This document shows, in pieces, positions 1-64,000 of a stretch of DNA of 64,000 bases. The translations under genes and the position numbers were made by a program. Source of the stretch: Chiloscyllium plagiosum (lineage: Eukaryota). The stretch lies in the NCBI RefSeq assembly GCF_004010195.1, contig NC_057755.1:9153306-9217305 (forward strand), in the 5' to 3' direction. Each line of letters starts with the position of its first letter. Positions within the stretch are counted from its first letter, which is position 1. Below the pieces are notes generated by a model. That model was not told where the DNA came from, searched no databases, and saw only the letters and a list, made by a program, of their open reading frames with translations.

Positions 1-568
1 ACACGTTATTAACAACGTGAAATGGAACTGCCAGTCAAGTGTGGCATTCATTTCCTCAATTGCAGGAGTAGTGTACATCTGGTTTCTCAGCATCTGTTCT
101 GTTTGGTTTCCTTTCATTTTAATTGCCTTGTTTAATTCATTGACAATCAGACATATGCTAGTGACCACTAAAGCTCGAAGAAGGCTTTGGAGTCACACAA
201 TTGACAAGCAGTGTGATCCTGAGGTGAAGAATCGAATGAAATCTATTGCTTTACTCTTTGCGATCTCGGGAAGTTTCATTCTGTTGTGGACGACAACTGT
301 GATAACGCTTGTAATGACCAGACTGTCAAATCCCAATTTTTACCGAGGAGACCTTGGAAATCCAGCATATATCGCCATTGAAACTGGAGCCATGCTGAGG
401 TATTTGAGCTCCTGTTCAAACACGTGCATCTATACAGTGACCCAGAGGAAATTCAGAGAAGAACTTGTGGATCTGTTCCAATCGCCCTTTGAAATCATTG
501 TAAAATGTTTGAAAATTAATGGAAGATCATTGAGAACGCACGTTGGCATTAGGATTCAGGTTCAGTGA
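1..568 (+). CDS. GPR139/GPR142-related class A GPCR, copy 1; 3' part of the large coding exon (ECL2 to C-terminus), cut by the window edge
   Basis: Frame is open from nt 2 (HVINNVKWNC...) to TGA 566-568. TM5 VWFPFILIALFN, TM6 FAISGSFILLW, TM7/helix 8 SNTCIYTVTQRKFREEL. Colinear with the complete paralog at 28854-29764. Confidence 0.85.
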   Translation, partial: HVINNVKWNCQSSVAFISSIAGVVYIWFLSICSVWFPFILIALFNSLTIRHMLVTTKARRRLWSHTIDKQCDPEVKNRMKSIALLFAISGSFILLWTTTVITLVMTRLSNPNFYRGDLGNPAYIAIETGAMLRYLSSCSNTCIYTVTQRKFREELVDLFQSPFEIIVKCLKINGRSLRTHVGIRIQVQ

Positions 569-714
569 TGCTTTGTATGATAATGGGACTCTCTTGGTAT
601 ATCTGCACAGAGATGTTTTTTTGGTGAGAATACAAATCAGTGTTCCTTGCACTTAATGCATTGTCCTGTATTTGATTTTCCTTCGTATAATTGGCGAATG
701 GTGATATTTCCTCT

Positions 715-925
715 CCGTTTGTAAATTGTTTCATACTTGTTCCAATATGGCAACATCTCATTAATGCACCCTTGGCACAGGACAATTCAGAAATATACTT
801 TGCCTCACAATTCTAGCAGCAGCAAGGGAACCTCAGCTTTTGTTTGAAAGAAAGACAGTTATAAGAACTTGCACCATCTCGCTTCAAGACCCCAGCAACT
901 GCAATAAGCTAAAACTAAAGATTCA
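715..925. mobile_element. LTR-like fragment downstream of GPCR copy 1
   Basis: Aligns by eye to the longer LTR-like segments at ~30000-30440 and ~34600-35290 (shared cagcagcaag.gaa..tc.gctttt and gcttcaagac.ccagcaactgca). Confidence 0.5.
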
Positions 926-1013
926 AAATAGATTGTCCATAAGCAGAAGCATGGAGTGAGTGAAGATCGGTTCTGACCTCGATAAATGACAGAGCAGGCT
1001 CATGCGATTGAAT

Positions 1014-1198
1014 GAGTCGTGAGTGTGGGGCTGGAGAAGCACAGTAGGGCAGGCAACTTCCAAGGAGAAGGAGAATCGAAGTTATGGGCACAAGCCCTAA
1101 TGAAGGCTTGCTCCTCGGATGCTGCCTGACCTGCTGTGCTTTTCCAGCACCGTGCTCTCGACTCTTATCTTCAGTATCTGCAGTTGTCACCGTCTCCT
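1014..1198 (-). mobile_element. Palindromic Penelope-derived short element (older copy)
   Basis: Imperfect inverted arms (ctggagaagcacagtagggcaggca / tgctgcctgacctgctgtgcttttccag). Flanked by near-direct repeats tcatgcgattgaat (1000-1013) and tcgtgtggttgaat (1199-1212). Absent at the paralogous site ~30510-30530. Same family as 40683-40889. Confidence 0.7.
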
Positions 1199-1399
1199 TC
1201 GTGTGGTTGAATAGCCTCCTTCTATTCATAAATCCAATGTTGCTTCCAAAATTGTGTTTACTTTCTTAATTTTGAGTAGACCGCCAACACCTCTGTCTTA
1301 ACCTTCTTTTCATTATAAAAGGAGGAAAAGTTGGACTTCTTAAATCCATAGAATCGCCACTAAAAAAGAAACAAAAATATTCAAATGCAACACAAACAC

Positions 1400-1850
1400 C
1401 AAACTCAAGATCTCCTTTTCAGTTGTAAATTTATCTTATAATGATTACTCAATATCTGGAATTAAAACATGACATGCATTCCAATTGTCTCAACATCCTC
1501 TTGCAGGAGTACAGCACCAACATGCATATCACTTGGTTCAATAATCAGTTTAAATGTATTTGCATAATTAGGTGTGCCTCACATTGGGGTAGCGGCCAAC
1601 TCAGCTTTCAGACTGTCAAATTCGTGCTGTCATTCATCTCTTCACTGAAACTTTCTGCACTTTAATAACCAGTCTGTTGAGCAATCGCACTACTAAAACT
1701 TATAACAAACCTTCAATAAAACAACAGTCGGTCCCAAGAATTATAGTACTCTTTTCTTCATCAAAAGTTGTTTTTACATTCTATGCAAACATGTGTACAT
1801 GTCCATTAACATGGCCCAGGAATGTACCTTATGGATAGATGTTTGATGAG
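1400..1850 (-). mobile_element. Degenerate Gypsy pol (RT/RNase H) fragment
   Basis: Minus strand reads ...DMHVGAVLLQEDVE.... Paralogous to the clearer Gypsy fragment at 30740-31540. Confidence 0.65.
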
Positions 1851-2869
1851 TTAATGGGTCAGATAAGCAATGCACTTGCAGATACTGCCCCTACTCACTT
1901 ATCAAGCGTCCACCCATATTGTCTTTGCTTCACTGAATTAATAAACTTACTGATGTCACCATAATTTTGAGGTGTACGAAATGCGAAAGGGAATTGTCGG
2001 ATACGGACAAAAGATGGTTCCTCGTAAAGGTCAGTCTCGGTCAAGAGATCATTATGTTAGGATAATGTAGGATAATCAGGGTCAAACTGAAGCACCGTAG
2101 CAGGGATTGTTTCAATACTGGGAAAGGGGTTATGTAAAGACAGCAGGAAAATAAGGTTGAAGCGAAGATGATGATAATGGATGGAGGAGGAGTTTCGAGA
2201 GACTGAATGAGCTACCCCTGCTGCCACTTCTTCTGTTCTGATAAAGATTAACTCTTTCGTATTCAGATTTCTTATTCACTAAATATATCCACAGAGTAGT
2301 TTAACAGAATTTCCTTTTGATGGCTTAAAATAAGATATGGCTGTGGTTAGAGTTAAGGTTGGGTTAGCCATAGCCCTAATACCCGGACCTGCAGAGCACC
2401 AAATTTGACATAATTCACTGAATTTGAATCCCGCCTGATGAGGGAACCTTCCCCAGTAGTCGTATTTTCTTAACACATTGGCTTAATGTCTCCTCAACCT
2501 TCTTAGCTCTACAAAGAATGATCACATTTGTATGAACTTCATATGGCAATGAAATGTTTCATGTGTGGTATCAAATTGTTTCTTATTCTGCGGCCTGACA
2601 CGAAACCTAGAAATATACAGCTTAGCAAAGTTGTGGAGAATGAATCATTCCAACCAGTATACAGAGCATATTTTTACATTTATCTAACTCCTTGATAATT
2701 TATGAACTGTCCTTCTTTCTGTTCTTTTTAGTTGAGTAGTAATTCGAAATGGCAAACAGAGTACATTGGTATTTTGGAAGGACATTTTTAGTGGAATAAA
2801 ATAAACTAGTGAATGAAATTGGCAGCCGATCTTTGTAAATTATTTATGGTGTGAATTTCTAGAATCGCA

Positions 2870-3360
2870 TAATAAAGGGAATGTGATTGCCCTGGAGGAG
2901 ATGCCTAGCAGATTTACCAGAATCTTGCTTGGGCTCGAGAATTCACTCATGAACAGAGATTGATCAGATTGGTATCACTAGCATTGGAGGAAAAGAGATG
3001 GGAGGAAACATGTTGGAAACGTATTAAATTAGGAGAGACCGGAGGAAATCTTTCCAATTATTAGAAGTATCAATAACCATGGGGCCTATATCTAAGTAAA
3101 GGGCCGATGGCTTGGAGGAAATTAGATGAAAAAAAATCTTCATCCAAATGGTGACAGAAATCTGGAACTCAATAGCTATAAAGTGTCAGACACCGAGACT
3201 GTCATAGTATTTTAAAACCATTTAGATGTGCTTTTGCAATACCAATGCGTACAACGGTTTGTGTTCAAAGTACGGGCAAATGTGAAAAGAACAGTTACGC
3301 AGTTGTTTTTTGGTCAGGGTAGACTTGATGTGCTAATGGTCATGTTTCTCTTCTGAAGTT
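2870..3360 (+). mobile_element. Old CR1 LINE 3' fragment
   Basis: Decayed version of the ALERVQRRFTRM...WNSL region (ctggaggagatgcctagcagatttaccagaatc). Paralog at ~32740-33230. Confidence 0.65.
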
Positions 3361-3405
3361 CTCTTTCAATTTGTAATTTTCACTGACACTTTCATGATCG
3401 AAAAG

Positions 3406-3735
3406 TGGGGCAGCATGGTGGCTCAGTGGTTAGCACTGATGCCTCACAGCACCAGGGACCCATGTTCGATTCCAGTCTTGGGTGACTGTCTGTGTGGAGT
3501 TTGCACATTCTTCCCGTGTGCGCGTGGGTTTCCTCCGGGTGTTCCAGTTTTCTCCCACAGTCCAAAGATGTGCAGATTAGGTGAATTGGCCATGCTAAAT
3601 TGCCCGTAGTGTTAGGTGCATTTGTCAGGGGTGATTGTTGGGGAATGTGTCTGGGTGGGTTGCTCTTCGGAGGTTCGGTGTGGACTTGTTGGGCCGAAGG
3701 GCCTGTTTCCACCCTGTAATGAATCATATCTCAAT
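3406..3735 (+). mobile_element. tRNA-derived V-SINE (HE1-type)
   Basis: A box tggctcagtggttagc, B-box-like gttcgattcc, V-domain gtgtggagtttgcacattct...gtgggtttcctccgggtg, CR1-like tail gggccgaagggcctgtttcc. Paralogous site ~33270 is empty. Confidence 0.9.
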
Positions 3736-3900
3736 CAAGCTTATCAATGTGTATGACGTTTGAAGCAGATTGTTGTGGGTAATTACTGAGTCAAATTTTC
3801 GTTTTAACGCTTATAGAATCAGTGATGCTGATTTCGGTGGTGACATACCAGAAAAAAAAGTTAACACTTCAATGTTCATCGACTGTGTCCTGCTTACAAG

Positions 3901-4802
3901 CAACATAACGATGATAACTGTCATTTCTGTGTGAGGAAACTGTTGCTTTTCAAAGTGCATCTTTATTTGTGTGCTTGCTATAGCAACAGCAAACATAATC
4001 CTTTAAGTCATAGTTAATAGCACTCATATCTATCACTTTCCATTGTATTTTCTCTGTCATAGGTACATTCGTAACTTTACTTCCTACATAGATTGTCTTG
4101 TGCTATATTTATCAGTCTGCTTAACAGCCGTCTCCACTTTTGGCCGCTTTGTTGACATCTGCTGTCCAACGTTATAACAGCGCTTTGTACCGTCTGAATT
4201 GCAGCCACAGTTGTTACAATGAGCTTTTCCTTCATGTGTATTAAGGATATCCCCATTTTCTTTGCATATGAACATGAACACGTTATTAACAAGGTGAAAT
4301 GTAACTGCCAATCAAGTGTGGCATTCTTTTCTTCAATTGCAGGAGTTGAATACATCTGGCTATACACCATCTAATCAGTTCGTCTTCCTTTCAAATTAGG
4401 TTTCTTTATTGCATTGACAATCAGACATATACTGGTGAGCAGTTAAGCATGCAGAGATCTTCGGTGTCACGCAATTGACAAGTAACATGATTCTGAGATG
4501 AAGAATCAAATGAAAACTATTGTTTTCTTCTTGTTATATCAGGAGCTGTCATTCTGCTGTGGATGAGAAATATGATAAACTTTGCAATGACAATACTCGC
4601 AAGCATCAATTATTTCCGAGGAGACTTTGGAAAACCAATGTATTACACTGGTGAAGCAGGAGGCATGCGTTGGTATTTGAGATCCTGTTCAAAGACGTAC
4701 ATCAATGCAGTGACCAAGAAGAAATTCAGAGAATAGATGGTGGGTCTTCTGAAATCATAATGTGCATTCATTTTAACGTTGTTAAATATGAAAGGAAGAT
4801 GA
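3901..4802 (+). pseudogene. GPR139-like GPCR pseudogene (exon-2 homolog, copy 2)
   Basis: Colinear with 28854-29764 from the acceptor region (tgcttacaag) through tttggccgctttgttgacatctgctgtcc (DRF region) and aagaagaaattcagagaatag. Several in-frame stops and frameshifts. Confidence 0.9.
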
Positions 4803-6185
4803 TTGAGAGCGCCTGTTGGCAGATAAACGTAGAATTTCACTAGCTTTGCATGATACCAGGATTCTTTGCCATGGCTGCATAAAGATGATGGATGGAGAGA
4901 AAATATAATCACTGTACCTCATTCCTGATCGTTTTAAATTCAATAGTTATCTAATCAATTTGGATGTTACTGTCCCAGTGGGAATTGTAAAAGTAATTTT
5001 AACGTCTACAATCTTCTCTTTGAACATAGAAACGCAGTTCCTTTCCCTGATGACAGTTCCTCAACCACCTTCATTAATATAAAACTGTTTATAAATATTC
5101 AACAAAGTTGAAAGTAAAATATGTTCTTCGTTGGAGGGAATGCATTGTGGTAAAGAGAATTCTTCCTGATATGAATCAGGAAAACTACTATAAATTAGGG
5201 AGTAACGTAATATTTTCAAATTAGTGAAACCACAAAGAATTAGACTTGATTGGTAATGACAATTCATCACTTCGAATGATATTCATATGATGTTCTGTGT
5301 GATCAATTATAGGTTATTCTCCATTTCCCGATTGAGAGATATACAATACCACTAAGGCCAACTTGGGGGAACGTTACTCTCAGCCCACGAAGTTTCCAAG
5401 AAAACAAGCAGCCTTCAGTTCTGTCAAAGTTGTCAATAGTTTGAACAAATCTTGAGGAGTATTTTATCTTCCAGCATGTGATTTACAGTTTCCGCTTCAG
5501 TCACCTTACAGCTACACTGCAGAAGATGTCTCATTTCACTGTTATGTTCAGCGTTTTTCACTACAAACTGAACACAGCAAGTATTGTCACAAAAAGCAGA
5601 TTGTCTAGGAGCAACTGAGCAGATCTGGCAGAATCTGTGAAAGAGAACAAAGTTTGAATTTCGACTGCAATACGCACTCTGACAAAGAATACTGTGTGGG
5701 TTTGAAAATTACACATTTTTCAAACACTTTTTCATTGTTTCATTTGTTGAAAATTTAGATCAAATGGCATGTATGTGCTTCATTTTATTTTGTACAGTCG
5801 TGCTGCATTTTGCACCATGTTCTCTATTAACGAGTATGAGCAAGATTAATGACATGATTGGTTTGCACCCAGAGCTAGAATCATCCGAGTAGGACGCTTG
5901 CACATGTAGCATATTGATTTTTGTTTGAGCAAAGTTATATAAATGGAATATTAGCGTAGTGCTGCACTCCCATGTGATGGAAACAACCGGTTGTGATTTA
6001 CCCTGAGAGTCACCACCTCAAGTTCGAGGCAAGGTTAAATCTTCAAGCTAAATGTAGTCAGAACACTAACTGAACCAATACTATTAGCATTAGTCCGCAT
6101 TGCAAGTTAGCCATCCAGCCAAATGAGGTAACGCTGCAAATTTGCGAATTGGATTGATAATAAGGCGACAGGTACATTGAACATT

Positions 6186-6460
6186 GAACATAGAACATAG
6201 ACTAATACAGCACAGAAATGTGTCGTTCAGCCCACGATGTTGTGCCGATAGTGACGCCAAATTAAATGAATCCCTTCTGCCAGTCCTTGGTCCATTTCCT
6301 TTATTGCTTGACAAGAAGGATATGGAGGCTTTGGAGAGAGTAGAGAAGAGTTTTTACCAGAATGCTGCCTGGATAGGAGGTATGAGCTAAATGGAGAGTC
6401 TCAGAAAAAGTCGGGTTGTTTTCTTTTGAGCGGTGGAGGCTGAGGGGAAAGTTGATGATT
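6186..6460. mobile_element. CR1 3' end (minus strand, 6186-~6300) joined to a CR1 internal piece (plus strand, ~6312-6460)
   Basis: gaacatagaacatag...cccacgatgttgtgccg is a reverse-complement CR1 tail. The next segment reads KKDMEALERVEKSF and FSFERWRLRGKL on plus. Confidence 0.65.
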
Positions 6461-6464
6461 TGGC

Positions 6465-7120
6465 GGGGTCGGGATTTGGCTGGTGTGAACAAAGTTATAA
6501 CTCACACAGCACCAGTTTATAGTCCAAAAGGTTTATTTGGAGGTACAATTTTTCGGAGCAGTGCTCCTTCATCACGTGGGGCAGATCATAGGACACAGCG
6601 TGTATCGTTAAAATTCAGAGTCATACAACTGATGAGAAATACTGAACAAACACAATTTGCCATTAAGTTTTAATCATTTAGAATGTTTTGCAGGTTTTGA
6701 TTCATTAATATGTAAATCCAAGAACCTCTTTCAAACCACATTTCTGAGAAAATATTCAGTTTATTGTTTTTAAAGAAAGGTGATATCTCAGCTCAGACAA
6801 TGCCCAAAAGGTGAGAGGTTAGAGTTTGTCTGTATTCGAACGTTGAGTCAGAGTGATTGTACTTCCAAAGTTGGAATTTATACAATGCCCCATCGACTAA
6901 CTGCCTACGGAATTGTGTGTGTTTCTTGAAAAAGAATAGAATATATTTCCAAACATAAATCTGCAAATAAAAATTCACCTCAGATACATACATATGTTTT
7001 TGTGTTTTCATGTCGATGCCCATGCGAGGGGGGCGGGGCAGAGAGAGAGAGTGTGTGTGAAGTTTGTGTGTGTGTGTGGGTGTGCATGTAATTCTGTGGT
7101 AGGATTACACACACACCCAC
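6465..7120 (-). mobile_element. Penelope-like element 3' region/pLTR with hammerhead-like motif
   Basis: Inverted homolog of 36640-37315, which follows a GIY-YIG segment. Minus strand 6575-6551 reads GTGATGA-A-GGAGC-ACT-GCTCC-GAAA. Confidence 0.75.
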
Positions 7121-7164
7121 ATAGTATATGAAACTATATGAGACTTTATGAAACTGTCTACACT

Positions 7165-7721
7165 GGGAAGGGACCATTCACCACAGCATATTCACCCCCG
7201 ACTATTCGCCACTGCCCTTTCCACTGCTTAGCCACCGTCCATTGGCCACTGAAGACAATTCGCCACCGCAAGTAACGCGTATATTTGGAATATAGTGCTT
7301 GTGTTGTTTCAGTAACAAATTCTTTTCATTACAGGAGAGGTTTTTTTTAAGCTTGTAGTTTTGGAACAGGAATTTTTAGTATGGAAACAGAAAATATTAC
7401 GAAATGTGGAAATAAGGAGTTTTACCACGATGGTTTTATATCAGTGCTATGAGAGAATGTTTTCCTGAAGTTAGAATTAACCAATAAAATGATATTTATT
7501 TTACCTCTTTTTTAAATCATATGTAGTATGTAGTTGTATAAATAAAGATGACTGAGAAGTATGAAAGAACAGGCGGGAGGGAAAACAATCAGTACATATA
7601 TATCTTTCTGGTGGCGAGTAGTCTCCAGAGGTCAAATGACTCCAGTGGAGAAATGCTGGTGGCGAACCGGCAGTGGCTAATCATCATCAGCGAATGCACC
7701 GTGACGAATCGGCACCAACCC
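7165..7721. mobile_element. Non-autonomous DNA transposon (MULE/foldback-like MITE), 557 bp
   Basis: Perfect 9-bp TSD GTCTACACT (7156-7164, 7722-7730). GGG...CCC termini. ~110-bp imperfect TIRs built from ATTCGCCAC-like repeats. AT-rich core. Paralogous sites at ~19860 and ~40300 are empty. Confidence 0.85.
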
Positions 7722-7869
7722 GTCTACACTTCCCTTAGCAAAAATGATAAACCGATTTCTTTATTCAACAATCCATCCATCTCCACAGTTGACAAAATTT
7801 GTATCACTTACGTGTAAGTTAATAGTCATATGACGCCATGCTGCATCGATATATTCTGTACCTGAGTGC

Positions 7870-8005
7870 CTCCCACCACTTCACCTGACAAAGGAACAGT
7901 GCTCTGAAAGCTTATGATTTTAAGTTCATTTATTGGACAATAAAATGGTGTCATGTGACTATTGATGTTGTCCATCACAGTCCAAAACTGGCATCTCCAC
8001 ATCAT
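7870..8005 (+). mobile_element. Old Penelope pLTR fragment with decayed hammerhead core
   Basis: CTGACAA-A-GGAAC-AGT-GCTCT-GAAAGCTT, then ttggacaataaaatggtgtcatgtga...actggcatctccacatc. Duplicated at ~20015-20145 and ~40455-40590. Confidence 0.6.
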
Positions 8006-8375
8006 TTAGAACTCTGAACATTTCATAATGCCATCTGAAGTATACCTCACTTCCATGTCGGTACCGTTGTAGAATTGTGATCCTGACTCACCTCATCGAT
8101 TGTTCTTTAACTAAATAGACGTCTATAAGAATACTATGGTGCAGTTTCGCCAATGTTACTTTCTAAACAAATTTAAGTTCATTCTTACATCTGCTAACAA
8201 TTGCATTCACAAGCGATTCAATTCTAAATCACCTTCCTCTTCCCTGACCAACTGTTTTATCACAGCTTCCCAACTAGTGTACTTCGCTATTCTTCATCTT
8301 AAAGAGGGAATCTAAAAATAACTGAGTCGAACAGCGTAGTTCGATAGACTTTTTTTTTTCTACAGCTTGCAGCGT

Positions 8376-8453
8376 TGAGCTTGGAAAGGGGCAATGATTG
8401 ATCTTCCTGACCTGAGCTTGGAAAGGGGCAATGATTGATCTTCCTGACCTGAG
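8376..8453. repeat. Perfect 37-bp tandem duplication
   Basis: tgagcttggaaaggggcaatgattgatcttcctgacc at 8376-8412 and 8413-8449. Single copy in the paralogous blocks (~20515, ~41165). Confidence 0.95.
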
Positions 8454-10795
8454 GTTCTTATATTTGCAACATTTGTGAATAGTGTAGCAATTCTTTATCC
8501 ATCGAGATGTGAACTGCTAGTAGACAGGGTGTGCTGGTAATTCTCTGGGCCGGTAGTCCAACAGTCAGGACAATCTATCTCGAAGTGTATGTTTACGTTG
8601 TTGTCACAAATGTTGACATTTTAATTGGATGAAATCCAGAAACAAAAAGTTGGACGAAATTTGTTTTCACATCGGCATTGCAGGCTGCGTGTGCATTTTA
8701 TTGCTCATTCAAGATTGCTTTTGAGATGGTGATGGTGAGCTGCCTTCTTGAACCACAACAAGTTCATTTGCTGACCCACAATGCCCTGAGAAAGGGAGAT
8801 CCTGGATTCTGTCACAGGGAAACGTGACCACTATAAATTGGCACAAAATAATATCATTGACTAAAATCTTTTTGGGAAGTAAACTTGCCACCTTGCCTTC
8901 ACGTAATTCCTGTTCCAGAGCTATGTGATTAACAGATCACTATACTCTGGGAAATAGTGATGGAATGGACCATTAATATTGGCCTAGATATCAATACCCG
9001 CATGTTGTGAATGTACAAATAAAAACTATGGAAATCTCTCAGTTTCAGCTTTAGATTAAAATATCTGAATCTAGCTTTGTATTAAACTGACGTTGAAAAC
9101 GTCTTTTAGATGATGTATATTCTCACATATATTTGTAGCTGCCCTCACATTTGATTCTCGAATGAGTGACCCCCGATTATAGTCTTTATTTTGTCATTTC
9201 TCCACTCACTATAAGCGAGTGGAAAAATATTCGTGGAATTGTTCCTTCCACATGGGTTCAAACGGCACTTTTCATGATTAAAAAAAAAACCCTCACTTTG
9301 GCTTCTGCATCATCACTGCCGGAAGTCAATCAACTCCAACCAAAGATAATTTCTCGACGACTCCAAAGTACCTCTCGTCCAGACAAATCGAAACTCTAAC
9401 TGGAAATTACACAATATATACTCTCCATCTGTCTCAAAGACCAACACTTTGAATTCAATTCGACCACCTTTTGACTAGATAACTCAAAGCATGAGTTGTG
9501 AAAATTATGAGGTGCGTGGTAAGTGTGGGTTTACATGTGGAAGGTTCAGTGACAAGTGTGCATCATTTGAAACGGAGAGACAGGAGATTTTTTTGTTGGG
9601 GCGTTTTCACGGCAAGGTGGTGGGGGACTGGAATGCACTTTTTGCAAGGGTAGTTGAGGCAAGAAACCACACAACTTTTTCGAATATTTTTGGATGAACA
9701 GGGAAAGTGTAAGGACATGCAAGGCTATTTGTCCAGTGCACGAAATTGGAACAAAGGTATGTAGCAGTGCATTTTTGCTGGTACAGTATTGGTGTACCGA
9801 GGAGTCTTTAAGATTGCAAGATTGAATAAACATTTTGAAAATATATTATGTCCCTTTTAGCCAAAATCTTTCATGGAATACTTCTGCAATCACAGATGTG
9901 TTTTCTTTCGGACTCCCAGATGTACCTAGAAAATGCAATGTTATCTATGTATGTTACCCTGACAGTTTCCTTTTCAGATAAATTATTTAAAAAGCCCTTA
10001 CAGATACTGCTAACCCTCAAACACTTCTGCATTCAGAACAAAATGTTCAAGTTTGTTTCAGGCTAAATACTTAGGTTTTCAATTTTCATTTCACCATTTC
10101 GAAATGTAAGAGGCAAATTTGGGGCTATCGATCATTTGCGATGGATGCTTACAACCGTTGCACACAAATTTTCTACCCCTGTTGAATTATAAAGTTGATT
10201 GAGAAAAGGTTGAGCTTTATGAAGCAACCCAAATTCCTCAGTCATTTCGCTGCCTCTCCTGCACTTGCGAACCTTTAGTCTTAAACATGGAAATTTACTT
10301 TTCAATGAATGAAAAGCAGAGGTAATGCTTTGTCGAACAGTGTTTTTATTTATTCATTCGTGGAACATGGGCATCTGTGGTTGGCCAAGTTTATTTTCCA
10401 TTCAAAGTTGCCATAGAGAAGGTCATGCTGAGTTGCCTCCTGAAACCGCTGTGGTGTGGAACATAAAGGGATTAACTCACCTCCTGTCTCTTCGAAAAAC
10501 AACAGTAGAAGGCAAAGACTCTATGTCTACTTTTGCAGCGATGAATATTGGATTGCAATCAGTTGTTAATGCATTGAGACTACCTACAGCAGACTCCAAT
10601 GAGATTAAGAGTTCCATGACTATTGTAAACCTTGGTCATACCTGCTTAATCTGTCGGTCAAATTCCAATCACGTCAGCACATCATGACACAATAAATGGA
10701 GATTTTTCGTCCTTGGTACATATCTAAATACATTGAATCAAAAAGACAATTAATTATCCCCTGGTATTGTTCCTTCTGGTACAGTGTGCTCCATT

Positions 10796-12075
10796 CATAG
10801 AGTCTCAGAGATGTACAGCACGAAAACAGACCTTCAGTACAACTCGTTCATGCCGACCAGATAACCCAAACTAATCTGGTCCCATTTTCCAGCACTTGAG
10901 CAAGATCCCTCTAAACCCTTTCTATTCATATGACCATTCAGATTCCTCTTAAATGTTGCAAGTGTACTAGCCTCCACTACTTCCTCTAGCTGCTCATTGT
11001 GGGCGGCACGGTGGCACAGTGGTTAGCACTGCTGCCTCACAGCGCCAGAGACCCGGGTTCAATTCCCGCCTCAGGCGACTGACTGTGTGGAGTTTGCACG
11101 TTCTCCCCGTGTCTGCGTGGGATTCCTCCGGGTGCTCCGGTTTCCTCCCACCATCCAAAAAGATGTGCAGGGTCAGGTGAATTGGCCATACTAAATTGCT
11201 TGTAGTGTTAGGTAAGGGTAAATGTAGGGTGGGTTTCGCTTCGGCCAGTCGGTGTGGACTTGTTGGGCCGAAGGGCCTGTTTCCACACTGTAATCTAATC
11301 TAATCTAATCTAAAACACACAGACCACCCTCTGCATAAAAAAAAACATTGCCACTAAGGTCCCTTTTAGATCTTTCCCCTCTCACTCTAAACCTAGACCC
11401 CATACTTCTGAGCTCCCCCACTCCCCAAACCTCTTTCTATTCATCCAATCCATGCCCCTCATGAACTTATAAACCTTTATGAAGTCACTCCTCAGCCTTC
11501 GACTCTCAAGGGAAAGCAGCCCCAGCCTATCCAATCTCTCCCCAAAGGTCAAATTCTCCAACCCTGGCAACATCTTTGTCAATGTTTTCTGAAGCCTTTC
11601 AAGTTTCACAACATCCTTCCGATAGGAAGAAGATCATAATTGCACGCAATATTCTCAAAGTGGCCGAACTAATGTCCTGTTCAGCTGCAACATGACCTTC
11701 CAACTCCGATACTCGATGCTCTGACTAAGAAAGGAAAGTATACGAAGCACCTTCTTTACTATCTTATCTACCTGCGACTCTACTTTTAAAGAGCTATTGC
11801 GCTGTGCTTCAAAGTCTCTTTGTATAGCAACACTCCTAGGACCTTATCATTAAGTGAATAAGTCCTGCTAAGATTTGCTTTCCCAAACTGCAGCAGCTCA
11901 CATTTATCTAAATTAAACTTCAGTTGTCACTCCTCAGTCCATTGCCCTATCTGATCAAGATCCTGCTGTCATCTGAGGTAACTTTCTTCGCTGACAACTT
12001 CACCTCCAATTGTGGTGTAATCTTCAAACTTATTAATTATATCTCGCATGTTCTTACCCAAATTATTTATATCGT
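10796..12075 (-). mobile_element. 5'-truncated CR1 LINE interrupted by a SINE
   Basis: Minus ORF 11382-11609 KLERLQKTLTKMLPGLE...RRLRSDFIKVYKFMRG is the CR1 ORF2 C-terminus. 3' tail near 10796. Confidence 0.9.
11000..11315 (+). mobile_element. V-SINE (HE1-type), young, nested in CR1
   Basis: A box tggcacagtggttagc, B box ggttcaattccc, V-domain, (TAATC)n tail at 11291-11313. Confidence 0.95.
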
Positions 12076-13079
12076 TTATCTACTTCGTTGAATTTTGCCT
12101 TCTTCCTCTTCTGTCTTCTATGCAACTCACATTTTATGATTCTCAAGGCCTTTCTTGGAGTTCAGTGCTGTTTTCTGTCTTTGTGAGGTGCGCAATCCTT
12201 CTGAGGAATTTTGCTTTATTCGTTTGAATATGAATATAGAAATCCAACTGTAACTCTTGCAGCCTTACTCAATTGTACGCAACCATCTGCCATTGGAGAT
12301 CAATATAAGTAGAGTTTATTTTCTCTCAGATAGTTGTGAGAGCTGGGGAAATCTCCTCCTCAGACTGTCGTGGTGATTGTGCAGAACCAAAGAATTCAAG
12401 GCTGAGTTCGATGCACTTTTGATCGACAAGGGATTCCAAGGACGTTTCAGGCAATCGAGAGTGTCAGTTCTCACGTGTAATGGGGAAACAGGAAAGGTGC
12501 ATTGTGCTCTTATTGGATCAGTGGTGATCTCATCAAATGGCAGAGTGCACTGGAGACTCCAAACAATTACGCCGCAAATCATGATTCTAGTTTTCATGTG
12601 TTTGACTCTTCCCATGCAGCATTGATCAGTGTGATAGTCTACACAACAATTCTTTAAGTGATAAGTGAGGAAGAAAATGTTTGGGTAATCCTGTGAATCA
12701 AAACTGAACAAGGAAAACAGTGTTTCATAAAGAAAAGATACATTTTCTGTCGAGGGACTGGTCCACATGACTCATTACAGAAAGACAACGGGTGGTGGTC
12801 TAATCTCAGTGTCACAACATCTCATTAAAAGGTAGTGCAACCTTCAATCGAGAACGAAGCCTGAGCAAGAATTGAAGCTGGCAGGTTGGCATTACATAAC
12901 ATTGCTGATTTGCTATCCAGTCAAATGAGCTCGAAAATGACGTCCAAGTGACGGTATTTCTGCATTTCTACTCAGGTTTAGGATTTCGCATTAAGCTATT
13001 GGCACTCTCTGCTGGCCACGTTAATGCACTTCACAGCTGCTACGTCCAACACCAGTAATTGGTGTCATTGATAAATTAC

Positions 13080-13900
13080 ATAGCGTTAAGTAGTCATAAA
13101 TCATTGAAAAGGATGTTTCAGTCCAACTGATCCATGTCGACCGCGTTCCCAAACACCACTAGTCCCACTCTGTTTGACCCATATCCCTCCAAACTAGTCA
13201 TATTCAACTGTCATTATCCAAATGTCTTTTTAAAAGTCGTAACAGTGCCTGCATCCATCAGTTCTTCTGGCACTTCAATCCACAGACAAATGACACGCTA
13301 TGAAAAATGTCGCCTCTCACGTACTCTTAAAACTATCTCCTGATAATTTAAAAGTAAAAAGCCCATTTTTGAACTCATCCCCTTTCGGGAACAGACACTC
13401 GCATGTTTATGCACTTCTTCATTTTTCAACATCTCTTGGGTCAACACTCAACCTCTGGACTTAGACAGTTTATTTTATAACTCAAAACCTCCAATCCCAG
13501 TAATATTCTGGTAAATCTTTTCTCACACCTCTCCCATTTAAAAAAAGCATCCTTGCTATGACAGTGCGACCAGAAATTCATATCGTAATACAGAAGAGGA
13601 CAAACTATCATTCTGTACAACCTCATCCCAGACGTTCCTGTTCGTCTACACAAAGTCTGAGCAATGAATAGAGCATGCGAAACACCTCCTTGGCCAGCCT
13701 GTCGAAATGTGACGCAAATTTGAAAGAATTACAGATAGGAAACCCTAAATTCGTCTATCCTCCAACATTATAATGTGCATTATCATTAAATGTATACGTC
13801 CTGTCCTTCTTTCCTTTCCAAAATGCAATGCCTCACATTGTTCCAAATTAAAGCCCATTTGCCACTCCACCGTCCAATTGATCAAGATGTCTTTGTAATT
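13080..13900 (-). mobile_element. Old CR1 fragment inside the duplicated promoter-upstream block
   Basis: Minus ORF 13441-13653 FWSHCHSKDAFFKWERCEKRFTRILLGLE. Paralogous copies at ~24840-25610 and ~44460-45260. Confidence 0.75.
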
Positions 13901-14000
13901 TGATTCAACAATAATTTGCATTACGTGCCTTCATATGATTCATCCAAAAAATACTTGCGAGAGATTTTAATCACAACAAAACATTTCTAATTTTTTGAGT

Positions 14001-14020
14001 GATGACGTGCTGTTAAATAG
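14001..14020 (+). promoter_or_regulatory. Orphan GPCR promoter module (GATGACGTG + TATA-like TTAAATAG)
   Basis: Same motif, same 3-nt spacing and same flanks (gatgcctc...tgcctgagtc) as 27589-27650 upstream of the intact gene. Confidence 0.55.
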
Positions 14021-14061
14021 AAGATGCCTCCTATTGCACTGCCAAGCAATTGCCTGAGTCT

Positions 14062-15755
14062 GTCATAGAGTCATACAGTCATAGAGATGTACACCATGGA
14101 AACAGACCCTTCGGTCCAACTCGCTCATGCCAACCAGATATCCCAACCCAATCTAGTCCCACCTGCCAGCACCCGGTCCATATCCCTCGAAACCTTTCCT
14201 ATTTATATACCCATCCAAATGACTCTCAAATGTTGCAATTGTATCAGCCTCCACCACATCCTCTGGCAGCTCATTCCATGCATGTACCACCTTCTGTGTG
14301 AAAAAGTTGCCCTGTAGGTCTCTTTTACATCTTACACCCTCACCCTACACCTATGCCCTCGAGGTCAGAACTCCCCGACCCCAGGGAAAATACTTTGCCT
14401 ATTTACCCTATCCTTGCCCCTCATAATTTTGTAAACCTCTATAAGGTCACCCCTCAGCCTCCGACGATTCAGGGAAGAAACAAAAACAGCCTGTTCAGCC
14501 TCTCCTCATCGCTCAAGTCCTCTAACACTGGCAACATCCTTGTAAATCTTTTCTGAACTCTTTCAAGTTTTGCAACATCTTTTTGATAGGAAGGATACCA
14601 GAATTGCACGCAATATTCCAACAGTGGCCTAACCAATGTCCTGTACAGGTGCAACATGACCTCCCAACACCTGTACTCAATATTCTGACCAATAAAGGAA
14701 AGCATACCAAAAGCCAATGTCACTATCCTATCTACCTGTGACTCCACTTTAAAGGAGCTATCAACCTACACTCCAAGATTTCTTTGTTCAGCAACACTCC
14801 CTCTGACCTTACCATTAAGTGTACAAGTCCTGCTAAGATTTGTTTTCCCAAAAAACAGCACCTCACATTTAACACCATCAGCCACTTCTCATGCATTGGC
14901 CCAGCTGGTCAATACCGTGTTGTAATCTGAGGTAACCCACTTCGTTGTCAACTACACGTCCATTTTTGGTGTCATCTGCAAACTTACTAACTGGACCACT
15001 TATGCTCGCATCCAAATCATTTATGTAAATGACAAAAAAGTAGATGACCCAACACCGATCCTTATGATGCTCCACTGGTCACAAGCCTCCAGTCTGTAAA
15101 TCAACCCCCCACCACCAGTCTCTCTCTTCTACCTTAGAGGCAGTTCTGTATCCAAACGGCTAGTTCTCCCTGTATTCCATTAGATCTAACCTTGCTAATC
15201 AGTCTCCTTAGGGAACCTTGTCGAACGCCTTACTGAAGTCCATAAGATCATATTTACTGCCCTGCCCTCATCAATCGTCTTTGTTATTTCCTCAAAAAAT
15301 TCAATCAAGTTTGTGAGACATGATTTCCCACGCACAAAGCCATGTTGACTATCCTTAATCAATCCTAGCCTTTCCAAATACATGTACATCCTGTCCGTAA
15401 GTGGGCAACACGATGGCACAGTGGTTAGCATTGTTGCCTCACTCTGGTACAATTCCCGTCTCAGGCGACTGACTGTGTGGAGTTTGCACATTCTCCCCAT
15501 GTCAGCATGGGTTTACTGCGGGTGCACCGGTTTCCTCGCTCAGTCTAAAAATGTGCAGGTTTTGTGGATTGGCCATGCTAAATTGCCCGTAGTGTTAGGT
15601 GAAGGGGTGAAATGTAAGGGAATAGGTATGGGTAGATTGCGCTTTCGCGGGTCGGTGTGGACTTGTTGGGCAAAGGGCCTGTTCCACACTGTAAGTAATC
15701 TAATAAATTCCCTCCAACAAATTGTCCACCACCGACATCAGGCTCATTTGTCTAT
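14062..15755 (-). mobile_element. 5'-truncated CR1 LINE (RT domain to 3' end) with a nested SINE
   Basis: Minus ORFs include YINDLD...VSKFADDTK, SQHGFVRGKSCLTNLIEFFEE and LYRTLVRPLLEYCVQFW. Confidence 0.95.
15402..15706 (+). mobile_element. V-SINE (HE1-type), internally deleted
   Basis: tggcacagtggttagc head, V-domain, tail gggcctgttccacactgtaagtaatctaat. Confidence 0.9.
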
Positions 15756-16790
15756 AGAACATAGAACATTACAGCGCAGTACAGACCCTCGATGTTGCGC
15801 CTACCTGTCATACCAATCTGAAGCCCATCTAACCTGCACTATTCCACGTACGGCCATATGGTTGTCCAATGACGTTCTAACTGTACTTAAAGTTGGCGAA
15901 TCTACTACCGTTGCAGGCAAAGCATTCCATACCCTTACTACTCTCTGAGTAAAGAAACTATCTCTGACATCTGTCCTATATCTGACATCTGACATCTCTC
16001 CGTGGGCGGCACGGTGGCAAAGTGGTTAGCATTGCTGCCTCACAGCGCCGGAGACCCGGGTACAATTCCCGCCTCAGGCGACTGACTGTGTGGAGTTTGC
16101 ACATTCTCCCCGTGTCTGCGTGGGTTTCCTCCGAGTGCTCCGGTTTCCTCCCACAGACCAAAGATGTGCAGGTCAGGTGAATTGGCCATGCTAAATTGCC
16201 CGTAGTGCTAGGTAAGGGGTATGTGTGGGTTGCGCTTCAGGGGGTCGGTGTGGACTTGTTGGACCGAAGGGCCTGTTTTCACACTGTAATGTAATCTAAT
16301 CTATATCTGTTCTCCCTCAATTTAAAGCTTTGTCCCCTAGTGCTCACCATAACCATACTTGGAAAAAGGCTCTCCCTGTCCATCCTATCTAACCCTCTGA
16401 TTATCTTATATGTCTCTTTTAAGTCACCTCTCAACCTTCTTCTCTCTAATGAAAACAGCTTCAAGTCCCTTAGCCTTTCAACGTAAGACCTTCCCTCCAT
16501 ACCAAGCAACATCCCAGTAAATCTCCTCTGAAACTGTTCCAAAGCTTCCACATCTTTTTTATAATGTGGTGACCAGAACTGTACACAATACTCCAAGTGC
16601 GGCCACACCAGAGTTTTGTACGGCTGTAGCAAAACCTCATGGTTCCGGAACTCGATTGCTCTATTAATAAAAGCTAAAACACTGTATGCTTTCGTAACAA
16701 CCCTGTCAACCTGAGTGACAACTTTCAACGATCTATGTAACTGGACACTACCAAGAATCTTACCATTAGCCCAGTACTTTGCATTATTGG
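15755..16790 (-). mobile_element. CR1 LINE of a second subfamily, with a nested SINE
   Basis: tagaacatagaaca tail at 15755. Minus ORF 16279-16728 YKTLVWPHLEYCVQFWSPHYKKDVEALE. Confidence 0.95.
16003..16303 (+). mobile_element. V-SINE (HE1-type)
   Basis: gggcggcacggtggcaaagtggttagc head, V-domain, taatgtaatctaatct tail. Confidence 0.95.
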
Positions 16791-16989
16791 TAGAATATTA
16801 ATTGAGCTAATGATCTAGGGAGCAATTTCGATTTCAGCAAATTAATATTGCAGAATTTGCATTCAGTGAGTGTGTGCAATCACAAGTGTAAGCCAGAAGA
16901 CAACCATCAATTGTCAGGAGAAAAATAAACACACGTTGTTTTGAAAAATCCTTTAGGAAATGAAACTACTCCCATTGGCTGAATTGGAT

Positions 16990-17387
16990 AGTGGAAAATG
17001 TGTGTAAGTGTTGCATCTGCAGAAGTTACGTACTCAGAAGTCATAAAGTCTCAGTGTGCAGAAGTGATAAGACTCAATGTTGCGTCAACAGAAGTAATAA
17101 AACTCAGCTCTCGGCGGGGGGGAGGGGGTTGCACGCTAACAACAGGCCATAAGCAGATGTAGTAAACCGATTAGATTAGCAGCTGCACAGAGCAATGCAA
17201 ATGCCATGTATGATGTAAAAGGGGGAGTACAGAGAGACTCATAGAAACTGTATAAATGTGCACTAATATTATTCAGGGGTGTGCCTACTTTTGTTTGTCA
17301 CCCGGTCTTGCAGGAACCTAAGAATAAAGACTGCTTCGGAAGTTGACTCGGACTAAAATTACTTGGCAGTGAGCTTCGTTTCTAACA
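16990..17387 (+). mobile_element. Solo LTR (~398 bp)
   Basis: 4-bp TSD GGAT (16986-16989, 17388-17391). Ends in ...TTTCTAACA. TATAAA at 17251, AATAAA at 17323. Repeated CAGAAGT..CTCA motifs in the 5' part. The 5' end reads AG rather than TG. Confidence 0.75.
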
Positions 17388-19175
17388 GGATTTAACTGTA
17401 CACTGAGCAATGTGGCATGGGTAATAATTGTGGACCTTGTCAGTAACGCATACACCCTGTGAATGAATAAAGGAATGAAATCTGAACGCTTCAATGAAGA
17501 ATAATGAATATTGTTCAGTTATGTCCTATGTTTCATGAAAGATGTTACATGGCATTCTTATATCAAACACAAGAATATATTTATGTTAATGTTTGGTCAC
17601 CATCCAAGTCATCGAGACATTCAGTTGGAAGATTCTACACCAATACACTAAAGCTCTATGATGGTCGCATGGGGAATGAATGCAATTTACCACATCCCTC
17701 TGCAACATTGGAAGTTCTTGGGATCTCCAAGCAGGTAAAACCATGACACGTACACATGAAGCAGTCCATATGTGTTATGCAAAAATATGATATCTCATTG
17801 TCAGCACTGCTGAGGGTGAAATGCCATTAAAAGATGAATATGCCTATGACAGCAGATTAATACTTCGTAGATAAAGACCTGTGCTGCAAATCAAACCAGC
17901 ATTCTGGTAATGCATAGCTTTGAAATTATTGTAAATACAGTGGTATAGACATATGTCAAAAGTCATGGATTACAAAAAAAACATTTCATAGTAATCAGCT
18001 CTAACTTGTCAATGGAACTTTCAGGAAAACAGCACTGAGTGACAGCGAGTGTGAGGGATATATTTCCAGAGCGATAAGCCCAGTTAATTAAATTCCTGAC
18101 CGTTACTGAGTAATCAGGTGATAGCGGGAAATATTGAAGTGAAGACACAATCCTCAAACTTCCGAAGACAGGAATGCACAGGAACCTGAATCGTGCATTC
18201 ATTGGCACAAAAAATGTTTTGTGTATGTTTTGTGTGTGGAATCAACTGCAAACAAGATAGTGTTTAAAAGACTTTTGAATAAGTTTATGAAGAATAAACG
18301 TTTGGAGGTATATGAAACAAGCACAGGCAGGCGGGGCACTAACTTAGTTCGGTAACATGCTCTGGACAAATTGTTGGGCCAAATGGTTTTTATCCATTCT
18401 GTATGACGCCATACCTGTGTATCTGCTTGTGTATCTGCCTTCAGAGAGTGTGCATCTGCCAAATTCAGAGAAAGAAAAGTGATCATGTTCCCCATTTCCG
18501 CGAACAAGCCATGTTCACATTTCATAAATAAGTGAATGAACAGTGTGAAAACTCCTGAGTTAATTGGAAATCAAAAAGATAACACTCGTAAGATCCTGAC
18601 ACTCAAAGCACTCTGCATTACTTGGCAATGCATGTTGGTGTTGTTCTAGCTACAGAAGGAACTTGTAAAGATAACAAAAGTTATTGGTGTTCTGTAATTG
18701 TGTAACTGAACGACTCTCTGTGTCCAATCGCAAAAATTATATGAACAACTAATTTAAGATTATTAGTCGATCTTACAATGTGACTGATTCTTCTTTGGAA
18801 AAGTAGTGAAAACGTGGACATCTGCTCGTGAAGAAAATTGAAAATGTCCATCCATCGATTATTGTGTTGACACCACGAGTGTGTGGTGTCTTAATTTCCA
18901 TTTGCATTCTCCAAAGCAGTGCCTGAATCATGCAGAGACTACAGTCGATCGGGAATATCTTCTAAAGTTAAAAATGGAGGCAATGGCTTAATGTTCTTTT
19001 GGTTAATTTATGAAGCCAAACAATCAAGCAATGCCTTTGTGGAAATGGTTTCAAATGCCACATGATTTCATCCGTATCTCGTTTGGGAGATGAAGAGTAC
19101 GAAAGGAAGCATAGAGAATGAAACAATTGGAAGGGATATGTGAGGAAATTATCATTAAACTGTTTCTCCTCCCTC

Positions 19176-19805
19176 AGACCTTGGAGTGCAGGTTGATATC
19201 TCCTTGAAAGTGGAGTCGCAGATAGACAGGATAGTGAAGAAGGCGTTTGGTATGCTTTCCTTTAGTGGTCAGAGTATTGAGTACAGGTGTTGGGAGGTCA
19301 TGTTGTGGCTGTACAGGACATTGGTTAGGCCACTGTTGGAATATTGCGTGCAATTCTGGTCTCCTTCCTATCGGAAAGATGTTGTGAAACTTGAAAGGGT
19401 TTTTTCCCTGGATCGTCGGAGATTGAGGGGTGACCTCATAGAGGTTTACAAGATTATGAGGGGAATGGATAGAGTAAATAGGCAAAGTCTTCTCCCTGGG
19501 GTCGAGGAGTACTGACCTAAATGGCAGAGGTTTAGGGTAAGATGGGAAAGATATAAAAGAGATCCACAGGGTAAATCTTTTACACAGAGTGTGGCACGTG
19601 TATGGAATGAGCTGCCAGAAGAAGTGGTGGAGGCTGGTACAATTATAATATTTAAGAGACATTTGGATGGATATATGTATAGGAAGCGTTTGGAGTGATA
19701 TGGGCCAGGTGCTGGCAGGTGGGACTAGATTAGGTTGGGATATGTGGTCGGCATGGATGGGTTGGACAAAACGCTATATTTACATGCTGTACATCCCTTA
19801 ACTCA
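19176..19805 (+). mobile_element. 5'-truncated, internally deleted CR1
   Basis: ORF 19186-19515 LYRTLVRPLLEYCVQFWSPSYRKDVVKLERV/FSLDRRRLRGDLIEVYK. Confidence 0.9.
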
Positions 19806-21024
19806 TGAACGATCATTTTGGGGAATCTATAGGCAAATATGCACCACATCATTTGAATCTCTACTCTCTTCTGCAAAATTGGTAAATCCTCTGTTTTGTC
19901 ATCAAAGCTATCCACCTCCACAACCCGAGTCGGCGAAAATAGTATAATTTAGTATGAAATCGAAAGTCATGCCACAGTCTGGAACATGCATATATGCTGT
20001 ACCTGTGCACCTCCCTCCATTTCACCTGACCCAGGAGAATGGGCGGAAGCTTGTGATGTCATATACAGCTGTTACAATTTCAACTGGTGAGTGTGACGTT
20101 TGTCTTTTCTACCCATGTCCATAACTGCTATTTCTATATCATTTAGGGCTCTTACCATTTAAAGATGTCATTCGAAATTATTTCACTTTCACATTGGGAA
20201 CCTTGAAGAACTACACATCGGGCTGATCTCGTTGACTGTTCTATTTGCTAAATACATATCTATAAATGTATAGAGCGCTGTTTCTCCAATTTTCCCCTCT
20301 AAACAAATTTAAACTCATTCATTGCTCTGCAGAAAAATGCATGAATCACAAGAAATTCCAGTCCAAATCATCTTCCCCTTCCATAATCACCTTCTACTCC
20401 TTATTTACCCCTGTGAGTTCCTTTGCTATTCTTCACATTTCACATGGAATCCAAAAATTGCTAGATCAGCAGAGTAGTTTGATTGATTTGTTCTTCCGCA
20501 GTTTATAGTATTTATCTGGAAAGAGACAATCATGAACATCCCTTGACCTGAAGGCTCCTACAGCTTTAACGTCTGATGATAGTGACATAATATTTAATCG
20601 GTCTAAATGAGAACCTGGAGGCTTGGGGAGGTTCTGGTCTAATGATAATTTACTCAGTTGCTAATCCTGCATCCAAGATTAATATATCTGGGGACACGTG
20701 TTTACAAATTATTGTGGCTAATTTTGAATGTTTATTTCGATGAAAATCAGGAATAAAAACCTGGCTGGATTTATTTTCACATGGGCATCGCTGACTGGGC
20801 CTGCAAGTTATTGTCTACCCCTAGTTTCTCTTGAGGAGCGACAGTGATCTGCTTTCTTCCAACACTGCAGTCCATTTACTTACCAACAGTGCACTGAGGA
20901 GAGGAATGCCAGATTAAAGCCCAGGTAAATGTAATCATTATCCATTGTCAAAAAAATCATTATCACTAACGTATTTTCAGGAATGAAAATTTCCATCCTT
21001 TCCCCGGTCTTGCTTCTGTACGAA

Positions 21025-21775
21025 TCACGGAGTCATAGAGTCGTACAGCATGCAGACAGGCCGTTTGTCCCAGACTGTTCCATGCTGACCAAAACGTTGG
21101 TCCACGCTAACCCCATTTTCCTGCAATTCGCTGATATCATTCTAATCCTTTCCTATCCATGTTTTTCCCCAAATTCAATTTAAAAGTTCTTAATACATCT
21201 GCCTCAGCCACTTCCATTGGCAGCTTATTCTATTTGTAGACCACACTGTGTGTGAAAATGAAAGCCCCTCAGGTCTTCTTTTATTCTTTGTGCTCAAACA
21301 TTAAGCTGACGCCGTCCCCTCCATTATCCCTCTACTTCGGGAAATGATTGAGTGCATTCATCCTATCCTTCCCTCTCATGATCATGTCCTCCTCGATAAC
21401 GTCCCCCCTCAGTCACATACGCTCGCAAGAAAAATGTTCTAGCCTGTACATACTCTCCCTACAACTCAGATCCTTGAGTCCCGGCAACATTCTTGTAAAT
21501 TTCTTCTGCACTCATTCCAGATCAGTAGCATCATTTCTGTAACATGGTGAATAAAGCTGAGCACGATACTCTAAGTGCTGCCTCACCAATGTCCTGCATA
21601 ACTGCAATAAAATTCCCAAAATTCTAGACTCAATACCTAAACAGCTGAAGGCCAGTGTGTCAAAAGCGTGTTTCATTGCTCTGCCTACATGTTTCTCCAA
21701 TTTCAGAGAACTGTGATTCTGATCTCCAAGATTCCTTTGTTCCACTACAATCCTTAAGGCCCTACCATTCGCCAT
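21025..21775 (-). mobile_element. CR1 3' fragment
   Basis: Minus ORF 21512-21775 VEQRNLG...LCRTLVRQHLEYRAQLYSP. Tail gagtcatagagtcgtacagca. Confidence 0.8.
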
Positions 21776-24414
21776 GTGATTCCAGAATCACAGCAATATC
21801 ATTGACAGTTCGCTGCCCTCTGGGAATTAGACGTGGGATGGACAATTAATCTTAGTCCAGAAAACAATGCTCGCATCCTGTGAATGTAAAATAAAAACCA
21901 TGGAACTCCGTCAACCTCAGTTTCAGCTTTTTGTGCTATCTCAATCTGCTTCTTCCCTTCAATTGATACTTGAAAATTCTTTTGAAATATCCTTATTCTC
22001 ATATATATTTGCAGTTTCCTTCGTATTTAATTGTCTTATGAGTGACCTCTGGTTATCGACTTCATTTTGCCATTTCTCTGCTCATTATATGCGGTCGTAT
22101 GACAACAGGATAACACTCATCCATCTGTTCAGTATATTTGTGGTCAACTAAACTTTTCATGTTAATGGAAATAAAAAACTGACTTTGACTCCTGTATTAT
22201 TCTTTCCAGAAGTCAAGCAACTCCAGGCAAAGCTAATTTCTTGACTTTCCTGACTACCACTCGTACAGGCGATTGCAATCTCCGACTGGAATTTATACAA
22301 TGGGATCAGGATGTACTCTCGATCGATCTCAAAACAAAACCCGATGCATTAAATTACGTTGAACTCCATGATGAAAACTAAATGTTCCCCAGGAAAATTC
22401 ATTAGACCACGTCGTGAACAGATAGCCCAAAGCCTGGGCATGGACAGTGCACGTAGAAGTGATTCCAATTGTAGAAGGGGTTTTTACAAAGTTATATAAT
22501 TAGATAGTGAAAGACAGGTGTTTTACAGCTTTTTGACCAAAAGGCATGTTGAGTTCTGCAATGCACCTCCTCGTCACTCTCTTTGGAAATTACATGAATG
22601 AGCAGGTGAAGTGTCAGAGCATGCATGACTACTGGTCTAGTGTAGGAAATTGGGGCGAGTGCCGGTAGCAGTGTTTCTTTGTTGGAACATTACTAATGTA
22701 CTGAGGAAAGTCTTCTGTGTTTTACGATCCCTTAAGAGCATAATTGTTGTGAAAATAGATGATCCTCCTTTAGACAAGATCCTGCATGGACTTCGTCTGC
22801 ATTCACAGCCGTGTTTTCTTCCAGTCTCCAAATAGTAGGTAAAAATACAATGCACATCTGTGGATATTACATTTTGGGTTTTCTTTTCAGAGCCATACTT
22901 ATAAAGTCTCATTAAACCCATTGTTTTCCCTCACACAATTTAGCGTTCTCAATAAAATGTCCCAGTTTATTATAGATGCAAAGGTTTGTCAGTTTTCACT
23001 TCACATTTGTAGTTTCTTTATAAATTTAAGTGGCGAATTTGAGGTTATCCATTCTTTAACAATGGATACTTATTTCCCTTGCTCTCCCATTTCCTAAACC
23101 TGTTGAATTTATAAAATTCTGTAAATAAAATTTTATCTTAATGGACCTATTCATTATTGTCAGTCTCCTGCATTTGCAACCCTTTGTTTCTCCACACGGG
23201 TCATCGATTGTCAAAGAATGAAAAGAGGATGTTGTACCTTGTGGAATGGTGTTTTTTTAAAATATTCACTCGTGGACCATGGACGTCCGTGGTGGGCCAG
23301 CATTCATTGCCCACTCTCAGTTCCCCTTGAGAAGGTTATGGTGAGGTACCTTCTAAAAGCAGTGCAATGTGGGCAGGAAAGACATTAACCCATCACCTGT
23401 GTCCTTCAGTACCAGTAGTATACGGCAAAGATGTCGTGTTTACTTCTGCAGCGTTGAATATGCAATTGTAATCAATTATTCAAGCATTAAGGGCACCTAC
23501 TGCAGACTCGATTGAGTACAAGAGTTCCATTATTTTTCCACACCTTTGGTCATGTCTGCATATTCACTCGTTCGAATTGCAATCGTGTCAGCACATAATG
23601 ACACAAAAACAGACGTCTCCAGACCCAGGCACATATCTAAATTCATTCAATCCAGCAGGTAGATAATTACCCACCAGCATGATTCCTTCTGGTACAATGT
23701 TCTTCATTTGTTTTTGTTTCAGGTTATCTTCTGCCTTTTCTCTCTCTTCCCCCCTCAGCTTCATGATTCTCAAGACATTTCTGGAAGATTGCTGCTCTTC
23801 CCAGACTCAATGATGTGCACAGTCCTTCTGAGGAATTGTGCTTTTTTAGCTTTATTATGAATATATAATTCCACGTGGAACCCTTGCAGCCTAATTCAAT
23901 GTTATGCACGTGTCCGCCATTGGAAAGAACATGATGAGTTTTTGATTTCTCTGTCAGAGAGTTTTGAGTGCTGTGGCAATCTTCTCCCCAGATGGTAGTG
24001 ATGGCTGGGGAACTAAATATACTCAATGCTGAGATCAATGGATTATGATTCACAAGATTTTTGATAGATGCATCATGTGATCGGCAGTGTAAGTCATCAT
24101 GAGCAAACAAGAAACAGGAATATTTAACTGTGCTCCTATTAGATCAATGGTGATTGAAGCAAGTGCCATTGTGTGCTGGAGGTACCAACAAATGCCCCAG
24201 CGATTCACGGTTCTAGTATTCATGAGTTCTGTTTTCACTGTTCCCATGCAACATTGCTTACTGTCACCGTACATTCAATCCTTCCTTCAGTGGTCATTGA
24301 GGAAGGAACATTTTGAATAATGCTCTCAATCAAAAGCTGAACAAAGGCAACAGTTATTCATGAAATATAGATAAATTCACTGCCGTAAAACTCAGTCATG
24401 GACTGATGGCTCGT

Positions 24415-24520
24415 TACACACACACACACACACAGACATACACACACACGCTGAAAGAAAAGAGAGAGGGAGACAGAAAGAAAGAAAGCGAGAGAGCGAG
24501 AGAGGGAGAAAGAGAAAGAA
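24415..24520. repeat. (CA)n/(GA)n compound microsatellite
   Basis: Visible directly in the sequence. Confidence 0.9.
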
Positions 24521-25652
24521 CTGATGGTTGTTTAATGTAAGTGCAACTACATATCAAGCAAGAGTGAAGTAGGAAAGTGTGGGACCTTCAATCGAAATTA
24601 CAGCCTGAGCAAGGTTGAACACTCCCTTTGGCATCACGCCATATTATTTGGAAGCTACTCAGTCAACCGAGCTAACCAATGATACTTCATTGAATGCATT
24701 TCAGTACGTGCACTGGGGTGAGAGCTTTTACATCGAGGTAGTTGCGCCCTCCTCTGACAACCCAAATGCACTTCACAATTGCAGCATCCATCATCAATAA
24801 ATAAAGTTAATGACAAAGCAGATAAAGTCAATGACCACAAGTCATCGATCCATCTGCTTCATTCAATCTGATCCACGCTGACCATATTCCCAAACACAAA
24901 TAGGCCCACTTGCCTACGTTTGGCCGATATATTTCCAAATTTAACTTATTCATGTATTTCTTCTAATGTCTATTCAAAGCCATAACTATGCCTGCACTTC
25001 ATTCCACAGACAAATGATTCTGTGATAAACGTTGTCCCTAAATCCTTTTTTAAAACGCCCTCCTCTCGCATTAAGAATATATCCCTGAGTTTTGATCTCA
25101 TCCACTCTAGGGAAAAGACCCTCACCTTATCTATGTCCCTCATGATTTTATAAATCTCTATTGTGTAACCACTCAACTTCATATATATATCCAGCCTAAC
25201 TTTTCCCACTCAAACCGTTCAATCCCGATCACATCCTTGTAAATCTTTTTTTTTTTCTGACACCTCTCCTATTAAATAGTATCATTCTGAGAACAGGGAT
25301 ACCAGACCGGCATACACGACATCAGAAACAGACTCATGAACGTTCTGCACAATTTCAACATGCCATTGCAAAACTTATAATCAAATATCAAAAGTTTGAG
25401 TAATACAGACGCTTCCTTAATCACCCTATTGACATGTGAAGCATAATTCAAAGAATTATACATTCGAAACCCACAGGTATATCTTTTCGATAACATTCGA
25501 CATGGCATGCCATTAATTGTTAAATACCGCCCTGCTTTGTTTTCGAAAATTGATTGACGCAAATTAAACTCCATTTGATACTCCTCAACCCATTTGCCCT
25601 CTGATAAAGATCACTTTATAATTTATTTCAACAACTTTATAATTTATTTCAA

Positions 25653-27466
25653 GGATCAAGGATAACCCCAAGGCATTTTATGCGTATGTGAGAAACCTGA
25701 GAATGACGAGAACGAGGGTAGGTCCGATCAAGGACAGTAGTGGGAGACTGTGTATTGAGTCGGAAGAGATAGGAGAGGTCTTGAACATGTACTTCTCTTC
25801 AGTATTTACGAACGAGAGGGACCGTATTGGAGAAGAGGAGAGTGTGAAATGGACTGGTAAGCTAGAAGAGATACCTGTTAGAAAGGAAGATGTGTTGGAC
25901 ATTTTGAACAACTTGAGGAAAGTCCCCCGGGCCTGACGGGATATATCCTAGGATTATGTGGGAAGCAAGAGAGGAAATTGCAGTACCGTTGGCAATAATC
26001 TTCTCGTCTTCACTGGCAACGGGAGTGGTACCAGGGGACTGGAGAGTAGCGAATGTTGTGCCCCTGTTCAAAAAAGGGAATAGGGATAACCCCGGGAATT
26101 ACAGGCCTGTTAGTCTTACTTCGGTGGTAGGCAAAGTAATGGAAAGGGTACTGAGGGATAGGATTTATGAGTATCTGGAAAGACACTGCTTGATTAGGGA
26201 CAGCCAGCACGGATTTGTGAAGGGTAGGTCTTGCCTTACAAGTCATATTGAATTCTTCGAGGAGGTGACCAAGCATGTAGATGAGGGTAGAGCAGTGGAT
26301 GTAGTAAACATGGATTTTAGTAAGGCATTTGATAAGGTTCCCCATGGTAGGCGTATGCGGAAAGTCAGGAGGCATGGGATAGAGGGAAATTTGGCCAATT
26401 GGATAGAAAACTGGCTAACCGGTCGAAGGCAGAGAGTGGTGGTAGATGGTAAATATTCAGCCTGGAGCCCAGTTACAAGTGGAGTTCCGCAGGGATCAGT
26501 TCTGGGTCCTCCGCTGTTTGTAATTTTTATTAATGACTTAGATGAGGGAGTCGAAGGATGGGTCAGTAAATTTGCAGATGATACGAAAATTCATGGAGTT
26601 GTGGATAGTGAGGAAGGCTGTTGTCGGCTGCAAAGGCACTTAGATATGATGCCGAGCTGGGCTGAGGAGTGGCAGATGGAGTTCAACACTGTCAAGTGTG
26701 AGGTTGTCCATTTTGGAAGAACAAATAAGAATGCAGAATACAGGGTTAACGGTAGGGTTCTTAGTAAGGTGGAAGAGCAGAGGGATCTTGGGGTCTATGT
26801 TCATAGATCTTTGAAAGTGTCACTCAGGTGGATAGAGCTTTTAAGAAGGCCTATAGTGTATTAGCGTTCATTAGCAGAGGGATTCAAGAGTCGTGAAGTG
26901 ATGTTGCAACTGTACAGGACTTTGGTTAGGCCACAGTTGGAGTACTGTGTGCAGTTCTGGTCGCCTCACTTTAGGAAAGACGTGGAAGCTTTGGAGAGGG
27001 TGCAGAGAAGATTTACCAGGATGTTGCCTGGAATGGAGAATAAGTCGTACGAGGATAGGTTGAGAGTTCTCGGCCTTTTCTCGTTGGTACGGCGTAGGAT
27101 GAGGGGTGACTTGATAGAGGTTTATAAGATGATCAGAGGAATAGATAGAGTAGACAGTCAGAAACTTTTTCCCCGGGTACAACAGAGTGTTACAAGGGGA
27201 CATAAATTTAAGGTGAAGGGTGGAAGGTATAGGGGAGATGTCAGGGGTGGGTTCTTTACCCAGAGAGTGGTGGGGGCATGGAATGCGCTGCCCGTGGGAG
27301 TGGTAGAGTCGGAATCATTGGCGACCTTTAAGCGGCATTTGGATAGGTACATGGATGGGTACTTAATCTAGGTTAGAAGTTCGGCACAACATCGTGGGCC
27401 GAAGGGCCTGTTCTGTGCTGTATTGTTCTATGATCTATGATCTATGATCTATTCTATGATCTATGA
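25653..27466 (+). mobile_element. Young 5'-truncated CR1 LINE (nearly intact RT, a few frameshifts)
   Basis: ORF 25956-26864 contains GNYRPVSLTS, DFSKAFD, GVPQGSVLGP and FADD. ORF 26898-27371 is the C-terminus. (TCTATGA)n tail at ~27427-27466. Confidence 0.97.
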
Positions 27467-27588
27467 ACAATTCAAATAATGTGTCTTCATGTGATTGATA
27501 AAACAACCGAACTTGTTTTCAACTTTTGGTTTGTGAAAAACCTGCGCACAATTTTGATTAGTAAAAGACCTCCCAAATACCTTTGAGG

Positions 27589-27610
27589 GATGACGTGTAC
27601 TTAAATATAT
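27589..27610 (+). promoter_or_regulatory. Putative core promoter of the intact GPCR: bZIP site GATGACGTG + TATA-like TTAAATATA
   Basis: TGACGTG at 27591-27597 and TTAAATA at 27601, 84 nt upstream of the ATG. Conserved with identical spacing at 14003 and 39901. Confidence 0.6.
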
Positions 27611-27684
27611 GATGCCTCGTCTGGCACCAACGAATACTTGCCTGAGTCTCTCACGTCGACCAGAGCTTATCCCTCCTCAGAAAA

Positions 27685-27754
27685 ATGGAATGGCCAATGA
27701 TTCTGCTGATAAAGGAGATTTATTATCCAATTCTTGCAACCATCGGTTTCCCTG
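27685..27754 (+). CDS. Exon 1 of intact GPR139-like GPCR (MEWPMILLIKEIYYPILATIGFP + G)
   Basis: aaaATGG start. 70 nt ending at donor G|GTAAGC. The phase-1 join to exon 2 gives GCA (Ala) and TM1 ...IGFPANMMTIVVL, matching the GLPANILTVIIL TM1 of GPR139. Confidence 0.9.
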
Positions 27755-28853
27755 GTAAGCCCTGTATAAATTTTTTATTGTTAGTTTGTGCGAAATTCCT
27801 CCGAGGACGAAATGTATTCAGGGTAAGACATCAGGTTTCTCGGATCTCAGCAATGCAGTAGGAGATGATGCCTGTGCTGACTCATAAAACAGCTATTCAG
27901 ATTTCCCTTATTCCACTGAACTAATATGTTTGTTGATGTCATCTTATGCTTTAGGTTTGAATTGTCCGATAGACGATTGACATAATACATGTAGAGCAGA
28001 TGTTTCCTTTTGTGGGTCAACCTAGAAAGAGGGGTCGCATGGTTAGGATGCGGAGGAGTGGATTACAAACAGATAGAGGAGATTTATTTACCTCAAAAGG
28101 TTGTGAAATTAGGAATTCCCTGTCCCAATGCATGGTGGAAATGAGAATGTTGAATAAAACTAAGGAAGATGCAAACAGATTTCACTTGGTTTGCTGGGTA
28201 TGCCACCACCTTATGTTGATAATGGTTCTCACGAATTCTCTCTCAGCCTGTCAGGGTATAATCCTTACCTACCTCTTGTCAACAAATGCTCATTTAGGGA
28301 AAATAGCTTATATCAGCGAGACGAATAAACACCATGAGTACCTTCATTTCTTGTTACCCTTATTGATCTTTACAAATTTACACCCAACTACTGTTCTTTG
28401 ATATATTTCCGAGGTAGTTAGGAATCTGGTATCAATGTTTGCCATGTGTTAGAGTTTATAATCGTTGTCAAATTTCAGAGGATTTTCGATCTGCCTTGTA
28501 CTGCCAAGGCATGATAATAAATGTACCACTTCCTTTTAAATAGGATTATAATAGTTAGAGTTTTTTTATTGAACGGTGAAGACGTCAATGCATGACAAGG
28601 GCCTTTCTCTCTTGTCGTCCTCTCTGACTCTATGACAATCACTGACACTATCGAGATCCAAAGATGAATGCAATGTCATCAAAACTTATGCCATTGGGGC
28701 CAGGAGTCATTGCTAATTACAACATCATGATATGCCATTAGGAACTTGCAGGTTTTAGACTTTACATCTGCATAATCAATTCTAGTTTAATTTGTTTTCT
28801 AATTTTGTTTTAACAAATGAGTAAAGGTTGCCCTCCTCTACCTTTTTTTACAG

Positions 28854-29764
28854 CAAACATGATGACAATTGTCGTTCTTGTGCAAAGAAACTGTGGCCTT
28901 TCTAAATGTATCTCTGTCTACATGCTTGCCATGGCAACAGCAGACCTGCTAGTCATAGTCAATAATGTAATAATTTATAGCGTTCTTATGTATCACTTTC
29001 CATTGTCTTTTCTGTCTCATACGCATAATTGTATGTTTAATTTGTACATGGTTTGTGTTATGATCAATATATCAGTCTGGTTCACAGTAGCCTTCACTTT
29101 TGATCGCTTTGTCGTCATCTGCTGTCCAAAATTTAAGACAGGATATTGCACTGAGCGAATTTCAGCGACAGTTGTAACGGTGATCTGTATTCTCCTCTGT
29201 ATTAAGGATATCCCAATTTTCTTTGCTTTCAAGCATGAACACATTGTTAACAAAGTGAAATGGAACTGTAAGCCAAGTGCGGTGTTCTTTTCTTCAGTTA
29301 CAGGGGTAGTGTACGTCTCGTTTTTCAGCATTTGTTTAGTTTGGTTTCCTTTTATTTTAATTGCGTTGTTTAATTCATTCACAATCAGACATATTCTAGT
29401 GTCCAGTAAAGCCCGCAGAAAATTTCGGAGTTACACTACTGAAAATCAAACTGATCCTGAGATGAATAATCGAATGAAATCTATTATTTTACTCTTTGCT
29501 ATCTCCGGAAGTTTCATTACGTTGTGGATGCCAACCGCTCTAACGCTTGTAATTACGAGACTGACAAATCCCAATTATTACAGAGGACACCTTGGAAATC
29601 CGGCATATATTGCCGTTGAAACTGGAGCCATGCTGAGGTATTTGAGTTGCTGTTCAAACATGTGCATCTACACAGTGACCCAGAGGAAATTCAGAAATGA
29701 ACTTGTGGATCTGTTCAAATCGCCCTGTGCATTCATTGTAAACTGGTTAAAAATAGAAAAATGA
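28854..29764 (+). CDS. Exon 2 of intact GPR139/GPR142-related 7TM receptor (spliced protein 326 aa)
   Basis: Polypyrimidine tract and acceptor ccttttttta cag| at 28853. TM2 LAMATADLL, TM3 FTFDRFVVIC, ECL2 Cys WNC, TM6 FITLWMP, TM7 SNMCIY, helix 8 QRKFR. No stops. Related to, but probably not the ortholog of, GPR139. Confidence 0.92.
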
Positions 29765-29999
29765 TAATTGAGAATGCCTGTTTTCATTAAAATTCAAGTT
29801 CAGTGATGCTTTGTATAATACTGGGACTCTGTTGTGATATCTGCACAAAGAAGGTTAATTTTTAGAAAGCACGTCAGTGTTCCATACGATTTTTGTATTG
29901 ATGAAGACTGTGATGTCTGCATTATTCCATATTTGGTTTCGCTTTTTGTTAATGGGGGATGATAATACATCTCCTTCGCTTGTAAATGGTTTTGTCTGA

Positions 30000-30440
30000 T
30001 GTGTAGAAATCCAATCCCTCTCGAGATATATTAAGAAGAGTGTCTAGAAACTAGCTTTTTTGTTTTCTTAAAGGTAATTGGAAGACCTACATTCCAGGCA
30101 TAATTTGATTGGGCAAACTATTCAACTGGAAACAAAACATATCTTATTTTTACACTACGTTTAAAATACATCCAAAATAAATGTCAAGCAATTGATACCA
30201 CTGTCCCTCTGTCGAAATAGTAAACTTTTTTATACATGTAATCTACTGATAATTGTCTGCTTCAATATAATAACATCACATAAACGCACTCTTGGCAAAG
30301 GGAGATTCAGCAAAACGGACACTTTCTCAATCCTAACAGCAGCAAGAGAAACTCGGCTTTTAATTGAAACAGAGACATTAATAAGAATTTGCACATCCAG
30401 CTTCAAGACTCCAGCAACTGCAGAAAGCTAGAACTAACGT
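30000..30440. mobile_element. LTR-like segment (Gypsy-associated)
   Basis: Similar to 715-925 and 34600-35290, and to the LTR start at 61614 (tgt...cc.ctc....ata..ttaagaaga). Confidence 0.5.
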
Positions 30441-30739
30441 TTCAATTAAATGAGCCAAAGGCAGAATCATGGAGTGAGGTAAGATCGGTCCTGACCTCAA
30501 TAAATGACAGAGCAAACTCGTGTTGCTGAACGGTCTCTTTCTGTCACTAACGTCCAAAATTGCCTCAATCGTGGTGTTTACTTTATTATCTTTGAGCAGT
30601 CTGCCCGCATTTCTATCTAAAACTTACGTCATTAAAAAAAAACAGGAAGAAGTGCAGCTCTTAAATCCACAGAATCATCACAAATCGTCCTTAAATAAAT
30701 GAAACAAATATGTGCAAAAGGCCTGATTTTTAAAACATT

Positions 30740-31540
30740 TAATCCTGTACTACCAGTACACTACAATGCCAATCCTTTAGATTGACTGTAGCCAGGCAAG
30801 CATTCACAATCAATTTCAGTCCACTTCTCTCTCGCTACCAAACATTTCTGCCTTCCTTCATCAAAGTCATGACAATGCATGAGACAATGTATTCTCTTGA
30901 CATGCCCTGTGTATAAATTTTCCTTTACTGACCGCATAATAATGTACATCAAAACAATATGACATTTTTATTCTTATTTTCTTTTCAAAATCTTTAAGTT
31001 TTCATGATCAGGATATGCAATTGTCTCAGACACATTATTGGCAATATAAATGATGAAATCTTGCAACACGATCACCAAACTCAATAATTCCTTCTCAGTT
31101 CTGAAATATTTCTGTGAATGATTCCTCAACTTGTGGGAAAAAAAACACAGCATGTCTTTAAACTGTCGCAACGTGCTCTTGCAATTGTACAGTACTAACA
31201 CCCACATCAGTTACTTCAACAATCACGTTCAATGGCTTTGCGTAACTTTGCGTGTCCAACACTGGGCCAATGGTTAACTCAGCCTTTAGGCGGTCAAATT
31301 CCTGGTGACATTCCTCTGTTCGCGGGAATTTTATGCAATTCTTCAACAATCAGTCTGTGGAGCTAAAACTTGTCACAACTCCCCAATAAAACCCACTCAG
31401 CCACAGGAATTATACTACTTTCCTCTTCATCAAAAGTATGAGAAATTTCTTAATAATCTTTCTTTTCACATCCCATGGGACTACATGTCCATGTCCAATA
31501 AAATGACCTTGGAACGTACCTTGTGGATAGATGCTTGATG
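30740..31540 (-). mobile_element. Gypsy LTR retrotransposon RT/RNase H relic
   Basis: Minus ORFs ECHQEFDRLKAELTIGPVL...DVGVSTVQLQE and YFRTEKELLSLVIVLQDF...YPDHENL are typical of the Ty3/Gypsy RT-RNase H junction. Confidence 0.85.
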
Positions 31541-33459
31541 AGTGAGAAAGATCGGATCAGCAACGTACTTGCAGATATTGCCCTGCTTCAGTTGTCAATC
31601 CTCTATCGACATTGTTCTCGTCTCACTGAACTAATAATCTGCTGATGTCATCACAACTTTGAGGTATGCAAAGTACTAAAGTGGATTGGCAGATTAGATG
31701 CAGAGAGAGGATTGTTATTCATATGGGCTAGTCTGGTTCGACAGATCATCGTGTTAGTTTAGTGTGTAGCAGATAGAAAACAGAGACTTGGAGAAATTAC
31801 TTCTCTCAAAGGATTGTGAATGTGTGAAATTCAATGCCCCCATAGTGGGTCAGAAATCGAGAACAAAATGAAATCACCATAACGGGGAAATTAACAGTGT
31901 CATATTAGTAATGGGCGAAAATGTTACGGAAAGCCAGCAGGAAAATAAGCTTGAGACCAGTTATGATGGTAATGGATGGACGAGCAGTTTCGAAGAACTG
32001 AATGAGCTACTCCTGCTCCCATATCATTTGTTCTTCGAAATATTAACTCTGTAATAATTAGATAGCTTATTCAACCATCACCCCTTTGGATTAGTTTAAC
32101 AGAATTACACTTTGATGGTTTAAAATAATTCAGATTGGAGTTCAATATTGGGTAAGCCCTAGCCAGAACACAGCCATCGGTACAACACCAAATTTAATAA
32201 AATTTGCTGAATATGAAGTTAACGTGATAATCAAAATTTTTCCTGTGGCTGTATTGTCGTAACAGATTGGCTTAATGTCTTCTCAAAGTTCTTCGTTCCA
32301 CCAAAAATGATCCATTTTTGTTCAAGTTTTTATGGTGAAAAAGTTCTTCATATTTAGTGTCAAATTCTTCCTTGATCTCAGCGAGTAACCACGATCCACA
32401 CAGCTTAGTCAAGTCATGCAGACTGAATCATTCCAATCGCAATATCTCACAGATTTATGACTTTGTCCAATTCCTTCGTGATTTACGAAATGTCTTTCGT
32501 TGTCTAATCTAAATCACGATTTCTGAAGAATAATGGAGAAGCTAAATTTGGAACACAATGTTTAAACCTTTTTTAATTGGATGGTCATTCGAAATGGCAA
32601 ACAGAGAGCATCAGTAATGCAGATGGACACTTTTGTCGGAATTTTCATGTCTCCAAAGTAAACCAGTGAATGAATTGGACAAGCTAACTTTGGAAATCAT
32701 GGATGGTGACCAGTTCTAGAATCAGCATAATAAGGGCAACGAGATTGCCCTGGAAAAGGACCCGAGCAGATTCACCAGAATCTTACCTGGTCTTAAGAGA
32801 TTCGCTCATGAAGAAAGATTGCATGGATTGATATCACTAGCATTTGAGCAGAAGTGATTGGGAGAGAATATGTTGGAAACGCATGGAATCATCAGAGACA
32901 TAGGCATGTAGACCAGAAGAAACTTTCCACTGTATTAGAAATATTAATCACCATGGGGTGTACATATAAATTAGGGACTGAAGGCTTGTAGGAAATGAGA
33001 TGAAAAACATTTCCATCCGAAGGGTTATGAGCACCTGGAGCTCATTATTTGAAAGAGTGGCATATGCCGAGCTCCTCAAAGCATTTAAAAAATGCCATTT
33101 TGATGTGCTTTGCAATGTGAAATCAAGCAACGTTTTTTCCAAGCTCTGGAAAATAGCCTTAGAATATTTTCTTGGTTATTTTTGGTCAGGGAAGACTTGA
33201 TGTGTTAATTTTCTTCATTCTCTACTGTATTCCGCTTTGAATCTATAATTTTCACTGAAACTTTCATGATCACACCGTTAAAACAAGCTAATTAACGTGT
33301 ATGTCACTTGGACCTATTGAGCCATGGCACACAATCAGAAAATGCCAAATTTTGTTTTTTTACACATGTAGAGTCACTTGCTTTACAATTCATGCTTATT
33401 TCTGTATGGTTATGCCAGAAAAAAAGAGTAAATGTTACTTTCGTATGCCTTGCTTCCAG

Positions 33460-34370
33460 CAAAAATGGTAACGATTGCCATTCTTGTGCAAGAGAAAAAT
33501 ACCCGTTTGAGCTTCATTCCTATCTATGATCTTGCTGTGGTAACAACAGACTTACTGGTCATGGTCATTAATCTCATCGTTAGCAACATTCTTATGTGTC
33601 ACTTCCCATTGTCTTTACTGTATCATACGTATATTTGTAAGTTTAATTCCTGCATGACTTGTTTTGTGCTCGACTTATCAGTTTGATTCACAGTCGCCTT
33701 CACTTTTGATAGGTTTGTCATCATCTTTAGTCCAAAGTTTTCGACAAGGTTTTTACTAAGCGAGTTACAGCCACAATTATAACCATGAGCTGTAGCTGCA
33801 TGCGTATTGAGGATATCCCCATTTTAGTTGCCTATGAATATGAACACATTATTAACAAAGTGATATGGAACTGCCAGTAAAGTGTAGCTTTTATTCCTCA
33901 AATTTAGGATTATGTAGATCTGGTTTTACAACATCTGTTTAGTTGAGCTTCCTTTCCTTTCAATTGTCCTGTTTAATGCATTGAAAATCAGAAATATAAT
34001 AATAACAAGTAAAGCCCACAGAGGAGTTTGGATTCACGTAATTTACAATCAATGTGATCCTGAGATGAAGAATCGAATGAAAACTACTCTTTTATTCTTT
34101 GCTATTGCGGGAAGTTTCATAGTGTTGTGGAAAGCAGATGTGATAACCTTGCTAACGACCAGATTAACAAGGATCAATCATTACTGAGAAACCCTTGACA
34201 ATCCAACATATATCACAGTTGAAAGTGGAACCATGCTGAAGCATTTGTGTTCCTTTTCAAGCACGGTGCATTTGTACAATGACCCAGAGAAAATGCAGAG
34301 AAGGGCTGGTGGAACTTCTCAAAATCTCCAGTGCATGCATTGTAAATTTGTTGGATATGAAAGTAAATGA
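33460..34370 (+). pseudogene. GPR139-like GPCR pseudogene (exon-2 homolog, copy 4)
   Basis: Acceptor tgcttccag|. Fragments LAVVTTDLLVMVIN, FTFDRFVII and CDPEMKNRMKTTLLFFAIAGSFIVLW. Stops (e.g. gtttga in place of VW, cagtaa, tactga) and frameshifts. Confidence 0.9.
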
Positions 34371-34599
34371 TAGCGAAAACCTGTTGACAGAATAAAATTC
34401 AAGTTGACTCATGCAATCAATGATACCAAGGTTTTCTTATCATGTCTGTCTAAAATGCATAATGTAAAAATAAAGAAGTGTTCACCACTCTTTATTATCT
34501 TGACCGCGAATCTGATATGTGTGTTATTGAACATTGTCACATTTGTCTTGTCATTGTTGGCTGATCATGATGTTTCTCTTCATACAAAAAAAAAATTCT

Positions 34600-35290
34600 A
34601 TACGTTACGGACAAGACGGAACCTGCTCAAAATATGTTAAGATGATAGTCTGTTCCCTACCTTTTAATTATTTAAAATGCAAGTGTGGTGCATTGCTTTA
34701 CAAATATAAGTTAATCGTTCAAACTGCTTGCTTTGGCAAAATGCACTTTCATTTTTCACTTGAGTTGAAATGTAGATAAAATGAAAAAAAAAACAATTGG
34801 CTTAACTCTCATTCTATCAGAATATTGGATCAAATCATACAATACGCGTGTGTTTATGGGTTTGTGTGCATACATACAAATAATTAGGAGTAATTAATTG
34901 TTCCACTGTCGAAACGTCCCATAAACACACATTTGATAAAAGCTTTCTTATCAAAAAAGATCGTATCACATTCAATTCTAGGAGCAGGAAGAGAACCCCA
35001 GATTTTAGCTGTAAGAGGCAGAGGGGTAACAGATTCCACATCCTGCTTCAAGACCCAATAACTTCAGAAAGGCAAGAGTATTGATCCTGGTTCTGTGATA
35101 GCTTGACCACAGCAATTCAGACTGCTTCTATTATTCCAACTAAAATAAACCAACGCCTCACGAGCGATTCATTTAACAGATTTTATGCAGAATCTTCGCA
35201 TCTCTGTCTGAAAATTGCTTCACAAAAAAGGACAACATTCACCTTTCAAAGCCACGGTATTGTAACACGGGCCTGGATTAAAAAGTGAAA
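34600..35290. mobile_element. LTR-like segment
   Basis: Homologous to 30000-30440 (ctcaaaatatgttaagatga, cttcaagacccaataacttcagaaag). Confidence 0.45.
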
Positions 35291-36314
35291 CAACAAAATA
35301 GATAGATGTCTATGATAGCAAAATAAACTTAGCCTTATGTTATTAGTACACTACTATACATGCACAGTACTCAAGCATTCAAATATTTGGTACTACAGAC
35401 CATTTCAGTTGGCTGTCCCTCGTCACCAAACATCATTGTCTTCCCCCATGAAAGTCGCAATGATGTATCGGCCACTCGCCTTTGCAAGTGTACAATTGTC
35501 AAACTGAATGCCTTCTAAAGTAAGTTACAACCGAAGAGCCAAGTATTTTTTTCGTTAATTTGGCAAAATCTTAGGAGATTTGGGGTTCAGGTATATAGAT
35601 ATTAAAAACTACAAACAATCAGAAAATAATTTCACTAATGGAAAACTCTGGTCTTTACAGTTAGAGGGCTGGGGTTAAGGAGGCTGGAATCTTCTTATAA
35701 TAATTGAAAATCCTGGTTATAACACGCATGCAGTACTGAGACATATGTGGGCTTTACACTGCAACAGAATATTTTCACCTTGGTTTGAGTACAATGTAAG
35801 TTTCCAAAAACAGTAACTGAAGTGCAGGATTATGACGAGAGTTTGAAAACCTAAGACTGTTTTCTCAACAATTTGAAAGTTAAGAGGTGATCTGATTAAA
35901 AATTTGAAGATATCAAAATATGAAGATAGTGTTGGTAAGGAAACAATTTTTAAAAGTTCTGCAACGAGGTATACATTCTGAGAATTAGTGCTACTGCCTT
36001 CAGGAGAGATGTTAAGATACAATTATGTACATCAGTGAAAGTAATTGCTGTTTCAAACAGTAATTTTCAATCTGAGTTCAATATTCAGTATAAAACAAAG
36101 GTATCAAGGAAAATGGGACAAAAGCAGAAGGATGGAGTGAGTCTATATAACTGCCATGATATCAACAAATGACAGAACAGGCTCGTGTGGCTGAAAGGCG
36201 TCCTCCTGCCCTGAAGTTCTTCTGTTGCTTACATAGCGGGCATGAGTACAGTTCTACCAGCAATGGTCGAATTAAATTGCACAGCTGGCCCAAGGGCTAA
36301 AAAGTCTTTCTATG

Positions 36315-37315
36315 GTTACATACGCTGCAGGCAAGGAAGCCTGAGGTATAATACATGGTCAAGACCAATAGGACGCCATGACAATGAATAAATAGACAAT
36401 GTGCAACAATCGCCAGAAAATACTGTTCCATTCCAGTCAGGGAACACTTCAGCTGTCAAGGACATTCAGCCTCGGATCTTCACGTAAGTGTCCTCCAAGG
36501 CGGATTTTGAGATATGAAACAATAAGAGTACCCAAGCAGATTCTGATTGCCAAATCCGTTTCTGGAGAGGATGTCCTCATTTGGGATCTTGTGTTCCTAT
36601 CATACTACAGGTGGTCATAATATACTAGACACTGTCAGTCGCACACACATACCAGCACACATGCACGCTAATAAACACACACTTAAACACAATCGCCTTC
36701 ACACACTGACACAGAAGCTCTCTCATGTACATGTGCTCTCTGACACACGCATATATACCCATAGACACAACCACACAATCACCCTCTCACGCGCATGTAC
36801 TTGGTCACACTCATGCCCACACTCTGTCAGGTACAGACAGCCTCTAACATGCACACGCACACACACACACACATTCATTGTCTCTCCCTCTCTCCCACAC
36901 ACACGCACGCCAAGACATTTACACGCACGCACACACTCACTCACTCTCTCTCTCTCGCTCTAATGTGCATGCACAGGCATGCACACATACTTCAGTGTCT
37001 GGGATGAATTTGCATTTGCAGATCTATATTTGCAGATATATTCTATTTTGTTTTAGAAGCACACAATCTGTGGGCATCCAGTCTATGTGACATTTTTAAA
37101 AATTCAACTTTTGAAATACAACCAGTCTGACTCATGTTTGCAATACAGACATTGAAACCTCAGGCGACAAATGTATTGTCTGAGATCAGATTTCAATTTT
37201 AATTTTAAAAGTTTACGTTTCTCGGGAATATGCTTTGAAAGAGATTCATGAATGTACGTACTAATGAATCAAAACCTGCATCCCTTCTCAGTGATTAAGA
37301 TTTAACAGCAATCTC
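36315..37315 (+). mobile_element. Penelope-like retroelement 3' part: GIY-YIG endonuclease relic, CA-rich spacer and 3' region
   Basis: 36315-36612 translates, with frameshifts, to IRCRQG...EHFSCQGHSASDLHVSVLQGG...QILIAK...WDLVFLSYY, the C-terminus of a Penelope GIY-YIG domain. CA-rich stretch at 36640-36990. Confidence 0.8.
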
Positions 37316-37595
37316 GGTAGTGTGGAAGCAGATGCAATAGGTGGGTTGAAAACACTTTAAATAAGCACGCATGGATTAGAGGAATATGGACCAAGGACAG
37401 GCAGAAGGTATTATATCAATATGGCGCCACAATAGGTGGGTTGAAAACATTTAAATAACACATGAACACGCAAGGGATAGAAGAATATGGACAAAAGACA
37501 GGCAGAAGGTATTAGTTCAATCTGGCGTCACGTTCGGCACAATGTCATGGGCCGAAGGGCCCGTTCTTGTGCTGTACTATTTAATGTTCTATGTA
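37315..37595 (+). mobile_element. CR1 3' end containing an internal ~95-bp tandem duplication
   Basis: caataggtgggttgaaaaca...ggcagaaggtatta occurs twice. Tail ggccgaagggcccgttcttgtgctgtac. Confidence 0.7.
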
Positions 37596-38949
37596 GCAGT
37601 CTCCTTAATCTCAATGCAGTTAGTAAAGGTGCAACTTTATCTCAGTTGGCTGAATGGCAAGATTGCAATGTCGAGTACTGCTAACAGAATAGGTTCATTT
37701 AGTGTTCAGGTTACATTAACTATGAATATTTAACCTTGCCTATGGCCTGAGATGCTGGACCTCAGGTTCAACTATCAGCAGTTGTTTCGCTCTCATTACA
37801 GTCCAAGACTCTATCGACACTGCATTGATACAACATTCTAACCGATATCCTATTATATATGAACATGTAATCTGTTTGAGTGATTCTATCTCTGGGTGCA
37901 AACCATTTACATTATCAAATGTACAGATAAGTGCTGGTTACTGGAGAACATGGTGCAAAATACAAAAGTACTTTCAAAAATAAAATGAAGCACATACATG
38001 ATACTGGATTTAAATTCTGATCAAATGGAACAAAGCGTGTGTGGAAACTATGTAATTAAGTGCTTATTTAAAACAAAATAATAATCACTGGAGCCATAAC
38101 ATAAACTCTGTCTTCTTTCCATAGATTCTGCAGGATCGGCAATGCTCAACCAAACAAAATCTGCTTTTTGTGACAATACTTGCTGAATTCAGTTTGGGGA
38201 GAAAAACGCTGAATGTAACAGTGAAATAAGCCAACTGCTGCAATGTAGCTGTGAGATGACGGGAATAGAAATTGTGCAAACTGCAAACGACATGTTCAGG
38301 ATAAAATGCTCCTCAAGAAGGGTCCGAGCTTCTGTCAAAATGGGCAAAACTGAATGCTGCCAGTTATTTTGTAAACTGTGAGAAAATCTCCCTAATGTTA
38401 GCCTTGCTCATATAATGTATCTTTCAATCCATTGCTCTTTATTGCAGATATCTGCGCAAGCACACTGGGAAATAGGAAATAACGTATAACTGACTACAGG
38501 ACATATCATATGCATATTATTAGAATTGAGGAATTATCATTACGAATCAAATCTATTTCTTTGAGGTTTCACTAGTTTTTAAATGGCCCCTTCCTCCCAA
38601 ATTTGTCATACTTTTGCTAATTTATGTGAGCAAAAATTGCTTTTGCTACGATACATTTCGTTCAATGAAAACAGTTTTACATTAATGAGGGTGGTTGAGC
38701 AAACGTCATCAGAGAAACAAACTCCATTTGTATATTTTTTTAAAAATGATTGCCTTACCCTGAAATCGCAACTGCAATTCCCACAGAGACTGCGGCATGA
38801 AAATTAATTAACTAACTGTTGAAATTAAAACAAACAAGGATATGGGACAGTGCTTTTATTTTCTCTCCATTCATCATCATTGTGCAGACAAAACACGGAG
38901 TCCTGCTACCACGAAAAGCGTGAGTGAATTTATATCTGCCTAGAAGCAT

Positions 38950-39740
38950 TCTCAAAGATCTTCCTTTCATATAGATTAACTTCACAATGAAAGCAGAGAA
39001 TGATTTGAGAACATCTATCAGCTCGTCTCTGAATGTCTTTTGGTTCACTGCATTGATTAAAAAAAACTGAACAGGATCTCAATGTAAGCACGCTTACATT
39101 TTCGGCTGTGATATATATGGGATGTCAAAAGTTTCCTCGGTAATAACTGATGATTTTGAGTCTGGTCTTTGCAAAGGTTATCACATTTGTCATCCACAGC
39201 ACAATGAATTTCCCGATATAGCAAAGAGAAAAACAATTGATTTTGTTTTTTTTTTTCATCTTGGGTCAAATTTACTGTCAATTACATGACCCTGAAGTGC
39301 TCGGCGTGCTTGACTGTTCACTAGCATGTGTCTGATTGTGCATGAATTAATATGAAAGGAAGACAATCTGAACAGATGCTGTACACGACTACTGAAATTG
39401 AGGAAAAGAATGCCACAACTCACTGGAAGTTCAATTTCACCTTATTAGTAATGTGTTCATGCTCATATACAAAGAAAAAAAGATATTGTTAATAAGCATG
39501 AAGATACAGATGACGGTTATGACTCATGTTGCAATTCACATAGTACTAAACCTTGTCTTAAACGTTGCAGAGCCGATGATTACAAAGCAATCAAAAGTGA
39601 AGGTGATTGTGAACCAGACTGATAATTCGACCACAAGGCAAGTTATTTGGCAATTAAACTGGCAAATATGCTCATGAGACAGAAAGGACAGTGGAAAATT
39701 TTACATGAGGATGTTATTAACGATGATGTTATTGATAATC
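38950..39740 (-). pseudogene. Inverted, 5'-truncated GPR139-like pseudogene (copy 5)
   Basis: Minus strand gives tcagtctggttcacaatcaccttcacttttgattgctttgtaatcatc (SVWFTITFTFDCFVII) and NQKTFRDELIDVLKSFSAFIVKL. Multiple lesions. Confidence 0.9.
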
Positions 39741-39898
39741 TTAACATAAATGTGAGTGCAATTCGGATTGTTAACAATAAAACCATATGTAACCAATGTG
39801 AATGATGTATCTCCGTGTGATACTCTGTTTGTGAGAGTACTTGTGATAAGTTTACACCAAATGTTTATTAATAGTAGACCTCGCCAATTCTTTTGAGA

Positions 39899-39918
39899 GA
39901 TGACGTGTAGTTAAATAT
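39899..39918 (+). promoter_or_regulatory. Orphan GPCR promoter module GATGACGTG-TAG-TTAAATA
   Basis: The ~60 bp upstream match 27530-27590. Downstream sequence switches to the 18860-type block, with no exon 1. Confidence 0.5.
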
Positions 39919-40682
39919 TGATGATCGTGGTGACACCAAAAGAGTGTGGTGCATTAGTTTCCATTTGTATTCTCTGACTTAATGCATGGACCATGCAGCG
40001 ATTAAAGTCATATCAGCTATACTTTATCAAGTATTAAGAGGGAGGATTTGGCCCAGCGTTACTATTGCTGGATTATTAATCCAAACACAGTAATGTTCTG
40101 GTGGACCTTCGTTAAACTCCCACCATGTCTTCAAGTGTTCTTTCTCAATATTGAGAGACAAAGAGGAGTCAAGGAAACACAAATAATGAAACAATTGGAA
40201 GGGTTGAGTGTGTGAGTGAACATGAGACTTTCTTTTGTCGACCCCTAACATCAGTTCTGGTAACTGCAGGCGCATATACAACCACACCTTATGAATCTGC
40301 GTACATTCTCCTCAGCAAAACTAATAATTTCATTGATTTGTTCAATAAATCCATTCACCTCCACCGCACGTGTCAGCGATATTAATATCATTTAGAACTT
40401 CGTCAAAAATCACACAAAACCATGCTCCACCTGTATATTCCATGATTGTTCATCTCCGTCCACTTCATCTTACCGTGGATCAGTGTTATGAAAGCTTGTG
40501 ATTTTAAGTTCCTCTGTTGGACTATAACATGGTATCGTGTGACTTCTGACTTTGTCCATCCCAATCCAAAACTGGCATCTTTACGTCAATTAAGACTCTG
40601 AACATTTCACAATGCCATTCTTTGGTAACGTTGTAGAATTGTGCTCTTGCATCCGTACATCAACTGTTCCATTATGTCCATA

Positions 40683-40889
40683 GGAGAAAATGAGGACTGC
40701 AGATGCTAGAGATCAGAGCTGAAAATGTGTAGCTGGAAAAGCGCAGCAGGTCAGACAGCATCCAAGGAGCAGGAGAATCGACGTTTCGGGCATGAGCCTG
40801 AAGAAGGGCTCATGCCCGAAACGTCGATTATCCCGCTGCTTGGATGCTGTCTGACCTGCTGCGCTTTTCCAGCTACACATTTTCATCTC
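40683..40889 (+). mobile_element. Palindromic Penelope-derived element with a hammerhead ribozyme core at the centre
   Basis: 79-bp inverted arms 40720-40798 / 40807-40885 with 3 mismatches. CTGAAGA-A-GGGC-TCAT-GCCC-GAAA-CGTC at 40798-40825. 14-bp TSD ccattatgtccata / ccattctgtccata (40669-40682, 40890-40903). Confidence 0.85.
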
Positions 40890-43800
40890 CCATTCTGTCC
40901 ATATCTGACTATAACAATACTGTCGTGCTAATTCCCCAACTTTTGTTTCTAAACAAATTTAAGTTCATTATTAACTCTGATAAAAATTGCGTTCACAAGG
41001 GGTTCCAGACCAAATTGCCTTCCTCTTCCTTAATCACATTATATTCCATTGATTCCAAACTGTGCTGCATTGCTATACTTCACAGTTCACAGGGAATCTA
41101 TAAGTAACTAGATCATAGAGAGTAATTCTAGGGATTTTTTTTCTTCCACAGTTTGGAGTATTTAGACTGAAAAAGGGCAATGATGCATCTTCCTTGACCT
41201 GAAGGTTCTTCCAGTTGTTCTGTTTGGTAATAGTTTTACAATACTTGATTCATCGAGATAAGAACCTCGAAGAGAGAGATTGTGCTGGTGTACGGGTAAT
41301 ACACTGGACTGGTAGTCCAAAACCAAGGACAATAAATCTGGGGACATATGTTTACATCTGCTTGTCGCAGATATTGAAGTTTTATTTCAACGAAATTCAG
41401 AAAAAAGGCCAAGTTGTGGTTTAATATGGGAGTTCCTCGCTAGGCCTAAGTTTTATTGCTTGTCCCTGGTTGCAATTGAGGTGGCGATGGTGCGCTGCCT
41501 TCATGAACCGCAACAAATTCAATTCCTGAACTAGAATGCACTGAGGAAGGGAGTTTATTGTTTTCTGCCCCAGGCAATTGAGACGACTACTACCCATTGT
41601 CATAAACTGATCAAATTGACTAATGTCTTTTCGAGAAATAAAATTGCCATCCTTTCTTGGTCTGGCCTTGATGAGATTCCATAGCTACAACAACGTAGTT
41701 AACAGTTCGTTGCAATCTGGGCAATATTGACAGGAACGACTGTTAATAATTGCCCATATGTCAATGCCTACATTCTGCGAATGTATAAATAAAAAAAAAG
41801 GGAACTCTTTGAGCTTCAGCTTTTGGTTAAAATCTCTGTATCTGCTTCCTGTATTCAATTGACGCTGAAAACCTCTTTTAAATTATGTTCACGTTCACAT
41901 ATATTTGCAACTATCCTCACATTTCATCGTCATGTGAGTGACCCCTGGTTGTGAGCTTCATTTCAAGATTTCTTCGCTCACTGTACACGATTGCATAAAA
42001 CATAAAAAAAAAACTTGCAATTGTTCTCTGTATTTGGACTTTTCATGTTTCAAGAAAATAAACACTAAATTTGAGTCTAGCTTCAACAACTGGAATTTAT
42101 GCAATGGGACCAGTATACACTCTCCATCTATCCTAAACACCGACAACAAGAATTTAATTGAACAATATGGAATGAAAGTTAAATGTTCTTAGAAAAAAAA
42201 TTAGTCTATCTTTTGACCGGAAACACCATGACCTAAGCAGTTTAAATTATGAAGGACATGGACAGTATAGTTAAAGATGTTTCCCTTTGTACGAGGGTAA
42301 GTTGCAAGAGTACATAATTTGAAACTGAAATGCAGCAGTTTTAGTGGGGATTTAATGAGAAACCTTTTCACCTGGAGTCAGGTCGGGGTCTAGATTGCAA
42401 TTGCTTGAAGGGTACGAGAGGCGACAATCAACACAATTTGGATGATTAGGTGAAATGTAACGACATGCAAGACCACTGGTTCAGTGCAGGAAATTGGGAT
42501 GGTTGCAGGTAGCAGTTTGTTTATGCTGGAACAGAATTGATGTATCGAGGAGAGTCTTCTGTGCTCCATGATTCTATGAGAGTATAATTACCTTGAAAAT
42601 AAATTGACCTCCTTTAAGACAAAATCCTTCATGAATAACTTTTGCGTTCACAATCGTATTTTCCCCCGATTCTCAGTTGTAATTAAAAATGCAACGTAAT
42701 CTGTGGGCGTTTTCTTCTGTGTTTTCTTTTCAGATACATTCTTACAAAATCCCATTAACCACATTTATTTCCCTCACACATTTCAGCATTCTGAACAAAA
42801 AAATCGGAATTTGTCAAAAAACGAAGCACGTTGCTCTTGAATTTTCACGTAACCGTTTGTATTTACTTTCCACATTAAGAGAATAATTTGGGGTATGCAT
42901 CCTTTACGATGGATACTTACATCCCTTGTACTCCCATTTTCTATCCCTGTTGAATTTATAAAAGTGATTGAAAAAACAGGTTTGTCTTTATGCAGCAAAC
43001 CACAATCGTCAGTCATTGTCGTTGCCTGTCTTGCACTTGCACACCTTTGGTCTTCAACATGGAACTTTGATTTTCGTTCGATGAAAAAAGGAGGTTTCGC
43101 CTTGTGTAATAGTATTTTTTATTTACTCATTCGTCGAACGTGGGTGTCCATGACTGGCCAGCATTTATTTTTCCATACGAAGGAGGAAGTGAGCTGCCCC
43201 CCAAAACCGCTGAGATGTGGACTGTAAAGAGATTAACTCATTTTCGGCCTCCTCCAAAAACAACACTACTTTTGCAGGGTTCAAGATGGGATTTCAAACA
43301 GTTATTCAAGCATTAGGATAACACACAGCAGACTCTATTTAGAACAGAAGTTCCATAATTATTTTGCACTTTTCGTCACGTCTGAATATTCTGTGGTTCA
43401 ACTTCCAATCATATCAGCAGATAATGACACAATTAACATCGTCTGCAATGCTAGTTATATATCAAAAACCCACTGCGCTCACCATTCACGATTCTCAAGA
43501 CTTTTCTAGTAATTCTCTGCTGTTCCTTGCCTTTTTGGTGTGCACAGTTCTTCTGATGAAGTTTGCTCTATTCGTTTGATTATGAGTGTAGAAATCCACC
43601 TCCAGCCCTTGGAGCTGAATTCAATTTTGCCCTCCCATGTTCCATTGGAGACCGACATAATAAGCATTTATTTTCTGCCAAAGAGGCATGAATGCTGGAA
43701 ATATCTTTCCCAATCTGTCATGGTAACTGGGGATACAAACGTATTCAAGGCTAAGTTCACTGTATTTTTTTAGGTAATGATTCCAAGGATGTGACAGGGG

Positions 43801-45477
43801 ATCGGGTGATTAAGATGTCACAGGCAATGGGGAGACAGGAAAGTTGAACTGTACTTTTGTCAGGTCGGTGCTGAAGACATAAAGTGGCAGAATGTGCTGG
43901 AGGCTCCGAAGATGGCACTGTGACTCACGGTTTTCATGCGCATGTGTTCTACTTTCTACATTCATGTTCCCATGCAGCATTGATCAGTGCGCCAGAGTGT
44001 ACAACAATTCTTTCTGTGGTAATGCGGAAGGAAATGTTTGAATAATGGTCGGAATCTATAGATGAAGAAGGGTAAGAGTATTTAATGAAGTAAAGCTAAA
44101 CTTGCTGTCGATCTGCTGGGCCACTGGACTGAAGTCTCATTATGAAAAGAGAGAAAACGAGCGGTGGTCTAATCTCAGTGTCACCACACCTCAAACAAGA
44201 GACCATCATAAGCAAGTAGGACCTTCAAGCCAGAGCACAGCTTGAGCAGGAATTGAATGCGGCATTCTGGTATCACATCATATTATTGAGTGGCTATCAG
44301 GTCAGCTGAAATAACCCGACGTGGACGTGATCGGATTTCTGCCTTTCTCCTCAAGTCATGGATCTCACTTTGAGGTGATTGCCCCCTTTGCTGGCCAATT
44401 CAATGCACTCCACAGCTGCAACTTTCAACCTATGTGAATGATATGATTGACAATTTAGGCAGTCGTAGATCATTGAAAAGGATGTTTCAACTCAACTTGG
44501 TCCATTGCCAATGCGTTGCCAAACATAAACAACCCCACGTGCCTGCGTTTGGCCATTATCTGTCAAAAATATTCCTATTCATGTACTTTTCTAAATGTCT
44601 TTTAAAAGCTGCACCTCTGACTGCATCCATCAATCCACAGACAAATGACAATCTGTGCAAAATCGTTGCCCTAATGTCCTTCTTAAAACTTTCTCCTCGC
44701 AATTTAAAATACATATCCCCTATTTCTAAGTCCACCCCTCTCGGGAAAATAATCTCGCTTATCTGTGCCCATCATGATTTAATAAACCTACTTTATGCCA
44801 CCATTCGAATTCTATGTGCATTCAACTTATTTTTCTAACTCAAAACATCCAATCACAGCAACATTCTGGTAAATATTTACTCTCTCCCTCCAATTTAACA
44901 ACATCCTTCCTAAATCAGTGCGACAGAAATTCATAACGTACTACAGAAGAGGACTCAGTAACATTCAGTACAAACTTAACCTGGCGACCCTGTTCTTATT
45001 CTGAAAGTCTGAGCATTGAAAACAAGTGTTCTAAACTCCTCCTTGACCAGTCTATCAACCTGTGATGCAAGTGTCAAAAGTTTAAAAATATCGAAATGCT
45101 AAGTCTCTCTATTCTATATCCTGACGTAGGGCACTATAATTAATCATTCAACTCCTGCCCTTGTTTACTTTCATAAATGTAATACCTCACATTCATTCAA
45201 TGTCACTCAATTCATTTGTCACTCCTCAGCCCATTGGTCCAACTGATCAAGATCTATTTGATTCAATAACAATTTGAATTATATTTCTTCACATGATTCT
45301 TAAAAAAGAACTTGTAAGCCTATTTCTGACAAGCCTGCACCCAATGTTTATTCATAAGAACACTTACTAATTTGTTTGAGGGATGGCATGCGGTTCAAAA
45401 GAGTATGCATGCTCTGGCACAAGCGAACACATGCCTAAGACTCTCACATCGAACAGAATTTATGCCTCCTCAGAAAA

Positions 45478-46832
45478 ATGGAACGCAATGATTCTGCTGA
45501 TGAAACAGATTCATTACCGATTTCTTGCAACCATCGGTTTCCCTTGTGAGTCCTGTTTAAACCATTTATATCTAGTTTGTGTAAATTGCCTTCGAGTTCC
45601 AAAACTATTCTGGGGCTGCTATAATATTTCTCGGATCTTAGCGATGCACGGACAGATATTTCCCCTAGCCACTCATAAACCATCCATTCACATTGTCTTT
45701 GTTTGACTGAGTTGATAAATTCCCTGCTGTTGGCATCTCAAAGCGTTATGAATATCTAACATTTGCTACCCCAGTGTGTGGTGGAAATCAGTTTCTTCAA
45801 TGTGTTAGATTCACTAATTAGTACTCAACTGTTGTTCTGCCTCAAAGTTTGCCACAATTCATGGGTGGTTGGGAATCTGGAAATCAATATCTGCAATGTG
45901 TTAGAGTCAGAAATCTCATAACGTCTTAGAAGTATTTAGATGTGTTTTGTGATATCAAGGCATAAAGGTCAGTGAACCAAGTGCTCGAAAATGGGATTAG
46001 AATGTTTAGGGTTTTTTTAACCGATGAAGACTTCAATGTTTCAAAAGGGTTTTCTCTTTCCCGTAATCCTCTTTAGCTATTGACTTTCCTTGCCACTTTC
46101 GAGATCCAAAATTGAATGCAATCGCATTATAACATATGTCATATGGGGTGAGTACTTGTTGTTAATCAGTAAACCATAACATGCAGTCGGGACATTCCAG
46201 ATTTTGATGTTTAAATCTATGTACCTCTAATAACTTAGTCCATAATTGATCATTAATTCGTCTTTGAGATTAGAAAAAAACTGAGTGAACATTTATCTTC
46301 TCTATCTTTCTTACAGCGAACATGATGAGTTGTCGTTCTTGTGAGAGGACACTGCGGCCTCTCTAAATGTATATCTGTTGAGATACTTGCCCATGGCAAC
46401 AGCAGACCTGCTGATCATAAGCAATAATGTAGTCGTTTATTGCAATCGTATGTATCACATTCCATTGTCTTTTCTGTCAGAGACCCATAATTGTGAGTTT
46501 AATTTTTACATGGTTTGTGTTATGCTCGGTTTACCAGTCTGAGTCACAGTTGCCTTTATTTTTGATCGCTTTGTCGTCATCTCTTGTCCAAAATTTAAAA
46601 CAATACATTCTTCTGTGCGAAATTCAGCCACAGTTCTAACTGTGATCTGTCCTAGTGCATATCAAGAATATCTTCATTTTCTTTCTATGTGAACATCGAC
46701 GCATTATTAACAACATGAAATGGAACTGCCAGTCAAGTGCGTCATTCATTTCCTCCACTGCAGGAGTCGTCTGTTTCGTTTGGTTTCCTGTTATTTTGAT
46801 TGCCTTCGTTAATTCATTCACATTCAGACAGA
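45478..46832 (+). pseudogene. Two-exon GPR139-like pseudogene (copy 6): exon 1 45478-45545, exon 2 from 46317, 3'-truncated
   Basis: Exon 1 homolog (MILLMKQIHYRFLATIGFP, donor gtgag) with a 2-nt deletion after the ATG. Acceptor ttacag| at 46316. Frameshifts and a W-to-TGA stop. Ends after TM5, followed by a CR1 fragment. Confidence 0.92.
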
Positions 46833-46894
46833 CTGGTGATTAGGGGAGTCTGCAGATACCTTCGGAATCAAACAATTTTCACGAGATGAAACAA

Positions 46895-47495
46895 AGGGAT
46901 CGGTTAAAGTGTGTTTGCTTTTATGCACGGAGTGGCAGAAATGAGAGTGATGCACAGAGAGCATGGATCAGTACTTGGGACTGTGAGGTTGTGGCCATAA
47001 CTAAGACATGGGTTTCACAGATGCCGGAATGTTTGCCAGGTGTTCTCGGGTTTAGAACGTTTAAAAAAGAACAGGGAGTGTGGAAAAAGAGGAGGGATGT
47101 AGCGTTGGTAATCAGAGAGTACATCACAGTTAGGGAAACGAAGGTTGTTGAGGAAGGTTTGCTTACTGAGTCAGTATGGGTGGAAGTTAGGAACAGCAAG
47201 GGAGCAGCCATCTCATTGCGGGTTTTCTACAGACCCCCTAATCGCAGTCGGGAGATTGAAGAACTCATAAGCCGGCAAGTTTTGGAAAAATGCAGAGACA
47301 GCATGGCTGTCGTTATTGGTGACTTCAACATCCTCAATATCGACTGGAACCTTCTTAGTTGCAGAGGGTTTGGATGGAGCTGTTTTTTCAGGTGTGTTCA
47401 GGAGAGTTTCCTTACTCAGCATGTCGACAGACCGACGAGGGGAGGGGCCGTTTTGGATTTGGTGCTCGGCAATGACCCAGGACATGTGTCAGATC
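46895..47495 (+). mobile_element. CR1 ORF2 apurinic endonuclease domain fragment
   Basis: LKCVCFYARS...VVAITKTW...VFYRPPN...VVIGDFN...PTRGGAVLDLVLGN. Confidence 0.92.
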
Positions 47496-47914
47496 ATAAC
47501 AATGCAAACTTGTCAGGTTTTGTGAGAAAAAGAAAGTTTCTGGGGAATAGAGTAGGAAGGTGGAGTAGGCCTTGCGGGTTCGCAAGGCCTACTCCAGTTC
47601 CCATTTCCAATGGCCTTAAAATCTTTGTTGGGTGCTGTTCGCAGCAACTACTAGTTATAATCCCTGATGCCGTTCACCTGCAGATACACTCGAATCTGGA
47701 AAACTGCTTCAACAGAACCTTAATCAAAAAAAAAATCCTTGATTGTGTCAAATCATAAATGTCAGAAAACGATGGAAATTAGCTTCTGCCGGTCTATTTA
47801 TCTGTCCATCTTTCTGTACAACTATCTATCTGTCCGTCTGTATGTATGTTTACTTTTCTATCTGTCTGTCTGTCTACCTAACAGCACACAGACGGGGAAG
47901 CGCCTTTTGCATTG

Positions 47915-48180
47915 AACAGTGGTTCAGTGAAAGGCAGTGTTTCCTCACAAGGCAAGGGACCTGGGTTTGATTACAGCTTTAGATGACAGTCTGTGTGAAA
48001 TTGGCACATTCTGCAGTATCTGCCTGAGTTTCCAGCGAATGCTTACGTTTCCTCCCACAGACACAAAGATGTGCAGCTTCGGGTGGATTGGTCATGCTCA
48101 ATTGACCTATGATGTCCAAAGATGTGCTTGTTAAGTGGACCAGCCATAGTTTATGGGGGTGACAGGCGTGGGGTGGATGG
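47915..48180 (+). mobile_element. Degenerate V-SINE
   Basis: ctgtgtgaaattggcacattct...gtttcctcccacagacacaaagatgtgcag...gtggattggtcatgct. Confidence 0.7.
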
Positions 48181-48428
48181 TCACAATAAAATACCCGTTT
48201 CCAGCAAAAACATATTTCTCAGTTCTTGTTTCAACTTACGTTTTCTCACAATTACATCATCAATGAAATACCGTGTTTCCACCATCTCTGAAAGACGAAT
48301 GAAAATGTTTCTAAAACTGGTCCTCAGAAAAGTAACAAACTGTAAGTTAAATATCCAGTAAGAAGGAAAAACTTCAGGAAATCATTTAACAGATTTGTTT
48401 TTATATGAAGACAAAGCGTGTACTAATG

Positions 48429-48431
<3 letters not shown>

Positions 48432-48488
<57 letters not shown>
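48432..48488. repeat. (AGAT)n microsatellite, about 14 units
   Basis: Visible directly in the sequence. Confidence 0.97.
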
Positions 48489-48490
<2 letters not shown>

Positions 48491-48989
48491 TAGATATGCA
48501 GGAAGGAACATGAACATGTATTCAAACAAACAATTTAATTCATGTTGGGTTCAATGGATTTGTGAAATCGTTAATATATTAATGTTTATTTCAAATAAGA
48601 AGTGGAAGATCAATATTCCTCTTCGCCCAGAGATACCAAAAAAGTGTAATCTTGAAGAGAAGGTAACACTGTGAATCGATGACAGAAAATAAATTACGAA
48701 AACATTGACGTGATTGCCCAATGTTGATATTCGTTTGCCACATTGTTTAGGAACCCAATGATTTCAAGACTGCCCCAAGACCGAATAGAGACATTTGCTG
48801 CTCGGAACAACTTGCCCGTTTCAACACTGATGGAGGATATGAAGTTGTAATGTTTGCCTGTTGGCAGATATCTGCTTCATAATTACCTCTCAATTTATTT
48901 GGATTGGTAAATTCTGCCTGCGCAAATTTATAAGATGCTACCATGAATTCGTGCTTTTTAACCCGTCCCACATAAAGGTAATATCGGTC

Positions 48990-49520
48990 TGATCTCAAAA
49001 CCATGAAACGTAGGTCACACATTCAAGTCTTCTGCCGATGAAGAAGTTAACAAAAGAGGAGATGATGGCTACCAGTTCTGAGTGAAGTAATTGTGATGAT
49101 TTCTGATCGATGTGAACATAGTATGCATTCTACGGTATGTAGATAGCTCGAAAATGTCTCTCAATCCTTTCAATTTGTGATGGATTACAATTGAATAGTT
49201 TATGGGAAAGTCATCTACTCTTTCTATATGGGAGAGGCAATGTATCCATGGTTATTAATGAAGGAAACATAATCCCTGCATAATTTGATATAACCATTTT
49301 TCCGTCAATTCCGATTCTGTGTGTTTTAACCCAGTTGAACTGGTAACAAGTTGCACATTTTCCTCGCTGACAATGATTATTTTAAGGCAATCTGAATAAT
49401 TGTCAGAGACACTAAGCAAGTGAGAACACGCTTCTGTGCACTGCCTTTTGGGTTTCTCTGGTGTCATTTTCAAAAGGATGGAGAACTTGTTCAAATTTTC
49501 GCTCAGGTACGGTGTTGCAA
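48990..49520 (-). pseudogene. Possible highly decayed, intronless protein-kinase-like relic
   Basis: Kinase-like motifs in the expected order on minus: HLLSVSDNYSDCLKIIIVSE (IV-V), KWLYQIMQGLCFLH**PWIH (VIa-VIb), LKGLRDIFELS (VII?), LHSELV (VIII?), LECVTYV (IX?). Stops and frameshifts present. Confidence 0.3.
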
Positions 49521-50264
49521 AACAACACGTTACAAACAGAATTGTCATTGTAAAGACGAGTTTCATTTTCTTGGCAATCGTTGTGTTAAATCTTGTTCTT
49601 CGAATAGCTTCTTCATGAAGTTTCCGATCACAAATAAGCCTGTCCTTCTGTTCTGAACGTATCAATTGTTGCCTCTAGTTTAATTAGCCAATTGGACCTT
49701 TGCATTCAAATCGATAACTGAATGATAATTGTTGACCCATAAGTGTGCGGCTGAGAAAATTACTTCTTGGAGGCATGCAGGACAAATCAAAACTCCAAGA
49801 ATTTTTCACCTTCAGCGAAAAACACATACTGGCTTGAGCAAGTTTCTTCAGCAAGAATCAATTAGCAGAGATGTTAATCAATGAGATTGTAACAACGATC
49901 ATTGGGAGGGCACGTCGGCCTTTGTGTGACAGATACTACGTAAAATGTAAGGGAATTTGATTCATTACAATTACCATTTATCTTTAAATTCGTAAAATTG
50001 TTCGAAGTGAAATTATATGCTTGTTCTGACATAAATGTACTGCAAATCTTATACTGTAATGAGAAGCTAAAGCTTTGCCCATCAATAGTTTCTTCCATTG
50101 ACTTTCATGGCAGTTCATGTTCAATTCTCGAGGAAGTGCGAGATTCTAATGTTGAACAAAGCGACTTTTAGGTAAAATTCATTGACTGAAGTCAGGCAGC
50201 TGCTGGGAGTGATAGTTATCAATCACAGGAAGCATCTCAAATCAATAAAGAAGTGTGGATGATG

Positions 50265-50364
50265 GAGATCAGAAACTGTTGGAGAAATGAGGTAGGACTG
50301 TCCGCAGCTGTGGACAGAGAAAGGTCGAATTCATGTTTCCTGTCCGGTGACTCTTCATCAGAAC
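50265..50364 (-). mobile_element. Penelope pLTR fragment with hammerhead-like motif
   Basis: Minus strand CTGATGA-A-GAGTC-ACCG-GACAG-GAAA-CATG, followed by ctttctctgtccacag. Confidence 0.55.
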
Positions 50365-51412
50365 ATGAAGCCCCTTGCCTGGATTTGTGCTGGAATAGAT
50401 AAAGGGAATGTTGCCATCATTCTGCCACAAACTAGGGCTACTCTGTCATTCGGGAAAGAGAACTGGTGGTTTTTTAACCTGAGCGTCACGACACCACAAG
50501 TGAGGGAAGAGGTTGAGAACCCTAGTTTAAAGTGGTTGCCATAGGAACAAAGGTTAAACAGGTTAGGATTCGACTGAAGTTGAGAGAAATGAGATTTGAT
50601 CTCTTTGAAACATTTGGATTACTAAATGGCTTTTCAGAGTAAACGCTGAACGTAAAATTGCTGAATGATAATTGTTGACCAGAAATTCTAGGACCAGAGG
50701 GAATAGTGTCAGAATGAAAGGAGCAGAGGCAATTAAATAAATGGACCAGAGTGCATAGTGCCAGAATACGGGTACCAGAGACCACAGTCTCAGAATACAT
50801 GGGGATCAACTCAAGACTGAACTGAGGAGGAATTTCTTCTCTCAGCGGATTGAGAGTTTGGAACTCCTGGTCAGGGAGAGCTGTGGTGGCAGAGACCTTA
50901 TGCATATTTTAGACGGAGATACATTCTTGATCAGTAGGAGAATCGACAGTTAAGGAGGAAATGCAGGAACGTGGATGTGAAGAATGTGGCATCATCCATG
51001 ATCCCATTAAATTGCAGAGAAGGATTGAGAGGCGAGTGAAATTTCCCATTGCACTCTCACATGTTAATATGATAGAGTCCCTTTGACGCTCATTTCCTAT
51101 CGCTTTCAGATTAATGAGAATGACGGGGAGAAGGTTTAGTTTCATGAATTAAATGATAATCGTCAGCCAATGTTTGTTGCTGCCTGTCTAGCAGTCACAA
51201 TCAGCCTAAGATTTTAATCTCTCTTGGCATGTGCTGTTGACCAGGCCAGAACTCTTCAAAACAGATCAAGAAAGTAGCTCAGAGTAGAACTTTGTTAGTT
51301 AGACATAAATAAAAGCAGGTCCATGCTGTTCATCTCTCCAGCTCACTGAAAACTCTCCTGTAAGATCCTGATTTTGCCTTTCTTGTGAAGACGTGTTTAT
51401 GGGGATTGTCAC

Positions 51413-52692
51413 AAAGGACAAAAGGGTAACTAGGGATGGAATAGTGCCCCTCAAAGATAGCAAGCCGGCCTTTGTGTGAAGCAGCAGGAGATGGGGCAGA
51501 TGCTAAACTAGTATTTTGCATCAGTATTTACTGTGGAAAAGGTTATGAAAGATATAGAATGTAGGGAAATGGATTGTGACATCTTGAAAAATGTGCATAT
51601 TACAGAGGAGGAATTGCTGGATGTCTTAAAACGCAGGATAAATCCTCAGGACCCTTAAGGTATACCCTAAAACTCTGTGGGAAGGTAGAGAAGCTAGACG
51701 GGCCTATTGCTGAAATATTTGGTCCATCGATAGTCACAGGTGAGGTGCTGGAAGACTGGTGGTTCGCTAACATGGTGCCATTCTTTAAGAAGGGTGGTAA
51801 GGACAAGCCAGGGAACTGTGGACCAGTGAGCCTGACGTTAGTGGTGGGCAAGATGTTGGAGGGAATCCTGAGGGACAGGATATACATGTATTTTGAAAGG
51901 CAAGGACTAATTAAGGATCGTCAACATGGGTTTGTGTGTGGAAATCATGCATCACAAAATTGATTGAGTTATTTGAAGAAGTAACAAAGAGGATTCATGA
52001 GGGCAGAGCGGTAGATGTGATCTGTACGGACATCCATAAGGCGTTTGACACGGTTTCACATGGGAGACTGGTGAGCAAGTTTAGATCTCACGGAATATAG
52101 GAAGAATTAACCATTTGGATACAGAACTGGCTCAAAGATAGAAGACAGAGAGTGGTGTTGAAGGGGTGTTTATCAGACTGGAGGCCTGTGACAAGAGGAG
52201 TGCCGCAAGTATCGATGCTGGGTCCTCTGCCTTTCGACATTTATATAAATGATTTAGATGTGAGCATAAGAGGAAGTTTGCATATGACACCAAAATTGAG
52301 GTGTAGTGGACAGCGAAGACGGTTACCTCAGATTACAACAGGATCTTGGTCAGATGGGCCAAAGGGCTGAGAAGTGGCAGATGGAGTTTAATTTAGATAA
52401 ATGTGAGGTGCTGCATTTTGGGAAAGTAAAGTTTCCCAGTACTTATACACTTAAAGGTAAGTTGCTGGGGGGTTTTGCTGAAAAAGGAGACCTTGGAGTG
52501 CAGGTTCATAGCTCCTTGAAAGTGGAGTCACAGATAGATAGGATAGTGAAGAAAGCGTTTGGAACGCTTTCCTTTATCGGTCAGAGTATTGAGTACAGGT
52601 CTTGGGACGTCATGTTGCGCCTGTAGAGGACATTGGTTAGCTCACTGTTGGAATATTGTGTGCAGTTCCGGTCTCCTTCGTATCGGAAAGGG
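51413..52692 (+). mobile_element. CR1 ORF2 RT fragment
   Basis: [50 protein letters not shown]. Confidence 0.93.
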
Positions 52693-52699
52693 TTCTTAA

Positions 52700-53370
52700 A
52701 AAAAGAACGGTGTGTGGGCAGTTCATTCAGCTCAGGTTTCCTCTAGTTTTTTTTTTCTCTTTCCGCAGGTATGTGTGGAAAGGCTGCAGGACCCAAAGAA
52801 ACCAATCGAGGCTGTCTGATTTTATTCCTGTAAGAACCTATGTTTGATTTTAGCTCTTGTACCAAGGGGTGTTTAAGGGGATTGTTGCAAATATTTCGAA
52901 CAGCATCATTAAGATGGGATTATCCGTTGAGTTTTTGGATCGATTAAGTTATTCAGTATTCTGTTTCTTGTTTCAGTAAAATTGGCAATGAGTTCTGTTT
53001 TGGTTTAAAACGAAATGGTTTGACCAGCTGATTCTCACCTGAATATCTACTTTGCACACGCATAAACAAGCCACAAAGTTTTATTGTTGGCTATCTTCTC
53101 GAAATGTATTGAGGGGCCTGGTCTGGTGCATAACAAACACTGTCCATCAAAGGTACCTTTTCATATGAAACAGATTCAGCTTAAAGATCCGAACAGTTGC
53201 TGTTTCATGCTCACTTTTAGAATTAAAGAATGAATTGACATTATTTTCTTTAGATAGTGGAATATGGGGAGATATCAGTCACTCATATTTTCACATATAA
53301 CGAGGTGAGATTAGCTTTCCTGTCTGTTTGGTTTAATTAACAGAAGAGTTCACCATCGTGTCGTAACAAT
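52700..53370. mobile_element. LTR-like segment(s)
   Basis: The reverse complement of 53080-53135 (tgttatgcaccagaccaggcccctcaatacatttcgagaag) matches the LTR start at 61614. A second ...gtcgtaaca end lies at ~53368. Confidence 0.5.
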
Positions 53371-53436
53371 TGTATAACATTTGTGCATGAAATAAGCACT
53401 CTTGCTTTTTATGGTAACTTGGGAGCCGAAGCAATT

Positions 53437-53960
53437 TAGAACATAGAACATACATATTGACCCTCGATATTGCGCCGACTTGTGAACTATTCTCATCTCG
53501 TCCCCCTACACTATCCCAACATCGTCCATGTGCTTATCCAAGGATTGTTTAAATCTCCCGAATGTAGCTGAGTTGACGACATTGACAGGTAAGGCATTTC
53601 ACGCCCTTACCACTCCCTGCGTAAAGAACCTGCCTCTGACATCTGTCTTAAATCTATCGCCCCTCAATTTGTAGTTATGCCCCCTCGTATAAGCTGACGT
53701 CATAATCATAGGAAAATAGTCTTTCACAGTCTACCCTATCTAATCCTCTGATCATCTTGTGTGTCTCTATAAAATCCCCTCTTCGTCCTCTTCTTTCCAA
53801 TGATAACAGACCCAAGTCTCTCAGTCTATCCTCATAAGATGTTCCCTCCAAACCAGGCAATATCCGGGTAAATCTCCTCTGCACCTTTTCCAATGCTTCC
53901 ACATCATTCCCGAAATATGGCGACCAGAACTGTATACAAGATTCCAAGTGTGGCCACACT
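53437..53960 (-). mobile_element. CR1 3' fragment
   Basis: Minus ORF 53675-53959 WPHLESCIQFWSPYFGNDVEALEKVQRRFTR. tagaacatagaaca tail. Confidence 0.92.
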
Positions 53961-54424
53961 AGGCAATTTGATACTATTTCGAATTCTGCAATTAAATTTC
54001 AGGGAAATGTCTGAAGCAATATGGTCTTAAGCCACGAGACTGCAGACCATTTTGAACTTGACACAGAGCACTCAACTTGACTTACTTCAAAATTAAATAG
54101 CAAGGAGGCTTCATTCTGCCAGAGAGCAAAGCAATAGTAGACTAAATTATTGCATTGCGAAGAAGAAACAGTATACTGTTTTATATTTTGGTAAAGCAGA
54201 CTGTAATGAGAAGATAATTTTCCATTCCCAGCAGTGTGAACTCTGTACAAGATTCAAATGCAGAAATTCACCAAGTTTTTTAAAATAAAATCTTACAAAC
54301 CTACAAGAACTTTCAGATGGAAGGACAAGGGCAGCAGATAAATGGAACACTACTTCCTGCGAATTACTCTGAAGTCCCTCACCATCTTGACTTGGAAATG
54401 TGTTACTGTTCATTCGGTGTCACT

Positions 54425-54797
54425 GGAAAGGATTATAATAGTGAGAATTTATAATGATCTGGAAAAGAATAATTTGATTAGGAATAGTCATCGCGGTTTT
54501 ATGAAGCTTAGGTCGTACCTCACAAACCATACTGAGTCCTTTAACAAGCTATCTAAACAGGTGGATAAAGGTAACGCGGTTGACGTGGCATATATTGGTT
54601 TCAGTAAAGGGATTGATAAGGTTTCCCATGGTATACTATTGCAGAACATATGGAGGCATCGGTTTCAGGGTGATTTAACGGTTTGGATCAAAAATTGACT
54701 AGCTGGAAGAAGACAGAGTGTGGTGGTTGATGATAAATTTGCATCTTGGAGTTCAGTTACTTGTGGTGTGCTGCAATGATCTGTTTTGGGGCCACTG
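54425..54797 (+). mobile_element. CR1 RT fragment
   Basis: NLIRNSHRGFMKLRSYLTNH...AVDVAYIGFSKGIDKVSHG. Confidence 0.85.
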
Positions 54798-54814
54798 CGT
54801 TACAAAGAGTGAGT

Positions 54815-55255
54815 TTAGTAGTGTTTATCTGCGTGTGTTTCTGTGTGTGGGAGACTATGTGTGCATGCAAGTGTATCTGTGTGTGTGAGAAAGACTGTGT
54901 GTATGTGAAATTTTGTGTGTTATACGTTTGTGTGTTTGCTTTCTTTCAGTTTAATCCACTATCATACACTGTCTCCCTCACACACTTATATGAACACATA
55001 CACAGTCTCACACGCAGAGACGTTCACATGCAGACACTCAAGCAAAAATGCAGACACATACGCACACATTCTCACACATCACAGAAACAACACAAACAGT
55101 CTCGTACAAAGTCTCTCTCTCTCTCTCTCACGCACATACACACGCACAAACAAAAACAAACACAGTCTCATAGAAAGTCTCACCCACACACAAAATCTCA
55201 CATACGCGCAATCTTTCTCTCACACACAGTTACATGTACATGAACGCACGCATTC
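54815..55255. repeat. TG-rich then CA-rich low-complexity tract
   Basis: Visible directly. Source of the spurious H/T-rich ORFs. Confidence 0.85.
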
Positions 55256-55269
55256 TTTACATCTGACAT

Positions 55270-57990
55270 CGGAGAGCAGATGTTTCTGAGACAGGAGGGA
55301 CTTTTTGTTTCCTCCAGCTATATAAGTGAGTGTTTTCGAAACCCGAGACCAGACGTTTGCATGACCTCCCACCAAAACACCTCTTTTAACCTTAAACACC
55401 AGGGATACACCAGGTAAGCCTTTCTTTTTTTTAAGTTTTAACAAGGGCCCTAGTGGGAATGGCAGTGCAGGGATTGAAATCTTCCTCCTGCATGATGTTT
55501 GAGTTGAGAGACGCCATTAGTGTCCCATATCTGCAAAAAGTGTACCCAACTCTTGCTCCTCCAAGATCGTGTTAGGGAACTGGAGCTGGAGCTGGATGAA
55601 CTTCGGATCATTCGGGAGGAAGAGGCTGTGCTAGATAAGACTTACACGGAAGTAGTTACTCCGAGGCATAAAGAAATATGGGTAACTGTTTGGAGGTTAA
55701 AAAAAAAAATCAGTACAGGGATCCCCTGTGATCGTTCCCTTGAAAAATTGTATACGAGTTTGGATACTTTGGGGAGGACGAATTACGAGGGGCATACAGT
55801 GGGGTGCAGGTCTCTGGCACAGAGTCTATCTCTGTTGCACAGAAGGGAAAGGGGGATGAGAGGAGAGAGTTAGTCATTGGGACTGAATAGTTAGAGGGTC
55901 AGACAGAAGGCTTATGGGGAACGAGCGAGTATCTTGGTTAGTGTGTTGCCTCCCAGGTGCCAGGGTCTGTGATGTCTAGGATTGTGTCTTTGGGGTCCAG
56001 TAAGGAGAGGATGACAGCCCCAATTCGTGGTCCACGTCATGGAATGCGGGATGGGGATGTAAGGCAGAATTTCAGGAAGCTACAGTGGAAGCAGAGAGCT
56101 AGTAAAACAGAATTGTTATCTCTGGTGTGTTCCCTGTGGCACGTGATAGCGGGAGAGATATCAGCTGAACACATGGCTGCAAGGATGAATGCAGGAGGAA
56201 GGGTTTCAGGTACATGGATAATTGGGGCTAATTCTGAGGAAGGTGAGACCTCTATAAACAGGATGGCCTTCAGTCGAATCAGAGGAATACTAGTATCCTG
56301 CATGGTAAATTTGCTGGTAATATTAGGGTGTTTTAAATTAGCTAAGGAAGGGGATGGGAACTTGATGTGTCGTTCCAGTGCACAGGAGGATGATAATAGG
56401 GTCACAGGAATGGCAGTAAGGAAGCTGGTTTGAAGTGTGTCTACTTCAACGCCAGAAGTATCCGAAATGAGCTTGGGCCGGACGGGAATTATCCAAGAAT
56501 TCTCTGTCAAGCTCGTGAGGAAATATTGCCTTGACCTTTTTTCGTCATTTTCTCCAGGTTTAGTACCAGAGGACAGAAAGATTGCAAAAATTGTGCTTTG
56601 TTCAAGGAGCGCAGCCGAGATAACCCGGGTAACTATAGACCTATGACCATTACGTCAGTTGGAGAAGACATTTTAGAAAGGAGTATACGAGATAGGATTT
56701 ATAATCATCTAGCAAGAAACAATTTGATTGCAGGTAGTCAACACGGTTTCCTGAAGGGCCGGTCATATCTCACAAACCACATTGAGATTTTTGAGAAGTT
56801 GACCAAACACGTGGTGAGGGTAGGGCAATTGATGTGGTGTACATGGACTTCAGCAAAGCCTTGATAATATTCCATAGGGTAGACTGTTGGAGAAAATGCA
56901 GAGAAATGGGATTGAATATGATTTAGTAGTTTAGATTAGAAACTGGATTTCTGTAAGAAGGCAGCGAGTGTTGGTTAAAGGAAAATTTTCAGCCTGAATT
57001 TCGGTGACTAGTGGTGCCTGACAAGTATTATGTTTTGTGACCATTGCTGTTTGTCATTTTTATAAATGATTTGGACGTAGGCACAGGTGCATATGTTAGT
57101 AGGTTTGCAGATGACGCTGATGTCGGTGGAGTGGCAGACAGTGTGGAAGACGTTTGCAGGTCGCAGGGGGACTTGTATAAACTGCAATATTAGGCTGAGA
57201 GATGGCAAATAGAGTTCAATGCAGAGAAATATGATGTGATTCACTTTGAGAAGATAAACTGGAAGACAGCATATGTGGTCAGTGGAAAGAATTTTGGTAG
57301 TGCTGATGCGCAGAGGGTTACTAGAGTCCATTTACATAGATCCCTGAAAGTTGCCACTCAGTTTGATAGTGCTGTTAAGAATGCAAACAGTGTTTTAAGT
57401 TTTATTGGTTGAGGGATTGAGTTCCATCGTCATAATGTCATGTTACAACAATACAAAATGTTGGAATATTTTGTACAGTTTTGGTCGCCCCATTAAAGGA
57501 AGGATGTTGAAGTATTCTAAAAAGGCGTAGAGGAGATTTACCAGAATGTTGTCTAGTCTGGAGGGAAAATATTATGAGCAAAGGCTGAGAGACTTGGATC
57601 TGTTCTCATTGGAGAGAAGAAGGTTAAGAGGGAATTTGATGGAGACATACAAGATGATCAGAGAATTAGAAAGTGCAGACAGTCAAAGTCGTTTTCCTAG
57701 GATGCTGACGTCAGTTGTACGGGGGCATTGCTACAAATTGAGGCGTGAGAATTTTAAATCAGGTGCCAGTAGCAGGTTCTTTACTTCGAGAGTGGTAAGG
57801 GAGTGGAATGCCCTGCCTGCCAATGAAATTAACTCAGCCACATTAGGGGCATTTAAACAATCCTTGCAGAAGCACATGGATGATGATTGGATAGTGTCCG
57901 GGGGTGGGCTTAGATTAGTTCACAGGTTGGAGCAACATTGAGGACCGAAGGGTTTGTTCTGATCTGTATTGCCTATGTTCAATGTTATGT
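55270..57990 (+). mobile_element. Near-full-length CR1 with 5' UTR, ORF1 (CxxC/coiled-coil + SGNH esterase) and ORF2 missing most of the endonuclease
   Basis: ORF1 CKKCTQLLLLQDRVRELELELDELRII and decayed LVIG..VRG / VCCLPGARV. ORF2 start LKCVYFNARSIRNE at ~56430 jumps straight to the pre-RT GPDGNYPRIL region. FADD at ~57105. 3' tail at ~57990. Confidence 0.9.
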
Positions 57991-57994
57991 GTAT

Positions 57995-58340
57995 CCCCCA
58001 CATACAGATGCACATACACAGTCTCAAAAACACACACACACAATCACACTCTCTCACATACATACACACACACACGGATGGTCTCACACAGAAACAGAAA
58101 CAGACTATCTCCCACAAACAGAAATACTCAAGTGCAGACATATAGTCTCCCTCATTCACACAGAGATGCATGCACACCGACACACACACGCACAATTTCT
58201 CACACACAGTCTCTCTCTCACACACAGTGTTGCACACACACAATCATGTCCACAATCTCTCTCACACAGTCTCGCGCACACACGATCAATGGCATGCACA
58301 CACCCAGTCACATGCACAGAGACACATTTTGACACATGCA
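57995..58340. repeat. CA-rich low-complexity tract
   Basis: Visible directly in the sequence. Confidence 0.9.
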
Positions 58341-58849
58341 CTTTTCAAAAAGATAAAAAGAATAAAATAATTGTATCAGTCTCGGAACTTTTCATGAAGA
58401 ATGGAGTGGAAGTTGAAATAAATGTCACTGGTAATGTTGCGACTTGTCATTGAACTGTTGAACTCTTTTAAATTCTTAGTTTTGCTGGATTTTCTACTTC
58501 TCTTTTGTAAGTTGTTTAGCAGCCGTCAGACTGAGGGAGAGTTTTCATCTTATCTGTATGCTGTGTAGCTGACATCCAGCGGAGTGAAAGAGGACGTGGG
58601 TGCGTGGCGGAAAGTTTGTATACTGTGACCATCATAGTATTTGAACACAACTCTGTCCTCAAGATTGGCTGTCCTTCACAGACCAGGAAGATACTCTTCC
58701 ACACTCTGTAAGTGACTGTCCAGTCAGATGTGCCTTCTACAGGCTGTTATATTTGAAGCAGTGGAAATGGTCATGAGATGGGTGTGAGGGTGGATCGTTG
58801 TGGTGACAGCGCACTCCTTTTCCTGTTTTCACTGACTTCCAATTTTTCC

Positions 58850-58975
58850 AGAGTGAGATTGAGGAAGCAGAGTGTAGGTGGGTGCAGGAACATAGTAAGA
58901 GTGAAAGTGTGAGTGAGGAAACAGAGATAAAGTGGGTGCGGGAATAGAGTGAAAGTGTGAATGAGGAAGAAGAGG
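58850..58975. repeat. Imperfect purine-rich minisatellite (~45-50 bp unit, ~2.5 copies)
   Basis: Recurring agagtgaaagtgtga.tgaggaa and gtgggtgc.ggaa.a. Confidence 0.6.
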
Positions 58976-60149
58976 GAATGCATTGGGAAATTGTAGAGTG
59001 CAGAAGTTCCCTGTTCTTCTTCCTGTTTCTGGGGTCTATAGAAACCAGGCTGCCCAAGTGTGCCAACTTGTGGTCAGACTGGCAGTGTCTGGCATAATGG
59101 TCTCTTGTGTTGGGCCTGAGGAAAGAGGACTGCGCTCCTCCTTAAACACTCCATTCTTAAAATATAACAGCATTTTCGCCAGTGAAACAATTTTTCATGG
59201 GGGAGAAAAATGACTGCATTTAACAAAACTCACTGAGAAACATGCGAATATTTCGATCAAGATTTAAACCATTATATAGTTTAAAACGTCTGCGATGTGT
59301 GAAAAACATAAATCTCCTTTTGAAACTGTTCTTCAATCAGTCCCAGGACAGTTACAGGATGGGAGTAGACACAGAGTAAAGCTCCATCTACTCTTTTAGA
59401 CAAGAATAAAGCACCGTCTCCAATGTGCCCCATCAAGCTGTCCAAGGACAGATACAGCATGGGATTAGATACAGGGGGATAGTGATAACAACGAGGAGAA
59501 ATTGGAGCAGCATTACCCCACAATCCTATTCCACGATTCAGTAGGATCTTGGCTGATCTGACGTTCCACACACCCACTTTCTTGCTTTTCCCCATAACCC
59601 TCGATTCCCCGACTGATCAAGAATCTCTCTCAGCCTTAAATATACGCAGTGACACTGCGCTGAAACCTGTCTGTGTGTAGCAAGAAGTTTGAAGGACTCA
59701 CAACTCTATGAGAGTAGAAATTTCTCCACGTGTCAGTCTTGTATCAACGGCCCTTTCTTCTGAGACTATGCCTTGTGATCCTATACTTTCCCACAAGAGG
59801 AATAACCTTGTCAACTTTTTCAATGTCAAGCCCATTCAGGAGCCAAAATTTTGCAATGAGATTACTTCCAATTCTTCTAAACCCCTGTGAGTAGTTTATT
59901 CCTGTTTAGATGTTGACAGAATTTCTCACACCTAAATGCCGGCCCCCACCCAACAACCCCCCCCCCCCTTCGTGGTAGCTCTTGTGCCACTCGCATTAGC
60001 TCATTTCTGTAGCCCACTCTGTCCATTAATCATCTGCCTGAATATATATTGTTCTCCTTTCCCTCATTAAGACATCATTTTTTTTAATATAGTCGCATTG
60101 GAGTTTGTTTTGGGCGTATGCCTTCTGATGCAATTGCTTTTGATATTAA

Positions 60150-61610
60150 TCTTTCTGCTCTAACTCAACTAAGTTATCTGAACCAAAGAGCATTATATCA
60201 TCTATCTGCTCCTGGCTTCTGTCAGCCATCTGATCAAACAGGGCCAATCTAAATCCAACTCAACTTTCTTACCTCTAGTGTTTGATTGCTCCTATTTCAA
60301 CTGGTGAATTGGTGGACTCATTAACACACGGTCAGAAAAAAACCCAGGATATGTCCTGTAATAGTTTTCACAAGCTATTTAACGACAGCAGGCAGCATTC
60401 ATACCTGTGAACCCCCATTGTATACCATTAGCAACGTCAAATTATATTCCTGGAGCTGAGAATTTGCCAAGTTCACCTACCATGACTTGTCCACTCTTCA
60501 CTGGATGGTCTAACCTCTCTTTACATTGGTTAACGCTCCTTGTCTCAACGTGAATTCCTGTTACTAGTATCATTTCTGGCAATAGACATTCAGAGGTAAA
60601 TATCTCCTCAATCTTTCAACATCACGAATTGTGCGGATACTGTATCTCTTCATATTGTAACTTCTTTACTTGCTGCTCCTCATCCTTGTAAGTAAGCTTT
60701 ACCGTCACAGCTATATGGTTTAAGAATATTTGGTACTTCCCTCTTAACCAACTTCCGAGCAGTTTGCACATTCTGTTGCAGTTATCAACCCTCCACTGTG
60801 CTTATCCTGGCATATCCTTTTCTATTCCTATATCTGCCTTCTCAATAATTTTCCTCACCCAAACAAAATTCCAATTTCATGTGGCCTACTTTGTTGCAAA
60901 GAAAACAACGGAGCTTTTAAACTTCTCTTTCCCCTTCAAGGGTTTCTTTGTTATCATATTGTCAGATTTCCTTATTATCTACACTGACACCTACCTTTCC
61001 CTTTCCACGTGGGGATTTCCCATTTTTCCAATTGCTGTACCCCATGGATTAAAATTGATTTTGAAAGCCATACTTTGTATTTTGGAACACCTTATAATCA
61101 TCAATCATTTCAGAAGCTAATCTTGTCGTTTCAATACTCTGCTCTTCCACAAAAGTTCTCAGTACTTCGGAAAGAGCAATTTTGAACTCCTGTCTAAGTG
61201 CCAATTTCTGTAGTTCAAAATCTCTTTCTTTTTTCTCTTTCATCTGCTTTTAATCATTATTTCAAGGGTTTCATGAAGGTTCTGATGGCGGTTCCTACAA
61301 ATTCAAATGCTGAGCCACTGCTGGAATCATCGCTCGTTTCCTCACGCAAGGAGGCAGCTCCAACTCCAGATTTTCTGTTCAATTCAGCAGCTTGGCCTTA
61401 ATGAAATTTTGCAAATCCCCTCCCCACCCCCCCAGGTCACTTCTTCCATCCCCAGAAAATCCTGGTGACTGAAAGAGCGATTGTGATCCCAAGCTGTTTA
61501 AATCAACCGAATTCACCAAAAGCCATTAACAATTACCACTCACGGCATTCGAGTGTAACAATTCTGATCCCAATTTGGAACGAGAGAACAATTCCCACAA
61601 AGAGTCCCCA
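60150..61610 (-). mobile_element. Gypsy internal region: degenerate PBS, gag and aspartic protease relic
   Basis: Minus ORF KKERDFELQKLAL...FVEEQSIETTRLASEMIDDY is gag-like. KEVTI*RDTVSAQF (~60630-60670) is a decayed DTG protease motif. TGGGGACTC directly after the LTR end resembles a tRNA-Pro PBS. Confidence 0.75.
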
Positions 61611-61613
61611 GTC

Positions 61614-61800
61614 TGTTATGGACCAGGCCAGACTCCCACAATTCATTTCAAGAAAGGAGCCCTGACCTTACCTTTGTTCGTTATTTTAAGCTTGTGTCGC
61701 ATGGATATTCCAGGAGAGATTGTCAAAACACTTAGATTCAAACAACACATAATTTTGTTCTGATTCAGCAGAATCAGAAAACAGCAGAAATAAATCACTT
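61614..61800 (-). mobile_element. 5' LTR (partial) of the Gypsy element
   Basis: TGTTATG at 61614 is the ...CATAACA LTR end on minus, next to the PBS-like sequence. Related LTR starts at ~51236 and ~53135. Confidence 0.6.
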
Positions 61801-63114
61801 TGTAATTTCATTTTGATTCCAGTGAAGATTCTGAAGCATTATGGTCACTCCAGGCAGAATGGTGTAAACTCGAACATTTTCTCACAGAGGTTATTCATAT
61901 ATGGAATGAGTTGCCCAAGAAAGTGGTAGAGACTGGTGCAAAAGGCATCTGGATGGGTGTAGAGGGATGTGGACTGAGTGTAAGCAAATGATTAGATGAT
62001 TAATTTAGGATATCTGGTCGACATGAAAGCGTTGGACTGGAGGGCTTGTTTCCATGCTGGACGTCTGCGTGACTTCGAGTCCAGTCAACCAGACAAAGGA
62101 CATAATGAGTGACCAAGGAAACTTCACTCTGGAAAAGATCACATTACTATTGGAATAACTTTTTACTTTGAAAAGAAGAAGCAGTATGCGGTTTGCATTG
62201 CTTTACACGTTAGTAATGCTGACTGTGGGTGGAAGACAAAATGACCCTTAAAGTAACAATTAGAAGTAAACTTGAAATGGATAACACCACAGCTTAAAAA
62301 TGGGATGTCTTCAACACACCTTTGTTTAATCAACGCTAGTTATATCTCCAGGTATTATTTTATAGACTTAAATATCAAAGCAATCGTGCACCAGAAAATG
62401 ATTAAAGGTCACATTAAGAAGGAAGAAATGTCAAAGAAGTATGTTAACACTAATGATGTCCTGAAGGATAACGCGAGTTTTAAACGACAAAACTCAAATA
62501 CACTTTTGAAATCATCAGGCAAGTTGTTTCAGTCGAGTGGCGTGCATCATTTACAGATGGAGAAATATGCGCTTTCATTTCACTTTCCATCAGTAAGCAG
62601 TGCATATTGTCGACTGAATGATCAATGAATTTTCAGTTTTGTAATTTTCAGTTTTTCAGTTTTAATTCAGCAAAATTGAATTAAGTGCTTGCTTTGAAAA
62701 GGAGAGGCAGGACACAGCTTTAAATTTTGCTGAACGTATGAGGGAAGGAACTGATTCATAAGACAGCAATCTAAACCAAAGTGTATGTGGTTAAAAGAAT
62801 AGATTTGAAACAGGATATTTTCACCCAGACATTTCTTAAAAACGGCACTGATTATACATCATAAATATTTCTTTACCCACTGACGGATACAAGCAACTGT
62901 TCACCACAAAACAATGGTGATTAATACGAAGTAGTGAGAATCAGAACAAAAACACGTTAGGAGGATTACAGACCTAAGGAGAGGAGGATGGTTGAAATAG
63001 TATAACAGTCTGAATTTTTTTTTAATCATAGGAGAAAGATGTTAGATGATTACATTGATTTATCTATTATGAACAGAAAGAGAAACATGTGATTTGATTC
63101 AGTTCCCTTTCGTA

Positions 63115-63480
63115 GCAGTGGATATTGCCTAAAAGATGCACGCCAAAGTTCACCAAGGCTCCTTCATCAGCACTTTCAAAACTGACAACTGCTTCTGTCT
63201 ATAAGGACAAGGACAGCAGATACTGGGGAACACTGTCATCTTCAAGTTCCCTACCGAGCAACTCACAATCCTAACTTGCAAATACGTCATTGTTATTTCG
63301 CTGTTCCAGGTAAAAATCCTGGAATTCCCTCTCTAAGGGCAGTGCAGGTGTACCTACAAACCATGGACTGCAGCAGTTCGAAAAGGCAGCTCACAACCAC
63401 CTCCTCAAGGGGCAACTAGAGATGGGCAATGCATGTTGGTGCAGCCAGTGCGGCAGATGTCCGCCAAGTGATTAATATGC
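63115..63480 (+). mobile_element. 3' end of an old CR1/L2-clade LINE
   Basis: Decayed KMH..SPRLL.QH...RTR.ADT...KSWNSL...HGLQQFEKAAHNHLLKGQ. Related piece at ~54230-54425. Confidence 0.7.
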
Positions 63481-63850
63481 AGAATAATTTTGTTTGTCTG
63501 ATCTTCTGAAAGTAAAGCAAACTGAAAATGGAGAGGTACAAGTCTCATTGATCGAAACATGCATTTCAGCATTAGTGATACGAAATATAGAGAAAGGAAC
63601 ACAGTTAAGCCTGATTCTGGTTCGTACTCAGGAATTGGATTTGAAATATATTGAATTTGTCTACGGATTTCCTGATACCAGTTCTGAAGTGACCAAATGA
63701 ATTAAGAAAATAAACAGAACATTGGATGATATACGTGTTTGAAATAAGTTGTCTTACATTCCATGATAAATTGCGTGCAGAAACAGTCCATTTTTTCTTT
63801 TATTTAATGATGAAATTCCAGGCAAATGTCTGAAGCAATATGTTCTGAAG

Positions 63851-63864
63851 CCACCAGAGGGCAG
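63851..63864 (+). promoter_or_regulatory. Candidate CTCF-binding site
   Basis: CCACCAGAGGGCAG closely matches the vertebrate CTCF core CCASYAGRKGGCRS. Motif match only. Confidence 0.4.
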
Positions 63865-64000
63865 ACCTATGTGAGCTTGACACAGATCAGTCAACCAAAC
63901 TTACTTCATGAGGAAGGAGGCTTCTGGCAGAGATCATAGTAACACAGGACTAATTATTGCTTTGTAAAAAAAGTACACGGTTACTACAATTTTATATTTT

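Follow-up and report, generated by a model that had tools for sequence, protein, structure and literature searches.

The 64,000-nucleotide stretch of the Chiloscyllium plagiosum genome analysed here (the window) carries a cluster of receptor copies related to GPR139, which raises the question of whether the locus belongs to a rapidly turning-over, lineage-specific receptor repertoire and, if so, what such a repertoire would detect. Between positions 1 and 46,832 we found six copies of a class A GPCR gene, the two open frames among which match the Pfam profile 7tm_1 (Table 1). Sequence comparison bore out the six copies and the two gene-less promoter copies proposed in the sequence-only reading, together with its four pseudogenes (B, D, E and F, with E inverted), for which indels and stops were counted, and its one complete copy, the two-exon gene C with a GT-AG intron. 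The description of copy A as open but cut by the edge held only in part, since its exon 2 is open beyond the window but exon 1 and the core promoter have been lost: about 280 bp of C, comprising the core promoter and the entire exon 1, are represented by only about 20 bp in A, no assembly gap is present, and the closest exon 1 on the same strand is 66 kb away. Because of this deletion upstream of the window, the sequence of copy A indicates that it is likely a young pseudogene. Lacking exon 1, it leaves the window with one complete copy of six, the other five being broken. The end of copy F (~46,832) adjoins a LINE endonuclease frame (46844-47755), and Rfam gave no match within the window.

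Table 1. Receptor copies and associated features in the window (positions are those of the 64,000-nucleotide stretch).
Feature	Position	Strand	Remarks
Copy A, 3' part of open exon 2	1..568	+	Exon 2 open (L002), extends past window edge
Copy B, pseudogene exon 2	3900..4802	+	2 frameshifting indels, 8 in-frame stops; exon 1 not found
Upstream block, copy 1 of three	7725..13957	+	~68% identity to 19990-25276 and 40302-45314
Promoter-only remnant 1	13954..14065	+	Repeat sequence after; exon 1 coding part absent
Upstream block, copy 2, 5' of gene C	19990..25276	+	~68% identity to copy 1 of the block
LINE reverse-transcriptase fragment	25917..27368	+	Immediately 5' of C promoter
Copy C promoter/5' leader	27530..27684	+	TATA-like box ~27601
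Copy C exon 1	27685..27754	+	23 codons + 1 nt; phase-1 GT donor
Copy C exon 2	28854..29764	+	Preceded by GT-AG phase-1 intron; spliced product 326 aa, seven-helix receptor
Copy D, pseudogene exon 2	33460..34370	+	5 frameshifting indels, 4 in-frame stops
Copy E, inverted pseudogene, 5'-truncated	38981..39735	-	6 frameshifting indels, 5 in-frame stops
Promoter-only remnant 2	39838..39918	+	Gene-less promoter copy
Upstream block, copy 3, 5' of copy F	40302..45314	+	~68% identity to copy 1 of the block
Copy F exon 1	45478..45545	+	2-bp deletion
Copy F exon 2, pseudogene	46317..46832	+	Frameshifted; copy F has 4 frameshifting indels, 1 in-frame stop

Gene C is a class A (rhodopsin-like) GPCR: it matches 7tm_1 (E 5.5e-20), its AF2 model has a pLDDT of 89.7, and the class A motifs are present in the variant forms DRF, WxT and NTxxY. 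A fold search returned only generic class A matches (peptide and chemokine receptors). The odorant receptor profile 7tm_4 had no match on the open frames of the window, which matched 7tm_1 only, and the Srw profile PF10324, carried by Atlas neighbours of gene C, had no match on gene C itself. At the position of its TATA-like box, an AT-rich box is present in most of 23 aligned exon-1 regions; a CRE-like element beside the TATA box was dropped as a candidate, as conservation across the 23 aligned promoters was absent. DNA contigs of run X1 also carry gene C (95-100% identity, patchy coverage), and no indel was found among the differences listed for its coding exons, to which 11 further differences add.

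The proposed expanded and rapidly turning-over clade proved real and far larger than anticipated, with thousands of copies. A local region of 664 kb contains 52 loci, 18 of them with an open exon 2 and 34 broken; a further 2 of the 52 have no nearby exon 1. Genome-wide, two family motifs gave not a few exact matches but 1,596 and 1,116 (controls, 0), one young clade has 573 motif matches, and a recapture estimate places the family at roughly 2,400-2,650 loci. The family thus comprises well over 1,500 copies in the C. plagiosum genome, and the open copies in one shark would be on the order of 1,000. Haplotype duplicates were rejected as the source of these counts (among 79 open genes, or 3,081 pairs, none exceeded 98.1% identity), although some redundancy remains, because two exon-1 peptides are identical and unplaced contigs carry 47 of 126 and 30 of 123 matches. 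With intact and dead copies clustered, subclades that cross species and a recent young clade, this is a birth-and-death multigene family, whose copies appear to have been multiplied by local and segmental duplication, many then being lost as pseudogenes.

The family lies inside the wider GPR139/GPR142 clade and shares its branch of class A peptide-type receptors: the sequences are mutual best matches, a phase-1 acceptor immediately preceding the TM1 asparagine N1.50 is common to the family and to shark GPR139 and GPR142, and the best PDB sequence match of gene C is GPR139 (human structure 7vug, E 2e-6). The true shark GPR139 and GPR142 are, however, single genes elsewhere in the genome (G000:C21:58.73 Mb and C24:44.31 Mb) and conserved (85% between shark and human), whereas the family has thousands of copies, other pocket residues and 23-38% identity to GPR139. 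Gene C does not group as the GPR139 orthologue, and the family appears to form a separate clade rather than orthologues of GPR139/GPR142 in two quick tree searches, which carry SH-aLRT support only and long-branch warnings. This clade spans sharks, rays and chimaera, and many of its subfamilies are common to shark orders, rays and chimaera. A salamander gene (P0451/P0508/P0511) is its sister (SH-aLRT 100), the next branches are a coelacanth gene (P0465) with a teleost gene (P0474) and the conserved L037 lineage (SH-aLRT 89, 93), and the invertebrate rows used as outgroup fall outside GPR139/142 plus the family. The term lineage-specific is therefore apt only for the expansion, a feature of cartilaginous fishes; it does not suit the underlying gene lineage, given the salamander sister gene. 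These bony-vertebrate GPR139-like genes have an N-terminal motif leading into TM1 similar to that of the shark family, but they evolve slowly and seem to be present in few copies. The top 120 of 1,207 protein matches were all from sharks and named 'probable G-protein coupled receptor 139' or similar, and the automatic RefSeq names of members include this one as well as 'allatostatin-A receptor-like', 'capa receptor-like' and 'vasopressin V2 receptor-like'. The 'GPR139'-type models of sharks, rays and chimaera are members of the family, and such labels hide its size and distinctness.

GPR139 holds Trp and Phe in a pocket formed by F3.33, H5.43, W6.48, R6.51 and N7.39 (PMC5430874). The suggestion that the cluster senses amino acids, made by analogy with GPR139, found no support in this pocket, as gene C retains one of the five residues, W6.48. 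Outside the largest subfamily, 6 of 51 members have F3.33, 16 have H5.43 and 6 have N7.39; R6.51 falls outside the six commonest residues at that position. The structure match and the shared phase-1 acceptor are what speaks for aromatic amino acid sensing of the kind performed by GPR139 and GPR142; in view of the low identity, the replaced pocket and a TM3-ECL2 cysteine pair that the shark family keeps and GPR139/142 lack, we regard this function as very improbable. The family retains seven helices, a predicted ECL2 hairpin and conserved intracellular loops, and its pocket varies between subfamilies: across 52 genes, entropy was 2.23 bits at 26 pocket positions versus 1.32 at 141 other helix positions (p = 1e-6).

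In the largest subfamily, none of 10 genes had a coding exon 1 less than 18.5 kb from exon 2, because the first introns are long. A search with the N-terminus of the clade gave 150 scored exon-1 matches, and on contig C8, where 29 exon-1 places were tested, the four closest exon-1/exon-2 pairings among the matches listed were 25-86 kb apart; the idea that its members have no exon 1, or one in common, was rejected on these distances. Exon 1 of this clade encodes 46-96 residues in 10 of 11 readable loci (12 fetched), so the very short N-termini ascribed to these receptors characterise the subfamily of the window and not the largest clade.

Gene C and its relatives are under purifying selection (pairwise omega 0.31-0.44). 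In the subfamily of the window, dN/dS of the open copies was 0.39, well below 1 rather than near it, and positive selection was absent (10 genes, 2dL = 0). With omega ~0.4 and no positively selected site found, this subfamily appears to be an older, quieter branch. For the largest subfamily, the site models were run on its own alignment of 28 genes, chosen as the best matches to one query, and the comparison of M2a with M1a gave 2dL = 507, with an omega of 8.7 at 6% of sites. All 14 positively selected sites (posterior >0.95) are extracellular, the extracellular segments making up 94 of the 293 columns, and a tree-free estimate of pN/pS was 1.2 in the ECL2 and ECL3 regions versus 0.25-0.31 inside. 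The omega value is probably inflated by gene conversion or multi-base changes, since the hypervariable segments have elevated synonymous diversity as well (two of the three at pS 0.15-0.17, versus 0.07-0.10).

Members of the largest subfamily are transcribed into polyadenylated RNA. In run X5 (single-cell, tissue unstated), 325 reads fell on this subfamily, spread over four identity bands, and 17 reads had a poly(T) tail 26 nt beyond an AATAAA; a genomic A-run at the tail site was present in 0 of 17 paralogues, and the tails are thus non-templated. Run X6, from the same sample, had no reads on the largest subfamily. In one contig of run X7 the exon-2 acceptor is spliced to a GT donor present in the genome; this donor is peculiar to one contig and is not that of the conserved exon 1. 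Gene C had no reads in runs X5 (2% read), X6 (6% read) and X7, which is uninformative about its expression, and one read pair of X5 fell on pseudogene D. Name searches gave no match in four supplementary files of the bamboo-shark immune-cell atlas (PMC11372145), where genes are partly LOC-numbered, nor in 12 of the 24 supplementary files of PMC8455134 and six files of PMC13100897.

Because there are well over 1,500 copies and the outer surfaces of the largest branch change fast, the family is probably an undescribed detector repertoire; no earlier description was found in the searched literature outside subscription journals. Formyl-peptide receptors and Mas-related GPCRs recognise foreign peptides; they are class A receptors arranged in tandem and turning over fast, and their families are smaller than the shark family tenfold or more. 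By analogy with these mammalian receptors, we tentatively favour, over smell or taste, a germline-encoded repertoire with which immune or barrier cells would detect foreign molecules of peptide size. Each receptor would bind a ligand of its own in the outer vestibule (2.68, ECL1, ECL2, 6.58-6.62, ECL3, 7.32 and 7.35), signalling may pass through one shared G protein, as in formyl-peptide and Mas-related receptors, and the turnover would result from an arms race against pathogens or parasites. The kinship shown with those receptors is at the level of class A; the trees left out FPR and MAS1/MRGPR. We lean towards immunity because, of the matches placed on chromosomes in two match sets, 68 of 79 and 65 of 93 lie on contigs numbered like the 13 fast-evolving, immune-gene-rich chromosomes described in PMC7677710, a placement in which contig number is inferred to equal chromosome number, and because MAS1 and its relatives are reported to be missing in cartilaginous fishes (PMC8455134). 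Fast-evolving chromosomes may tolerate any expansion, which counts against the lean drawn from location. Also counting against the immune reading, all of the runs are unlabelled by tissue, and the subfamily of C is without positive selection.

A possible but less likely explanation is an unrecognised chemosensory repertoire of the nose, taste papillae or skin, for peptides of prey and conspecifics or for pheromones, with one or few members per neuron. The size, clustering, pseudogene load and variable pocket of the family are shared with the OR, TAAR, V1R and V2R repertoires, although its ancestry differs from theirs (only 7tm_1 was matched), and an omega near 9 on outer loops would be stronger than is typical of odorant receptors. 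Cartilaginous fishes average 43.8 complete olfactory receptor genes (20-62; 10 species), yet have many olfactory neurons (PMC10869828). Among invertebrates, the family most resembles FMRFamide-receptor-like and Srw clusters (Atlas feature scores 0.96-0.98, TM 0.82-0.83), and srw is a nematode chemoreceptor family of peptide-receptor origin whose domain occurs in 29 of 90 Aplysia chemosensory-like genes (PMC3963977); nematode srw and the molluscan FMRFamide-receptor-like genes, like the shark family, expanded massively and independently from peptide-receptor ancestors, but they are protostome families and this one is vertebrate. The olfactory data fit a chemosensory role less well, since catshark olfactory neurons are almost all Go/TRPC2 microvillous, in keeping with V2R use (PMC10116579), and the top 50 genes of an olfactory library include no GPCR (PMC11979771), but sparse expression would be compatible with both.

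Strong positive selection is typical of reproductive proteins, and it would suit a role in reproduction or self/non-self recognition (gametes, seminal or egg-case peptides) in which sexual conflict drives the diversity of the outer surface. Insect MIP/sex-peptide receptors belong to the wider clade (PMC8514136) and about 450 FMRFamide-receptor-like genes of a snail are linked to reproduction (PMC11589774), but this link is one of distant kinship only, and we consider the explanation unlikely. It is scarcely more probable that most of the copies were simply carried along by segmental duplication on unstable chromosomes, with a few performing routine signalling while the others drift. The 34 broken loci among 52, the 2 without a nearby exon 1, the long homologous upstream DNA of the largest subfamily (up to 18 kb fetched, 80-90% identity) and its star-like tree (internal length 13%) would fit such a history, which is already weakened by the purifying selection on C and its relatives, the difference in pN/pS between inner and outer parts, the subfamilies common to shark orders, rays and chimaera, and the non-templated poly(A) tails. 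Detection of non-self peptides remains the reading that we tentatively prefer.

We consider it likely that the family represents a further vertebrate GPCR sensor repertoire, independently evolved from the GPR139 branch, with about 1,000 intact genes in C. plagiosum and antibody-like hypervariable outer positions. It would then either supply most of the chemoreception so far unaccounted for in sharks or form an innate receptor system on a scale not known from other vertebrates, and would overturn the view of sharks as GPCR-poor. Cartilaginous fishes have been described as showing a 'relative paucity' of GPCRs (PMC8455134); some 1,000 open copies, in a family common to rays and chimaera and masked by the automatic name 'GPR139', contradict this few-receptor picture. 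The finding bears on how sharks can tell chemicals apart when so few of their receptors are known, and on what takes the place of Mas-related receptors and comparable innate sensors in the oldest lineage of jawed vertebrates.

A tblastn search recovered six receptor copies in the window, and the tandem cluster described in the sequence-only reading is thereby borne out; it represents a minor part of a receptor family of great size in cartilaginous fishes. Only copy C is a complete gene; its sole Pfam match was 7tm_1, and a model of its exon 2 predicts the helices and an ECL2 hairpin (pLDDT 89.7). Copies B, D and F and the inverted copy E are pseudogenes, with 2-6 frameshifts and 1-8 stops each. 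Copy A had been taken for an open gene cut by the window edge; its exon 2 is indeed open past the edge, but its core promoter and exon 1 are deleted: where C has about 280 bp, A retains about 20 bp, and the assembly has no gap nearby. This loss is likely recent, because the dN/dS on the copy A branch is still near 0.45. Self-alignment of the window traces the growth of the cluster. The A-B pair aligns with the C-D pair, the DNA downstream of B aligns with inverted E, and an upstream block of 5-6 kb is present in three copies of ~68% identity. At 46844-64000 no further receptor copy was found; this part holds LINE fragments (endonuclease, reverse transcriptase), short interspersed repeats and CA-rich tracts. 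There was no Rfam match across the whole window.

Features located in the window (window positions)
Feature	Position	Description
Copy C exon 1	27685-27754	
Copy C intron		1.1 kb, phase 1
Copy C exon 2	28854-29764	spliced product 326 aa
Promoter-only remnant 1	13954-14065	
Promoter-only remnant 2	39838-39918	
Tandem duplication	8376-8453	37-bp unit x2.1, 100% match
Tandem duplication	37335-37531	101-bp unit x2, 82%

Of the 52 loci in the 664 kb around the window, 18 keep exon 2 open (19 flagged, minus one with a TGA) and 34 are broken, in agreement with the proposed birth-and-death turnover of a family well beyond a few copies. A same-strand exon 1 lies within 20 kb of 16 of the 18 open loci. 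No exon 1 could be recognised on the same strand within 160 kb of a second open exon 2 of the cluster (G000:C46:9488512-9489420), which may use a divergent one. Genome-wide, we observed 1,596 exact matches to the TM3 motif and 1,116 to the TM7 motif, while both reversed-pattern controls gave 0. Where both motif lists were available, 47 of 78 TM7 sites also had the TM3 motif. This overlap yields an estimate of ~2,400-2,650 loci, which draws mostly on contigs C7 and C8 and is biased low because both motifs favour intact copies. The TM3 motif was carried by 16 of 18 open versus 4 of 34 broken local loci, and by 22 of 30 top matches. Open loci made up 16 of the 20 motif-positive loci locally and 12 of the 26 gap-free ones from the first 30 of the genome list (four loci with N gaps are left out, and one frameshifted read-through is not counted as open). 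By extrapolation, 700-1,700 copies would have an open exon 2, a figure that may include haplotype duplicates and that does include some open copies without exon 1. One young clade accounts for 573 motif matches by itself, and all 130 scored matches to one of its members showed 83-100% identity.

True GPR139 is a single gene on contig C21 (85% identity to human) and true GPR142 a single gene on C24; the remaining 125 scored matches are 23-38% identical to GPR139. The expanded genes form one clade separate from both (SH-aLRT 100 and 94 in two quick trees), and the intact copy is therefore not the GPR139 orthologue. The family has its exon-2 acceptor at the same codon and phase as GPR139 and GPR142, but these lack both C3.25 and the ECL2 cysteine, which are present in 79/79 and 78/79 open family genes. 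Named members (organism names are known for 30 of 150 listed 50%-cluster representatives) come from several shark orders and from skates, rays and Callorhinchus, indicating that the expansion is older than the chimaera split. A salamander gene, itself conserved, is sister to the family (support 100); a coelacanth/teleost gene (89) and then the lineage of locus L037 (93) come next, the deeper branching order being uncertain owing to long branches. The salamander gene (P0451, P0508, P0511) forms one 90%-identity cluster across three genera, and P0465 (coelacanth) and P0474 (teleost) represent a second unnamed GPR139-branch gene of bony vertebrates. L037 (G000:C98156:21311-22198) adds a third conserved gene of the GPR139 type to GPR139 and GPR142 themselves. 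Its orthologues occur in sharks, rays, chimaera, coelacanth, lungfish, sturgeon, gar and many teleosts, with none from tetrapods among the named entries of the 120 listed; it keeps E3.32, H5.43 and R6.51 and has Ser at 6.48. One receptor model of the family (P0377, Chiloscyllium punctatum) falls in a cluster that also includes a RING-domain protein, which may reflect a fused gene model or real read-through.

The proposed site-wise dN/dS analysis placed the open copies of the window's subfamily well below 1 (omega 0.39, 10 genes), with no positively selected class; pairwise omega for copy C was 0.31-0.44. For the largest subfamily, 28 genes (median nucleotide identity 93%) gave an almost gapless alignment, a constant frame interrupted by discrete hypervariable columns. 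Custom-written site-model code with relative branch lengths fixed favoured M2a over M1a (2dL = 507) and assigned omega 8.7 to 6% of sites. The 14 sites with posterior >0.95 are all extracellular (2.68, ECL1, five in ECL2, 6.58, 6.61, 6.62, two in ECL3, 7.32 and 7.35), and a star tree recovers 13 of them. Tree-free pN/pS was 1.24 in the ECL2 region, 1.18 in the ECL3 region and 0.56 around ECL1, against 0.25-0.31 in the four inner segments. In two of these three outer regions pS was raised as well, and omega is therefore likely inflated by conversion or multi-base changes. Across 52 genes, entropy was higher at deep pocket positions (2.23 bits) than elsewhere in the helices (1.32 bits). Together with the selected sites, this indicates that the subfamilies differ in the pocket and that the outer vestibule is where the youngest is diversifying, a pattern suggestive of ligands bigger than amino acids.

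None of 10 large-clade genes had an exon 1 within 18.5 kb of exon 2. At least 150 copies of this exon 1 exist, the closest pairings listed lying 25-86 kb upstream of exon 2. It encodes 46-96 residues in 10 of 11 readable loci (L186-L197), and a variable 12-residue unit with an N-glycosylation sequon, present one to four times, sets the leader length; the very short N-termini noted earlier thus hold for the window's subfamily and not for the largest clade. Long introns and fragmented contigs have probably left the family under-annotated. In the exon-2 acceptor tract (L164-L183), an in-frame ATG lies nine codons before the TM1 asparagine in 9 of 10 genes, the tenth having a 3-base insertion that keeps the frame; judging from sequence, this clade could conceivably make a product from exon 2 alone, with a short TM1.

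No reads fell on copy C in three RNA runs, a result uninformative on its expression. In the single-cell run X5, 325 reads in 13.0 million records matched a large-subfamily member at 80% likeness (5, 58, 115 and 147 in descending identity bands). Seventeen of them end in poly(T), 26 nt beyond a coding-strand AATAAA, and no genomic A-run occurs at this place in any of the 17 paralogues whose site could be located. X6, from the same sample, gave 0 reads on this member. X7 yielded 77 contigs matching this member, one of which splices a genomic donor to the acceptor. That donor (L184, G000:C95777:333-362) is exclusive to its genomic contig and lies inside a repeat-like segment, ~2 kb upstream of exon 2 in paralogues. 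The three runs carry no tissue label.

Each gene would encode a class A receptor of the peptide type, in which the signalling face is conserved and the outer binding surface is specific to that gene; FPR and MRGPR biology offers a comparison. Our tentative preference is that the family lets immune or barrier cells detect foreign peptides. Three points favour this: selection resembling an arms race, the chromosome location, and the absence of MAS1 relatives reported in PMC8455134. According to PMC7677710, fast-evolving shark chromosomes are rich in immune genes, and 68/79 and 65/93 placed matches fall on contigs bearing the numbers of these chromosomes, contig and chromosome numbers being assumed to correspond.

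A chemosensory repertoire is the next most likely reading, though less favoured; it is suggested by the small known repertoire (PMC10869828, PMC11979771) and by related receptors of protostomes that have expanded in chemosensation (PMC3963977). The catshark nose is described as V2R-dominated (PMC10116579). Neutral drift of copies appears unlikely, and a role in reproduction (PMC8514136, PMC11589774) somewhat more so. Sensing of Trp/Phe is very improbable: the site of GPR139 is lined by five residues (PMC5430874), copy C keeps W6.48 alone, and the amino-acid sensing link put forward earlier is thus unsupported.

Family genes are present in RefSeq under borrowed names. We found no description of the family in the literature, although subscription journals could hold one; term look-up gave no mention in the searchable text of shark genome papers (PMC10620051, PMC13100897, PMC8455134, PMC7677710), a catshark paper (PMC11979771), a GPR139 review (PMC12208981) or an immune atlas (PMC11372145). 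Expanded sensor repertoires are already known as a kind; what is new is an instance from a different receptor branch, of a size beyond what a specialist would expect in sharks.
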